Positions 1-64,000 of a stretch of 64,000 nucleotides of DNA are shown piece by piece (within the stretch, counting starts at the first letter, position 1; each line of letters starts with the position of its first letter). The notes beneath the pieces are model-generated. The model saw only the letters and a list, made by a program, of their open reading frames with translations, did not search any database and was not told the origin of the DNA. The position numbers and the translations under genes are program-made. Source of the DNA: Heteronotia binoei (Eukaryota). The stretch lies in contig NC_083237.1 in assembly GCF_032191835.1 (NCBI RefSeq), positions 9,610,001 through 9,674,000 on the forward strand. Reading direction: 5' to 3'.

Positions 1-3000
1 TCTTTTATGATTTTCGATTGCTGTCCTTTGACAAATATCCTTCTCCGAATTTGTTGGAAATTCCTCAGTAAGGAATGATGATTTCATTTCCTGCTCTTGA
101 TGGCTTTTAACCTTGACCGATGTTTTTAATACGTAATAGGCTCTTCAAAGAACATGTAGGCTTGGTCCAGCGAGCACTTTTATTTTATTTAACCTGCAGT
201 CTTCCCTGCGTCTATTGGCTGTGCTCTTTCACAATGGGAATGGCATATATTTTGATAGACAAGGGAATGGAGGTGGGGATAGAGATTTTGTGTGTTCTTT
301 TTTATTATTTAACAACTTTGGGTGTAGCTTGATTGCATGCTCATTTCTTTTTGTAATCTATTGTTATGACATTAAAGGTTATTGGAATTGGAACTGGAAT
401 TGGGTGTAGCTTATTAAGTTGACGTGAATGTATAGGGGTGTAAAACATCGAATGAGATGTACGGTGTAAGAGATTCTGCCCCCCCCCCCCAATTGCATGC
501 AAAGTAATATGGAAATATTGTGAAAAGCTACGATAAAGATAACAAAGTTTAAAAAAATAACTCTGTGCAGACTTATTGGGAAATCCTATTTTAAGAATTC
601 TGGAAAAAGTCAGAGTGGGGGTAGATGAATGAATGAAGAATCAAAAGAGATACCGAAATAATTGATACCAGTGCTCAGGATATTACAGAACAGCTGTTAG
701 ATGCCATGGCTTTTTAGTTCTCTAAACAGGGACTTTAACCAAATTCAAGACTGTATATTTCTTGAATTATATGCCAACAACTGACTAATTTCAGTGAGAG
801 AATAACTGAGACTGTCTTAGATATAGGTTTGTTCAAAATGTGGTTCATATGATATTTTCAGTTTGCACAAAATATGCCTTCTTAAATCTTTTGTGCACTA
901 TTTATTTATATCTCACTCCCTCGTCCTCAAACAAGATTTGAGGCAGCTTCCATTTATTTCCCGATTATTTTATGTAATTAAACCTATGTAATGCTTCACA
1001 AATGGTTTATAATGGAATTTTCACAATGCTTTCTCCACATGAGGATTGCCAACCCAACTTTATGGTGGGAGCTTTAAAGAGTTAAATTAGTTTGCTCTGG
1101 GGCCATTTTTCCTGAGATAAGAGAAAATTGTGTGAGCCTGAGGTTAAAAATCTGTGAGCTAGCTCACACTAACTAAGCTTAGAGTGAACACTGTGAGCAA
1201 TACAATTTTAAATATAACGTATCAGTTTTAGACGACAAATGGTTGGCATTCTGATGTCAGAATTCCTTGGGCAGAAGTGGGAGATGCTTACTAGCTCAGA
1301 AAAATACCAAATGAAAAATTGGTAATGAAAATGAAAAAAAATGAAAATACATCTTCTATTGAGGCACAAAAGTGAGAATTAGTTCAGACAAGGATCATGT
1401 TCAGGTAACGTAGTGTATTATGGAATTCTTCTCTAAAACAGCATTTAACTCCTTTTCAAGTATGGTGACAAAGTTTTACCAACACATCTTGACCTTGGCC
1501 TTTGCTGTTCATGAGATCAATCAGAACCCCAAGATCTTGCCCAATGTTACTCTTGGGTTCCACATCTGTGACAGCTACTACAGCAAAAGGATGACCTACC
1601 GTACCACTCTGGATCTGCTCTATAAGCTGCATAAATATTTTCCCAACTATGAATGTGTCATCCAGAAAAAAACAATGGCTGTCATTGGGGGACTTGGCTG
1701 TGATATCTCCTTCCAGATGGCAAATATTCTAGGTCTCTTCAAAATACCACAGGTAGGGGAGAACAAACAATATTATTTGGGTAGATCCAAATGGGCAGCC
1801 GTGTTGGTCTGAAGCAGTAGAACAAAGCAGGAGTCAAGTAACACCTTTAAAACCAACCAGTTTTTATTCAGAACGTAAGCTTTCCTGTGCTCTCTTAAGC
1901 ACGTTTCATCAGACCTGATCCCCTTGTCTGATAAAGTATTCTCAAGAGAGCACACGAAAGCTTACGTTCTGAATAAATATTACTTGGGGGAATTACTGAA
2001 AGCAGAGCTGAGTCATGAACAGGAGAATTCTATCTGGCTGCTTAAGGAATAAGTTCACATTGAAGTTTGTTACTTAGGAAAAGAATCCGGCCCCTTCCCG
2101 CCCGCGCCGACTTCAGGCGGCTTTAGGGCGGGGGCCGAGTTTGCCTCCCCGGATGGAGCGAGGCAACGGCCTCTTCATCCGGGGATCCTGAGGGCGTAGT
2201 CTTCTGGGGCTTTATAAGCCCGACCACGCCCGAGGCCACGCACTTCTGCTGGCTGTTTTGGCCCACCCTCCCACCCTGCAATAGTACAGGCTTCTCCGGT
2301 CGCCGTTTTTTCGGGGCCAGGTAGGAATTTTTTCATCTCAACTGATTGGCTCGCGTTGGGATGTTTTTCGCCTACCTTGTACTGCTGCTTTGAGGTTGGG
2401 TTGTTGTTAGGTAACTTTATTTGGCAGGACTTGAAGTCAGGTTTGTTTTGGTGTGCACCCACGGTTTTCCCAGTTTAAGGGAAGTAGCGGGGGACGGACG
2501 GCAGCTGGGCTCTACGGCTCTCTGCTGTCTTTCCCGCTACAGGGTTACCTCATCTGGAGAGCCGTCCCTGGGTGGGCGGCTGGGCCATTTTGAGGGGATA
2601 CCCGACCGCTGCCGGCCTGGCAACTGCTGGTTTTAACCGGCTGCTGCTGGGGGCTGGGTGGCTCGCCCCATCCGGTCAGGGAATGGGTTTTGGAGTTCCC
2701 TTCACCTGTCCGGTTAGTTGTTAGGTTGCCCCAGGCTGTTGGTTCAATAAAGTTGCCCTGTTTTATATCCATATACTGTGTTGTCTCGTTCTTCCAACTG
2801 GGGGGGCAAATAGAAGTTCTGCATTGTAAGAGTACTCCATACTAGATAGGAAAGGCAGTGTAAAGCCTTCTTGCTAACTGTCCTAGCCAGATGGAGAGAG
2901 ACTGTAGAAAGCATGTCCAGCAGTCATGGTGGAAACAGGAAGAGGACAAGAGGAGGGGAGTGATTAAAAAGGAAGGAACCTCTGAGAGTATTGTTTTGCA

Positions 3001-6000
3001 TAAAAAAGGGACAGAAGCAAGTGTGGACAAATATCAGACAGAACCCTGTCTAGTCTTTTTCTAACTCTTTAATGCTCTCCCTTGAGATTATGAGGCATAT
3101 GCTAACATTAAGTGACATTGTACAGTCCATTGCTTCCAACACATATCTTATGTATCAGATGAAGGCAGAGATATGATTGCCCTAAAATAGTAATTCTTAC
3201 CAGAAGAACCACTTTGAATGAAAAGTTGCTTCAGACAAGGGCGACATTAGCAAATCGCTTCTTCATGACTATTCCTCTGAAATGTTACCACATTTGCATA
3301 ATCTAAAAAAAAAAAAAAATACAGCCAGAACATCCTTGAGTTGAAATTTTGTCAACCTGAAAATTCCTTCTGGACATTTTCTTTCCACAAACACATGGAA
3401 ACACACCAAATTTCTTCCTGGGTCTTCTCTAAGATACCTTCACATTTCCTTTTAGCTTACATATGGCCCACTTACTCAAGAGGAGAATGACTTGATACAG
3501 TCCCCTTCCTTTTACTCCATGGTGCCAAATGAAAACCAGCAGTATATGGGCATTGTTCAGTTGCTCCAGCATTTTGGATGGACGTGGGTTGGGCTTTTTG
3601 TTGTGAATGATGACAGTGGAGAACATTTCTCACAAGTATTGGGGCCACTGCTTTTCCAAAATGGTATTTGTTTGGCCTTTATACAAAGAATAAATAACCA
3701 AGCCCACTGGAATAAGCTTGAAGAAGTTCAGGATTTAATTTCAAATGTATTTCAGTCTTTAGCTGATAGTAAGGCTAGAACATTTATCCTCTATGGAGAA
3801 TCTAGAGCTATTATTTCACTGATCACCCTTATAGCTCTAGGAGATTTTGAATGGGAAGAAAATGCATCATTAAGAAAGGTGTGGATCACAACAGCACAAG
3901 CGGATTTTGCAATGGTCGCCATCCAATGGGACTGGAATTATGAATTCTTCCATGGGGCCATTTCCTTCACAGTTCATGCAAAGGAGCTTCCAGGCTTCCA
4001 GAAATTTCTTCAAGATATCAGACCTGATTGGACTAAACAAGACAGTTTTTCCAAGGAATTCTGGGAGCAAGCATTTGCCTGCTCTTTTCTAAATTCCAGT
4101 GATGACATGGATGCCTACAAAGCATGCACTGGGGAGGAGAAGCTAGAGAGTCTCCCAGGTCCTGTTTTTGAAATGCACATACTTGGCCACAGCTATAGCA
4201 TCTATAATGCTGTCTATGCCATAGGCTATGCTCTGCATGCCATTTACGAGTCTCGATACAAACACAGAGAAGTGGTTGGTGGAAAAAGAGTTGACCTTCA
4301 AGATATACAGCCCTGGCAGGTAACATTTTCACAATTCCATTGCACACCCCCCCCTTTTGTTCCTTATATGGGAAGACAACACGGTATTCTGGTAGGGCTG
4401 CCACCATCCCACTGGTTCCTGAGGATCAGCTGGCCAGCAAGGGGATAGGAGGGAGGCCTAGGTTACATCACTAGCAGCATGTTGATGTCACTTCTGGCTT
4501 GTACTGGAAGTAATGCCATCATATCAGCAATGTCACAGTGACACTCTGGGATCTGGGAAAAAATTCTATGGTAGAAGTCATTTTTATGATGACATTATGA
4601 AGTAATGTCATCAAGTTATGACTTTATAATAAAGCTCTCACATCAGGGCAAAAGCTCTATCATAAAAATGACTTCTACCATAGAATTTTTTCCCAGATCC
4701 CAGAGTGTCACTGTGGCATTGCTGATAGGATGGCATTACTTCCAGTACAAGCCAGAAGTGATGTTGCCACATTGCCAGCAATGTCGTCTGGGTCTCCCTT
4801 CTGCTCCTAGTAAGTACCCCCCCCCTTCCACCTGGCAACCCTATATTGTGAGAAAAGGAACCTATGCCTTATTGCAATGTCGCATTGTCGATCTATCCAG
4901 TTCAGCATGGTAAGTTGCTATTAACTTTCTAGAATCTCGTGTGAAGAAAGATTGTTCCACCCAGCATCTTCTCTGCAGTTCTTTTCGCTGAAGTGTAGTG
5001 CTCTATCAACAAGCCATAGTTCTGCCTCCTTTTCTTTCTACTCAACTGAGTCAAATCAAAATGTAGACCTGATGATTATGATGGTGCAGTCTTTTTTGTT
5101 TGTTTGTTTTTAGAGGTTGGATCGGATCGGGAGAAGTGTTGGGAGTGTGAAGCAGGAGAACTTTGTGTGTTCTCAGCCCCCATTATTGTACTCAATCACT
5201 TGAAGGTTAAGCAGGGCTTTCGTTGTAGCAGGAACTCCTTTGCAAATTCCAATCCTCCTGGAGCTTACAGGGCTCTTAGTATAGGGCTTACTTAAGCTCC
5301 TGGAGGATTGGCTACATTAGTGAGGTGTGGCCTCATATGCAAAGGAGTTCCTACTACAAAAAAGCCCTGAGTTTAAGTCTTCTAGCATAGCAGACTTGCT
5401 TGTTCTGCAGTCAAGTTTGATGCAGTTGAAAGAACTAGGGTTGCCGAGTCCAATGCAAGAAATATCTGGGGACTTTGGGGGTGGAGCCAGAAGACTTTGA
5501 GGCGGAGCCAGGAGACATTGAGGTGGAGCCAGGAGCAAGGGTTTGACAAGCATAACTGAACTCCAAAGGGAGTTCTGGCCATCACATTTAAAGGGATCAC
5601 ACACCTTTTAAATGCCTTCTTTTTGTTGGAAATAATGAAGGATAGGGGCACCTTCTTTTGTGGCTCATAGAATTGGACCCCCTGGTCCAATCTTTTTGAA
5701 ACTTGGAGAGCATTTTGAGGAGAGTCATCAGATGCTATGCTGAAAATGTGGTGCCTCTATCTCAAAAAACTGCCCTTCCAGACCCCTAGATACCCATGGA
5801 TCAATTCTCCATTTTACCCTATAGGAATCAATCTCCATAGAGAATAATGGAGTGCCCAGCAGACATCCCCCCCTTGCTTTCTGATGACCCTGAAGTGGGG
5901 GGAGGGCCTCCAAACCAGGGGATCCCCTGCCCCCACCTGGGGATTGGCAACCCTAGAAAGAACAGCATAGTTTATCTACATGATTTTCTTTTTAAAAACA

Positions 6001-8908
6001 TAGCATTGAAGATCCTATGGTACTGAAGATCCTATAGCAATGAAGATCCTGTGAATTTAGGGAGAGGTATTTGTGAATTTCCTGCATTGTGCAGGAGGTT
6101 GGACTAGATGACCAATCCAACTCTATGATTCTATGATAACATGAAGAGTTCAGTTAGTTATAATTCCTTCATTTTTCTTTCATCCAGCTCCACTCATTTC
6201 TTCAACACATTTTGTTCAACAACTCGGCTGGAGAAACATTGTCCTTTAATGAGAAGATGGAAATGGGGACTGGATTTGACATCACAAATCTGGTCACGTT
6301 CCCAAACAGGTCTGTTCAGAGAGTGAAAGTTGGAGAGGTGAAAGGCAATGCCCAGGAAGGAAAAGACTTCATTATTCAAGAGGATCGAATTGTGTGGCAG
6401 AAAAGTTTTAACCAGGTATTTCTTTATATTTGCTTACTTCTTTTAAACCTAGGGCCACCAGGTCTCCTGCTACAACTGAAGACTCTCTCTAACAGCCCCC
6501 TGTCTCCATTGTCACTTGGTAAGCCAGAGGGGAATATTGAAAAAAAAATCATTGTCATGTAAATAGTATTTGGTCATCTTCATGTCAAATCAAGAAGTGA
6601 CATCATGCCACTCTAGGAAGCTGCACATCCTTCAATGATTCAGCACGAAATCTATGAAATATTAGAGCGCGATGATGTCATGTCAAGTTTCGCCTCAGAA
6701 ATTATGTCACACTATCAACATGACAGAACTGTGATGGCTCTGCACCCTATTCTTCTGTGGGATACTAGCTATCAACCAGTAGTTGGCAACTGTATTTATA
6801 CACCACTTTTCTCCTGTATGGACCCAGCCCCCCCCCCCCCCAAGTGGCTCATGGTTTCCTATTATCACAACAACTTTACTAAGTAGTTAGGTGGAGAATG
6901 TGAAACTGGCTCAGCATGATTCCATGACAAAGTGAGGATTCAGACCTAGGCTCCCTCCATACAACATCCATTACACACATGGCTTTTTTATCTTGGTGCT
7001 TGTGGGGGCACAGTGGGAGGACTTCTAGCCCCACTGGTGGACCTCCGCTCAGGTTTTTTGTCCACTGTGTGACACAGAGTGTTGGACTGGATGGGCCATT
7101 GGCCTGATCCAACATGGCTTCTCTTGTGTTCTTATGTGACACAGAGTGTTGGACTGGATGGGCCACTGGCCTGATCCAACATGGCTTCTCTTATGTCCTT
7201 ATGTGACACAGAGTGTTGGACTGGATGGGCCATTGGCCTGATCCAATATGGCTTCTCTTATGTTCTTATGTGACACAGAGTGTTGGACTGGATGGGCCAT
7301 TGGCCTGATCCAACATGGCTTCTCTTATGTTGTTATGTGACACAGAGTGTTGGACTGGATGGGCCATTGGCCTGATCCAATATGGCTTCTCTTATGTTCT
7401 TATCCATGCAGGTTTCTGAGATGTCAAAGTGGACCCCCTTCTACCTTTCCCACCAGTGAAAAAACCTGTTTTTTCTCCCAACTCAATACCCTTCATGATC
7501 AGGATAACAATAGTGGATTGTTACAGGGGTAAAGGGAGATGTTCTTTCACTCTGTCAATGGTTTAATCATACATTGTCAGATGAACGCTTAAATAATGTC
7601 CAATATAGCCTGCCCTAAACTTTTTTTCATTGTTTTTGATAGATAGTGCCCCTTTCTGTGTGCAATGATTACTGCCTGCCTGGTTATCAGAAGAAAAAGA
7701 AGGAAGGAGAGAAATTTTGCTGCTATGATTGCATTCCATGCCCAGAAGGAAAGATTTCAAACCAAAAGGGTAAGTGATGCAATCCTAAACATAATAACAT
7801 CATTTTAAACTATGGAGGTCTTGTCTTTTTCCCTGCTTCATATGTAGAATTTCCCCCTCCATTTATTTTGTTCCTTTCTGGCTGAGCAGCCCCTTTATTT
7901 ATTTATTTTCGTTTTTGAAATATTACGGCTGTCCCAACCTGCCACATTATTATATTTTGATACTGGTTCAGCCCAGGGACTTGAGGGAAGAGACAAAAAA
8001 TCACTTCTGGTTCTATTTTATCATTTTCAGTAGATATTTCTGAAAACGGCACACAAGAGGCTTTTGAAAAATAAACAAAATATTTTATTTAACATAGAAG
8101 GGGAAAAGGTTAGGTGGAATCAGGGGTAAAATATCTGAAGTGAATCAATAATAACTCACAGGTAACTTAGTAAATTCACAGACTGCAGTTAATACATTTC
8201 CAGCAAGTAAGAATTTTAAGAAGCTTTTTCAAGGTCTTAGAATCTTTGAGGGGAGAGGCTTCATTTTCAGTGTCTGCTAAACACTTCAGTATAAGTTTCA
8301 GAAGGCAGGGATACACTACCAAGAACCCAAATTGCTTCTCTTGAAACAAACCAGGGTCCATTCTTCTCTAGAGCCATCTCCCTTTTCAATGGAAGCAGGG
8401 AATTGCTTCTCTAAACTGGAAGCTCTATGCCTTTTTCTGGCCCAAATGGGGATCTTCAGTGATCTTTCCAATCCTCATTGCTACCTTCCCAGTCCTCAAT
8501 CTGTGCTAAACTGAATTCTGTTCAGCAGTCAATTTTCCACTCTTCTTGGACACTTTCCAATGAAATCAATTTGAGCAATCTGTCATTCAAAGGTCCTCTG
8601 TCTTTGTAAGGCATTGGCCCGTCACCGTCTATCACACATTTATACAGTTTGGTGTAGTGGTTAAGTGCATGGACTCTTATCTGGGAGAACTGGGTCTGAT
8701 TCCCCACTCCTCCACTTGCACCTGCTGGAATGGCCTTGGGTCAGCCATAGCTCTGGCAAAGGTTGTCCTTGAGAGGGCAGCTACTGTGAGAAGCCTCTTA
8801 GCCCCACCCACCTCACAGGGTGTCTGTTGTGGGGGGAGAAGATATAGGAGATTGTGAGCCTCTCTGAGACTCGGAGATTCAGCGTAGAGGGCGGGATATA
8901 AACCCAAT

Positions 8909-8966
<58 letters not shown>

Positions 8967-10310
8967 CTTAAGAGCTGTCAAACAGTTCCTTACATAAACC
9001 CTTAGACTTCAATGTTTTAGGTGGTATAACTGGATTACACTGGTAGTACACCACACTTTCCAAAGTGGTGATAATACTGATGACCATTAACCAAGTGGCA
9101 ACTGACTACATGTTAGTGTGGGGTTTCATCGGGCCAGAAGGCTAGGGTCATATGGTCATGGGGGTCAAAGAATCCAGTGTGTTTCATTGCTGAGAGTTCA
9201 GCCAATCAACTCTGGACCATACATGTCATGCAATTTAGTGATGCACATTCATTTGTGAGTCTAAGCTAAAACCCACAAAGTGTTAATTGCATGAGGAAGC
9301 ATAAAGTGTATTAGATTTCTTTAACATTCAAAATGGCTTTATGAATTTGCTGTAAAGACTGGCATTATATGCTTTTTTTTTTGTTCCCCTCTTCAGACTT
9401 GGATGAATGCACCCAATGTTCAGAAGATCAATATCCAAGCAAGGACCATGACCAATGCATTCCAAAAATGATAAGCTTTCTGTCTACTGAAGAACCTTTG
9501 GGAATCAGTTTAGCCTCTATTGCAGTTGCTTTTTCCCTGTTCACTTTCTTGGTGCTTGGAATATTTATAAAACACAGAGATACCCCCATTGTCAAAACCA
9601 GCAATAGGGACATTACTTACGGTCTCCTGATCTCCCTCCAACTTTGCTTTCTCTGCCCCTTGCTCTTTCTTGGAAGACCTAGAATGGTGACCTGTTTCCT
9701 CCAAAAATCAGCTTTTGGCATCATCTTCACAGTGGCTGTTTCTTGCATCTTGGCCAAAACCATCACTGTAATTGTAGCTTTCATGGCCACCAGACCAGGG
9801 TCCAAGATGAGGAAATGGGTGGGGAAAAGACTGACCAATGGCATTGTTCTTACCTGCTCCCTTATCCAAATGTGTGTTTGTACAACGTGGCTAGGAACCA
9901 CTCCCCCATTCCCAGACGTGGACACCAAGTCAATGACTGAACAGATAATTCTGCAATGTAATGGGGGATCTGCAATCATGTTTTATATTGTCCTAGGCTA
10001 TTTGGGCCTTCTGTCCATCATCTGCTTGACTGTGGCTTTCCTAGCCAGGAAGTTGCCAGACTGTTTTAATGAAGCCAAATTTATCACCTTCAGCATGCTA
10101 ATTTTTTGCAGTGTTTGGGTGTCTTTTGTTCCAACCTACCTGAGCACCAAAGGGAAACACATGGTGGCTGTGGAGATCTTCTCTATCTTGGCCTCCAGTG
10201 CTGGATTACTAGCTTGTATCTTTTTCCCAAAATGCTACATTATTCTTCTGAGGCCAGAGTTAAACAAGAGCAAGCAGCTCATGTGGAGAAAGAAAAAAAT
10301 TGCCCTGTGA
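1..10310 (+). CDS. Vmn2r: V2R gene A (vomeronasal type-2 receptor, class C GPCR); exon 1 truncated by window start; visible part intact
   Basis: Exons <1-67, 1461-1752, 3456-4319, 6188-6415, 7643-7769, 9397-10310. All have AG/GT boundaries and consistent phases (2,0,0,0,1). Motifs: [29 protein letters not shown], Cys-rich CCYDCIPCP, 7TM with [14 protein letters not shown]. Confidence 0.95.
1085..1193. mobile_element. hAT-type MITE fragment (CAGTGTTCCCTCTAAG family), one end only
   Basis: Ends CTTAGAGTGAACACTG; internal sequence matches the complete copies at 49179 and 57624. Confidence 0.65.
1790..1978. mobile_element. Penelope-like element terminal fragment with inverted repeat
   Basis: TTTATTCAGAACGTAAGCTTTCCTGTGCTCTC (1863-1894) is inverted at 1946-1977. 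The GAAAGCTT..GTTGGTC..AGACCAAC motif recurs at about 48330-48410. Family call is from recalled reptile Penelope termini. Confidence 0.55.
2081..2809 (+). mobile_element. Short GC-rich non-coding element (solo-LTR-like or tyrosine-recombinase retroelement derivative) in V2R-A intron 2
   Basis: Starts AATCCGGCCCCTTCCC, has internal GGGCCAGGTAGGAATTTTT and AATAAA, ends TGTCTCGTTCTTCC..TGGGGGGGCAA. Homologous to 59212-59968 and to the ends of 55452-57012. No TSD found. Confidence 0.7.
4393..4843. mobile_element. hAT-type MITE with long internal palindrome
   Basis: TIR TAGGGCTGCCA/TGGCAACCCTA; degenerate 8-bp TSD TATTCTGG/TATTGTGA; about 105-bp internal inverted arms at 4481-4590 and 4660-4770. 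Confidence 0.75.
5212..5369. mobile_element. hAT-type MITE (CAGGGCTTTT family)
   Basis: TIR CAGGGCTTT/AAAGCCCTG; 8-bp TSD AGGTTAAG/AGTTTAAG. Confidence 0.85.
5436..5955. mobile_element. hAT-type MITE (TAGGGTTGCC family)
   Basis: TIR TAGGGTTGCC/GGCAACCCTA; perfect 8-bp TSD GAAAGAAC; same family as 27735-28285 in opposite orientation. Confidence 0.9.
6041..6137 (+). mobile_element. CR1 LINE 3' end (ATGATTCT tail)
   Basis: Matches the 3' end of the longer CR1 at 37878-38526; ends CTCTATGATTCTATGAT. Confidence 0.8.
7064..7402 (+). repeat. Five tandem copies of a 67-bp unit derived from a CR1 3' terminus
   Basis: Unit TGTGACACAGAGTGTTGGACTGGATGGGCCATTGGCCTGATCCAACATGGCTTCTCTTATGTTCTTA; GACAC recurs at 7071, 7138, 7205, 7272, 7339. 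The same sequence terminates the CR1 at 39610-40026. Confidence 0.9.
8645..8968 (+). mobile_element. tRNA-derived SINE with (CAT)n tail
   Basis: A-box-like TGGTGTAGTGG, B-box-like GGTCTGATTCC, 3' GAGGGCGGGATATAAA then about 19 CAT repeats; many copies in the window. Confidence 0.9.
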
Positions 10311-10433
10311 TATGTGTGCCTTCAGTAGTGCCTACAGAATCTATATGGTGGGCTTTTTCAAGAAGCAGGCTAGGGCTACCCTATATGTCAATCCATTCCA
10401 TTCCATTATTTTTTGTGTCATCTCTATAAGTAT

Positions 10434-10742
10434 TTGAAGGGCTGTCACTTAGAGGAGGGCAGGGAGCTGTTTCTGCTAGCAGCAGAGGCGACAGCTCGCA
10501 ACAATGGGTTTAAATTAAGGGTGGGGACGTGGGAAGGTATCGACTGGATATTAGGAAAAAGCTTTTTTTAGTGTAAAGAGTTGTTCAATAGTGGAATGAA
10601 GGTGATGCGCTCCCCCTCACTGTCAATCTTTAAGCGGCAGCTGGACAAACACTTGTCAGGGATGCTTTAGGCTGATCCTACACTGAGCAGGGGGTTGGAC
10701 TAGATGGCCCCTATGGCCCCTTCCAGCTTTATGATTCTATGC
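10434..10742 (+). mobile_element. CR1 LINE 3' fragment
   Basis: Degenerate RT C-terminus (GAAGGGCTGTCAC..) followed by GGTTGGACTAGATG..ATGATTCTATG. Confidence 0.8.
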
Positions 10743-10834
10743 TTACAATAAAAATATTGTTGGCGATGCCATGCAAATGTTCTTTTGTTGTTGCTGTTTA
10801 TTTGTTTAAAAGTGTGGCAGCATATTCTTACATG

Positions 10835-11099
10835 CAGGGCTAGTTTGGTGTAGTGGTTAAGTGTGTGGACTCTTATCTGGGAGAACTGGGTTTGATTCCC
10901 CACTCCTCCACTTGCACCTGCTGGAATGGCCTTGGGTTAGCCATAGCCCTGGTAGAGGTTGTCCTTGAAAGGGCAGCTGCTGTAAGAGCTCTCTTAGCCC
11001 CACCCACCTCACAGGGTGTCTGTTATGGGGGAGGAAGGTAAAGGAGATTGTGAGACACTCTGAGACTCTTCGGAGTGGAGGGTGGGATATAAATCCAAT

Positions 11100-11144
<45 letters not shown>

Positions 11145-11343
11145 TTCTTCTTCTTCTTCTTCTTCTTCTTCTTCGTAGCAGGAGCTCCTTCACATATTAG
11201 ACCACACCTCCTTGATGTAGCCAATCCTCCAAGAGCTTACAGGGCTCTTCTTACAGGGCCTACTGTAAGCCCTTAGAGGATTGGCTACATCGAGGAGGTG
11301 TGGCCTAATATGCAATGGAACTCCTGTTACAAAACGAGCCCTG
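10835..11343. mobile_element. hAT MITE (CAGGGC family) with a tRNA-SINE (about 10841-11173, +) nested in its left TIR
   Basis: Perfect 8-bp TSD CTTACATG at 10827-10834 and 11344-11351; SINE with (CAT)n(CTT)n tail begins directly after CAGGGC. Confidence 0.85.
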
Positions 11344-11782
11344 CTTACATGTTACCATAAAGGGATACACATACCTGTATGCCCCAGCCCTATCCTTCTC
11401 TATTATCACTGCCTTGATGATTTTTTAAAAGGGTGAGGATCAACCCATGCTGGTTGCCCTGGGCTTCTGGGAGGAAAAGTGCGATAGAAATGTGATCAAA
11501 CATTTAAGCAAAGAGATACAGGCAGGGATGGAATTTGTAGGGATATGGAGAACATTGCAGCCGAAAACATTGAATTCAGGAGGGGTGTGTGAGAGAGGAT
11601 CGTTTGATGCATGGTCAGATTCAGTGCAGTCAGCATAGTCTACCCTTCCTCTTTCTGTTTATAGAGTGTCTGCAGCCAATGACGGTTAGAAACTGCAGCC
11701 CCGGTGCAAGTGAACGTTAGCGCCTAGTAAGCCACAAGCTCATAGCCCTCTTTTTGAAGACATGCCGAGTCACCGTACCCCT

Positions 11783-11810
11783 GGTATTTGTCCTGCTTTT
11801 GTACACTGTG
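11783..11810 (-). other. Recombination signal sequence of VH-1 with a 12-bp spacer
   Basis: Minus strand: heptamer CACAGTG (11810-11804), 12-nt spacer (11803-11792), nonamer ACAAATACC (11791-11783). Confidence 0.9.
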
Positions 11811-12857
11811 CACTTCGAGCACAGAAGTACATGCCGGAGTCTCCTGTCTGCATGCCTCTCATCTCTAAATAAAGCTGGTTCTTGGAAGTGTCTCTGGAGA
11901 TGGTGAGGCGATTTTGCCGGGAGCCAAGGTAGTGCTTTCTGTCATCCCAAAACACGAGACACAGCCATTCCAGGCCTTTCCCTGGGGACTGACGAACCCA
12001 GCCCACTGAATCCCCACTGTCAGTGAGGGAGAATCCATAAATGTAGCAGGTGAGCTGAAGGGTCTCCGATGGTCTGAGCTGCACTGACCCAAACTGCTTC
12101 AAGTCCACTGCAGACTGGACCCCTGGAAAGATAGAGGATGATGAAGAAGATATTGGATTTGTACCCCACCTTTCACTCTGAATCTCAGAGTGGCTTACAA
12201 CCTCCTTTACTTTCCTCCCCCACAACAGACACCCTGTGAGGTGGGTGGGGCTGAGAGAGCTCTTCCAGAAGCTGCCCTTTCAAGGACAGCCTCTGCCAGA
12301 GCTATGGTTGACCCAAGGCCATTCCAGCAGCTGCAAGTGGAGGAGTGGGGAATTAAACCCAGTTCTCCCAGATAAGAGTCCACACACTTAACCACTTAGC
12401 AAGAGCTATGGCTGACCCAAGGCCATTCCAGCAGCTGCAAGTGGAGGAGTGGGGAATCAAACCCGGTTCTCCCAGATAAGAGTCCACACACTTAACCACT
12501 TAGCAAGAGCTATGGCTGACCCAAGGCCATTCCAGCAGCTGCATGTGGAGGAGTGGGGAATTAAACCCAGTTCTCCCAGATAAGAGTCCACACACTTAAC
12601 CACTTAGCAAGAGCTATGGCTGACCCAAGACCATTCCAGCAGCTGAAAGTGGAGGAGCGGGGAATCAAACCCGGTTCTCCCAGATAAGAGTCTGCGCACT
12701 TAACCACTACACCAAACTGGAAAAGGTCCATTATGAAAAAGACCTGGATCTTAAAAGAAGCAAAAGAGAAACCAGGATGGATGAGGTTGTCTCCTTGAAA
12801 AAGGCACTTACAGGGTGGAACAGTGAACAGAACAAAGGCCAGGAGCACAGCATACAT
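11811..12857 (-). CDS. IGHV: IGHV segment VH-1 (clan II / IGHV2-like); open frame but atypical RSS and promoter
   Basis: Leader exon 12857-12812 ([21 protein letters not shown] donor); V exon 12122-11811 with [31 protein letters not shown]. Intron enlarged to 689 bp by a SINE. Octamer degenerate (plus strand ATTTGTTT at 12973). Confidence 0.93.
12131..12720 (-). mobile_element. tRNA-derived SINE with four tandem 104-bp copies of its 5' part, inside the VH-1 intron
   Basis: AGAGCTATGG recurs at 12298, 12402, 12506 and 12610. Confidence 0.9.
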
Positions 12858-13419
12858 GGTCCCTGCTGGAGGGAAGACAGTGGATGGATGAGTTCCGTTG
12901 ATCTCCAAGTCACACTTTGATTGAAGACAGGATTGTAAAATCCCACAGATAAGAGGAGCCTGGGTGAGGACAATTTGTTTATCCAATCTCTATGTAAATT
13001 GGTATTCAAGGACTGTTACCATGAATGGTGGTGCTGTTGTGAAGTGCTTGTGAGTCAAGGGCCAATCACTGAAGGAAGCTCATGCATTATAGATAAAGAA
13101 TGCCTCAAAACATTTAATTTTCATGTCACACAGCTGTTCTCCTATGGTGGAATATGGACACAGGCATGACAAGCAGCAGTGGGCAGGAGGAGTTTTAGGA
13201 GATTTTTCTGCTTTTTCTTTTCTTCACCATATTGAAGGTGGGCAACATTGATGTCCCTTTTTATCTCCTTCATTCCCTTTTCTTGCCCCAGCCAAGGAAA
13301 GAAAGTGGGGACACAAAGGTGACTGTGAGGAGGTAGGGGCAGTGGCTTCCATACCTGCTCAGTATTCAGCAGTGTCTGCTCGATGGTTCCAAGTCTGTCA
13401 TGGTGAGGAAAAGTGACTC

Positions 13420-13590
13420 CAATGTAGAGCATCTGTTGAGCATGTATAAAGCCTCAGTTTTAACCTCTGCCATGTCCAGTAAATGATCAGGTAGCAGGTA
13501 ATGGTGAAAGACCTCTACATCTGCTTCCAGACTGAGTAGACAATATTGAGTTTGAGAGATTATTGGTCTGATTCAGCACAGGGCAGACTC
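13420..13590 (+). mobile_element. Old tRNA-derived SINE (second family)
   Basis: Reverse-complement similarity to 57205-57386 (CAGACTGAGTAGACAAT..GGTCTGATTCAG). Confidence 0.5.
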
Positions 13591-13719
13591 ATTGTGTTTA
13601 TGTGTTTCCAGTGGCTGACTTATTTCTGATGCTGAGGAGGAAATAGCAACAAAGCAGAGAGGACAGCAAAAAGGGGAAGGGAGAAGTAGGGACCAGTGTT
13701 GGGGGCAGGGTGTGAAGAA

Positions 13720-13985
13720 AGAAGAAGAGATTGGATTTATACCCCACCTTTCACATGGAGTCTCAGAGCTGTTTACAATCTCCTTTCCCATCTCCTTCCC
13801 ACAATAAACACCCTGTGAGGTAGGTGGAACTGAGAGAGCTCTGAGAGAACTGTTCTTCAGAGAACAACTCTGAGAAAACTTGTGACTGTCTCAAGGTCAC
13901 ACCAGCATTTTCATGTGAAGGAGTGGGGAATCACTGGTTCTCCCAGATTAGAGACCACACTCCTAACCACTGCACCACACTTCTG
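13720..13985 (-). mobile_element. tRNA-derived SINE, diverged copy
   Basis: GAAGAAGA..TTGGATTTATACCCCACC..GGAGTGGGGAATC..CTTAACCACT pattern, the reverse complement of the common SINE. Confidence 0.75.
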
Positions 13986-14384
13986 GGGGCAATGGATGAA
14001 GAAAGTGGGGAAAAGATGAGATGAGGTGGTGGCAGTGGGAGAAGGAGATAGAGAAATTTGCCTGGGGTGTCATAGCTTATAGGCAAATGAGTTTCTCACA
14101 GTCCCCACTTGTCTCAAATATTTAGCAACTGACATCGTTTACTGTGGTCTACACATGTTGTGGGACATGGGCAACAGTTGGTTGAGATATCTATAGAAGC
14201 TAATAGGGCAAAAACTATTAATTGAAAGAAAGCGGTGGGAAGGAGAATATATTTAAGATACAGTTCAGAACCCTTCATGTCAATAGACACAGCATAGCAA
14301 AATGAGGGAAAGTGTTATAGGTGATTTTATTTACAGGGTAAATCGACATTTCCTGAGGAGGGCATGCAGGACAGTTTGGAAAGA

Positions 14385-14572
14385 AGAAGAGGAGTTGAAT
14401 TTATACCCCACCCTTTACTCAGATTCTCAGAGGTAGGTGGGGCTGAGAGAGTTCTGAGAAAACAGTGACTGACCCAGGGTCACCCAGCTGACTGCATGCG
14501 GAGAAGGAGTGGGGAATCAAACTCAGTTCTCCAGATTAGAGACCATCACTCTTAACCAGTACACCAAACTGG
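14385..14572 (-). mobile_element. tRNA-derived SINE, diverged copy
   Basis: Same reverse-complement pattern, ending CACCAAACTGG. Confidence 0.75.
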
Positions 14573-14867
14573 TTCATAGATGATTCAGATGTGGCCAAGA
14601 TATGCTTTATGTGAATTGTCATATGAGTGCCCTGAAAGTGTATTGACCTTGGGATTATGGTAATTCCTTATGCATGAAAAATCATACAGATAGATTTTAA
14701 ACTCAGCGGGTTTAAATTATCTTCAATCCATGATTAGAATATCAGAATATATCAACACAAACAGCTTCTGTAGAGTTTATGTAATGGATTCCCACAAAGG
14801 CTCTTGGAAACTGTTGTTGAAAGCACTGAGAACTTTTTGAGAGATCACAAGCTACTCTATAAAAAAC

Positions 14868-14962
14868 TGAATTTAGGGGGAGGTATTTGTGAGTTTCCTG
14901 CATTGTGCAGGGGGTTGGACTAGATGACCCTGGAGGTCCCTTCCAACTCTATGATTCTATGA
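14868..14962 (+). mobile_element. CR1 LINE 3' end
   Basis: Near-identical to the last 95 nt of the CR1 at 37878-38526. Confidence 0.85.
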
Positions 14963-15092
14963 AGTTCTGTGAGCAGAGAGTTTTGATCATTTAAATCAGT
15001 TAAGGTCGATCCTCCTTTAGTTTTCTTTCTCATAATTTCTTCCCTTCGTGATGCAGCGGAACCAACCTGCGGAGTTTTCATGATCTAAGGAG

Positions 15093-15131
15093 GGTTTTTG
15101 CCTGGCTTCAGATTCACTTCCCCTCACCATG
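15093..15131 (-). other. RSS of VH-2: 23-bp spacer, defective heptamer
   Basis: Heptamer CATGGTG (15131-15125), 23-nt spacer, nonamer GCAAAAACC (15101-15093). Confidence 0.88.
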
Positions 15132-15598
15132 TCTCTTGCACAGTAATACATGGCCGTGTCTTCAGCTTGCAGATTAGTCATTTGCAAGTGTACCAAGCTG
15201 TTGGCATCGCCCCTAGAGATGGTGAATCTGCCTTTCACGGAATCTGAGTAGTATGTTGAGGTAACTGCTATATAGGCTACCCATTCCAAGCCTTTTCCCT
15301 GAGTTTGCCTCACCCAGGCAAAGTAGTAGCTGCTGAAGGTGAACCCTGAGGCTTGACAGGAAAGGCGGAGAGAATCTCCAGGCCTCTTTACATCTCCTCC
15401 AGACTCCAGCAGCTGGACTTCTGAAAGGGCCACTGAAAAAAAAGAAAGATTTGATTATTATTATTTTTTAAAAAAGATAACTGGTGTTTATTTGTACCTA
15501 AATTGTAACTCCCCTCCGATTGGAGGGAAATAGATAAATAAAACTGTACCTTTGAAGACTGCTACCAAGAAGACAAGTTGAAGCAAATGCCTTATCAT
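15132..15598 (-). CDS. IGHV: IGHV segment VH-2 (clan III-like); open frame, non-canonical heptamer
   Basis: Leader 15598-15550 ([16 protein letters not shown]); V exon 15432-15132 [49 protein letters not shown]. Promoter octamer variant ATGTAAAT at 15718-15711. Confidence 0.93.
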
Positions 15599-15723
15599 TG
15601 CTACTTAGAGGCAGATAGGCTAATAATTGGGCACTCAGGAGTCGTGTCCCTGGGAGTAGATGAGACGCTGGAAGAGTGGATGGCTAATTTAAACAGGAAG
15701 CTCCCCCTGAATTTACATATACA

Positions 15724-15845
15724 AAGGTAAAGGTAGTCCCCTGTGCATGCACTGAATCATTACTGACCCATGGGGTGATGTCACGTCATGACATTTTCTT
15801 GGCAGACTTTTTACAGGGTGGTTTGCCATTGCCTTCCTCAGCATT
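15724..15845 (-). mobile_element. Sauria SINE 3' fragment
   Basis: Plus strand AAAGGTAAAGGTAGTCCCCTGTGC..GTGGTTTGCCATTGCCTTCC, i.e. an (ACCTTT)n tail on the minus strand. Confidence 0.75.
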
Positions 15846-16949
15846 TCCATATAGCCCAGATTAACAAGATTAACAAGAAGAGTTATTGCTGGCCAGCAAG
15901 AGCTCTTTGTGTATGTTCACACCAGGCCTTGAATTCAGCACGAGCTTACAGGAGCACAGCTCCTGAACCTTTCTGAGGGTTCCCCCTCCTCCTCCCCACC
16001 TACCTACCTTGTCCACTGAATAGTAGGTGCAGCTGCATAACAGTCCCTGGATTAGGAGAGCGGCTAGCCAGCCAGCCGCCAGGGGCTTTGCCACACTCCC
16101 AGCAGCCCTCATTAACCCCGGGAGAAGCCCGTGCCACCCTTTCTCCACTCCTTATGTGATTTTGGATGGCAGGTGGCTTGCTGGCCTTTTGCCTGAGGGG
16201 GCAGCCAAGGAGAGCCCCAGCAAGCGAGGCCTGCTAGTGCTGGCCGGATCTCTAGTCAGCCCAAGCAGGCCTCACTCGTCTGGAGCTCTTCTTTCTTGCA
16301 TCGGGTTGCTTTTGGCTGGGGGGGCATATGCTAATGAGTTATGTTAATGAGCTCCACCACCTGTTTTTCTATAAAACAACCCCTGTTCACCACATATGAC
16401 TGCTGCATGGTATCCAGCTTTAACATGTTGATCATTATAACTATTAAGGTGGGTTTTGCGTATACCAACAGAAAGCAGATTTGGGTTATTTCTTTCACAA
16501 AATGTATACCCTTCCTTTCTGCTCTGTTTCATGAAATGTATTTCCTTTCTTTGTGCTCTCAAAAGGGCCAAGAAGGCAGCAAACAAAACATACATCATAA
16601 AATCATATTTTAAGTCCATTAAAATCACCCCCACACAGATCTTTAAAACAATTAAAACCAAAACTAAAATAAAGGAACATAAGAATCAGAATTAAAACGT
16701 TGGCCCTAAAGGAGAGATAACTGAGGGGACCCAAAATGAAACACACAAATTTTCACCCACTGATGGAAGATTGCAACAGAAAGGGACAGTTGAATTTCCC
16801 CAGGGAAGAAAGTGGAAAAAAGAGAAGATGAATACAGAAAATGGGTAGCTGAACAGTAATTATCCTGGCTTTGAGATAGGCTTCTGGCATTACCAACACC
16901 GACCTCCTCTCCAGACCTTTTCCATATGTGAAAGACCTCTGCTTGAGAC

Positions 16950-17143
16950 CAGTGTTCCCTCTAAGGTGAGTTATTGTGAGCTACCTCACAGTTCTTTAGC
17001 CTCCGGCTCACATATTTTTATCTTAACTCAGGAAAACTAACCCCAGAGCAAATTAATTTATGCAGTAGTTCACAACTTTAATGCCAGTAGCTCACCAAGT
17101 AGAATTTTTATTCGCAAGACTTCACAGCTTAGAGGGAGTAGTG
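16950..17143. mobile_element. hAT-type MITE (CAGTGTTCCCTCTAAG family)
   Basis: TIRs CAGTGTTCCCTCTAAG/CTTAGAGGGAGTAGTG; degenerate TSD CTTGAGAC/CCTGGGAC. Confidence 0.75.
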
Positions 17144-18883
17144 CCTGGGACCCTGCCACAAATAAAGGTAAAGGATACCAATTTTTATCAGTCACAGAGC
17201 TGAATAACATAGAAACTCCTTTAACTAAATCCTCATTTTCTGAGACTTGCTTCCACTTTTATGACTTGACCGTCTAGATTTGATGATGACCTGAGTTCCT
17301 TTTCCCCATCATGAATTTCCATGAGAGTTGGTTATGACTGAAAGAGGTAAATAATTAACTCTATGCCTCTTGAGCAATTCTGCTTTCTCTGCATGTTGGA
17401 AACAAGGGGTAACACTCTGTATCTAGTACATTTTAATCTTGCTCGGTGTATTTCAGAATAGTGCACAGGATTCACAAGGCTGACAGAATATTACAGAATA
17501 GTCCTTGGGTAGTTAAACCCTCGAGGGATTTGTGCAATATAGGCTTGACAGAGGAAATAATCAGCCTTGCCATTAAAACCTCAAGTCAGCATTCTCAGAC
17601 ATATTTTATTATTATCTATGCATTGTGGCCTTTCTTTAGAGAACTGCTGCCCCCTTCTGAGAATAAAGGAAGACAATTTCCTACTTTGGCTTTAAGAATA
17701 TACTAGGAGTAAGGTTTGTTGTGAAGAAAAATACAACAGGCTCTAGAAGGAGGCTCTGGGCGAGTGCTCACCACCCTTGTTGTCTTCCCACCCACCCAAG
17801 TGAAGGCATTGACTCCCCCTGCCTCAAGGAGAGCTGATCTCTGCCATCTAGAGAGCAATTGTAAATCTGAGTGATCTCCAGTGGTTCTCTGTTAAGAAAT
17901 GGTATTGTGCCTGCCTGAAGTCCTATCCCTCCTCAAGCCCCACCCTCTCCAGGCTCCACCCCTTAAATCTCCACGAATTTCTTAACCTGGAGTTGGCAAC
18001 CCTAATTCCTTCTCTTTATCTGCCCCTCTGGCTTTGGGTTTCTATCACCTTCCCCCTCCCTGCAGCCTCTACATAGTAAAAGGACAGTCTTTTTTCACTG
18101 TGCATTGGGGACCAAAGCAGCTTACATCATTCTCCTTTCCCCACTTTGATCTGAACAAGAATTCCATGAGGCAGGTTAGGTTGAAAGTTTGTGACTGGTC
18201 TGAAATCACCCAGTTAGCTTCCACAGTAAGAACCTGTGTCTGGCAGACCCCACTCTGAAGCCCTAACTTGTATGCCCTCCTCAAACTCCACCACAGAATC
18301 TCCAGGAATTTCCCATCAACTTATATTCCATTTACCCCAGCACGCCCCAAATTAAGACACAAGACAGAGGGTTTAATGTTATGTATTCAAATGGTTTATC
18401 AATATCATTGCTTATTATCATAAACTGATGATCACAAAAGTGGGCCATGCTTGACTGCTAACTGTGGCTGCCTTTTATGGGCATGTCCATCATGGCGCCA
18501 ACCTTTGCCAGCCCTTCCACCGCTCTTGTTTATTCTCACCTCCACTATATGCCCAGAGGTGCCCAGCCTCATCCCCATCCCCTGACATACCATGCAGCCC
18601 TTACCAGGTTTGAATAGATGCTGCTCAACACCAAATGTGTTTCTTCTCAATGAACTCAGACTTAGGACATGTGATGGTCTGTCATCACCCAGTGACTCAA
18701 GATGGAGGTAGGGATGGCATTATTAGGGACAGGGAGAATGGTATGGTTATACAAAGACTGAATTCAAGAGGCTGCAGCCAATACTGGTTAGAAACTGTGG
18801 CCAGGCTGGAGTCAAGGATTGCAAGTGGTAAGACACAAGCTCATAGCACTCTGGTTGAAGACATGCTGACTCACCATGCAGCT

Positions 18884-18922
18884 GGTATTTGTCCAGCTCC
18901 CTCATTGCTTTTGCACACTGTG
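18884..18922 (-). other. RSS of VH-3, 23-bp spacer
   Basis: CACAGTG (18922-18916), 23 nt, ACAAATACC (18892-18884). Confidence 0.92.
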
Positions 18923-19393
18923 CTCTTCTGGCACAGTAATAAGTGCCGGTGTCTCCTGCCTCCATGCCTCTCATCTCCAAATAAACCTCGCTTTTGGAAG
19001 TGTCTCTGGAGATAGTGAGCCGGCTTCTCAGGGAGTCCAGGTAGCGCTTGTCATCATCCCAATAGACGAGGCACAGCCACTCCAGGCCTTTCCCTGGGGG
19101 CTGACGGATCCAGCTCACTGCATACCCATAAGAAGTGAGGGAAAACCCAGAAACAGAACAAGTGAGCCGGAGGGTCTCTGATGGCCTCAACTGCACTGAC
19201 CCAGGTTGGCTCAAGATCACTGCAGACTGGACACCTGGAAAGCAGGAATGGAAAAGTCTGTTACCCACAAGAACAACAACATGGCTCTTAGAAGTAGCAA
19301 AAGGGAAACCCAGTTGAATGAGATTATCTCCTCCAAGAGATACTTACAGGGTGGAACAGTAAAGAGCACAAAGGTCAGGAGTACAGAGTTCAT
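18923..19393 (-). CDS. IGHV: IGHV segment VH-3 (clan II / IGHV2-like), apparently functional
   Basis: Leader 19393-19348 ([15 protein letters not shown]); 113-bp intron; V exon 19234-18923 [57 protein letters not shown]; canonical 23-RSS. Confidence 0.95.
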
Positions 19394-19521
19394 GGTCCTT
19401 TCTAGAGGGAAGAAAGAAGGGGGAAATAGAGGAGGAATGAGTGGGGCTGATCTCCAAGTCACACTTTGATTGAAGACAGGACTGAAAAACCCAGTGGATA
19501 AGAAGAGGCTGAGTGAGGATA

Positions 19522-19529
19522 ATTTGCAT
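19522..19529 (-). promoter_or_regulatory. Ig octamer ATGCAAAT of the VH-3 promoter
   Basis: Perfect octamer about 130 bp upstream of the leader ATG, in VH-type orientation. Confidence 0.85.
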
Positions 19530-19988
19530 ATTCAAATTTAATGTAAATTGATATCCAGGACTTATTTTCCATAAAAGGTGATGGTGTCGTGAGATGCTTA
19601 TGAGACAGAGTCCAATCGCTGAATGAAGTTCTTGTGTTCCAAACGAAGTAGGCTTTGGGCCATTTAATTGTTCTATTACACAAACAGCAGCAAAGATCAG
19701 AAAATAAACTGATATATGCCTGATCTGGAACTGAACCACTGGGTACAGGATAAGATGTTTAATTCTGCAACCCCTTCTATTCAGCATTGCTTACTGAATT
19801 TCCTGTATGTTTATTTGCATTTGACAGGGAAGAAAAACAGGTCCCTTTTATATCATTTTTCCCTCTAAAAAGAAAAGGGATCAAAACATTCCCTCAGCTG
19901 CTTGTGAGTACAATTTCCTTTTACAGACTTAATAAGAGTCAGGATCTTCACAAAAGCTTTTTTTTGGGGGGGGGGGGAGGGCTCTAAC

Positions 19989-20171
19989 CAGGGTGCTTTT
20001 TTTGTAGCGGGAACTCCTTTGCATATTAGGCCACAAACCCCTGATGTAGCCAATCTCCTGGAGCTTCCAGGGCTCTTCTTCCAGGGCCTACTGTAAGCTC
20101 TTGGAGGATTGGCCACATCAGAGGGGTGTGACTTAATATGCAAAGGGATTCCTGCTACAAAAAAAGCCCTG
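19989..20171. mobile_element. hAT-type MITE (CAGGG..TTTT family)
   Basis: Perfect 8-bp TSD GCTCTAAC; same family as 5212-5369. Confidence 0.9.
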
Positions 20172-21862
20172 GCTCTAACTGGGATCAACACAAAGTTGGG
20201 AATTTTGAGTCCCACACCATTGATAAAATGGGAACTGAGCAATGGTGTCCCTCTAAGGTTGGGAGCCATAACAACTAGTTGTATAGAGGCGGGATAGAAA
20301 TAACTTAAAGAAACCTAAGCACATCTACAAACAAGTTAGATCCACTAAATTCCCTTGGGCTTACTTCTGAGGAAACACACTTTAGGAATGTGTGCCACAC
20401 AAATGAATCACGCCATCCTGTATCCAATAATCAAATTATTGGCTTCAAGTTAAGCCTTAACTTTCCTGTTGGTGCTTGCTCGTCGTGGAATTCTGGGAGC
20501 AGGAGATGAGTTGACACATTATGGAACACAGGAGACCGGTGTAGTCAGATACGGAGTGAAAAATATGTCTGTTGCTGTCTTTGCCTCTTACAACCAAGAC
20601 ACTGCAGAGACAATGAAGTCCCCCTGGAATTACACCAATCACTATGATTTAACCGTCTTGGCAAAGTTTTGAGTAGCTTAAAAAAAAAAAAAAGAAGAAG
20701 CAACCTGAAGAGTCTATATATAGTTAGGGCATTTGACATCCTGCTTTGATAAATGCCAGACTTGAAAGTGGTGCCAGCGATTCTGATCCTTCTGAAATTA
20801 AAGACATGGAGGATGATACTTGCATTACCCCTTTAGAAGTGTGTTGATGGATCCAGCATCTACCCAAGGAAGGTGAATTCAGTCAAAGTGATGCTATAGA
20901 TAGGGCCCAGGCGAGGCTGCATACAGACCTGGAGTGCTGTCCAGATGCTGAGGCTACTGGTGTTTCTGCTGCTTCTCACTTGCATGGCATGCAGAACAGA
21001 TACAACAAAGTGTCGCATGAAAGATTTTTCTCCCCGTTCCTCATGAGTTCCTCCAGCCAGGTGATCTCCTCATTGGTGAGATGACTTCGCTGATATTTTA
21101 TGATTTTCAATTGTTGTCCTTCAAGGGATATCCTTCTCCAAACTCATTGGATGTGCCACAGTAAGGAATTGCCATTCATGTTCTGCTTTTTATGGCTTTT
21201 TTTGTAGCAGAAATTTTTATGACCATTGTCTTTACCTATAACAGGCTGATCATAGAACCTGTTGGCTTCACCCAGTGAAGCATTTCTCCCTTACAGTCCC
21301 TTTCTGAATCATATTTGCTCTTCTGTGTTTGCAATGTATATGGGCTGTCTTCTTCCACAATAAGAGCAGCTTATATTTTGTTAGACAGGGGATGGGAGTT
21401 GAAATGGAGATGTAGTGCATTTGTTTTTTTAAAGCAACAACTCTGAATGTAGCTAGTTTAGTAGATGGCTTGAATGCACAGTGATGTAAAACATGAAAAG
21501 GGGGATTTTTTTAAAAAAAAAATCAATCTTCAAATGCATATGAAATAATATGTAAATATGCTGAAAAGCTGTGATAAGGACAACCATGTCAAAACCAAAA
21601 ATCTCTGCACAGACTCATTAGGCAACCGTATTTTACATTAATATAAATGTGTTTAAAACCCCCAGAAAAGGTGAGAGTGGGGATGGGTCAATGAATGGAG
21701 AATGGAAGGCGACACTAAAAAGATCAGTGTTGGGGTTCATAATATTACAGAACAGCAGGTCAAGGTCATGGCAGGTTAATTGCCAGGGCACATACCTTAA
21801 CTCAAGACAAGTCCTGGCCCCACTGATGGACCTCATGATGGCACCTGGGTTTTTTAGCCACT

Positions 21863-22133
21863 GTGTGACACAGAGTGTTGGACTGGATGGGCCGTTGGCC
21901 TGATCCAACATGGCTTCTCTTATGTTCTTATGTGACACAGAGTGTTGGACTGGATGGGCCATTGGCCTGATCCAACATGGCTTCTCTTATGTTCTTATGT
22001 GACTCAGAGTGTTGGACTGGATGGGCCATTGGCCTGATCCAACATGGCTTCCCTTATGTTCTTATGTGACACAGAGTGTTGGGCTGGAGGGGCCATTGGC
22101 CTGATCCAACATGGCTTCTCTTATGTTCTTATG
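21863..22133 (+). repeat. Four tandem copies of the 67-bp CR1 3'-terminal unit
   Basis: GACAC/GACTC at 21867, 21934, 22001, 22068; same unit as 7064-7402. Confidence 0.9.
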
Positions 22134-24996
22134 ACAAGTATATGAATGTCATGCTGTTACATGAGCTACTAGTGACTCTTGTAGAAACGTAATTGTGATG
22201 TCCTGAGATATAGGTTGATTCTTTGGATTCAAAATAAGTATCCTACAATATATTTAATTTGCACAAAATAAGACTTGCTGAGTCTTTCATGGGAAACTTC
22301 CGTTCATTTCTAATTCTTATTTAATTGAACTTGTGTCATATTTTGCAAACAGTTTCCGTTGACAACTTCAAATTTGTCCACATTATAGTTGTCAGCTCTT
22401 CTTTATAGGGGGAGCTTTAGGGAAGTGTGGTCTTGGAAAGAGTTGTCTATTTCCCCTCTATTTCTGTCCCATTTTTTCAAAGCTTTCAGGCAGCAGGTCT
22501 TCTACCACAAAACGTGTCTCTTGTGTCACAGGTCCTGCCACTGCCATCCTCCATGAAGATGTCTAGCCAAAAGGGAATCCAATCTTCCTCTAAGTGGCTC
22601 CCCATGACTATATAATATGGACCATTCCTTCCTTCTTTCATTTGCCTGCATTTAAGAATCTGAACTCTGAGGCCAGCATTTACTCAAATCCTTATATAGC
22701 TGCCCTTGTCTGAAAAGTGCCTGTGTTTGGGGCAGGCAGACAGATGGATAAAGAGATGTTCTGTCACATAACCACAGAGAAACATGGAAGGAAGATTTAG
22801 GTATGGATCATTGGTGACTCTTGAACAGATTTAGGGAGAACATTGTGCCCCATAGGACCTTCAGACCAGGTAGTTTAGAAGACCCAGCCAATGACGATGA
22901 AGACTGGGCACCCTCTGTAATGTGACCCATAATGCTATCTCAGTGACCAATTTTCTACAGACCTTGGGGAGGGAGATAAACTGGCCAAAAAAGAACGGGG
23001 GGGGGGGGGAGACGTAAGTTTTCCACAAGCAAATATTGTAAAACAAGGAATATCACTGGTCAATACAGGCAGGAGGAATACAGGCACTGTCCATTTAAAT
23101 ATTAACTATCAGTAATAATCCACAAGTGATAATACTGTGATGTAAGAATTACTTGGGCAGAAGTAGATGAGTCTTATTTGCTCAGAAAGTATCAATAATT
23201 ACTGCAAGTATGTGTTTTACAGAGACAGGTAATTTTAAACCAGTTCAGGCCACAATTGTGTTCAGATAACTTGGCATATTATAGAATTCTTTTTAAAACA
23301 ATGTTTAACTCCTTTTCAAGCATGCTAACAAAGTTCTACCAACACATCCTGGCCTTGACATTTGCTGTAGATGAGATCAACCAGAACCCCAAGATCTTGC
23401 CCAATGTCACTCTTGGATCCCACATTGGTGACAGCTACTACAATGAAAAAATGACCTACCGCATCACTCTAGATCTGCTGTATAAATCTCATGGCTTTTC
23501 CTCCAACTATGAATGTGACATCCATAAAAATCTAATGGCCATCATTGGAGGACTTGGCTCTGATATCTCCCTCCACATGGCAAATATTTTAAGCCTCTTC
23601 AAAATTCCACAGGTAAGATCGGTGCATGGAAGAATGGAATATTTATTTCTGGGAGTTCTCATGTGTATCAAATGGAAGGAGATGTATGATTGATCAAAAA
23701 CAATATCTCGACTCTTGCACAAAAGAACCGGTTGAAATGGAAAGGTTTTCCTAAGAAGAAGTAGGGTAATGTGGGGTTCTTTCGGAAAATTGTTTCTCAA
23801 TGACCATTCCCCTGAAATTACATGCCCAAACCTGAGAGAACTCAGCCAGAGCATCCTTGAATTGAACTCTTACCATGCTGAAAATTCCTTCCCTAAATAT
23901 TATTTGCATAACCAGGGGCAAACACACTAGAATTCTTCCTGAGCCATCTCTAAAATCTCTGCATGTTTCCTCTTAGCTCACATATGGGTCATTTGCCCAA
24001 GAAGAGAATGATATGACCCATTCCCCTTCCTTTTACTCCATGGTCCCAAATGAAGACCAACAATACATGGGGATTACTCGGCTGCTTCTTCATTTTGGAT
24101 GGACATGGGTTGGGCTTTTTGTTGTGAGTGATGACAGTGGAGAACATTTTGTGAAAGTCCTGGAGCCACTGCTTTCCCAAAATGGTATTTGTTTGGCCTT
24201 CACAGGAAGAATAAAAAACCAGTTCCAGTGGGATGGGCTGTCAGACGGTTTGGATTCCGTTTCTAACGTATTTCAACCTTTAACTGATAGCAAAGTGAAG
24301 ACATATCTCCTCTACGGAGAATCTAAGACGATTATTTCATTGATCACCCTTATAGTTATGGGAGATTTTGAATGGAAAAAAAAGGCAGCATTAAGAAAGG
24401 TGTGGATTACAACAGCACAAGCAGATTTTGCTTTGACCGCTGTCCAATGGGGCTGGGATTTTGAATTTCTCCATGGAGCCATTTCCTTCACGATTGCCAC
24501 CAAGGAGCTTCCAGGCTTCCAGAAATTTCTTCAAGCCATCAAACCTGATTGGACTAAACAAGACAGTTTTTTCAAGGAATTCTGGGAGCAAGCGTTTGCC
24601 TGCTCTTTTCTAAATTCCAGGGATGACATGGATGTTGATAAAGCATGCACTGGGGAGGAGAGTCTAGAGAATCTGCCAGGCCCTGTTTTTGAAACACGCA
24701 TACTTGGCCACAGCTATAGCATCTATAATGCTGTCTATGCCATTGGCCATGCGCTTCATGCCATTTATATAACTCGATACAAGCACAGAAAATTGGTGGA
24801 TAGGAAAAAAGTTGACCTTCAGGATGTCCAGCCTTGGCAGGTAACATTTCCATAACACAATTCCCCCTCCCCCTTCTGTTTCTTAAATTGGGAGATAATA
24901 AGGTATTCTGAATATCTGGTCTAGCTCAGCACTGTAAACTGCAATTGTCAGTGACTTTCCAGGGTCTCAAGTGAAGAAAGATTGTTCAGTCTAGTG

Positions 24997-25780
24997 CAGG
25001 GGTAGCCAAATTATGGCTCAGGAGCCACATGTGGCTCTTTCACACATATTGTGTGGCTCTTGAAGCCCCTACCACTCCATCAACCAGCTAAGAGAAGACA
25101 TTTGTCTCTTTAAATCACTTCTCCAAGCCAAGCCAGCCAGTAGCTTGGAGAATGCATTTAAAGTTAAAGCTGCATTATTTCCACCCCTTCCTTCCTTCCT
25201 GGAGAGCCAGTTTGGTGTAGTGATTAAGTGTGCGGACTCTTATCTGGGAGAACCGGGTTTGATTCCCCACTCCTCCACTTGCACCTGCTAGTATGGCCTT
25301 GGGTCAGCCATAGCTCTGGCAGAGGTTGTCCTTGAAAGGGCAGCTGCTGTGAGAGCCCTCTCAGCCCCACCCACCTCACAGGGTGTCTGTTGTGGGGGAG
25401 GAAGGTAAAGGAGATTGTGAGCCGCTCTGAGACTCTTCGGAGTGGAGGGCGGGATATAAATCCAATATCTTCATCTACCTCACAGGGTGTCTGTTGTGGG
25501 GGAGGAAGGTAAAGGAGATTGTGAGCCACTCTGAGACTCTTCAGAGTGGAGGGTGGGATATAGATCCNNNNNNNNNNNNNNNNNNNNNNNNNNNNNNNNN
25601 NNNNNNNNNNNNNNNNNNNNNNNNNNNNNNNNNNNNNNNNNNNNNNNNNNNNNNNNNNNNNNNNNNNNNNNNNNNNNNNNNNNNNNNNNNNNNNNNNNNN
25701 NNNNNNNNNNNNNNNNNNNNNNNNNNNNTCTGATGCTTATTCTATGTGGCTCTTACATTAAGCAAGTTTGGCCACCCCTG
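24997..25780. mobile_element. hAT MITE (CAGGGGTGGCCAAAC family) containing a nested tRNA-SINE (about 25203-25567, +) and an assembly gap
   Basis: TIR CAGGGGTAGCCAAA/TTTGGCCACCCCTG; TSD GTCTAGTG/ATTTAGTG; same family as 52820-53156. Confidence 0.75.
25568..25728. other. Assembly gap (N run)
   Basis: Run of N. Confidence 1.
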
Positions 25781-26679
25781 ATTTAGTGCCTTCCCAGCAC
25801 TGATTTTTTTTTTACTGAAGTTGCAGTCTTCCTTTAGGCCACATTTTGTTGTCTTTTTCCTTCTGCTCAACCAAATAACATTTAAAAAAAAGTTTGTACC
25901 TGATTATTCAGATGGCACTATCTTTCTCCATTTTTAAAAAAAATAAGTTTGATCCTTGGTTGGATTAGGAGACGTGCTGAGAATACGAAGCAGGAGATCA
26001 CACCAAAAAGAACTCTGTATATCCTCAGCAGCCATATTTCTTACTCTCCTTTACCTGATACTTAAATACTTAAAAGGGCCAATGGTGCTTGCTGTGTCTT
26101 CTGCAGCAGAAGATTGGTTTGTTCTACATGGTCAAGCCCGATGTAGATAGAAAAACAGGGAAGTTTATCAGCATGATTTGTTGTTTTTGAAAAATCATAG
26201 ATGAAGATTTCTTTTCATCAGAATTTCCTTTTATTTCCCTTTTTGTGCAGCTCCACTCATTTCTTCAACGTGTTTCGTTTAACAACTCCGCCGGACAAAC
26301 AGTCTCCTTCAATGAGAAGATGGAAATAGTTGCCGGATTTGACATTACAAACTTGGTCACGTTCCCAAACAGGTCTTTCCAGAGAGTGAAAGTTGGAGAG
26401 ATGAATGCCTTCACCTTGGAAGGAAAAGAATTCATGATTTATGAGGATCGAATTGTGTGGCAGAAGAGTCTTAACCAGGTATTGATTGATTTACTTACTT
26501 CTTTTACCCCTAAGCTTGCCAGGACTACTGATATAGATGCAGACTCCAGCAGTTCCTGAGCCCACTGAGTGGGCAGTGGGGAATACTACAAACCAGAGCT
26601 TTTTTGGTGGGAAAAGCCCAACAGGAACTCATTTGCATATTAGGTCACACCCCTTGACACCAAGCTAGCTAGAACTACT

Positions 26680-27386
26680 TGGGGCTACCTCTGTGCCGGA
26701 CCCGGAAGTTGCAGCTGGTGCAGAACGCGTCGGCCAGGCTACTATTGGGGCTCTCGAAATGGGAGCACATACGGCCCTGGGCTGCGCGAACTGCACTGGC
26801 TGCCAATTACCTACCGAGTCCAGTACAAAGTGTTGGTTATTACCTTTAAAGCCCTATATGGCCGAGGACCAGCCTACCTAAGGGACCGTCTCTCCCCATA
26901 TGAACCCCAGAGGGCACTGAGGTCAATGGGTAAAAATAAAGTGACCATCCCTGGGCCGAGAGAGGTCAAACTTCAAAACACCAGAACACGGGCCTTCTCA
27001 GCCGCGGCTCCTGCACTGTGGAACCAACTTCCGGAGGAAGTGCGGGTCCTGCGGAACCTTGACCAGTTCCGCAGGGCCTGCAAGACCGCCCTTTTCAGAC
27101 AAGCCTATGCTGATATTGACTGCTGAGTTGCTAAGAATAAAGAACCGCCATATATAATACGATCACGGAACTATCTAAACTGGCAGAACCAGCGCCAAAC
27201 AATTTTATTGCTGCCAGATATATTTAATGTAATTTGAATTATGTATTTTAACTTAATCAACTGGTTTTTATGTTTAATTTCTTTTAATTGTTAAATTTAA
27301 AGTTTTATCTATTTATGTTAATTGTGTGAAATGTTGTTAGCCGCCCTGAGCCGCCTAGGCGGGGAGGGCGGGATATAAATAAAATC

Positions 27387-27463
<77 letters not shown>
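26680..27463 (+). mobile_element. L2-clade LINE 3' fragment with (TTA)n tail
   Basis: ORF2 C-terminus LVITFKAL..YLRDRLSPY.P.RALRS..RAFSAAAPALWNQLP; 3' end GAGGGCGGGATATAAAT followed by (TTA)n. Confidence 0.88.
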
Positions 27464-27466
<3 letters not shown>

Positions 27467-27734
27467 GTGTTCCTGGGTGTTCCTGCTAACAAAACAAAAC
27501 CTCTGCTACAAACTAGTCTCCTGCTATGTGCTAGCCACAAGCCAGCAGCTGGCACTTATATTTATATCCAGGGCTTTTTTTCTGGAGGAATGTTCCAGAA
27601 CAGAATTCTGGAACCACTTCATGGAAACATTTAAAAAAAAAATCTAAAAGTTCATGAGGGGCACCAGGGGAGCCTGACTTTCTTTGATCCCACAAAGTAT
27701 GTTAAAACACAGTTGCTTCAAGGTCATCATTCAG

Positions 27735-28285
27735 TAGGGTTGCCAATCCCCAGGTGGGGGCAGGGGATCCCCCAGTTTGGAGATCCTCCGCTCGCTTTAG
27801 GGTCATCAGAAAGCAGGGGGAGGAGAGGGAAATGTCTGCTGGGTGCTCATGATTCCCTATGGAGACTTATTCCCATAGGAAATAATGGATAATTGATCTG
27901 TGGGTATCTGGAGCTCTGCGGGCCCTGTTTGTTCAGGTAGAGGCACCAAATTTTCAGTATCGCATGCAGCATCACTCCCTCAAATACCCCCCAGGTTTCA
28001 AAAAATATTGGATCAGGGGGTCTAATTCTATGAGCCCCCAAAGAAGGTGACCCTATCCTTCATTATTTCCTATGCAAGGAAGGCATTGTAAAGGTGTGCG
28101 GTCCCTTGAAATGTGATGACCAGAACTCCCTTTGGAGTTCAATTATGCTTGTCACACCCTTGATTTTGGCCCCACCCCTAATGTCTCCTGGCTCCACCCC
28201 AAAATCTCCGGGCTCCACCCCTGACGTCTCCCGGCTCCACCCCCAAAGTCCCCAGATATTTCTTGAATTGGATTTGGCAACCCTA
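27735..28285. mobile_element. hAT-type MITE (TAGGGTTGCC family)
   Basis: TIR TAGGGTTGCCAA/TTGGCAACCCTA; perfect 8-bp TSD TCATTCAG. Confidence 0.9.
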
Positions 28286-28907
28286 TCATTCAGTGTTAGG
28301 CACCAAAAGCAAGGCCTGGAGAGGCAAGTCCGTAGCACATGAAAATAATATTGTTTCAAAGAAGCCCTTGTGTTCGCCTTCATTTCTCTCTTGAATCCTC
28401 CAGCACCTCTTTTTCCAGGAAAAGAAAAGCCCTGTTTATATCCCACTTTTGACTCCAATGGACCACCAAAGCGGCTTACAGTATTTCCCGTTTTCCTTTG
28501 GATCATCATAATCACACTGTGAGGCAGGCTAGGTGCATAATGAGAGACAGGCCCAGCATATCCCCATGGCAGAGCAGGGGTTCAAAACTGGGTTCCCTCC
28601 ATTCTACAGAATTTAGCACGGAATTTGATATTTCAATGTCTGGATGTTTAACCCTTGTTGTAAGCTGCCCTGCGCCCGCTTGCAGGATAGGGCAGGATAT
28701 ATATTTTTTTAAATAAATAAATAAATAAAATTAAATCTTCTGTTTATCATCACACTATTAGCCACAGCTTATTGTTGGAACTCTTTGTCTGGGGCAGTGA
28801 TGCTCTGGATTCTTATGCTTGGGGAGGGGCACAGTGGGAGGGCTTCTGACCCCACTGGTGGACCTCTTGAGGGCACTTGGATTTTTGGGGCCACTGTGTG
28901 ACACAGA

Positions 28908-30025
28908 GGGTGCGGTCACACTTACATTAAATCCATCAGCAACCCATCTTTAAAGCACCGTTATTTCGTATGTCAGATAATCCGCCGCATCCTGTTTCTC
29001 GATCAGACAGCATGGAGTTCCGATGGCATGCCGTGTTGATCCCGTCCCCTGCTCGATCACACAGCGCCCTCCGGAACTTCTTTCAGATGGCGGCAATCCA
29101 TATTAGCGCAGGCGCAGTGCTGGGCGCTAACAGGAGGGTTTGCGGGGTTTCCGGCTATTAAACCTTTTTTTTTTTGTTTCCCCGCTGCTCTATCGATATA
29201 TCGATATATCGATATATCGTTGTGTCGAAATGGAATTTTTGAGCTCTTGCTTGGTGGCCGTCCGGTCGCCGCCGCGCTCCGAGACCTCCGCGTCTCCCGG
29301 CACGTACGGAGGGATCGGCGGGTGGGCGCCCCCCAGCAGCCTGGGCCGGAGGCTGGAACACATCCCCATGGTGGCGGCCAAAGGTTCCCACGTCCCCCGG
29401 GCCGGACACGCGACTCGCACGCACACCCGGCTAGATTCAAGCTGTTGTCGTGTCCGTTGTGACCTTTTCAATCCCTTTTTAGTAGGATGAATGCAAAAGG
29501 GGGGGTGGAGATCCCAACTACTACAATTACAAAAGAAACTTTTCTCAGTCTGAGCCCTTGGTATGGTGCATGCACGAAAGCTCATAGCAGGATTAAAACC
29601 GTGCAGCCGTGTTGGTCATACAGGTGCGATATTTCGATATATCGCTATTACGCAATAAACTAAAATATTTTTTTTTAAAAAAAGGCCGGGCTTGCACGTT
29701 TCAGAAGGCCCCCCCCCTTCCTTCGATGGCGCAGTGATATGCATTTTGCTTGTGGCGGGAAGCTGGAAGCGGGAAGCGCTGTTGCAACTCAGCAACGATT
29801 GCCCGTCCAGACGCTCCAGAGCGCCCAGGAAGCGCTCAGAAAACGTCTTGTTCCGGATTAAAAGCAGTGGCAAATTAATCCGCGAGCAAGGCGCATCAGC
29901 GTGGGACGGGCACGGGCTAAGCACGCTTCACAGATGTGGATGTGTGAACGTCCCGGTAAAATCCGACATGCATGCGGGCTCAACTCATGCCTGTAGCGGG
30001 GTTTTTTGGACGTCTGACCGCACCC
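28908..30025. mobile_element. Non-autonomous TIR DNA transposon, probably PIF/Harbinger, CpG-rich, inserted into a CR1 3' end
   Basis: TIR GGGTGCGGTCACAC/GTCTGACCGCACCC; 3-bp TSD AGA (a 5-bp CAGAG reading is also possible); splits the CR1 unit GACACAGAGTGTTGG. Confidence 0.8.
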
Positions 30026-30842
30026 AGAGTGTTGGAGTGGATGGGCCGTTGGCCTGATCCAACATGGCTTCTCTTATGTTCTTATTATGTAACCTGTAAG
30101 CCACCCTGAGCCTGTTGTGTTGGGAGGGCAGGATACGGATCAAAACAAACACACAAACAAACAAACAGCCCTCACTCACATGGCTTCCTGGGACCTGCAT
30201 GGACAAGGAAGCCATATGAGTGAGACCTGCACCTTTGTTACCTGTCAAAGGGAACCCCTTCCTACCATTCCAACCAGTAGGTAAACTGTTTTTTTCCAAC
30301 TCAATACCCTGCATGATTGAGATAGCACTTGTGGATTGTTACAGACATAAGGGTTGATGTTCTTTCATTGCAAGCGTCAGTGGTTTAATTATACTTCAAC
30401 TTTACAGCACTTTCTAAAATATCCTGTCCTAAACTTTTCATGGTTTTGATAGGCGGTGCCACTTTCTGTTTGTAATGACTGCTGCTTGCCTGGTTATCGG
30501 AAGAAAAAGAAGGAAGGAGAGAAATTTTGCTGCTATGATTGTATTGCGTGCCCAGAAGGACAGATTTCAAGGCAAAGGGGTAAGCGGTGCGTGGTGCAAT
30601 CCTAAACAGATTAACAGTCTGTTAAGCCTTTCTGTTTCAATACATTTCGATGGGTGATCCGTTCAGGATTACACTGGTAGCGTACCACACTTTCCACCGT
30701 ACTGATAATACTGATGACCAAAGGCTGACTACGCCCTAAGTTAGCACAATCCTGCCAGAAAGGTAGAATCGTTTGGGCACAGGGTCAAAGAATTCAGAAT
30801 ATTTCAGTGCTGTCATATCAGCCATTCAACTCAGAACCATAA

Positions 30843-30968
30843 GTAAAAGGTAAAGGCAGTTCCCTCTGCGTGCATCGAGTCATTACTGACCCGTGGGGGT
30901 GATGTCACATCATGCTGTTTTCTTGGCAGACTTTTTGTTGTCGGGTGGTTTGCCACTGCCTTCTCCAT
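30843..30968 (-). mobile_element. Sauria SINE 3' fragment
   Basis: AAAAGGTAAAGGCAG..GTGGTTTGCCACTGCCTTC, homologous to 15724-15845. Confidence 0.7.
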
Positions 30969-32391
30969 AACCATAAGTGGCACGTAATAAAGCGATGCAC
31001 ATTCATTGGAGAGTCTAACCTAGAACAGATGCAGTGGTGATTGCATGAAGCAGCAGATAGAATGTGTATTAGATTCTACTAATATCCAAGATGTTAATTG
31101 CCCTGAGTCTGCCTTGGTGGGGGGAAGGGGGTGCGAGGCAGAGTATAAATTGAACTAATAAATAGATAATATTACCATATGCATCAGCATTAGGGTCTGG
31201 CACTTTGATGAGACCATCTTTTTTTTCCCTCCAGATTTGGATGACTGCACCCAGTGCCCCGAAGATCAGTATCCAAACAAGGGCCACGACAGTTGTATTC
31301 CCAAAGTGATAACCTTTTTGTCCGTTGAAGAACCTTTGGGGATCAGTTTAGCTACTATTGCAGTCTCTTTTTCTCTGTTCACTTTCTTGGTGCTTGGGAC
31401 TTTTATTAAGCACAGAGATAGCCCCATTGTCAAAGCCAACAATCGAGATATCACTTACGGACTCCTGATCTCTCTCCTGCTCTGCTTCCTCTGTCCCTTG
31501 ATCTTTCTTGGGAGACCAAGAATGGTGACCTGCTTTCTCCAACAATCAGCTTTTGGCATCGTCTTCACAGTGGCTGTTTCTTGCATCTTGGCCAAAACTG
31601 TCACTGTAGTTGTAGCTTTCATGGCCACCAAACCAGGGTCCAAGATGAGGAAATGGTTGGGGAAAAGACTGGCATATAGCATTGTTCTTTCCTGCTCCAT
31701 TATCCAAATGTGTATTTGTACAGTGTGGCTAGGAACGACTCCCCCTTTCCCAGATTTCGATACCAAGTCAACAACTGAAGAGATTATAGTACAATGTAAT
31801 GAGGGATCTCTTATCATGTTTTATATTGTTCTTAGTTACATGGGCCTTCTGTCCATCGTGAGCTTCATTGTGGCTTTCCTAGCCAGGAAGTTGCCAGACA
31901 GTTTTAATGAAGCCAGGTTTATCACTTTCAGCATGTTGATGTTTTGTAGTGTTTGGGTGTCTTTTGTTCCAGCCTTTCTAAGCACTAAAGGGAAATACAT
32001 GGTTGCTGTCGAGATCTTCTCCATCTTGACATCCAGTTCTGGATTACTGGTCTGTATCTTTTTTCCTAAATGCTACATTATTCTTCTGAGGCCAGAGTTA
32101 AACAACAGGGGACAACTATTGAGAAAGAATTAAATTGTCCAATAATATACATTCCTTCTATACTGCCTATACAATCGATATGATAGCTAAATTTGAGTCC
32201 AGTAGCTTTTAAGAGATCAACATGATGGGGGAAGGGGAGCAGGATAAGCTTATACTCAAAATCTTGTAGTTCTTTAAAGTACTGTTCAATTCAAATCAAA
32301 TCTAGCTGTTCTACTGCAGACCTGACCTCATTTTGGGCAGGAGAGCTCAAGAACCATAAAATTTCATTGTGCTCTTTCTTTCTTGGATGGA

Positions 32392-32678
32392 GAGCCAGTT
32401 TGGTGTAGTGGTTGAGTGTGCAGACTCTTATCTGGGAGAACCGGGTTTGATTCCCCACTCTTCCACTTTCACCTACTAGCATGGCCTTGGGTCAGCCATA
32501 GTTCTGGCAGAGGTTGTCCTTGAAAGGGCAGCTGCTGTGAGAGCCCTCTCCAGCCCCACCCACCTCACAGGGTGTCTGTTGTGGGGGAGGAAGATAAAGG
32601 AGATTGTGAGCCACTCTGAGACTCTTCGGAGTGGAGGGCAGGATATAAATCCAATATCTTCATCATCTTCTTCTTCTT
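32392..32678 (+). mobile_element. tRNA-derived SINE
   Basis: Full-length copy from GAGCCAGTTTGGTGTAGTGG to a (CTT)n tail. Confidence 0.9.
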
Positions 32679-32802
32679 ACCCTCCCCTCCACAAAAAAAA
32701 CCCCTAAAACCCCCTTGCTTCTGGGCTCCATTGTTCAAACCCGCTGTCAAGATTTGACAAACTTTCTAATATTTCCCCCCACAAAAAAGGGAGAATAACC
32801 AA

Positions 32803-32843
<41 letters not shown>

Positions 32844-34179
32844 ATCAGACAGATGGAAATCTTCCTCATCCCACTGTTGCCGCATAGTTGAAAATAGTTT
32901 TTAAAAGTATGACGGGAGTCAGATTTTATTATGACAATCAATTGAAGAAGCATTTTAAAGTAGATGCTGAGCTGATATAATTTAGCACAGCTGGTGATGT
33001 CAGGGATATGTGGTGTATGCAAATGAGTCCGGCACCTGTTTTTATACAAAACTAGAATCAATATGTTGGGCTTATTCTAGTAGCCAGCTAGAGTTGCTGT
33101 CTACATCAGTCAATCCAATATACTGTCAAGCATCGGTATTTGTAATAATCAAGCGTTTGTTTAATTCAAAGACTTGTTTTATTTGATAATCCAACACTTG
33201 CTCCAAGGAATGATGCCTTGGAAGTGATACATAGTTTCACACAGCATAGAATCTTAAAGGTTACTTCAAAGGCACAATTGTTGATAACTTCAAAAGCATA
33301 ACATATAGATGTGAATTGCATAGAAGTTTCAACTGGTACTATCAACTATTCATTTGGTCACTACAACGTCTCCTAGTTCCCACAAATTCCATTTCTACTG
33401 ATAAGCCATATGGATGGGAACTCGTGGGAGAGGCATTTTACTTACAAAAACAAGGTTACTTGCATATCCTGAATGACTAAGAACTACCAGGTGGGGTGGG
33501 GGGAAGCTTTGAAGAGGAGCGTTTATGCAGAAAAGGCAGAGAGGGAAAAGGGAGGGGGAACTGAAGAACATAGAATACATATTGATTCAAATATCAGAAA
33601 TAGCATGCTTGACATATACCTGTGAATAATCTATGTGAATGATAAACTGTTAATTAAATCTATGAATGGAATGCGATTAAGGTATGGCAAATGATATCAT
33701 AAGCCCTATGGAAGAGAGAGTGGGAAAGTGTCATATTGACTGGACATTGCATGATTTCTTTTCTTGAAAATGCTTTTTAGGATATTCAAAACCCTTGCAT
33801 CCCATTTGGGATGAATGAGCCTTGTTTAATGTTTGTTTTATTTTATTTTTATTTCTGCCATGGGTGACTTTTCAAAAGCTTGATAAGGTTAGTTTTGTGG
33901 TCTGGCTTTCAGGAGAGATGCTGCCAATTTCTAGAAACCCACCAACCCATCTCATTATAGGTAAAATATGCAAATCCCATCCTACATCAAGAGCAATTTG
34001 AACAGCTTAAGTAGGATTCTTTCCCTCTGCAGTCTCATAGGCAATTTATCTAACAGTCAAAATGGTCCCATCAATGGATGCTTAAATCTCTAAATTTTAG
34101 TTTCCTTTCTTTTATTTTCTTACATTAAAAATACTGCAGATGACCCAGCCTGGAGAGTTTTCATGATCCCGAGAGAGGG

Positions 34180-34218
34180 TTTTTTTGCCTGACTTCAGAT
34201 TAATTTCCTCTCACTGTG
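34180..34218 (-). other. RSS of VH-4: 23-bp spacer, variant nonamer
   Basis: CACAGTG (34218-34212), 23 nt, GCAAAAAAA (34188-34180). Confidence 0.85.
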
Positions 34219-34843
34219 TATCCAACACAGTAATACACAGCAGTGTCTTCGAGTTTCAGGTTCTTCATTTGCAGGTGCAGTAGGCTGTTGGAATTGTCCC
34301 TGGAGATGGTGAACCGTCCTTTCACAGAATCTGAGTAGTAAGTTGCGGAGTCTTGTATGAGGGCTACCCATTCTAGTCCCTTTCCAGGAGCCTGTCTGAA
34401 CCAATCAAAATGGTAGCTGTGGAAGGGGAACGCAGAGCCTTGACAGGAAAGATGGAGAGAGTCTCCAGGCCTCTTCGTATTTCCTCCAGATGCCACCAGC
34501 TGGACTGAATGTGCTGCTGCAGAAAGAAAGNNNNNNNNNNNNNNNNNNNNNNNNNNNNNNNNNNNNNNNNNNNNNNNNNNNNNNNNNNNNNNNNNNNNNN
34601 NNNNNNNNNNNNNNNNNNNNNNNNNNNNNNNNNNNNNNNNNNNNNNNNNNNNNNNNNNNNNNNNNNNNNNNNNNNNNNNNNNNNNNNNNNNNNNNNNNNN
34701 NNNNNNNNNNNNNNNNNNNNNNNNNNNNNNNNNNNNNNNNNNNNNNNNNNNNNNNNNNNNNNNCTCTGTGTTTTATTTAAAAATATAAGCTTACCCCTGA
34801 AAACTGCTACAAAGAAAACTAATTGAAGCAAAAAAATTGGCAT
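34219..34843 (-). CDS. IGHV: IGHV segment VH-4 (clan III-like, paralogue of VH-2)
   Basis: Leader 34843-34795 ([16 protein letters not shown]); V exon 34516-34219 [48 protein letters not shown]. The intron spans an N gap. Perfect octamer at 34966-34959. Confidence 0.9.
34531..34763. other. Assembly gap (N run) inside the VH-4 intron
   Basis: Run of N. Confidence 1.
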
Positions 34844-36261
34844 TGTTGCTCTGAGGAAGATAGGCTTCAGTGCAATTGGGCATGCAGGAGACATGTCTGT
34901 GGGTGTAACTGGGGCCATGGAGGAATGTATGGCTGCTTTAAGCAGAAGCTATACCTAAATTTGCATGCAGCAGAGGATAAAAGAGCAAGAAGTGGAGCCA
35001 CCAATAGCAGGAACTTTTTGTGCCTGCACATCATCTGTGACTGTTGTGACAGTACATGATTCTATAGCACACTGACCATTATTAGTATTTATTTTTTTTT
35101 TGTTTTGGAGTATGTGAATGGAAAGCAGATTTAGGTTAAGAATGTACACACATATGTATGTATTTCTCAAGATTTCTGTTCTGCCTTTCTGCCCTTACAA
35201 AGGCCTCCAAGGCAACAGACAAATTAAAAAAAAATGTGCATAATAAAGCCACATTTAAAACCATTAAGACCAACCAACCTCAAAAACAGATCAGTAAAAC
35301 AATTAAAACTGAAGCAAAAATACAAGGACGTGTGAAGATTAATGGAAACACTGGTCAAAAAGGAGGAAACACTGAAGCAATGTTAGATTTTAAAAAGAGC
35401 GTTTTCATTACTGACATAAGATAGCAACAGAAAGGGACAGACTAATATCTCTGGGGAGAGCATTCCAGATTTCTTGGGCCATGACCAAGAAGTAAAATAT
35501 TAGACCCTTGGGAATTGGGGTGGGGGAGTAGATGGATACAGAAAAGCGATAGTTGAAGGTTAATTATCCTGGTTTTGGGATAAGCCTAAGCAGGGGTCAT
35601 TTTGTAGAAAAACAGGTGATGGAACTCATTAGCGTAATTCATTAGCAGATGACAGGGGACCTGATATACACCAATATCATATATCAGAAGCTAAGCAGAA
35701 TCAGTGCTTGGAAGGGAGGCCTCCAAAGAAGGATCTGCAAAGGAAGGCAAGGATAAACCATCTCTGCTTTTCACATGCCTTAAAAGCCCTTTGCTGGAGT
35801 CACCATATGTCAGCTGCAACTTAACGCCTCTTTTCACCTAACAGATGGCAAAGGAATTAACCAACCTTACTGCGAAAACCACAAGTCTGACTGACTACTC
35901 AGATATTTTATTATCTGCCGTGACCTTACTTCAGTGAACTACTGCCCCCTTCAGAGAACAGAGGAAGAATATTTTCTGTCCTGATGTTGTGAATAGTGGA
36001 CTGAAGAGCCCTTGAACAGCAGGCAGGCAACCTCTCTGGCAGCCAGGTAACTTTCACTCTCCCTCATCCCAAGCTCTGGTTTCCCTTTACTCACCTGCAA
36101 TGGGATGGGAGCAGTCCACAGTGACTCGGAGAGTGTGGAGCTGACACTGACTCTGAACAGTCTTATCATGAATTGCCTTGCTCAGGTCTTGACAAACTGC
36201 AGACCCTATTGCCTTTAACTTTCCCTAGCATTACAGTCTTCCTCACTGATTCTTGTCTTCT

Positions 36262-36512
36262 CATGACTGGCTGCCTGTTGCGTACTGAATCCATTTCAAG
36301 GTCCTGGTCTTAACCTTCAAAGCCCTATAAGGCCTAGGACCTTCCTATCTGCGGGACCGCCTTGCCCCACATGTTCCCCGGAGAGCACTGCGATCAAGCT
36401 CTCAAAATCTTCTTGCTGTCCCTGGGCTAAAGGAGGCTAGGCTCAACTCCACCAGAGCAAGAACCTTCTCGGTTGCAGCCCCAGTACTTTGGAACACCCT
36501 TCCAGAAGCCAT
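36262..36512 (+). mobile_element. Older L2-clade LINE ORF2 3' fragment
   Basis: Nucleotide similarity to 54440-54660 (TTCAAAGCCCT..CTGCGGGACCGCC..CCCCACATGTTCCCC..TTTGGAAC). Confidence 0.75.
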
Positions 36513-36546
36513 CTCCTCATGTAATTTCCACTACAGGTGCTGACTT

Positions 36547-36690
36547 TCTGAGGGTGCCAAATTGGCTGTCCCATGTGACTCAGTGATGTTATCAGTGTGG
36601 GGGGCAGGGGGCGCCAGAAGCTAGCCCCCTGCCGCCTACACCGATGACATCACTGAGTCACATGGGACAGCCAATTTGGCACCCCCAGAA
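36547..36690. repeat. Near-perfect inverted repeat (about 66-bp arms, 11-nt loop)
   Basis: GGTGCCAAATTGGCTGTCCCATGTGACTCAGTGATGT..GGCAGGGGGC pairs with GCCCCCTGCC..ACATCACTGAGTCACATGGGACAGCCAATTTGGCACC. Confidence 0.9.
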
Positions 36691-36828
36691 GATGAGTCTA
36701 GGGCCGACCCTGTTTACTGAAAAGCCATCTATGTTCACGTCCACCTTTCAATGCAGCTTTTTAATGGCCCATTTCCCAGTGATCCAGTTTAGTAGAATTG
36801 TCCCAGATAGCTGTGGGCAGGAGAAGAG

Positions 36829-36867
36829 GGTTTTTGCCTGGCTACAGATTCACTTCCCCTCACTGTG
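36829..36867 (-). other. RSS of VH-5, canonical 23-bp spacer
   Basis: CACAGTG (36867-36861), 23 nt, GCAAAAACC (36837-36829). Confidence 0.93.
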
Positions 36868-37299
36868 GCTCTTGCACAGTAATACACAGCTGTGTCATCG
36901 GGTTTCAGACCATTCATTTGCAACTTCAGCAGGCTGTTGGAATCATCCCTGGAAATGGTGAATCGTCCTTTCGCAAAATCTGAGTAGCGGATGGGACTTG
37001 AAGCTGTACTTATATAGGCCACCCATTCCAATCCCTTTCCTGGTGCCTGCCTGACCCAGTTAAACCTGTAGCTGCTGAAGGTGAATCCAGAGGCTTGACA
37101 AGAAATTTGGAGGGACTCTCCAGGCCTTTTTACATCCCCTCCGGATTCCACCAGCTGCACCTCTGATAGGATATCTAGAAAGAAAGATAGATTCTAGATA
37201 AATCAGCTGCCCAGCTGAACTCAGAATGCAATAGTATCCTACATTAGAACAGAAATCACCTCTGAATACTAGTGAGAACAGAACAAGTTGAAGCCACAT
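36868..37299 (-). CDS. IGHV: IGHV segment VH-5 (clan III-like), apparently functional
   Basis: Leader 37299-37260 ([13 protein letters not shown]); 85-bp intron; V exon 37174-36868 [72 protein letters not shown]. Confidence 0.95.
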
Positions 37300-37384
37300 C
37301 TTCTTTATCCCCCACCCTGAAGCTTCGAGAGGCTTCGACTTGGCAATCCTCAGACTCACAGGGTTGGTGTCTCTCGGTGTAGCT

Positions 37385-37414
37385 TTATACAGGAAGTGGC
37401 CCCTGCATTTACAT
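37385..37414 (-). promoter_or_regulatory. VH-5 promoter: variant octamer ATGTAAAT, CTTCCTG (ETS-like) and TATA-like element
   Basis: Plus strand TTTATACAGGAAGTGGCCCCTGCATTTACAT; the same module precedes VH-2 (15688-15718) and the orphan leader (38744-38774). Confidence 0.7.
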
Positions 37415-37877
37415 ACAGCTCAGGATAAAAGGACAGCAACGCAAGTGATGGGCCATCTGTTCTTGATTTGGGAGATGACAGTTATGCACCCTAAGCAATG
37501 AGACAGGAATTGTGGGTCCAAAGAATGTACTGGAAGACAGAGTCAGGCTAGAGTTGAGCCGAAATATAACCATGGAAGAAATTGTGTGTAAGGGCCGGAT
37601 TAAATGTTATGTGTAACATCGGTCAGTTCATAACATACCTGGTTCAGCTCTTAGCCACATATGAGGATTAACCTGCAAGAACCTCTCAGTTCCTCCCTGT
37701 GCAGTGAGATGGAATGGGGGGGGGGCTTCAGGGTTGCCCCCTATGACATTTTCCTGTTTGCCACTCCCTTGGGCTGCTTGTGTCCACCCCAGGACATGTA
37801 TAGCCTGAGGAAGGGACACTCAGGCTATACATGTGAATGCTTCCTCTGGAGAAAATGGCTTGAGAAGCAAGCCTCTG

Positions 37878-38526
37878 TGGTGATGCGGTGGCTAAAAAGG
37901 CAAATGCAATTTTGGGCTGTATCAACAGAAGCATAGAGCCCAGATCACGTGATGTGATGGTATAGCTTTACTCTGCTCTGGTAAGACCTCATCTGGAGTA
38001 TTGTGTTCAGTTTTGGGCACCACATTTTAAGAAGGATATAGACAAGCTGGAACGGGTCCAGAGGAGGGCAACAAAGATGGTGAGGGGTCTGGAAACCAAA
38101 TCCTATGAGGAAAAGTTGAAGGAGTTGGAGATGTTTAGCCTGGAGAGGAGGCGGCTGAGAGGTGATATGATCACCCTCTTCAAGTATTTGAAGGGCTGTC
38201 ATACAGAGGATGGCATGGAATTGTTTTCTGTGGCCCCAGAAGGTAGGACCAGAACCAATGGTTTGAAATTAAATCGAAAGAGTTTCCGGCTCAACATTAG
38301 GAAGAACTTCCTGATAGTCAGAGCAGTTCCTCAGTGGAACAGGCTTACTCAGGAGGTGGTGGGCTCTCCTTCCTTGGAGGTCTTTAAACAGAGGCTAGAT
38401 GGCCTTCTGACAGCGATGAAGATCCTGTGAATTTAGGGGGAGGTATTTGTGAGTTTCCTGCATTGTGCAGGGGGTTGAACTAGATGACCCTGGCGATCCC
38501 TCCCAACTCTATGATTCTATGATTCT
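37878..38526 (+). mobile_element. CR1 LINE, 5'-truncated, with RT C-terminal ORF
   Basis: ORF 38077-38430 [41 protein letters not shown]; (ATGATTCT)n tail. Confidence 0.93.
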
Positions 38527-38614
38527 CCCACACAATGTTTGGAGCAGCATAGAGCAACACAGAGATTTTTGAAGGTTAGTCCCTGCATGAATACAACATG
38601 AACACAGAAATTAC

Positions 38615-38774
38615 CTTTGAATACCAGTGAGAACAAAACAAGCTGAAGCCACATCTTCTTTATCCCCCCCCACCCTGAGGCTTCAAGAGGGTTTGACTTG
38701 GCAGTCCTCAAAATCACAGGGCTAGTGGCTCTCTTGGTGTAGCTTTAAACAGGAAGTAGCCCCTGCATTTACAT
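38615..38774 (-). pseudogene. IGHV: Orphan IGHV promoter plus leader exon (duplicate of the VH-5 5' end) with no V exon of its own
   Basis: Leader 38654-38615 ([19 protein letters not shown] donor); promoter module 38744-38774 nearly identical to that of VH-5; followed after about 90 nt by the CR1 insertion. Confidence 0.85.
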
Positions 38775-38914
38775 ACAGCTTAGGATAAAAGGGCATCAAA
38801 GAAATAAAAACCCTAAACATCACTGAACTCTAGGGGTCCTCTCATTCTTTATATGCACAAATGTTCACAAAAATGCCACATTTTTACTATAGAGTATTTT
38901 GTAAGAAGAAGTAG

Positions 38915-39185
38915 AACTGTAGATGTATACCCCCACCCTTCTCTCTTAATCAGAGACTCAGAGCGACTTTCAATCTCCTATATCTTCTTCCCCCACAACA
39001 AACACCCTGTGAGGTAGGTGAGTCTGAAAGGGCTCTCACAGCAGCTGCCCTTTCAAGGACAACTCCTGCGAGAGCTATGGCTAACCCAAGGCCATTCCAG
39101 CAGCTGTAAGTGGAGGAGTGGGGAATCAAACCCGGTTGTCCCAGATTAAGTCCACACACTTAACCACTACATCAAACTGGCTCTA
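38915..39185 (-). mobile_element. tRNA-derived SINE
   Basis: Reverse complement of the common SINE. Confidence 0.85.
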
Positions 39186-39609
39186 CACCAAACTCGCAGT
39201 ACACCAAACTGGTAAAATGTTAGAATGTCCCCCATGTCACTTTAGGATTTTATGATAATTGATAAAAGTGTTCCTTTCCTTCTGATTTCTTTCTGCCTGT
39301 CCACCAGCAGACAATGGGTCAGGACTCAGGAGAACTGTTTTCCTTAATAACGGTGCAGATTTTCACTAAAACCCAAAAGTATAGTGATGGGTATCTGAAG
39401 CATCCAAGGGTGAATGGTGCTTACCCAAGAAAAAAATTTCTGAAGATTACTGGCAAGAAGGAATTGGTGAGAATACTCTCATGGGTCTGGAAAGCATTGC
39501 TTGAACCTTAGTTGCCAAGAGGCAATGAAAAATGGCTATCAAGCAGGCATCTAATAGCACATGTTTGAATGTGAGTATATGAGAATTAAAGCACAGCAGT
39601 GCACAGCAG

Positions 39610-40026
39610 TCGACTGCGGGGTGACATGATAGAGGTTTACAAGATAATGCATGGGATGGAGAAAGTAGAGAAAGAAGTACTTTTCTCCCTTTCTCACAAT
39701 ACAAGAACTCATGGGCATTCGATGAAATTGCTGAGCAGTCGGGTTAAAACGGATAAAAGAAAGTACTTCTTCACCCAAGGGTGATTAACATGTGGAATTC
39801 ACTGCCACAGGAGGTGGTGGTGGCTACAAGCTTAGCCAGCTTCAAGAGGGGGTTAGATAAAAATATGGAGCAGAGGTCCATCAGTGGCTATTAGCCACAG
39901 TGTGTGTGTGTGTGCGTGTGTGTGTGTGTATATACAATTTTGGGGGGGCCACTGTGTGACACAGAGTGTTGGACTGGATGGGCCATTGGCCTGATCCAAC
40001 ATGGCTTCTCTTATGTTCTCTTATGT
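39610..40026 (+). mobile_element. CR1 LINE (second family), 3' fragment
   Basis: LRGDMIEVYKIMHG..RTHGHSMKL..KRKYFFTQ; ends in the 67-bp terminal unit and TTCTTATG tail. Confidence 0.9.
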
Positions 40027-40838
40027 TAATATCCATGAAGTTCGATCCAGGATGTATTTGACCAATCATTTGTAGGTATCCTTCAATACAGAAATTACAC
40101 CGCGAGGAAGAGTGATGGATGGCTTGTTGCAAATCAACCCTCCATAAAGGTCTAGGCTAACCCATCATACCTTTATTTTGACATGAGTGCCAGTGGCTAG
40201 GTGGCTGGGACGATAACAGGATCAAAATATTGTAAAAAATAATAGTTGTGATCCTGTGAAAATTCAACAAGATGACAATCCTATCGCAACACACCATATC
40301 CTCAAACAAACTCAGGACTTCATATTGAGCTTTAACACCCCTTGCTCACCCTTGGGATTCCGGATCCCACTTTGTTGACCCACTAAGAGACCGAGGAAAC
40401 GTCTGCCCGGTTTTAAGGGGTTAAAAACTGTACTTGTTATACTGTTGCCACTTGTGAACACAAACCCTGCAACAATCAATTTTCTTTCCCCTGTAATTCC
40501 CCCCCCCCTATAATTGTTTGGATTACTGTAATTATTCTTCAGACTCCCATGACTTTTCAGAAAGTGCTAGTAAACAATCTGAGAGTGGCATTTTTTTAAA
40601 AAAGCCCCAATCAGAGCTGGGGAAGAGGGGATGGGGGACAGTACTCCTTAGTTCCATTTTTCTGCTATGATGAAACCAACCTGAGATTAGAGCCCCCGTA
40701 ATCTCAGTTAGCATTCAAGATTTGCACTTAGAACAGGTAGCAATAATAAAAACGCCAAGAGACACCGTTCAAGGTAGCCTGATGGACTGTAGATGAGCAC
40801 GGGAGAATCAGCATCCAGAGAGAAGTTCTGCTACTAGG

Positions 40839-43800
40839 ATGGTGAGGCTAGTGTTGCTTCTTGTATTGCCTCACATGGCATGTGGAGTGAATACTGCAAA
40901 GTGTCCTGTTTGTGATATCCTCCCTGTTCCTCATGAATGGTACCAGTCAGGGGACCTCCTTATTGGTGGGATTACTTCTCAGATCCTTTACACCTTTCAA
41001 ACATTTTCTTTTAAGAGAAATCCTTTGCAGGACATGTTGGGGGTACCAGAGTAAGATTTTTTTTTATCCTTCCTATGTCATGAGAGCTTGATGTCTATAA
41101 CCATTTGTATTTGAAGTAACAGGAGATACAAAGAAAGAATGTGCCAGTCAAGTCAAAGATTTACTTTCACGGTGAAAAAAAGGTAAAGGTAGTCCCCTGT
41201 GCAAGCACCAGTCGCTTTTGAATCTGGGGTGACGTTGCTTTTACAACATTTTCATGGCAGACTTTTTACGGGGTGGTTTGCCATTGCCTTCCTCAGTCAT
41301 CTGCACTTTCCCCCAGCAAGCTGGGGACTCATTTTACTGACCTCGGAAGGATGGAAGGCTGAGTCAATTTGGAGCCAGATACCTGAACCAGCTTCCGCAG
41401 GGATCGAACTCAGGTCGTGAGCAGAGGGCTCTGACTGCAGTACTGCAGCTTTACCACTCTGTGCCACAGTGAAGGCTAGTGGTAGAAAGACCTATGTTTG
41501 AATCAGGCCTCATTTTATGCAGGAGCAGAACTCTGGAATCTCTAAATTTTATTGAGCTTTTTCTTTCTTATTCCCCCCTCCCCCTATACATGCTTCTGGG
41601 CTCCATGGTATAAAACCCCCTGTGAGAATTATGCTGAACTCTTAAGATGTGAGAAACTCTCTAATATTTTTTCCCCACAAAAAAAAAAAAGGAACATCAC
41701 CGTATTGATTGTTCATGCATTTACTCTTGCAGTTGCTGTATTTGGTTTGATTTCTCTAATAAAGTTTAAAAGGGGGAGGGAAGGAAAATAACCAAAACAT
41801 ATAAAGTAGACAGATGGAAACCATCATGCCACTGTGGCCATATAAAAGGTAAAGGTAGTCCCCTGTGCAAGCATCAGTCGTTTCTGACTCTGGGGTGACG
41901 TTGCTTTCACATTGTTTTCATGGCTGACTTTTTATGGGATGGTTTGCCATTGCCTTCCCCAATCATCTACACTTTCCCCCCAGCAAGCTGGGGACTCATT
42001 TTACCGACTTTGGAAGAATGGAAGGCGGAGTCAACTGGAGCCGGCTACCTGAAACCAGCTTACTCCAGGATCAAACTCAGGTCAAAAGTAATTTGATGAG
42101 AGGAAGTATGATGAGAGGAAGGTTCTATTATGACAATTATAATTCAAGAATCATTCTAAGATAGATGCTGAGCTGATATAATTTAGTACACTTTCTGGTG
42201 ATGTCAGGGGTGTATGGCATATGCAAATGAGCTATGGAAAGGAGTTGTGCTAATGAGCTCCAGCACCTCTTTTTCTACAAAAGACCCGTGATTCGAATCC
42301 AACCAAACTTTTTTGCTTAATATCTGAAGTCTCGATTCATCTCTGTAGCCTCCTTTTGCAAGTCCCATCATCCACAAATCCGATGTTCTAAAGGGACCCC
42401 TCCTTTCTTGTACAACAAATTGGGTCAGATCCAACCAAACGATGGTTCACCACCTCAGGGACAATTCCAAAATGTGGAACAGAAATATGGTTGTGAAACT
42501 GTCCAAGCATTTTTAGAAGACATTTTAGTCTATTACAGATTCAAACCATCTTGTTACTAAAAACTGAATTCATATGATCACACATTCTACATAAAACTTT
42601 TTTTTTCTAGGGTTGCCAACAGATCACTATACAACAGATGATGTTGAGCACCTCTATGTCGTGAGAATAGCATCCTCATTCCGTTTGCTCATATTAAGCA
42701 TTTGTTCATGCCCTTTTTCCTAGTTAGTTGGCAAGCCAGTCTCCTGATAAGATTAACTACTGAACATCCAAATTTGCAGTTTCTGTACATGGTTTATGAA
42801 GTGGAGGTTCTTCAAGAGCAGCAGAAAGAGTTTGAGTATTCAGGAGCTAAAGATTAGTGCTGCGTCACTTTGCAAGTTCTTGACTCTGGAGTTCTCCCAA
42901 TGTTATTCTGCTAGAAATCTGAGAATATAATGGCTGGGGGCAGGGTGATAAATTAATTTTAAAAAATGGAGAATGAGATAAACTAACAAAAATAACTCTC
43001 TGAAGAAAAACAATTATGTCTTGTGAACTGAGGTTGTTGATGAATTGCGGCATGCCTAGATGATTAGCAAAAGGAAATGAAGTTATAAATTGTCTTTATT
43101 AAGCAATTTCGACATACAGAATGTGAAGGCATCCTTACATGTATTCATAACATACAGAATTAAAACAACATTAGGCCAACTTAAACAAAAAATCATATTA
43201 AACCAAACTATATCCAAATAAACAAAAATCCAATATCTTCCCTAATGTACCGTAAATTAAGCTTTTACAGATAAATTAGTTTTTTGTAATACTGTTTACT
43301 AGGAAGGATGTTTTTTTCATAGAAATAAGAAACAAGAGGGAACCACACTGATACCACGTGTTTTTCATACTGTTCATATTTTATATCATATGGATTGTAA
43401 GCTAATTTTATTAAAATAAAGATTTCCCATACTCTCTGGTGCCACATGTCCACTGTCGGGATAATTTTGCCCGTCCACCAAGTAGCAATAGTAAGTCTCG
43501 CTGTTGATATTAAAATATGAACTAACTCTGCAGTACTAGAACTCACTTCCGGAACTGACCAGTTATGGAGTAAAAATGTATCAGGTTCTAGTGGCAGGTC
43601 AATTTGAGTGATTGAGTAAATTTGCTCTTTGATTTGTTGCCAGAATGTGGTGATGAATTTACATTTCCACCAACCGTGGAAAAAAGTCAGATTGAACACC
43701 ACAAGATTTCTTGCAAAGCAGGTCTATTGAAGGAAATATTTTGCTTACTCTTTTTGGAGACCAATACCAAAAATAGACCTTAACAATACATATCTGATGT

Positions 43801-46800
43801 GCTTGGTATATGTAGAGGTGTAGATATACTCCAAAGAGAAAGAAGAAGTAGGGTTTCTTTATATAACAAAGTGCAATCAGTGAAATAGATGGTATTTGTG
43901 CATCAAAGAGTTATCCAGATCAGAAACGTTATTTTGACTTCATACAAAAATATTTATTAACTCAAATCATACATTACAAAGGGTTTGTTAACAGATCAAT
44001 GGATATACTAAGACATAGTATATGTCTTATATGGGCAGGTTTTATGAAGAAATGACCACAAGAAGTTCTCATTTAAAGTATTTTTTTAATCTTTACCTGC
44101 AGCATGATGATAAAGTTCTACCAGCATTGTCTCGCATTGGCATTTGCTGTAAATGAAATCAACAAGAATCCCAAAATATTGCCAAATCTCACTCTTGGGT
44201 TCCACATCTTGGACAGCTACTATGATGCAAGGATGACCTATCATAGCACCATGGACCTGTTCTTCAGAGCACAAAGATTCGTCCTCAACTACAAATGCAA
44301 GAGCCAGAAAAAAATAATCACAATCATTGGGGGACTCAGCTCTGAGGTATCCTACCGTGTAGAAGAAATTTTAAGTCTCTACAAAATTCCACAGGTATGA
44401 TAAATATATTGGAGTGTTTGTTGTTCAGTCACACAGTCAAGTCCGACTCTTTGCGACCCCATGGACAAAGTCACGCCAGGCCCTCCTGTCTTCCACCATC
44501 CTCCGAAGTCTGCTCAAATTCGCGTTTGTTACCTCAGTAATGCTGTCCAGCTATATCATCTTTTGCCATCCCCTTGGAGTGTACATTGCCACAAATGATA
44601 ACACTGTCACTATCCGAGTAACTTCATATTCAAAGCATATGAATGAAAGTACTTGATATTTTGAAATACTTGGTATTTTGAAGACTATATGAATTGAATT
44701 GTTCGGGGGGGGGGGGATAAAGAAGGAAGAGCCCAGAATGATCCTTAAAGTTCTTTTCATTCCAATAGGCTTTCCCCAGAAATCTAGTTAGAACTTCAGG
44801 TAACCTAGTTAGAATTTGACTTGACTTTCATTAAAACCAAACATTTATTTGCATAAAAAGGTACACAACACATAGACACACTTCATATTTCATTTCCATA
44901 ATATGTATACATTTCTTTTCAGGTCACATATGGATCATTTGCCCCAAGAGAGAAGGGGACAATGCAGTCCACTTCCTTTTTCTACATGTCCCCAAATGAA
45001 TCCCATCAATATAATGGAATTATTCAGTTGCTTCTCCACTTTGGGTGGACATGGGTTGGGCTTTTAGCTGTGGAGGATGACAGTGGGGAACATTTCTTGA
45101 AGACTATGGAGCCATTGCTTTCCAAACATGGGATCTGTTTGGCCCTTACAGGAAAAATTCCCAACCGAGCAGATTGGGATACCTTAGTAGACCTCAATGA
45201 TTTATTATCAAATATATACCTACCTTTCATGGATAGAAAAGCAAATACATTTGTCCTCTATGGAGAATCTAGGACTCTTGTAAGGTTGATCTTGCTGATG
45301 TACCTAGGAGATCCTTGGTATAAGGATGATGCCTTTTTTAAACGTGTGTGGATTATTACTGCACAGGTTGATTTCACAATAACAGGAGTTCAAAGAAATT
45401 GTGACTTCCAGTTCTTCCATGGTGCCATTTCCTTTACAATTCATTCAAATGAACTTCAAGGATTCCAGAAATTCCTTCAGTTTTTAAAACCTTGTTTTGC
45501 AGAAGAAGATGGTTTTCTCAAGGTATTCTGGGAGCAAGCTTTTGATTGTTTGTGTCCAAATCCTAGAGTACCAGTGGATGTCAATGATACATGTACTGGT
45601 GAGGAGAAGCTAGAGAACCTCCCAGAGTCTTTATTTGAAACACAGGTCACTGGCCACAGCTATAGCATTTACAATGCAGTCTATGCCATAGCACATGCTT
45701 TGGATGCCATGCTCTCATCAAGATCCAATCTCAGAGCAATGGGGAACAATGAAAAAAATGAATATCAAAATTTCCAGCCCTGGCAAGTAATTAAATATGT
45801 CTTCTACCATGATTAGATTAGAATATTCAACTGTGATTAATGGACTCCTCCAGATACATCACAGGAGCTCTGTGGTGCAAAGTGTTAAAGCTGCAGTACA
45901 GCAGTCCTAAGCTCTGCTCACAACCTGAGTACGATCCCCAGCTCGAGGTTGACTCAGCCTTCTATCCTTCCGAGGTCGGTAAAATGAGTACCCATCTTGC
46001 TGGGGGGAAAGTGTCGATGACTGGGGATGGCAATGGCAAACCACCCCGTAAAAAGTCACTCCAGAGTTGGAAACGACTGGTGCTTGCACAGGGGACCTTT
46101 CCTTTTTTTCTCCAGATACATCTGCTGATGTGAGCTTGAGACAGTCATGAGTTCTCACAGAGCTGTTCCTCTCAAGAGCAGTTTCTGTCAGAATTCCACT
46201 TACCTCACAGGGTGTCTGTTGTGGAGAAGGGAAGTGTGAGGATATTGTAAGCTACTCTGAAACTCCTTTGAGTTTCCAAACATGGGATCTGTTCAGACTC
46301 TTATCTGGGAGAACCGGGTTTGATTCCCCACTCCTCCACTTGCACCTGCTGGCATGGCCTTGGGTCAGCCATAGCTCTGGCAGAGGTTGTCCTTGAAAGG
46401 GCAGCTGCTGTGAGAGCCCTCTCCAGCCCCACCCACCTCACAGGGTGTCTGTTGTGGGGGAGGAAGGTAAAGGAGATTGTGAGCCGCTCTGAGACTCTTT
46501 GGAGTGGAGGGCGGGATATAAATCCAATATCTTCTTCTTCTTCTTCTTCTTCTTTGGGTAGTGAAGGGTGGGTTATAAATCCAATCTCTTATTCTTCTTC
46601 ATTTAAAAGTTTAGTGGGTTTTCATTGATTTCTATACTTGGACCATGTGAGAAAATAATATCAATTTATTATTTAATGCATCTATACCTCACCTTTCTAC
46701 CCAGGGGGGACCAAAAGGGGGGACCCATTTCCTTTACAATCTACATCATTTTCCTCTTCTCCTCCCCCCACCCCACACAATCATCCTGTGAGATAGATTA

Positions 46801-49800
46801 GACTGAGAGAGTGCGACTGACCAAGTCACCCAGAGAGTACAAGTCAAGATTTAAAAAATCATATCTTTAATTGTGATTGTCTGTGTCCTTTATAAAGTTT
46901 ATATCTCTGCTACCTTACATTGCATTTTATGAACATGTGCGGCTTGTTTGTCAGATCCAGCCCTCTTAACAATTGTGTTTGACACCCTTGACATAGACCC
47001 ATTTGCTTAAAGATACACAAAGGAATGAAGGGCAATTAAGAACACTAAGAGAACACCTAATAAAAAGAAAAGTCTTCACCCTCTAGATGAAGAATAATGA
47101 TAGAAGGGACAAATAAATCTCCCTGGGGAAAGAATTAAGGATAGCGCCACAACTAAAAGTCCTGTTCTTGGGTTCCCACCCATCTACCACATAACTTGGT
47201 GTCTCCCAAGCCAGGGCCTTCAATAATAGCTCTAGTGGTTAGATTGCTGCATGTGGAAGTAGAAGGTACTTGGACAGTGAAACACTGATACGTTATCTGT
47301 TCCCCCCTTTAAATTAGCTTCACCCATTTCTTCAAGGCATTTCATTTAACAACTCGGCTGGAGAAAAAGTGTCTTTTAATGAGAACATGGAAGTGGAGTC
47401 TGGTTTTGATATAACGAACCTGGTCACATTCCCAAACAAATCTTTCCTTCGAGTGAAAGTTGGACATTTAGAAACTGATTGTTTGGAATGCAACAAATTA
47501 GTTATTCGTGAAGATCTAATTGTGTGGCAAAGGAATTTTAGCCAGGTATGTTGTTGTTGTTGTTGTTGTTGCAGAGAACTAACGTTCAATCAGTTAATTC
47601 ACAGAAAAATGCTTTAGTGTGTCTTGATCTGGCTACAATCCAAATATGAAGAAGAAGAAGATATTGGATTTATATCCCGCCCTCCACTCCAAAGAGTCTC
47701 AGAGTGGCTCACAATCTCCTTTATCTTCCTCCCCCACAACAGACACCCTGTGAGGTGGGTGGGGCTGGAGAGGGCTCTCACAGCAGCTGCCCTTTCAAGG
47801 ACAACCTCTGCCAGAGCTATGGCTGACCCAAGACCATTCCAACAGGTGCAAGTGGAGGAGTGGGGAATCAAACCCAGTTCTCCCAGATAAGAGTCTGCAC
47901 ACTTAACCACTATACCAAACTGGCTGTCCACACATGAACTCCACATATGAACTTTCACATATTTAAAACAAGCAAACCTTAAAGCAAGGTATATTAAAGT
48001 GGCAAGTATATATATTCTAGTCAGGATTTGAAAATGTTTTTGGATTATTTGTACGCATGAAACAACAGATCATCATTATATAGACATATTTTTTACCGTC
48101 AACTCACAACTGACATGGGGACAGTGTATGTCTTTCAAAGCAATGCACCTTAACATGTGGTTTGCCATTGCCTGCCTCTGTGCAGCAACCCGAGCATTCC
48201 TTGATCCTTATATTGACCAGGGCTGACCCTTCTTTGCTTCTGAGATCAGAAGAGATTGGGATAGCCTGGGCCATCCAAGTCAGGGTTTAATTTCCATGTC
48301 TTCATCTTATAGCGGAAGAAGTGGGCATGTACACGAAAGCTTTGTTGGTCTTAAACTTCGTTGGCGTCAAACTTTGATCTGCTGCTTCAGACCAACGTGG
48401 CTACCCACCTAAGGTTATCTTCATTTTAATACATATTTGTTATGGAGGCCAATAATTTTGTTCCCCCATTAGGTACAAATGAAGAACGTCTACTTGTCCA
48501 CTCTTGTTTGTGCAGGAGAAAAGCACTGGGCTGAATTTATTGTTGGCAGTTTGTACATTTTCCTCATCAATCCAATTGATATTTAAAAAAATGAGACTTG
48601 ATCATAAAACACCTGCTTTTGCATTGTTCCATTTCATCTGCATTGTTTGTTTAAGAAACCACTTCTTGAAACTTAATGGAATGCCTCATCAATTCTACAC
48701 ACACACACACACAATCATATGACCTGATAGCATAACACTGGCTTTTAAATTGTTCCATTTTATCTCCATTGCTTGTTTGCATACTACCTCTTTAAAATGT
48801 AAAGGAATGCCTGAATTCTCCCAACCCAAATTTGCTTCATGTGTGGATAGGTGCCGCCTGTTTCTGTATGTAATGACTACTGTCCCCCTGGTTACCTGAT
48901 GAAAAAGAAGAAAGGGGAGAAATTTTGCTGCTATGACTGTGCTCCTTGCCCAAAAGGGAAAATTTCAGACCAAAAGGGTAGGTGATTTAGGAGGTTTATC
49001 TATGCTCACATTTCTGGGAGTAAGAGTCAGTTTGGTGTAGTGATTAAGTGTGCTGACTCTTATCTGGGAGAACTGGGTGAACTGGGAGGCAAAGAAGAAG
49101 AAGAGGAGGAGGTTGGATTCTTAGAGCAGTTTACAATCTCCTTTCCCTTCCCTTCCCCACAACAAAACACCCCGTGAGCAATGTTCCCTCTAAGCTGCAG
49201 AGTCTTGTGAGAAAAAATTCTACTTTGTGAGCTACTGGCATGAAAGTTGTGAGCTACTGAATAAATCAGTGTTTTCTGGGGTCATCCCTCCTATGCTCAG
49301 ACAAAAATGCGTGAGCTGGAGGTTAAAAATCTGTGAGCTAGCTCATGCTAACTCATCTTAGAGGGAACACTGCCTGTGAGGTAGGTGGGACTGACAGTCC
49401 TCTCCCAGAACTGCTCTTGAGCAGAACAGCCTTGAGAGAACTTGTGGCTGATCCAAGGTCATATCAGCAGGTGCATGTGGAGAAGTGGGGAATCAAACAT
49501 GGTTCTCCCAGATAAGAGTCCGTGCACTTAACCGTTAGACCAAACTGGCTCTCTAATCAAACCACCTTTCTCTGGAGATCTCCAATCCTGCTCTAATCAT
49601 GACTCACAAAAGAAGCTTTGACTCTCAAAAGCTTATACTATGATACTGTTGCTGGTCTGTCATGTGCTATTAGGTGGAAGTCTAATTGCTTTATGTTAGG
49701 CCAGAATGGCTACCTTCTGAAAATAATTAAGAAGTGTCAGAAAAAAATGTTATGCCTTTTTATGTGATCACTTTTTTGTATTTTTGCATTTTTTGTGTCT

Positions 49801-51128
49801 GTGTCTCTGTGTGTGTACACACCCCTGTGCTTAAATGTCATGGTGACCTCTGGCAATTCTTACAAGGGCATGGATAACATTCAGAGAAGTGGCTTAATAG
49901 CCTGCCTCGGCCTCCCAAGCTTGGTATTCCTTGGAGGCCTCCCATTCAAATACTTCCTAAGGTTGCCCAGCTTAGATTCCAAGATCTGAGAAGATAAAGC
50001 TTGCTTGGGCTATCCAGGTTAGGGAGGTGAACACTTGCACATATCAAATCAGCAACCAGATGTCAACATGGAGAGAGTTCGCACACTGTTGTGATATCAC
50101 AGAAGATCACAGAATCATAGAATGGAAAGGAACCTCCAGGTCATCTAGTCCAACCACAAAATGGAAATTGGTTTTAAGTAACACGTCGTCTATAATTGAG
50201 AATCCCTTTCTTCCTTTTGTTTTCAGGCATGGATGACTGTTTCAAATGCCCAGATGATCAATATCCAAGCAAAAATCAAGATCATTGTATTCCCAAGAGG
50301 ATAACCTTTCTATCTTATGGAGAACCTCTAGGGATTGGTTTAGCCTTGGTAGCAGGCTGTTTCTCCTTCATCACAGCTTTTGTACTTGTAATTTTTATTA
50401 AACATAAAGATACACCAGTAGTCAAAGCCAACAACAGGGATATTACATACCTTCTGCTCATCTCCCTTCTCTTTTGCTTTCTCTGCTGTTTCCTGTTTCT
50501 AGGGCAACCAAGGAAGGTGACCTGCTTCCCCCGTCAATCATCGTTTGCCATTATCTTCTCAGTGGCTGTTTCTTGTGTCTTGGCCAAAACCATCACTGTG
50601 GTTTTTGCTTTTATGGCCACAAAACCAGGGTCCAGTATGAGGAAGTGGGTGGGGAAAAGAATGAGCAACTCCATTATCCTTTCCTGCTCACTTACTCAAG
50701 CAGGCATTTGTACAGCATGGCTAGGAATCTTTCCCCCTTTCCCTCAGTTGGACACACGTTCATTGAAGGAAGAGATCATAGCAGAATGTAATGAAGGGTC
50801 TGTGACCATGTTTTATATTGTTCTGGGCTACATAGGACTTTTATCTCTTGTAAGCTTAACTGTGGCATTCCTAGCCAGGAAGCTGCCAGACAGTTTTAAT
50901 GAAGCCAAGTTCATCACCTTCAGCATGTTGGTGTTTTGTAGTGTCTGGGTGTCCTTTATTCCAACTTATCTGAGCACCAAAGGAAAATACCTGGTGGCCG
51001 TGGAGATCTTCTCTATCTTAGCCTCCAGCGCAGGGTTACTGGTCTGTATCTTTTGCCCCAAATGTTACATCATTCTTCTGAAGCCTGAGCTAAACAAGAA
51101 AGAGCAATTATTTAGGAGAAAGGATTAA
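40839..51128 (+). CDS. Vmn2r: V2R gene C, complete and intact (2625 nt, 874 aa)
   Basis: Exons 40839-41050, 44103-44394, 44923-45786, 47318-47545, 48851-48977, 50227-51128. Signal peptide [24 protein letters not shown], Cys-rich domain, 7[23 protein letters not shown]. The exon sum is divisible by 3 with no internal stop. Confidence 0.95.
41180..41468 (-). mobile_element. Sauria SINE, near full length
   Basis: (ACCTTT)-type tail on the minus strand; TSD-like CAC(G/A)GTGAA; empty site in paralogue D (CATGGTGAAGGCTAG near 58730). Confidence 0.85.
41845..42085 (-). mobile_element. Sauria SINE, 5'-truncated
   Basis: Homologous to 41180-41400. Confidence 0.85.
43090..43720 (-). mobile_element. 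L1-clade LINE 3' fragment (ORF2 C-terminus)
   Basis: ORF 43702-43265 [28 protein letters not shown], typical of the L1 ORF2 Cys/His C-terminal region. Confidence 0.75.
44418..44575 (-). mobile_element. Bov-B (RTE) LINE 3' end
   Basis: GTTGTTCAGTC..GTCCGACTCTTTGCGACCCCATGGAC..CACGCCAGGCC matches the recalled Bov-B 3' terminus in reverse. Confidence 0.85.
45865..46107 (+). mobile_element. Sauria SINE
   Basis: GGTTGACTCAGCCTTCTATCCTTCCGAGGTCGGTAAAATGAGTACC..GCTTGCACAGGGGACCTTTCCTTT. Confidence 0.85.
46200..46600 (+). mobile_element. tRNA-derived SINE (composite, with duplicated tail)
   Basis: Body 46296-46552 plus partial tail copies on either side. Confidence 0.8.
47645..47925 (-). mobile_element. 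tRNA-derived SINE in V2R-C intron 4
   Basis: Reverse complement of the common SINE; flanked by a CCA(A/C)ATATGAA duplication. Confidence 0.88.
48155..48285 (-). mobile_element. 5S rRNA-derived SINE (SINE3-like), degenerate; further copies near 35665-35725 (+), 49885-50025 (-) and 63925-64000 (-)
   Basis: TATTGACCAGGGCTGACCCT..GCTTCTGAGATCAGAAGAGATTGGG resembles the reverse complement of 5S rRNA (TACTAACCAGGCCCGACCCTGCTTAGCTTCCGAGATCAGACGAGATCGGG). Confidence 0.7.
49179..49372. mobile_element. hAT-type MITE nested in a minus-strand tRNA-SINE (about 49095-49552)
   Basis: TIR CAATGTTCCCTCTAAG/CTTAGAGGGAACACTG; TSD CCCGTGAG/CCTGTGAG. Confidence 0.88.
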
Positions 51129-52819
51129 AGACTTCAGTTGGCCTAGAATATATTTCAAACTGTTCAGTTTTACTCACAAGTTCAGAATAAGTGCAATATG
51201 TAGCAATGGAACAAGAGTGAACAATGCTAAATAAAGCCTATGACTATATGATTGCTCCTTCCTCACTTATGTGTTTTCTTAGCATAACTGATAAACTGAA
51301 TGTTCAGAATTCAAGCAACTCTGCTGTTTGTTGTATCTTCCCACTTTGGTCATCTGTACTTATAAAACCTTTTGGTCTTTGATACCTTGTGGTTTGCATG
51401 CCTCTTCTTTTATCTTTGAAAGGCTGCACAAGGGATGCTTCCTACGGATGAGTGTAAAATGCCCTGGAGTCCTATTGCTCAATTAAAACAATATCATGTG
51501 TCCCTTGACCTGTTCGTTGGATTGAATTTCATTCCAAACATGAATCTGACCAAGCTGGACTCTGAGATGATGCTGGCACTTTGGGAAATCTTTAAGTGTC
51601 TGAAATGGAATGGATTTCTTCTCAGTTCCACATAGTATTCATTTAAAGCTATTAAAATATGTATGTGTCATTTAATGTAATTGATAATTCCAAGATTGAA
51701 AATATGCACCCAGCAATGCGCAAATGGAAGTATAAATGGTTTTAGTGCAGTTCTGCTTGCATAAGATCTTGTGCAACACCTAGCATCTCCTCCCTATACA
51801 TTAGAACACCCAGAAATGGGTTGCACAAGGTCTGTTCGAAAGCAAACACTAGTGGGGATATAGTAACATTAACTTAGTGAAAGCGGCTACAACCGTCTTT
51901 TTTTGTTTCTCTGCTTGTGCAAGATCACAAGTGCAAGCAGAAATTTTGCAACTGATGCTACCTGTATGAATTATACTAAAAACCTTATTAAACCTTCATC
52001 CCCCAAGAAAATGCCTACAGGTTAAACCCAATCAAAAATCATTCCAAATAAAATAAATGTGCAGCATCTCTTAAAACTTTTTAAAGGCAGTGAATACAAG
52101 AACAAAGGGCAGTGACCCCCTTACCTTCTCAGGGAGCCTGTTCCACAAAGTAAGGACCACTCTAGAGAAGGCTAGGATCTACTAGATTGCAGATAGGAAA
52201 CCTTAACTAGGGAAGCAACTAGAAACAGGAAACCAGAAGAATACAGTTAGCATGTAGGGATTTGTGGAGAGAGACAGTTCTTCAGGTGTCCACAGTATTC
52301 GTAGACACTAGGGGAAATCGACAAAAATGGAAAGGGGGACCTCTAGAGTAACTGATTGGACACTGAGTAAGATGGGATGGGGGTCTAGATACACCATGGC
52401 TCTGATCCAGCAGGGCTCTTCTCATGTGATGCAACATGTTAAGAACAGTCAAACTGCAAACTGTCCATCTTCAACAATTTACAATCGGTTGCAAATAGCT
52501 TCAGATGTGGAAGCATGCTGGTCTGCCATAGAAAGGCAAGACTACTGCAACTGAATCAACTTGACCTGTCCTGAGAAAAAGACATGCGGCTCACTGACCT
52601 CATTATTCAGCTTTCCAATTCTGAGCAGTTGACAGACTTTCTAACATTTTCCCCACAAAAAAGGGAAAATAATCAAAACATATAAAGCAGACGGATGGAA
52701 ATCTTCGTCATGCCATTGTTGCAACATAGGTGAAAGTAATTTTAAAAGGATTATGGAACACACACAGCTTATGCAACATTGCAATCTAACAACTGCAAAT
52801 AGAATTCATAGGTCTATAG

Positions 52820-53156
52820 CAGGGGTGGCCAAACTTGCTTAAGGTAAGAGCCACATGGAATAAGCTTCAGGTGTTTGAGAGCTGCAAGACATGAACGTCA
52901 GATGCTTGAGAACTGCAGGCAGGAAAAGAGGGAAGGCGGGAGGAAGACAGAAAGATAGATGGAAAGAACTGGAAAGAAAGCAACTAACTTTAAGTGCATA
53001 CTCCAAGCCACTGGCTGGTTTGGTTTGGAGAAGTGATTTGAAGAGACAAATGCCTTCTTCAAGCTGGCTGATGGGGTGGGAGTGGAGCTTTGAGAGCCAC
53101 ACGGTATGTGCGAAAGAGCCACATATGGCTCCCGAGCCACAGTTTGGCAACCCCTG
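52820..53156. mobile_element. hAT-type MITE (CAGGGGTGGCCAAAC family)
   Basis: TIR CAGGGGTGGCCAAAC/GTTTGGCAACCCCTG; TSD GTCTATAG/GTTTATAA. Confidence 0.8.
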
Positions 53157-53409
53157 GTTTATAAGAACAGATTTAAGCTTCCATTGCATACTCCTGCTAA
53201 AATACATCTAATGCAGTTTTCAAGTTTATCTAAAACTATACTGCTATACAATTTAACAATAACGCCTTACAAGATTTATAGACAAGGTTTGCTGAAAAGC
53301 ATAGTCAGTTTGATGAAATGTAATTCCCCTGCACCTTCACTGTCAGATGCCAATAAGCATCTGGGCTTTTATCCCTCAGGTGACAGCTTGATGCATTCTG
53401 ACATACAGA

Positions 53410-54953
53410 AGGCCGGTCTCAAATTTGCCCTTCTTGGGCAAACTTATTGAGAGGGCAGTGGCGAGGCAGCTACAGACTTTCCTGGAGGACGCTTCCGTCC
53501 TTAACCCACTCCAGTCCGGCTTTCGCCCAGGTCACGGGACGGAGACGGTGTTGGTTGCCCTGGTAGATGACCTTCAACGGCATCTGGATTGGGGTGGCTT
53601 GGCAGTGCTGATGCTGTTGGACCTATCGGCGGCGTTTGATACGGTTGACCATCGGTTACTGACTTGCCGCCTCGCCGACGCGGGGATTCAGGGGCTGGCC
53701 TTGCAGTGGCTTTCCTCTTTCCTTGAAGGTCGGGGACAAAGGGTCACGATTGGGGGGGGAGCTATCCCGGAGGCACACACTTAATTGTGGAGTGCCCCAG
53801 GGAGCGGTTCTCTCCCCAATGTTATTTAACATCTATATGCGACCTCTTGCCCAGATTGCCCGAAGGTATGGGCTGGGGTGTCACCAGTATGCTGATGACA
53901 CCCAGCTCTATCTACTTATGGACGGCCAACCAGTCTGCGCCCCAGAAAATCTAGATCGGGCACTACAGGCCATGGCTGAGTGGCTCAGACTGAGTGGACT
54001 GAGACTGAATCCTGCGAAGACAGAGGTCCTTTGTTTGGGCCGTTGTAGACCGGGGGGGGGGGGGAAATCCCCCTGCCGGCTTTTGACGGTGCGCCGCTGA
54101 CGGCGGCAGACAAGGTCAAGAGCCTGAGGGTGCTACTGGAGCCGTCCCTAAAGATGGAGGCTCAGATAGCAACCACTGCCAAGTCCGCGTTTTTTCATCT
54201 TAGACGGGCAAGGCAGTTGGCCCCCTTCCTGGACCGCGACGACCTAGCAACAGTGATCCATGCTACGGTCACCTCGAGGTTGGATTACTGCAATGCCCTC
54301 TACATGGGGCTGCCCCTGTGCTGGACCCGAAAATTGCAGCTGGTGCAGAATGCCGCGGCCCGGCTGTTATTGGGCCTCCCAAGGTGGGGGCACATTCGGC
54401 CGGGTCTTCGGGCTCTGCACTGGCTTCCAATAACATACCGAGTCCGGTACAAGGTGCTGGTTATTACCTTTAAAGCCCTATATGGCCTGGGACCTGCATA
54501 CCTGAGGGACCGTCTCTCCCCACATGTTCCCCAGAGGGTACTGAGGTCTGGGACTCAAAACCTTCTCACCATCCCTGGGCCTAAGGAAGTCCGTCTCAAG
54601 ACAACCAGAGACAGGGCCTTCTCTACAATGGCCCCCACATGGTGGAACCAGCTGCCGGAAGAGGTGAGGGCCCTGCGGGATCTTACTCAGTTCCGCAGGG
54701 CCTGTAAAACAACCCTCTTCTGGTTAGCCTACGCCTGACTAGATAAAGCTAGCTTATCAGATTTTAGTGAAATATACTGCATACTTTAATGTTAAGATTT
54801 TAAGATTTTTAGATTTTTAAATGCTTTGACTTTTTAAATGTAATAACTCTGTACCTTGTTTTATTGTTTATCATTTGCTGTGAGCCGCCCTGAGCCATTT
54901 TATGGGAAGGGCGGGATATAAGTTATGGAATAAATAAATAAATAAAATAAATA
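53410..54953 (+). mobile_element. L2-clade LINE, 5'-truncated; reverse transcriptase with frameshifts
   Basis: Three frames (53425-53784, 53723-54100, 54130-54738): QSGFRPGHGTET, LLDLSAAFDTVDH, GVPQGAVLSP.LF, YADDTQLY, RAFS.MAP.WWN; (TAAA)n tail. Confidence 0.95.
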
Positions 54954-55451
54954 AGAAGACCAATCTTGAAGAATAAGTCATATATTTTATTTTATTTTAT
55001 TGTAGCATGATGCAAAATGAACCAGTGAAATATTTCAGAGGCAGAGAACAAATAGACCGTCATTTATTAGGACTCATCAATGTAATGCTGTAAAGGTGCC
55101 AAAATGAGCCTGGGATGAATAGGGTGTTCTTTGTGATTGAAACAAGATATTGATATGAGAAGAGTTTGCCTAACAATTGGATTCTCCAATGAAATACTGC
55201 GAACTCGAATGGACAAGACTTGCTCAAGCCAATGATGGTATATTACAATTTTCTGCTGATGTCATACCTGGTCTAAAATCCTGGTCAAGCATTGTAAACC
55301 CTGTAGACTGCTCTGGCTCTGAGGGTCTTAACTCTCTGTATTCAGATACTCTCCCATGTTCATTAATTAATAAACATATATTTTATTCCATTTATCAGGA
55401 GCTCTGCATGTAACTCTTAGGGATCAAGCTCAGGGACACCTGAGCCTCAGT

Positions 55452-57012
55452 TTGCACCCCCATTCGGAATAAAGAGGCAGACAAGAATGTTGGGAAAAAT
55501 GGGCCAGTTTATTAACTACAACTCAACACGGCAAGGTAACAGTAGTAGGACGAGCCCTGAGGTCTTCTCCTGACCCCGCCAAGTCCTACGAAAGGGCGAG
55601 CCACCCTTTCCCCAGCCCTAGCCATACTAATGTGGCTAGAACTGGGCCAGCAGACCACACATGCCCTCCCCTTACCCCCGTCCCGATCACCAGAAGGAGG
55701 CGACCAAGGGGAGGCATGAAATCCGATCCGAATTCCATGACATTGAGCCGTAAAGCCCATCTGCCTTTCCTACGGATCGCTTGCACAACACAGGTGCGAG
55801 GCCTGGGTGCTCACCGGCAAGGTCTAAACCCCTTGCTCATTCTGCCAATGCCAATGCCAAGCCTCTGCTTAGGCATTCGCGACCCCCGGGAGGTCCAGAG
55901 CCTCCCAAAGACCTTGCCACAATTCGCCCAGGAAGGCCCGATTTCCCGCATTGGACAGATGAACACCATCTGGCCGGTAAAACTCCACCCTGTCCACCCT
56001 GATTCCAGGGTGGGGAAGGAAGGTACCCAAACCATCTTCCAAGGCCAACCGCAGGGCCCTATTTGCTTTCCTTCTGGCCTGCTTGATCCCAGCAGGATCC
56101 CAAGCGGCACGCCAGACTCTCCGAGGCAGTATAGCAGACTAGACAATCCGAACCCCGGGCCACCTTCGCACAATGGCCCACAGATCCTCAACTGCCTGCA
56201 AAGACAGGGCCTTCCCCTTCATCAGGCCCAGGTCATTCCCACCAAGGTGGACGACCAGTATATGGGGCGGGGGACAGGCCCTTCCACAAAACAGCAACAG
56301 CAGCAGCCCAGACCATCTGAGGCCCCATCGCCCCAACCACTCGACCATAGCCCACTCGCTCAGCCCCAACTGTGAGCCGATCGATGATCTTCTGGCAAAG
56401 TGGGCCGCCCAGAAAATCACGCTGTGCCCGCATATGAGGATCCGCAGCCTCCCATGATGAGCCACAGCACCTGGAATGAAAAACATTGTCACATAACTGA
56501 ACATCAACCAAACAACACAATTCCTGTAGGGGAGCAACAATGGACACACATAGGTCCGATATGCTCCCACTGAACCCGACAAATACTGGGGGGGGGGAGT
56601 GTGAGAGAAAGGGTGGAGAAGCCAGACGCTCCTCAATCCACCCCCCAGCCAAAGCCCCTAAGGCCACACACCACCCCATCCGGGCCCTCTGCCCGCCAGC
56701 CAACGCTCCTACCAAGAGCCAACAGGCTCGAAGACGCCGACTGAAAGCTCCCACAACGTCCCGCTCCATGGCCGCCAGCCGACTGTCAGGCTTCCCGGCC
56801 CTGACACAGCCCTGCATACAGATCGCAGTTGAAGGCAGCTAAACGTGCCTTCGACTGCTCCCAAAAGCTCCCTGCAACTGTACAGGGAGAGGCCCAACAA
56901 GAACACCTGGATGCCCGGGAAAGGGAGCCTCTGCATCCTGGCGGGGATGCAAAAAGCGGCCTCGTGGTGCGCAGCTGCTTTCGCGGCACGGCCGGGGTGG
57001 GGTCGAATTGTG
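55452..57012 (-). mobile_element. About 1.55-kb element carrying an SGNH hydrolase ORF; DIRS/Ngaro-type affinity suspected
   Basis: Both termini match the short elements at 2081 and 59212; contains the SGNH ORF; no TSD seen; no RT or recombinase motif recognised. Confidence 0.65.
55869..56450 (-). pseudogene. SGNH/GDSL hydrolase ORF with one in-frame TAG
   Basis: One frame: ILICGHSVIFWA (block I Ser), GRWGLRW (block II Gly), VHLGGNDLG (block III), TAG at 56141-56139 where Trp is expected (VRIV*SAILPRRVWR), YRPDGVHLS (block V DxxH), stop TAA at 55871-55869. Confidence 0.85.
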
Positions 57013-57204
57013 TGGTGCAGTATGATGGAAGTAAGGTTTTACTATAACAATTATAATTCAAGGAACATTTTATGGTAGACGCTGGGCTGTTATAATTTAG
57101 TACACCTTCAGATGGTGTCAGGGGTATGTGGCATATGCAAATGAGTTGTGCTAATTAGCTCTGGCACCTCTTTTTCTACAAAATCACCCCTGCTGTCAAC
57201 ATAT

Positions 57205-57386
57205 ATGAACATATGAAGCTGCCGTATACTGAATCAGACCTTCGGTCCATCAAAGTCAGTATTGTCTACTCAGACTGGCAGTGACTCTCCAGGGTCTCAA
57301 GCTGAGGTTTTTCACACCTCTTTGCCTGAGCACTTTTTAGTTGGAGATGCCGGGGATTGAACCTGGGACTTTCTGCTTACCAAGCA
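57205..57386 (-). mobile_element. tRNA-derived SINE (second family)
   Basis: Minus strand TCTGCTTGGTAAGCAGAAAGTCCCAGGTTCAATCCCCGGCATCTCC (B-box GGTTCAATCC) followed by a non-tRNA body. Confidence 0.7.
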
Positions 57387-57623
57387 GACAACTTATGGTA
57401 ACCTTATGAATGAATGACTTCCAAAATGTCCTTGTGAGGTTCCTCCCTTGAAACCCCTACTTGTTGGCCTTCATTCTGTTCAACCTCTGGGAGACATGCC
57501 AGGACTCAGAATGGATCAATGTTGCAAATCAACCATTAATAGAGTCCTGGGCTAACCCATCAAAATGTTGTAAAAATATAGTTTTGGTGCTATGAACATT
57601 CAACAGGAAGACAATCCCATAAC

Positions 57624-57839
57624 CAGTGTTCCCTCTAAGCTGAGTTAGCATGAGCTAGCTCACAAATTTTTAGCCTCCAGCTCACACATTTTTGTCTTAG
57701 CTCAGAAAAAATGGCCCCAGAGCACAATAATTTATGTAGTAGCTCACAACTATAAGGTCAGTAGCTCACAATTTTAATTTCAGTAGCTCACAAAGTAGAA
57801 TTTCTGCTCACAAGACTCTGCAACTTAGAGGGAACATTG
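57624..57839. mobile_element. hAT-type MITE (CAGTGTTCCCTCTAAG family)
   Basis: Perfect 8-bp TSD CCCATAAC; empty site upstream of paralogue C near 40275-40295. Confidence 0.92.
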
Positions 57840-58398
57840 CCCATAACAGCACACCATATCCCCAGTCAAACTCGTTGCATCATATTGAGCTTTAACACTC
57901 TTTGCTCACCCATGGGAATCTGGAGCCCATTTTGTTGACCCTCTCTAAGTGACCAAAGAAACTTCTGCCCAGTTCTAGGGGTAAAAAAACCCTGTTCTTG
58001 TTACATGGTCGCCACTTGTGAACTCAAATTCTGCAGGCCATCAATTATCTCCACCTGCAATTGTTTGGATTACTGCAATTAATTTTTCGGCCCCAAGTTC
58101 CTGGGGCTTTTCAGAAATGCCCACAAACAATCTGAGAGTAGTAATAATAATAATAATAAAGCCTTTGTGCCAATGAGAGCTGGGGAAGAGAGGAGGGGAG
58201 GTAGCACTTCTTAGTTCACTTTTTCTGCTTTGATCAAACAGACTTGAGGTTAGAGTCCCTGTAATCTCAGCAAGCATTCAAGACCTGCATTTATAATGGG
58301 TAGTTTTTGAGGCAAGAACAGGTACCATTCAAGGTAGCCTGACGGACTGTAGATGAGCATGGGACAGTCAGCATCTAGGGAGAAGTTCTGATACCAGG

Positions 58399-61300
58399 AT
58401 GGTGAGGCTAGTGTTGCTGCTTCTATTGCCTCATGTGGCATGTGGAGTGAAGACTTTAAAGTGTCCTGTTTGTGATCCGCTCCCTCTTCCCCATGAATGG
58501 TACCAGTCAGGGGACCTGCTTATTGGTGGGATTACCTCTCAGATCCTTTGCACCTTTCATACATTTTATTTTGTGACCAATCCTTTGCAGGACATGTTGG
58601 GGGCAGCAGAGTAAGGATTTTTTTCCCCTCCTTCCCATGTCCTGGGAGCTTGATGTCTATAACCATTTGTACTCAAGGTTACAGGAGATACAAAGAAAGA
58701 ATATGCCAGTCCAGTCAAAGATTTTCTTTCATGGTGAAGGCTAGTGGGAAAAGACATAGGTTTGAATCTTTTTTGCTTAGTCTCTGTAGCCTCCACATAC
58801 AGGTCCCATTATCTCCAACAGTCCTTTGGGTGCTCAAAGGGAACCCCTCCTTTCTTGTACACCAAATTGTGTCAGATCCAACCCATAGGGTAGAATAGAA
58901 ATATGCAAGCATTTTTGCAAGTCATTTTAGTCCATTACAGATTCAAAACATCTTGTTACTAAAAATGGAATTCATATGATCAGCCATTCTACACAAAACT
59001 TTACCTGTCTCCTCCCTTGCTAGGTTTGCCAGTTTTTACACTTATCATTCTACCTGTCCCTTTAGTATCATCACAACAAGGTGATGTGATTTGCCTCCAT
59101 GTCATGAAAGCATCCTCCTTCCATTTTCTTATATTAAGCCTTCATTTAGGCCATTTTTCCCCCCTGGCTAGTTGGCAATCCAGCCTCCTGGTAAGACTAA
59201 CCACCGAGTGTCAAAATTCGGCCCTTTCCCAGCCGGGCGGTCCATGGACCGCTGAGGCTGGGGGCCGTCCATTGCCTCCCCGCGCGGATGAGAGGCAATG
59301 GTTCCTTCCAAGGGTGGGGGCTAGGAGCGGCCTTATAAGGCCGCTCCCGCCCCAAATACGCAGTTCCATTTCGTTGTCGGCCCGCCCACCCACCCGTCAA
59401 GCAGTGCAGGCAGAGGCTGGTCGCTCGTTCTAGGGGGCCGGGTAGGAATTTTTCGCCCTCAGACGTATTGGCTTTGTCTGGGGGTGTTTTTGCCTACCTT
59501 GCACTGCTGATGTTCTGGTGCTGGCAATTGGATTGGCGGAGCCGTTATAGGTCGGTCACTGGCAGTTTGTGTTGGCATTATGTTTCGGGGATTGGTGAGC
59601 TCCCGTTGCATCGCGCCGTTTTGGTGCATGGCTTCCCTGGGGAACTGCAAGCTGTACGGCCCAAGGTTGCTCCAGGAAGGCTTCCGATCCCGGCACGCGG
59701 TGAGTGTCCGCATCCTAGGCTGCAAGGCTGTGGGGATGGCGGAGCTCAGGTGTGGTGATCATGTTGCCGGGCCGGCCGGGTCTGAGCCGTTTGGTTGGCT
59801 CATACCCGGGGCTCAGGGGGCTCGCCCAGTTTCAGGTCTAGGAGGTGGTCGCTTGACCCCTGGCTTTACCTGTTCCCCATGTTTGCCCTTGCCGTTGAGT
59901 TTAATAAAGTGGCCCTTCAATCCAATCTTGTGTATGTCTCGTTATTCCGCCTGGGGGGGGGGGGGCAATGTGCAGTTTCTATATGTGGTTTATGAAGTAG
60001 AGGTTCTTTCAAGAGCAACAGAAAGAGGTCATGTATACATGTGTCACCTTACAAGTTGTTGACTCTGGAGTTATCTCAATGTCATTCTCTTAGAAATCTG
60101 ACAATGTAAGAATTGAAGGATGGGGGCAGGGTGATAACGGAAATTAAAAAAAAAAACACTGAGAATGAGAGAAACTAACAAAAAGAACCCTCTGAAGACA
60201 ATTATATCTTGTGAACTGAGGTTTTGATGAACCGGAGCACACTTAGATGATTAGCAAAAGGAAATGAAAGCCCTTCACAGCACATATATGCTTTGATTGG
60301 TTATAAGTAGTGCGTTGCTTAAAAAAAGAAAAAAAGAGATCAGCTGTGAAGTGCAAGCAATGGAATAGATAGTATTTGTGCATCAAAGAGTTATCCCAAA
60401 AAAGTTATTTTGACTCCATACAAAAATATTTATTAACTCAGAACTCATCCATAACAAAGGGTTTATTTACCAATTAACTGATACAAGATATACTTTATAA
60501 GTCTTATATAGGCAGGTTTTATAAAGAAATGATGTAAAGTATTTTTTTAAAAATTTTTATCTGCAGCATGATGACAAAGCTCTACCAACATTGTCTCACA
60601 TTGGCATTTGCTGTAGATGAAATCAACAAGAATCCCAATATTTTGCCAAATCTCACTCTTGGGTTCCACATCTTGGACAGCTACTACGATGCAAGGATGA
60701 CCTATCAAAGCACCCTGGACCTGTTCTTCAGAGCACATAGACTTGTCCCCAACTACAAATGCAAGAGCCAGAAAAAAATAATTGCAGTCATTGGGGGACT
60801 CAGCTCTGAGGTATCCTACCGAGTGGCAGAAATTTTAAGTCTCTACAAAATTCCACAGGTATGATCAGTATATGGGAGTGTAAATTGACATGATAACACT
60901 GTTTCTATTGGAGTAACTTCAGGTTTAAAGAGTATGAATGAAATAAAATTAAAGAAATACTTGGTATTTTGAGGAATATCGTGAATTGAATTGCTTTGTG
61001 AGAGGGAAAAATAATGAAGGATGTGTCCAAAATGTTCCTTAAAGCTCTTTTCATTCCAGTGGGCTTTCCCCAAGAACTGAACTTCAGGTAATCTAGTTTG
61101 AACTCCACTTGACCACTATTACAACCAATTTTTTTTATTTGCATAAAGAGATATAAAACACATCAAAACACTTCATATTTCATCTGTACAACATGTATAA
61201 ATTTCTTTTCAGGTCACTTATGGATCATTTGCTCCAGAAGAGAAGAGCATGACTCAGTCCACTTCCTTTTTCTACATGTCCCCGAATGAATCCCATCAGT

Positions 61301-63259
61301 ATATGGGGATTATCCAATTGCTTCTCCACTTTGGGTGGACATGGGTTGGGCTTTTAGCTGTGGATGATGACAGTGGGGAACATTTCTTGAACACTATGGA
61401 GCCATTGCTTTCCAAACATGGGATCTGTTTGGCCCTTACAGGAAAAATTCCTAACCGAGCAAATTGGGATACTTTGGTAGACCTCAATGCTTTATCATCA
61501 AATATATATCTACCATTTATGGATGCAAAAACAAGTACATTTATCCTCTATGGAGAATCTAGAACTCTTGTAAGATTGATCTCTTTGATGTACCTAGGAG
61601 ATCCTGGGTATAATACTTCACTTGAACGAGTTTGGATTATTACTTCTCAGGTTGATTTTGCAATAACAGGAGTTCAAAGAAGATGTGACTTGCAGTTCTT
61701 TCATGGTGCTATTTCCTTTACAATTTGTTCGAATGAGCTTCAAGGGTTCCACAAATTCATTCAGCTCATAAAACCTTGTTATTCACCAGTAGATGGTTTT
61801 CTCAAGGAATTCTGGGAACTAGCTTTTGATTGTTTGTGTCCAAATCCTAGAGTACCAGTGGATGTCAATGATGCATGTACTGGAAAGGAGAAGCTAGAGA
61901 GCCTCCCAGAACCTTTATTTGAAATGCGCATCACTGGCCACAGCTATAGCATTTATAACGCAGTCTATGCTATAGCACATGCATTGCATGCCATGCTCTC
62001 ATCAAGATCCAATCTCAGAGCAATGGGAGATGATGAAAAAATTGAAAATCAAGATTTCCAGCCCTGGCAAGTAATGAAATGAAATACTTGAAATGAAATA
62101 ATCATGACCAGAATAGAATAGTCAAAATTCTCCCATATAAGATTAACTGAGATTAATGGATTTATTAATCATTTAAAAAGAGGTTTTTTTAAAAAAAAAT
62201 GACATTGACTTCTATATTTGGACCATGTGAGAAAGTAATATTAATTTATTATTTAATGCATTTATACCTCACTTTTCTCCCCAGTGGGGACCTAAGGAGA
62301 TTAACATCATTCTGCTTTCCTAGACTTTTTTTCTTTTTCTTTTTTTAAAACACACTGTCCTGTTAGTTAGATTAGGCTTAGAGAGTGTGACTGACCCAAC
62401 TAACCCATTGAGCTTCCATAACAAAAGTTGAGATTCACACTCAGGTCTCCCAGATATTTGCCTGACACTCTTAACCTCTGCACCATACTGACTCCCATTA
62501 TGTATGTAAATATACGGTTTACCATCCTTGTCAATTCATGTGTTTTTTTTTTTGTGCCTTTGATTTTAAAAAAAAAAAGTAGATGAATCAAGTGGTTTAA
62601 GGCAGGACAAGTCCCTATTTTTCCATACCTTTTCGCAAAGAGTGTTAATGACTAAAACTGGATCTCACTAATCCATTTTGAATCCATTTAGAAGGCTTTT
62701 TGTGCTGCCTTTCCCCTTAGTTCAGCGTGCAAAGGAGCAGTCAGAATATTAAAGCAAATTTTAAAATGTATGTATGTAACAGAGAAGAAAAGTCGTCGCA
62801 TGTTGGGTGGGTGAAGGGACAAAGAAATCTCCCTGGGGAAAGAATTAAGGTTGATGCCACAACTGAAATGTTCCATTCTTGGCTTACCACTGATCTATCA
62901 CAGAAGGTGGCACCTCTCAAAGCAGGGCATTCAATAATAGCACTAGTGGGCAGATTGGTCCATGCGGGAGTAGGATGTACTTGGACAGTGAAATACTGAC
63001 ATGTTTTCTCCCCCCCCCCCCTTTAAATTAGCTCCACCCATTTCTTCAAGGCATTTCATTTAACAACTCAGCTGGAGAAAAAGTGTCTTTTAATGAGAAC
63101 ATGGAAGTGGAATCTGGGTTTGATATAACAAACCTGGTCACATTCCCAAATCAATCTTTCCTTCGAGTGAAAGTTGGACATTTAGATCTTAATTCTTTGG
63201 AAGGCAACAAACTCATTATTCATGAGGATCTAATTGTGTGGCAAAAACATTTTAGCCAG
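58399..63259 (+). CDS. Vmn2r: V2R gene D, exons 1-4 (exons 5-6 lie beyond the window); close paralogue of C
   Basis: Exons 58399-58610, 60567-60858, 61213-62070, 63032-63259; AG/GT boundaries, open frame. Confidence 0.93.
59212..59968 (+). mobile_element. Short GC-rich non-coding element, relative of 2081-2809, in V2R-D intron 1
   Basis: Starts CAAAATTCGGCCCTTTCCC, ends AATAAAG..TGTCTCGTTATTCC..TGGGGGGGGGGGGGCAA. Empty site in gene C intron 1 (ACTGAACATCCAAATTTGCAGTTT, about 42758-42782). Confidence 0.75.
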
Positions 63260-63419
63260 GTATTATGTTGTTGTTGTTCTTCTTCTGCTGCTGCTGCTGC
63301 TGTTGCTGCTTCTTCTTCTTCTTCATCATCATCTCAGAGACAATCAGATAATATTTTAGCAGTTAGGTTTATGGAAAAATTCATAAACCTAACTGCTAGC
63401 CAGTTCATAAACCTAACTA

Positions 63420-63695
63420 AGAGCCAGTTTGGTGCAGTGGTTAAATGTACAGACTCATATCTGGGAGAACCGGGTTTGATTCCTCACTCCTCCACTTGTA
63501 GCTGCTGGAATAGCCTTAGGTCAGCCATAGCTCTGGCAGAGGTTGTCCTTGAAAGGGCAGCTTCTGTGAGAGTCCTCTCAGCCCCGCCCACCTCACAGGA
63601 TGTCTTTTGTCGGGGAGGAAGATAAAGGAGATTGTGAGCCGCTCTGAGATTCGGAGTGGAGGACGGGATATAAATCCAATTTCTTCTTCTTCTTC
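63420..63695 (+). mobile_element. tRNA-derived SINE in V2R-D intron 4
   Basis: Full-length copy with a (CTT)n tail. Confidence 0.88.
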
Positions 63696-64000
63696 CTGTG
63701 TCTTGATCTAGCTATTATCCAAATATGAACTTTCACGTATTAAAAAACCCTTAAAGCAAGTTAAAAATTTAAAGTTGCAAGTACATCTATTCTAGTCAAC
63801 ATTTGAACACACTTCTAAATTATCTGTACACATGAAACAACAGTTTATTATAATATTTGAACTGTCAAGTTGCAGCTGATTTATCATGACTGTGCATGTC
63901 TTTCAAACCAAAACACATTAAAATGTAGTTTGTCATTGCCTGCTTCTGTTCAGTAGCCCAGTACCCATTGATGGTCTCCCATACAAATATGGACCAGGCC

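Follow-up and report, generated by a model that had tools for sequence, protein, structure and literature searches.

Immunoglobulin heavy-chain V segments interdigitated with vomeronasal V2R genes in the gecko Heteronotia binoei and in other lizards

Can immunoglobulin heavy-chain V (VH) segments and vomeronasal type-2 receptor (V2R) genes alternate along one stretch of chromosome, and do such VH segments belong to a working array? The question is raised by 64,000 nucleotides of Heteronotia binoei (CM063339.1, 9,610,001-9,674,000), hereafter the window, i.e., the whole stretch that was analysed. An earlier account made without database searches (the sequence-only reading) had given the order V2R-A(+), VH-1, VH-2, VH-3 (-), V2R-B(+), VH-4, VH-5, orphan leader (-), V2R-C(+), V2R-D(+); order and strands are all as stated there. 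The interleaving of VH and V2R is thereby confirmed, with four six-exon V2R genes on the plus strand, and five IGHV segments plus one orphan promoter/leader on the minus strand (Table 1). V2R-B sits between VH-3 and VH-4, i.e., a gene foreign to antigen receptors lies between V segments and not merely beside the array. V2R genes have the same between-V position in Gekko kuhli (locus L011) and Tiliqua scincoides (locus L006). No description of such an alternation of VH segments with V2R genes was found by a full-text literature search.

Table 1. Features of the window, with positions counted from its first nucleotide
Feature	Position	Strand	Parts and remarks
V2R-A	1-10310	+	exon 1 tail 1-66 (cut by window start); exon 2 1461-1752; exon 3 3456-4319; exon 4 6188-6415; exon 5 7643-7769; exon 6 9397-10310
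VH-1 (clan II)	12857-11783	-	leader 12857-12812; V exon 12122-11811; RSS 11810-11783, 12-nt spacer; no octamer
VH-2 (clan III)	15718-15093	-	octamer-like ATGTAAAT 15718-15711; leader 15598-15550; V exon 15432-15132; RSS 15131-15093
VH-3 (clan II)	19529-18884	-	octamer ATGCAAAT 19529-19522; leader 19393-19348; V exon 19234-18923; RSS 18922-18884
V2R-B	20945-32133	+	exon 1 20945-21160; exon 2 23321-23612; exon 3 23977-24840; exon 4 26251-26478; exon 5 30453-30579; exon 6 31235-32133
Assembly gap	25568-25728		in V2R-B intron 3; exons 3 and 4 in order and in frame across it
VH-4 (clan III)	34966-34180	-	octamer ATGCAAAT 34966-34959; leader 34843-34795; V exon 34516-34219; RSS 34218-34180
Assembly gap	34531-34763		interrupts VH-4 leader intron; order and frame of leader and V exon preserved
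VH-5 (clan III)	37414-36829	-	ATGTAAAT 37414-37407; TATAAA 37389-37384; leader 37299-37260; V exon 37174-36868; RSS 36867-36829
Orphan VH promoter and leader	38774-38615	-	ATGTAAAT 38774-38767; leader 38654-38615; no V exon after
V2R-C	40839-51128	+	exon 1 40839-41050; exon 2 44103-44394; exon 3 44923-45786; exon 4 47318-47545; exon 5 48851-48977; exon 6 50227-51128
Decayed LINE reverse-transcriptase remnant	53425-54738	+	Pfam RVT_1, two overlapping frames; between V2R-C and V2R-D, in neither family
V2R-D	58399-64000	+	exon 1 58399-58610; exon 2 60567-60858; exon 3 61213-62070; exon 4 63032-63259; exons 5-6 outside window

The V2R exon models were obtained by tblastn with full-length V2R references and by a splice-junction search. 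Assignment to V2R as against CaSR, TAS1R or mGluR rests on match names and identity levels: the best 120 matches listed are all named vomeronasal type-2 receptor (62-100% identity). In a tree drawn from V2Rs alone, A/B and C/D are placed among gecko V2Rs. The Pfam domain set, i.e., ANF_receptor (Venus-flytrap), NCD3G (nine-cysteine) and 7tm_3, is found in the window and in the two H. binoei V2R models P0271 and P0375; the spliced models of V2R-C and V2R-D carry all the V2R domain parts.

V2R-C is intact (874 aa, signal peptide present), with exons of 212, 292, 864, 228, 127 and 902 nt, GT/AG sites, the third exon being large and the last one encoding the 7TM. This six-coding-exon pattern holds also in A, B and D. 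P0271 («vomeronasal type-2 receptor 26-like», RefSeq-type) is 100% identical across V2R-C exon 6 and maps to CM063339.1 9654104-9661128. V2R-D was completed from L005, a locus overlapping the window base for base: exons 5-6 are located 1.4-3.3 kb past the window end and the complete gene encodes 872 aa. The view that at least one V2R (C) is fully intact thus stands, and D can be added to it. Exons 2-6 of V2R-A form an open 808-aa frame (spliced translation without stops), and its exon 1 tail matches the end of V2R-B exon 1. V2R-B is also open from exon 2 to exon 6 (802 aa), with 100% identity to P0375 across exon 6. Its exon 1 measures 216 nt, that of C and D 212 nt, and the net +1 frameshift leads to a stop (T5/C4 runs at 21025); V2R-B is probably a pseudogene, or else exon 1 carries a homopolymer sequencing error. 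The dN/dS values are 0.26 (A/B) and 0.37 (C/D); judged from these substitution ratios, the V2R genes of the window are under purifying selection.

All five VH have an ATG leader of 40-49 nt, GT/AG splice sites, an in-frame V exon, both conserved Cys and the Trp, and match Pfam V-set (E 1e-11 to 1e-14). Their named matches are Ig heavy-chain V regions (IGHV clans II and III), not light-chain or TCR V. A usable 23-RSS is found in three of the five (VH-3, VH-4 and VH-5) and a defective one in VH-1 and VH-2. VH-3 has a leader intron of 113 nt and the RSS CACAGTG/23/ACAAATACC (one mismatch in the nonamer); its best solved-structure matches are antibody heavy chains, IGHV2-5 Fabs among them. VH-5 has a leader intron of 85 nt, the RSS CACAGTG/23/GCAAAAACC (again one nonamer mismatch), and 84% aa identity to a Varanus VH vs. 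75-79% to other squamate VH3-type genes. By their sequence, VH-3 and VH-5 are functional, and VH-4 (CACAGTG, 23-nt spacer, nonamer GCAAAAAAA) is probably so. VH-2 keeps an open frame, a 23-nt spacer and the nonamer GCAAAAACC, with a defective heptamer, CATGGTG. VH-1 also has an open frame, but is probably not usable in V-to-D joining. Its leader intron reaches 689 nt, being enlarged by SINE copies; a SINE of ~270 bp is abundant in the region. The orphan promoter/leader shares 86% identity with the sequence that precedes VH-5.

There are 7 RSS-like matches in 128 kb (both strands), and three of the seven exactly abut a VH exon. The perfect octamer ATGCAAAT occurs only before VH-3 and VH-4; ATGTAAAT, with one mismatch, precedes VH-2, VH-5 and the orphan leader, and VH-1 has neither. 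Intact leaders, splice sites, 23-RSS and octamer-type promoters had been claimed for VH-3 and VH-5; this stands for both, except that the octamer of VH-5 is ATGTAAAT and not the perfect form. With three VH intact in coding sequence, promoter and 23-RSS, and with the V2R dN/dS values given above, neither family is merely decayed, in agreement with the sequence-only reading.

A comparison with other squamates had been suggested as a check, and it bears the layout out. In Gekko kuhli (CM122952.1), the order is V2R, VH VH, V2R in L011 (60.25 Mb) and VH VH VH, V2R in L002 (59.39 Mb), and L012 (60.64 Mb) contains VH only. VH of clans II and III thus occur over a distance of at least 1.27 Mb, and two of the three sites sampled contain V2R as well. 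L011 is the ortholog, gene for gene, of positions 1-32 kb of the window (V2R-B, VH-2, VH-1 and V2R-A). Its right-hand V2R has a 7TM exon 86% identical to that of V2R-A (A vs. B: 81%), and that of the left-hand V2R is 83% identical to V2R-B; its VH are 84% (VH-2) and 78% (VH-1) identical in aa, vs. 72-73% for the closest paralog in the window. Both Gekko VH keep CACAGTG/23/nonamer (CACAGTG/23/ACAAAAACT for the VH-2 ortholog). The loss of 11 bp from the VH-1 spacer is derived, since the Gekko ortholog has a normal 23-nt spacer.

In Tiliqua scincoides (CM068528.1, 131.12 Mb), the same alternation is found: V2R+, VH- VH-, V2R+, VH- VH- VH-. Two of these VH have the octamer, and in one the CACAGTG heptamer is followed by a 24-nt spacer. 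Podarcis muralis (L009) has a relic: V2R V2R, decayed VH, V2R. VH and V2R are on opposite strands in all five loci. The one locus sampled in each of Naja, Podarcis lilfordi, Eublepharis and Elgaria shows no alternation; the P. lilfordi and Naja naja loci are dense VH arrays without V2R, and those of Eublepharis and Elgaria are V2R loci without VH. Outside the window, VH occur in two of the five V2R-anchored loci sampled (one of the five being elsewhere in H. binoei), vs. ~0.2% expected at random by our own estimate for a random 25-kb V2R locus (roughly 100 VH, ~1.6 Gb genome). The layout is inherited: Heteronotia and Gekko share it as one-to-one gene orthologs, a skink has it too, and a lacertid retains a remnant of it. 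As it recurs in a second gecko, a skink and a wall-lizard remnant, the interleaving is an old and real feature of lizard genomes, and we infer that it is older than the gecko/skink split.

The two families had been expected to expand and contract together if the IgH locus is active here. Such joint duplication is not supported in the window: C/D represent the one recent duplication, in which V2R alone was copied (introns 79-86% identical), A/B and the VH pairs are similar at exon level only, and no repeat of a V2R+VH cassette can be seen. They would rather turn over largely independently within a shared region; in Heteronotia, the decay of VH-1, VH-2 and the orphan leader, the V2R-B frameshift and the V2R-only C/D duplication may be read as examples.

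The explanation that we prefer is that the window is a piece of a megabase-scale gecko chromosome region with interdigitated IGHV segments and V2R genes, the VH belonging, rather probably, to a working array. In the repeating geometry, each V2R is followed by one to three VH of opposite strand, whose recombination signals are turned towards the 3' end of one V2R and whose promoters are turned towards the 5' end of the next. Every gene would retain its own promoter; VH would be used solely in B-lineage cells through RAG cutting at the 23-RSS, and V2R solely in vomeronasal neurons. If the VH form such an array, a B cell in which a distal VH is joined to DJ by deletion would have intact V2R genes cut out of its chromosome. 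This excision would cost the cell nothing, because V2Rs are not used by B cells.

We consider it somewhat more credible than not that the window belongs to the active IgH locus, whose D-J-C would then lie to the left. The side is given on the sole basis of RSS orientation under deletional joining, and one VH of Gekko L012 is inverted with respect to its neighbours. No JH-like motif was found either in the window or in any of the loci retrieved elsewhere (~20-kb chromosome pieces). One RNA-library contig (167 nt, depth 3.3) is 100% identical to the VH-3 V exon at 18953-19119 and reaches neither leader splice nor V-D junction; in the same run, the unique flanks and the VH-2 exon have zero cover. 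Among the proteins derived from run assemblies there is no close match to VH-3, the best entry being 68% identical. If the locus is active, it can be deduced that V(D)J joining would somatically delete V2R genes in B cells.

The VH could instead be orphons or relics, copied or left behind by segmental rearrangement, which decay slowly as islands in a large V2R cluster. D-J-C and most VH would then be elsewhere, in the working IgH locus, and these V2R would never be deleted in B cells. We regard this as the less likely case, to be weighed seriously. H. binoei DNA 1 Mb left of the window (L008) and in the 13 kb to its right contains V2R only, hence the V2R cluster may enclose VH as islands; against this, the VH on the V2R-bearing chromosome of Gekko cover at least 1.27 Mb, with both clan II and clan III represented. 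Gekko kuhli also has VH-3-like genes on a second contig, of 133.5 Mb, and more than one VH site may exist in this species. The defects of VH-1, VH-2 and the orphan leader and the clearly decayed Podarcis muralis VH are of the kind expected of orphons; pseudogenes are, however, numerous in any true IGHV array too, and VH-3, VH-4 and VH-5 retain promoter, leader, splice sites, open frame and 23-RSS. Canonical 23-RSS persisting in the Gekko orthologs after the Heteronotia/Gekko split would be unexpected for unused copies. D-J-C was not located, which favours orphons, and the exact RNA contig over VH-3 speaks against them.

A stronger form of the preferred explanation is doubtful: IGHV and V2R would have formed one interdigitated domain since before the gecko/skink split, more than a neighbourhood, because both would need a silent, repeat-rich domain with random choice of a single member, the opposite strands being kept against interference. 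In B cells the member would be picked through RAG-driven recombination, in vomeronasal neurons through receptor choice. If so, intact chemoreceptor genes would be somatically deleted in each B cell using a distal VH, and a single block would transmit antibody and chemosensory haplotypes together.

Very improbable is the use of these segments by another rearranging receptor, i.e., a VH-delta type set from a lost TRD locus or an extra, squamate-specific TCR chain. VH-like V genes do occur inside the TRA/TRD loci of several tetrapods, and olfactory receptor genes flank TRA/TRD. Nevertheless, the best matches here are IGHV clans II/III and antibody heavy chains, and the ORFs of the window include no TRAV-like exon. 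Moreover, TRD is missing in squamates, and the V genes of their new TCR locus are of TRBV-like type and not VH (10.1101/2023.09.04.556186).

Finally, an assembly artefact, i.e., VH and V2R reads wrongly joined in a chimeric contig (which the sequence-only reading had named as a possible refutation) or through collapsed repeats, could have been aided by the two N gaps and by the richness in ~270-bp SINE, and is close to refuted: all four VH/V2R transitions (10310-11783, 19529-20945, 32133-34180 and 37414-40839) are ungapped, both gaps being inside introns with ordered, in-frame flanks, and the interleaving is no artefact because the independent assemblies of Gekko kuhli (gene for gene), Tiliqua scincoides and Podarcis muralis have the same layout.

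Several known systems can be compared with this region. The human IGHV orphons of chromosomes 15 and 16 lie away from D-J-C among unrelated genes. They are unused and most are pseudogenes, whereas three of the five gecko VH look functional and the Gekko orthologs keep a canonical RSS; orphon-like decay in the window is partial (two defective RSS of five and one orphan leader, three VH being intact). In mammals, olfactory receptor genes flank TRA/TRD. The likeness is that of a chemoreceptor family adjoining an antigen-receptor V array; the difference is that the multi-exon gecko V2R lie between the V segments, on the opposite strand. Genes other than immunoglobulin genes are also contained in Ig loci, i.e., ADAM6 and FAM30A in IGH and VPREB1 in the V region of IGL (PMC8945572). 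These occur singly or in small sets, each at a fixed position, unlike the tandem family of the gecko, which alternates with V segments. In the mouse, the Adam6 genes are functional, and V-to-DJ joining removes them.

By analogy, the closest precedent for V2R within a VH array is that of the trypsinogen (PRSS) genes inside TRB. In mammals these genes are located between or beside V segments, at a position conserved across distant lineages, are lost from rearranged lymphocyte chromosomes, and number 5 in cattle, 8 in human and 20 in mouse (PMC2685407, PMC8945572). Both cases have an unrelated multigene family amid antigen-receptor V segments and an arrangement conserved across lineages. They differ in that: (i) the embedded family consists of chemoreceptors in the gecko (V2Rs, expressed one gene per cell in mammals) vs. 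trypsinogens, and the host is IGH vs. TRB; (ii) trypsinogen genes are split into two blocks, one at the 5' end and the other just upstream of D-J-C, while in the gecko single V2R alternate with one to three VH; (iii) unlike these blocks, the gecko alternation extends over at least 40 kb in the window, with Gekko sites up to ~0.9 Mb apart.

Loci of other squamates, chosen around their VH and V2R proteins, were scanned with the VH and V2R exons of the window. The interleaving of the two families put forward by the sequence-only reading is confirmed: it is found gene for gene in Gekko kuhli, recurs in the skink Tiliqua scincoides and persists as a remnant in Podarcis muralis, i.e., a decayed VH flanked by V2R genes. 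The Gekko kuhli block at 60.25 Mb is, on sequence comparison, orthologous to 1-32 kb of the window: (i) its right V2R has 86% identity to V2R-A (81% between A and B); (ii) its left V2R has 83% identity to V2R-B; (iii) for its VH pair, identity is 84% with VH-2 and 78% with VH-1, each value exceeding that for any window paralog. Orthology rests on this block-level comparison, more informative than the squamate V2R tree, in which gecko V2Rs form one clade and Tiliqua V2Rs sister clades, with weak deep support. VH and V2R are on opposite strands in every mixed locus (Gekko kuhli, Tiliqua scincoides, Podarcis muralis), and for some Tiliqua VH an octamer and an RSS are present. In Podarcis lilfordi and Naja naja (single locus each), VH arrays are dense and without V2R; the single V2R loci of Eublepharis and Elgaria are without VH. 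The association is thus widespread and non-uniform along arrays.

Features of the window (window coordinates) and squamate loci used for comparison (chromosome positions)
Feature	Position	Strand	Remark
V2R-A	1-66 (exon 1 tail)	+	rest of exon 1 cut by window start; exons 2-6 open, 808 aa
V2R-B	20945-32133	+	exons 2-6 open; exon 1 = 216 nt vs 212 nt in C and D
V2R-C	40839-51128	+	intact, 874 aa; signal peptide, Venus-flytrap, cysteine-rich domain, 7TM
V2R-D		+	intact, 872 aa after adding exons 5-6 from just beyond window end
Orphan promoter/leader	38774-38615	-	without V exon
Assembly gap	25568-25728		V2R-B intron 3
Assembly gap	34531-34763		VH-4 leader intron
SINE-like ~270-bp repeat	8645-8925, 10825-11120, 12125-12396, 12295-12708, 25200-25475		
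SINE-like ~270-bp repeat, further copies	32380-32676, 46290-46552, 47646-47925, 63420-63695		
LINE remnants	53425-54738, 43265-43702, 38077-38430, 26830-27126		
Gekko kuhli CM122952.1 (L002)	59.39 Mb		VH VH VH then V2R
Gekko kuhli CM122952.1 (L011)	60.25 Mb		V2R, VH VH, V2R
Gekko kuhli CM122952.1 (L012)	60.64 Mb		VH only
Tiliqua scincoides CM068528.1	131.12 Mb		V2R+, VH- VH-, V2R+, VH- VH- VH-

None of the four VH/V2R transitions of the window touches an assembly gap, and the exons on both sides of either gap are ordered and in frame. VH promoters and V2R first exons are head to head, 1.4-2.1 kb apart (window 19529-20945 and 38774-40839), and V2R 3' ends are at 1.5-2 kb from VH RSS ends; this geometry is also present in the Gekko loci L002 and L011. 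The SINE-like repeat has at least 12 window copies (84-97% identity), two of them in tandem within the leader intron of VH-1, another immediately before the first gap. It has no ARAGORN or Rfam match, and Rfam and tRNA scans across the window gave no hits. The LINE remnant at 53.4-54.1 kb contains RVT_1 in two shifted frames, and LINE-tail-like ORFs are found within intron 1 of V2R-C, within intron 4 of V2R-B and next to the orphan leader.

V2R models were built from tblastn with full-length V2R references, a splice-junction search and translation. The four V2R genes of the window follow the standard six-exon plan, with the Pfam domains ANF_receptor, NCD3G and 7tm_3. V2R-C, previously described as fully intact, is so: its six exons are in an open frame. 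Its 7TM exon has 100% identity to the NCBI entry «vomeronasal type-2 receptor 26-like [Heteronotia binoei]», the gene of which is located on CM063339.1 (68.1 Mb, GCA_032191835.1) at 9,654,104-9,661,128, i.e., window 44104-51128; this places the window at 9,610,001-9,674,000 of the chromosome, in + orientation. Locus L005, from the same record as the window, matches it base for base where they overlap. Exon 1 of V2R-B has a net +1 in its T5/C4 runs, then a stop; V2R-B either is a pseudogene or carries a homopolymer error. The dN/dS values of 0.26 (A/B) and 0.37 (C/D), lower in the 7TM part, show purifying selection on both pairs since duplication. Among the database models of H. binoei, P0271 has 515 aa, the length of the 874-aa V2R-C model minus exons 1 and 3, and its Venus-flytrap domain is shortened in the Pfam match; P0375 (425 aa) spans the rear part of V2R-B only.

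The five V exons, all on the - strand, match Pfam V-set, and all (5/5) have an ATG leader, GT donor, AG acceptor and in-frame V exon with conserved Cys, Trp, Cys. VH-1 and VH-3 belong to clan II (VH2-like), VH-2, VH-4 and VH-5 to clan III; they come closest to Ig heavy-chain V regions and to the heavy chains of antibodies. In the RSS of VH-3 and VH-5, CACAGTG is separated by a 23-nt spacer from a nonamer close to the consensus; in that of VH-4, CACAGTG and a 23-nt spacer are followed by GCAAAAAAA. The octamer is perfect upstream of VH-3 and VH-4; ATGTAAAT is found upstream of VH-2, VH-5 and the orphan promoter/leader. VH-3 and VH-5 are indeed intact for leader, splice sites and 23-RSS, as the sequence-only reading had it. 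In VH-1 the spacer measures 12 nt, the octamer is lacking and the leader intron, of 689 nt, contains SINEs; the heptamer of VH-2 is CATGGTG. From the sequence, three VH are predicted to be usable, two have an open frame with faulty signals and one is a relic, a composition that is ordinary among IGHV arrays. Both Gekko kuhli orthologs of VH-1 and VH-2 have a canonical 23-RSS, hence the faults in VH-1 and VH-2 reflect recent losses in Heteronotia.

For VH-1 (RSS at window 11783-11810), the heptamer and nonamer are identical in the Gekko ortholog (L011, 12897-12950), where the spacer is 23 nt; 11 bp were thus deleted in the lineage of Heteronotia. Per the 12/23 rule, a VH with a 12-RSS could join JH directly. 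One Tiliqua VH (locus L006, 6640-6991) has a YYCVR end, 12 extra nt, CACAGTG, a 12-nt spacer and ACAAAAAGG; either spacer loss has occurred a second time here, or V and D are fused in the germline with the D-type signal kept. VH-3 (window 18923-19234), of the clan II «YWDDDKRY» type, is unusually conserved: its amino acid identity is 89% with a VH of Gekko kuhli, 82-83% with VH of turtles and 87% with the partial VH of tuatara and painted turtle. Protein searches with VH returned no H. binoei entry, nor one of 100% identity with VH-3 or VH-5; the VH segments are missing from the protein sets covered.

The introns of V2R-C and V2R-D are 79-86% identical, which denotes a recent tandem copy of V2R alone. 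For A/B and the VH pairs, likeness is confined to exons (70-82%). Comparison of the window with itself gave no repeat unit with both V2R and VH, and joint duplication is not seen at that scale. The earlier interpretation is partly supported; the proposal that the families expand and contract together finds no counterpart in the window, where the C/D copy concerns V2R only. The families keep their positions over a long time and decay independently.

It is more probable than not that the VH segments of the window are part of the active IgH locus. VH-3, VH-4 and VH-5 are intact and the Gekko orthologs of window VH keep their RSS, two observations that also speak against an orphon island, i.e., VH lying outside the working IgH locus. 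Moreover, Gekko VH span at least 1.27 Mb, with two clans, on the V2R-bearing chromosome. The orphon island, a distinctly less probable explanation, would agree with V2R-only DNA 1 Mb left of the window (L008) and for 13 kb to its right, and with VH-3-like genes on a second Gekko kuhli contig of 133.5 Mb, where they mark a further VH site or else an assembly duplicate. As a home for these VH, the extra TCR chain locus of squamates is rejected since its V genes are TRBV-like (10.1101/2023.09.04.556186).

No JH motif came up in the window or in the 12 loci scanned for it, and the Gekkota IgM preprint (10.64898/2026.02.13.705754) gives H. binoei IgM sequences without coordinates. Rearranged transcripts were sought in sequencing runs, with a single result, a 167-nt contig from an RNA library. 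Its full identity with the V exon of VH-3 speaks for the active locus, its reaching no junction against it; unique flanks and VH-2 have zero cover in that run. A protein search with VH-3 gave no run-derived match above 68%. It should be added that VH-3-like genes (Gekko kuhli proteins P0390, P0392 and P0413) are located on the 133.5-Mb contig and the 62.4-Mb V2R-bearing chromosome, one protein being identical on both; the records are flagged UNVERIFIED_CONTAM. In L012 (60.64-60.66 Mb), one VH is inverted relative to two neighbouring VH, so that joining by inversion would be required for some array segments.

Should the array be the working IgH locus, (i) lizard V(D)J joining would routinely excise intact V2R genes; (ii) locus contraction would need to span 10-kb receptor genes; (iii) antibody V and vomeronasal receptor haplotypes would be coupled in inheritance. 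In practice, squamate IGHV and V2R catalogues come from one DNA, and the automated V2R models of the window are truncated. V2R genes are, to judge from mammals, expressed one per cell. The weight of the finding lies mainly in the gene-for-gene conservation and in this presumed expression of the embedded family.

No published description of V2R genes among IGHV segments was found in full texts, a coverage with few subscription journals; neither the VGP survey of immunoglobulins nor the preprint on Gekkota IgM mentions such interleaving. A figure of the Komodo V2R cluster has unnamed «non-V2R genes» inside a cluster. Unrelated genes within antigen-receptor loci are already known, the closest precedents being the trypsinogen genes inside TRB, kept across mammals with a species-specific copy number (PMC2685407), and ADAM6 (in IGH), FAM30A and VPREB1 inside Ig loci (PMC8945572). 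Apparently new, as judged from the literature searched, is a chemoreceptor family that alternates gene by gene with IGHV, is conserved at the ortholog level in two gecko genera and recurs in a skink.

Follow-up and report, generated by a model that had tools for sequence, protein, structure and literature searches.

VH-1, one of five VH segments in a 64-kb stretch of the genome of Bynoe's gecko (Heteronotia binoei), has a recombination signal (RSS) with a spacer of 12 nt instead of the 23 nt found in other members of its family. Comparison with the syntenic orthologue in Gekko kuhli indicates that 11 nt were lost from the spacer in one deletion on the Heteronotia side of the Gekko split. VH-1 is probably an IMGT 'ORF'-class segment that is shut out of V-to-DJ joining and is falling out of use. 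The stretch analysed (GCA_032191835.1, CM063339.1, about 9.61-9.67 Mb) is called the window below, and positions without an accession are those of the window. Window positions 19230-42133 match CM063339.1:9,629,230-9,652,133 with 100% identity.

Results

The recombination signal of VH-1

V(D)J joining follows the 12/23 rule, and the tetrapod IGH locus is arranged as VH(23)-(12)D(12)-(23)JH. VH-1 departs from this arrangement (Table 1). Its heptamer abuts the coding end directly (the V exon ends ...TAC TTC TGT GCT CGA AGT G), and the signal has the elements that define a 12-RSS, namely an abutting heptamer, a spacer of 12 +/- 1 nt, and an A-rich nonamer. The 23-RSS expected at the 3' end of a functional IGHV segment is lacking, the spacer being 12 nt. 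No substitute nonamer is present at spacers of 22-24 nt, where the match to ACAAAAACC is 1/9. The nonamer in use, ACAAATACC, is native to the family and is common to VH-1, VH-3, and the G. kuhli family members. A search with the pattern heptamer-N(10-25)-ACAAAWACC found only the VH-1 and VH-3 sites in the 64-kb window (0.00 expected from shuffles).

Table 1. Features of VH-1 and of neighbouring VH segments in the window.
Feature	Position	Strand	Sequence or length	Remarks
VH-1 RSS nonamer	11783..11791	-	ACAAATACC	8/9 to consensus ACAAAAACC
VH-1 RSS spacer	11792..11803	-	TACAAAAGCAGG; 12 nt	
VH-1 RSS heptamer	11804..11810	-	CACAGTG	Perfect consensus, CAC intact
VH-1 V exon	11811..12122	-	312 nt	Open throughout; clan-II/IGHV2-like; Cys23, Trp41, and Cys104 present
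VH-1 leader intron	12123..12811	-	689 nt	Donor GTAAGT at 12811-12806; acceptor AG at 12124-12123
tRNA-derived SINE in VH-1 leader intron	12141..12717	-	About 580 bp	Sense; four tandem 104-bp head units
VH-1 leader exon	12812..12857	-		ATG at 12857-12855, split codon at end; intact
VH-1 octamer position	12973..12980	-	AAACAAAT	Two mismatches to ATGCAAAT; not the octamer of a functional IGHV
VH-2 RSS heptamer	15125..15131	-	CATGGTG	Followed by a 23-nt spacer, then GCAAAAACC
VH-3 23-RSS (comparator)	18884..18922	-	CACAGTG, spacer TGCAAAAGCAATGAGGGAGCTGG (23 nt), ACAAATACC	
VH-3 V exon (comparator)	18923..19234	-		79% nucleotide identity to VH-1 V exon
VH-4 RSS	34170..34218	-	Nonamer GCAAAAAAA at 23 nt or AAAAAAACC at 25 nt	A-run of nonamer 2 nt longer

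Origin of the 12-nt spacer

The closest relative of the VH-1 V exon in a protein search was G. kuhli P0001 (78% amino-acid identity). The same search returned no protein from H. binoei itself, and a search with the neighbouring V2R exon returned no second Heteronotia haplotype or species. The G. kuhli locus that contains P0001 (L001; CM122952.1:60,245,114-60,265,749) was compared with window positions 4800-24900 and is collinear with the window from 4.8 to 24.9 kb. Collinearity covers V2R exons, the VH-2 orthologue, intergenic DNA, and the promoter, leader, V exon, and 3' flank of VH-1. Because of this synteny, P0001 is taken as the VH-1 orthologue. The two also form a clade in the maximum-likelihood tree (88/85 support), nested within their wider VH family.

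The RSS of the orthologue is CACAGTG-TACAAAAGCAATGTGGGGCCAGG-ACAAATACC, with a spacer of 23 nt. Alignment of VH-1, VH-3, and the orthologue has a single gap of 11 columns, in VH-1, which lies wholly within the spacer. Of the 23 ancestral spacer nt, VH-1 keeps the first 10 and the last 2 and has lost the 11 in between, and all 28 retained RSS positions match the orthologue. Provided that the ancestral sequence was like that of Gekko, the edges of the deletion share a 2-nt CA microhomology. A 23-nt spacer is also present in all other family members with a recognisable RSS, which are VH-3 and the members at five G. kuhli loci (seven by one count). Because the syntenic orthologue and the other family members have 23 nt, the 12-nt spacer of VH-1 is, on this comparison, derived, by one deletion on the Heteronotia side of the Gekko split.

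The preliminary description of this DNA had reported a heptamer and nonamer shared by VH-1 and VH-3, spacers of 12 and 23 nt, an exact loss of 11 nt, and conversion of a 23-RSS to a 12-RSS. Its coordinates and plus-strand strings were correct, the exact loss is confirmed by the three-way alignment, and the polarity, which it had proposed, now follows from the G. kuhli orthologue and the other family members. Gene conversion from the 12-RSS of a D or V-kappa segment was considered as a source of the short spacer and rejected, because the 12 nt that remain line up in order with the 23-nt spacer from which they descend.

The syntenic interval in G. kuhli holds no counterpart of VH-3 (window 17700-19750 against L001:4922-6090; no VH match). 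The interval is about 1.2 kb in G. kuhli and about 2.05 kb in the window. Since VH-3 is the outgroup to the pair formed by VH-1 and P0001, it was probably lost in Gekko.

Coding exons and constraint

VH-1 is not a V pseudogene in the strict sense, as its leader ATG is present and its V exon has no stop or frameshift. Changes in the V exon were polarised with VH-3 as the outgroup over 310 compared nt. The VH-1 branch has 22 changes (14 replacement, 8 silent), and the branch of the G. kuhli orthologue has 17 (11 replacement, 6 silent); a second count of 18 on the latter leaves the comparison unaffected. The ratios 14:8 and 11:6 are indistinguishable, and relaxed constraint on the VH-1 V exon is neither shown nor excluded by them. 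One non-conservative replacement in VH-1, L to R, removes a hydrophobic residue from the SLK-type motif, which is conserved and precedes RLTISRD. Even under neutrality, a frame that has taken about 22 substitutions would stay open with an estimated chance of roughly one in three; its openness is weak evidence of constraint. The 28 unchanged RSS positions are also weakly informative; about 2 VH-1-branch changes would be expected there if the RSS had evolved neutrally all along (rough P about 0.1).

Promoter and leader intron

The octamer of VH-3 is intact (ATGCAAAT), whereas that of VH-1 has two mismatches; the octamer of the G. kuhli orthologue is ATGCAGAT and is likewise imperfect. VH-1 also lacks 13 nt between the promoter and the ATG that are present in VH-3 and in the orthologue. 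Over 246 promoter sites, 22 substitutions fall on the VH-1 branch and 11 on the G. kuhli branch.

The leader intron is about 100 nt long in VH-3 and in the G. kuhli orthologue, and neither contains a SINE. In VH-1 it contains a SINE that is absent from the orthologue and lies 15-18 nt upstream of the V-exon acceptor. A TRF array at 12298-12708 gives a 95% match between its head units; elsewhere in the window, copies of the SINE have one head each and measure about 250-290 bp. Each of the four head units has one copy of an acceptor-like site, ...ctcctccacttgcag. At the 5' junction, the first base of the SINE makes an AG at the old intron distance (12718-12717). Use of this AG as acceptor would be predicted to give leader-F-W-C-S-G-stop, with a stop after five codons. 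The true V-exon acceptor retains a good pyrimidine tract.

Three earlier statements on VH-1 bear on these exons and their flanks. That its frame is intact holds, with the leader ATG present and the V exon open, and the reported mutation of the octamer is evident by comparison with VH-3. The statement that the splice sites are intact holds for the donor GTAAGT and the acceptor AG themselves and needs amending for the SINE array just upstream of the acceptor.

A search of indexed public runs with unique VH-1 sequence (V exon, RSS, and flank) listed none. When the intronic SINE was included in the query, the runs returned shared only 8-17% of words and are most likely repeat matches. Three raw RNA runs of uncertain species gave 0 reads on VH-1, a result that bears neither on the deletion nor on expression.

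Other RSS lesions in the window

The five VH segments of the window lie on the minus strand at about 11.8, 15.1, 18.9, 34.2, and 36.9 kb, and only VH-3 and VH-5 have a canonical-looking RSS. In the VH-2 heptamer the critical third base has changed from C to T and there is one further mismatch; the G. kuhli orthologue of VH-2 has CACAGTG. The VH-4 signal has the lengthened A-run given in Table 1, and the region upstream of VH-4 enters an N stretch at about 34531-34763. The RSS lesions of VH-2 and VH-4 fit ongoing birth-and-death turnover.

Arrangement of VH segments and V2R genes

Plus-strand V2R vomeronasal receptor genes alternate with the minus-strand VH segments in the window. Order and orientation are the same in Heteronotia and Gekko (window 4800-24900 against L001), and this conservation argues that the arrangement is old and not a local accident. 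In G. kuhli, VH segments of one orientation form a cluster that covers at least 59.78-60.27 Mb (at least 480 kb). On the H. binoei chromosome, three other V2R loci (8.58, 11.9, and 18.1 Mb) have no VH, and VH interleaving there is confined to a sub-region somewhere within 8.6-11.9 Mb. At the last of these loci (CM063339.1:18.13-18.15 Mb), two olfactory-receptor (7tm_4) genes flank the V2R gene. The 64-kb window contains no J-like segment; the D-J-C region of H. binoei would be expected on this chromosome at lower coordinates. Literature searches on VH/V2R interleaving in squamates gave nothing relevant.

The segments were also considered as an orphon cluster outside IGH. This appears untenable, given that the two genera have kept the RSS, the promoter, and the orientation and that the G. 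kuhli cluster is so long.

One VH protein (P0003) occurs on two G. kuhli chromosomes, at CM122942.1:10.41 Mb (L004) and CM122952.1:59.79 Mb (L005), with no difference in protein or RSS and with V2R neighbours at both places. Both records are flagged UNVERIFIED_CONTAM, and the pair could have arisen in assembly or by a true segmental duplication.

A palindromic, MITE-like element of about 180 bp (gaccacacctcc...ggaggtgtggcc) is repeated in the window at 11167-11347 (downstream of VH-1), 19995-20176 (near VH-3), and 5209-5370 (inside the first V2R gene). Several copies in both orientations are present in the G. kuhli loci.

Discussion

IMGT places in its 'ORF' class those V genes whose frame is open but which are defective in RSS, splice sites, or regulatory elements. 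VH-1 combines an open frame with RSS and regulatory defects. On the comparison with G. kuhli, a single deletion removed 11 nt from mid-spacer of the ancestral VH-1 23-RSS once the Gekko lineage had split off. This length is one helical turn, so the heptamer and nonamer would have kept their phase and a structurally sound 12-RSS would have resulted. Because the 12/23 rule bars pairing of two 12-RSSs, such a signal would not be expected to synapse efficiently with the 5' 12-RSS of D or DJ, and the normal route of V-to-DJ joining would be shut. The promoter would be weakened and the leader intron compromised as well, and VH-1 would most likely add little or nothing to the expressed repertoire. 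It may stand at an early point of birth-and-death decay, with a V exon that has yet to gain a stop. Any residual RAG activity on VH-1 would take the form of a direct, deletional, D-less join to a JH 23-RSS, which is formally its legal partner, and direct VH-to-JH joining would formally be possible. The preliminary description had likewise held that VH-1 is unable to join D and is formally compatible with the JH 23-RSS, as the 12/23 rule supports. Its suggestion that VH-1 may be decaying gains support from the octamer, the 13-nt loss, the excess of promoter substitutions, and the SINE array near the acceptor.

The promoter and intron lesions are the reason why we judge the ORF-class reading most likely, and several observations weigh against the decay that it implies. 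The V exon has no interruption and keeps every framework landmark, and its replacement and silent changes are distributed like those of the orthologue. The retained RSS positions are unchanged, and the acceptor has a good pyrimidine tract. The altered octamer counts for less than it seems to, since the octamer of the G. kuhli orthologue is also imperfect.

A rival reading is a working, non-canonical segment whose 12-RSS would join a JH 23-RSS directly and give a minor D-less class with a very short CDR-H3. In its favour, VH-1 has a perfect heptamer and the family's own nonamer at exactly 12 nt with phasing kept, the retained part of its RSS is unchanged since the Gekko split, and its open V exon has an N:S ratio like that of the orthologue. 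It shares the orientation of the other VH segments, and its RSS would thus be convergent with JH RSSs. Direct VH-to-JH joining is also able to support B-cell development in D-less mice (Koralov et al., 2005; PMC1237122). We nevertheless regard a working segment of this kind as unlikely. The octamer has two mismatches, 13 nt of 5' sequence are lost, and promoter substitutions are in excess. The SINE array, with its acceptor-like sites, lies 15-18 nt from the acceptor, and use of the AG at its 5' junction would lead to a stop after five codons. The L to R change in the SLK motif points the same way. That the 12-RSS is a retained working signal by which D is bypassed, yielding antibodies with a germline-determined, very short CDR-H3, is less likely still. 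Pairing of the VH-1 12-RSS with VH 23-RSSs, with V-V inversion that reshuffles the intervening V2R DNA in lymphocytes, was also raised in the preliminary description; it would be legal under the 12/23 rule, and the canonical 23-RSS of VH-3 is 7.1 kb away. All VH RSSs are co-oriented, though, which leaves inversion as the only outcome, with two V ends joined tail to tail in a useless product, and the nearest neighbour, VH-2, has the defective heptamer CATGGTG. We give this reading hardly any credence.

The 12-nt spacer itself comes from one assembly only. It could reflect an error in assembly, or an allele that is private to, and heterozygous in, the animal sequenced. The 11-nt gap falls neither in a repeat nor in a homopolymer and has clean flanks and a microhomology of 2 nt, unlike usual consensus errors, and the surrounding sequence aligns undisturbed to both the paralogue and the orthologue. 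An artefact or a private allele is thus improbable. An ORF-class segment excluded from V-to-DJ joining, as set out above, is the reading carried forward below.

VH segments with a 12-bp-spacer RSS are already known. In the axolotl, IGHV_034, IGHV_035, and IGHV_055 are apparently functional, have a 12-bp-spacer RSS, and are labelled ORF (PMC9911811). Like VH-1, they are tetrapod VH segments with an open frame, a good heptamer and nonamer, and a 12-bp spacer set against the VH(23)/D(12) arrangement. Unlike them, VH-1 has an origin that resolves to a single 11-nt deletion relative to a syntenic orthologue and a paralogue. It also differs in having promoter and intron lesions and in its squamate host, where the VH cluster is interleaved with V2R genes. 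What is added here is the origin by a one-turn deletion and the regulatory damage that accompanies it.

Segments of the IMGT ORF class in general resemble VH-1 in the open V exon, a V-RS spacer of non-canonical length, and an altered octamer. RSS defects in this class are mostly mutations of the heptamer or nonamer or spacers of off length. In contrast to most ORF-class segments, VH-1 has a spacer that falls exactly on the other legal length. The canonical gecko clan-II VH set used here (VH-3 of the window and G. kuhli P0001, P0002, P0003, P0004, and P0012) shares with VH-1 the family, the heptamer and nonamer, the layout of leader, intron, and V exon, and the interleaving with V2R genes. It differs in its 23-nt spacers and introns of about 100 nt free of SINEs, and the octamer of VH-3 is intact. 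The D-less mouse is comparable to VH-1 in the expected product, a D-less heavy chain. Joining in the mouse is 23/23, breaks the 12/23 rule, and was forced by deletion of D, whereas joining of VH-1 would be 12/23-legal and natural.

If VH-1 is decaying, it would be an ordinary product of birth-and-death evolution, and the value for annotation would be to class it as ORF and not as functional. The RSSs of VH-1 and its orthologue, identical at 28 shared positions and different by 11 nt, may serve as a native gecko substrate pair for spacer-length effects. If VH-1-JH joints were seen in the repertoire, they would be the first natural 12/23-legal bypass of D in a tetrapod IGH locus. A working VH-1 would be a living example of an indel of one helical turn that flips the RSS polarity of a V segment, a step that must have accompanied the divergence of V(12)/J(23) from V(23)/J(12) loci.
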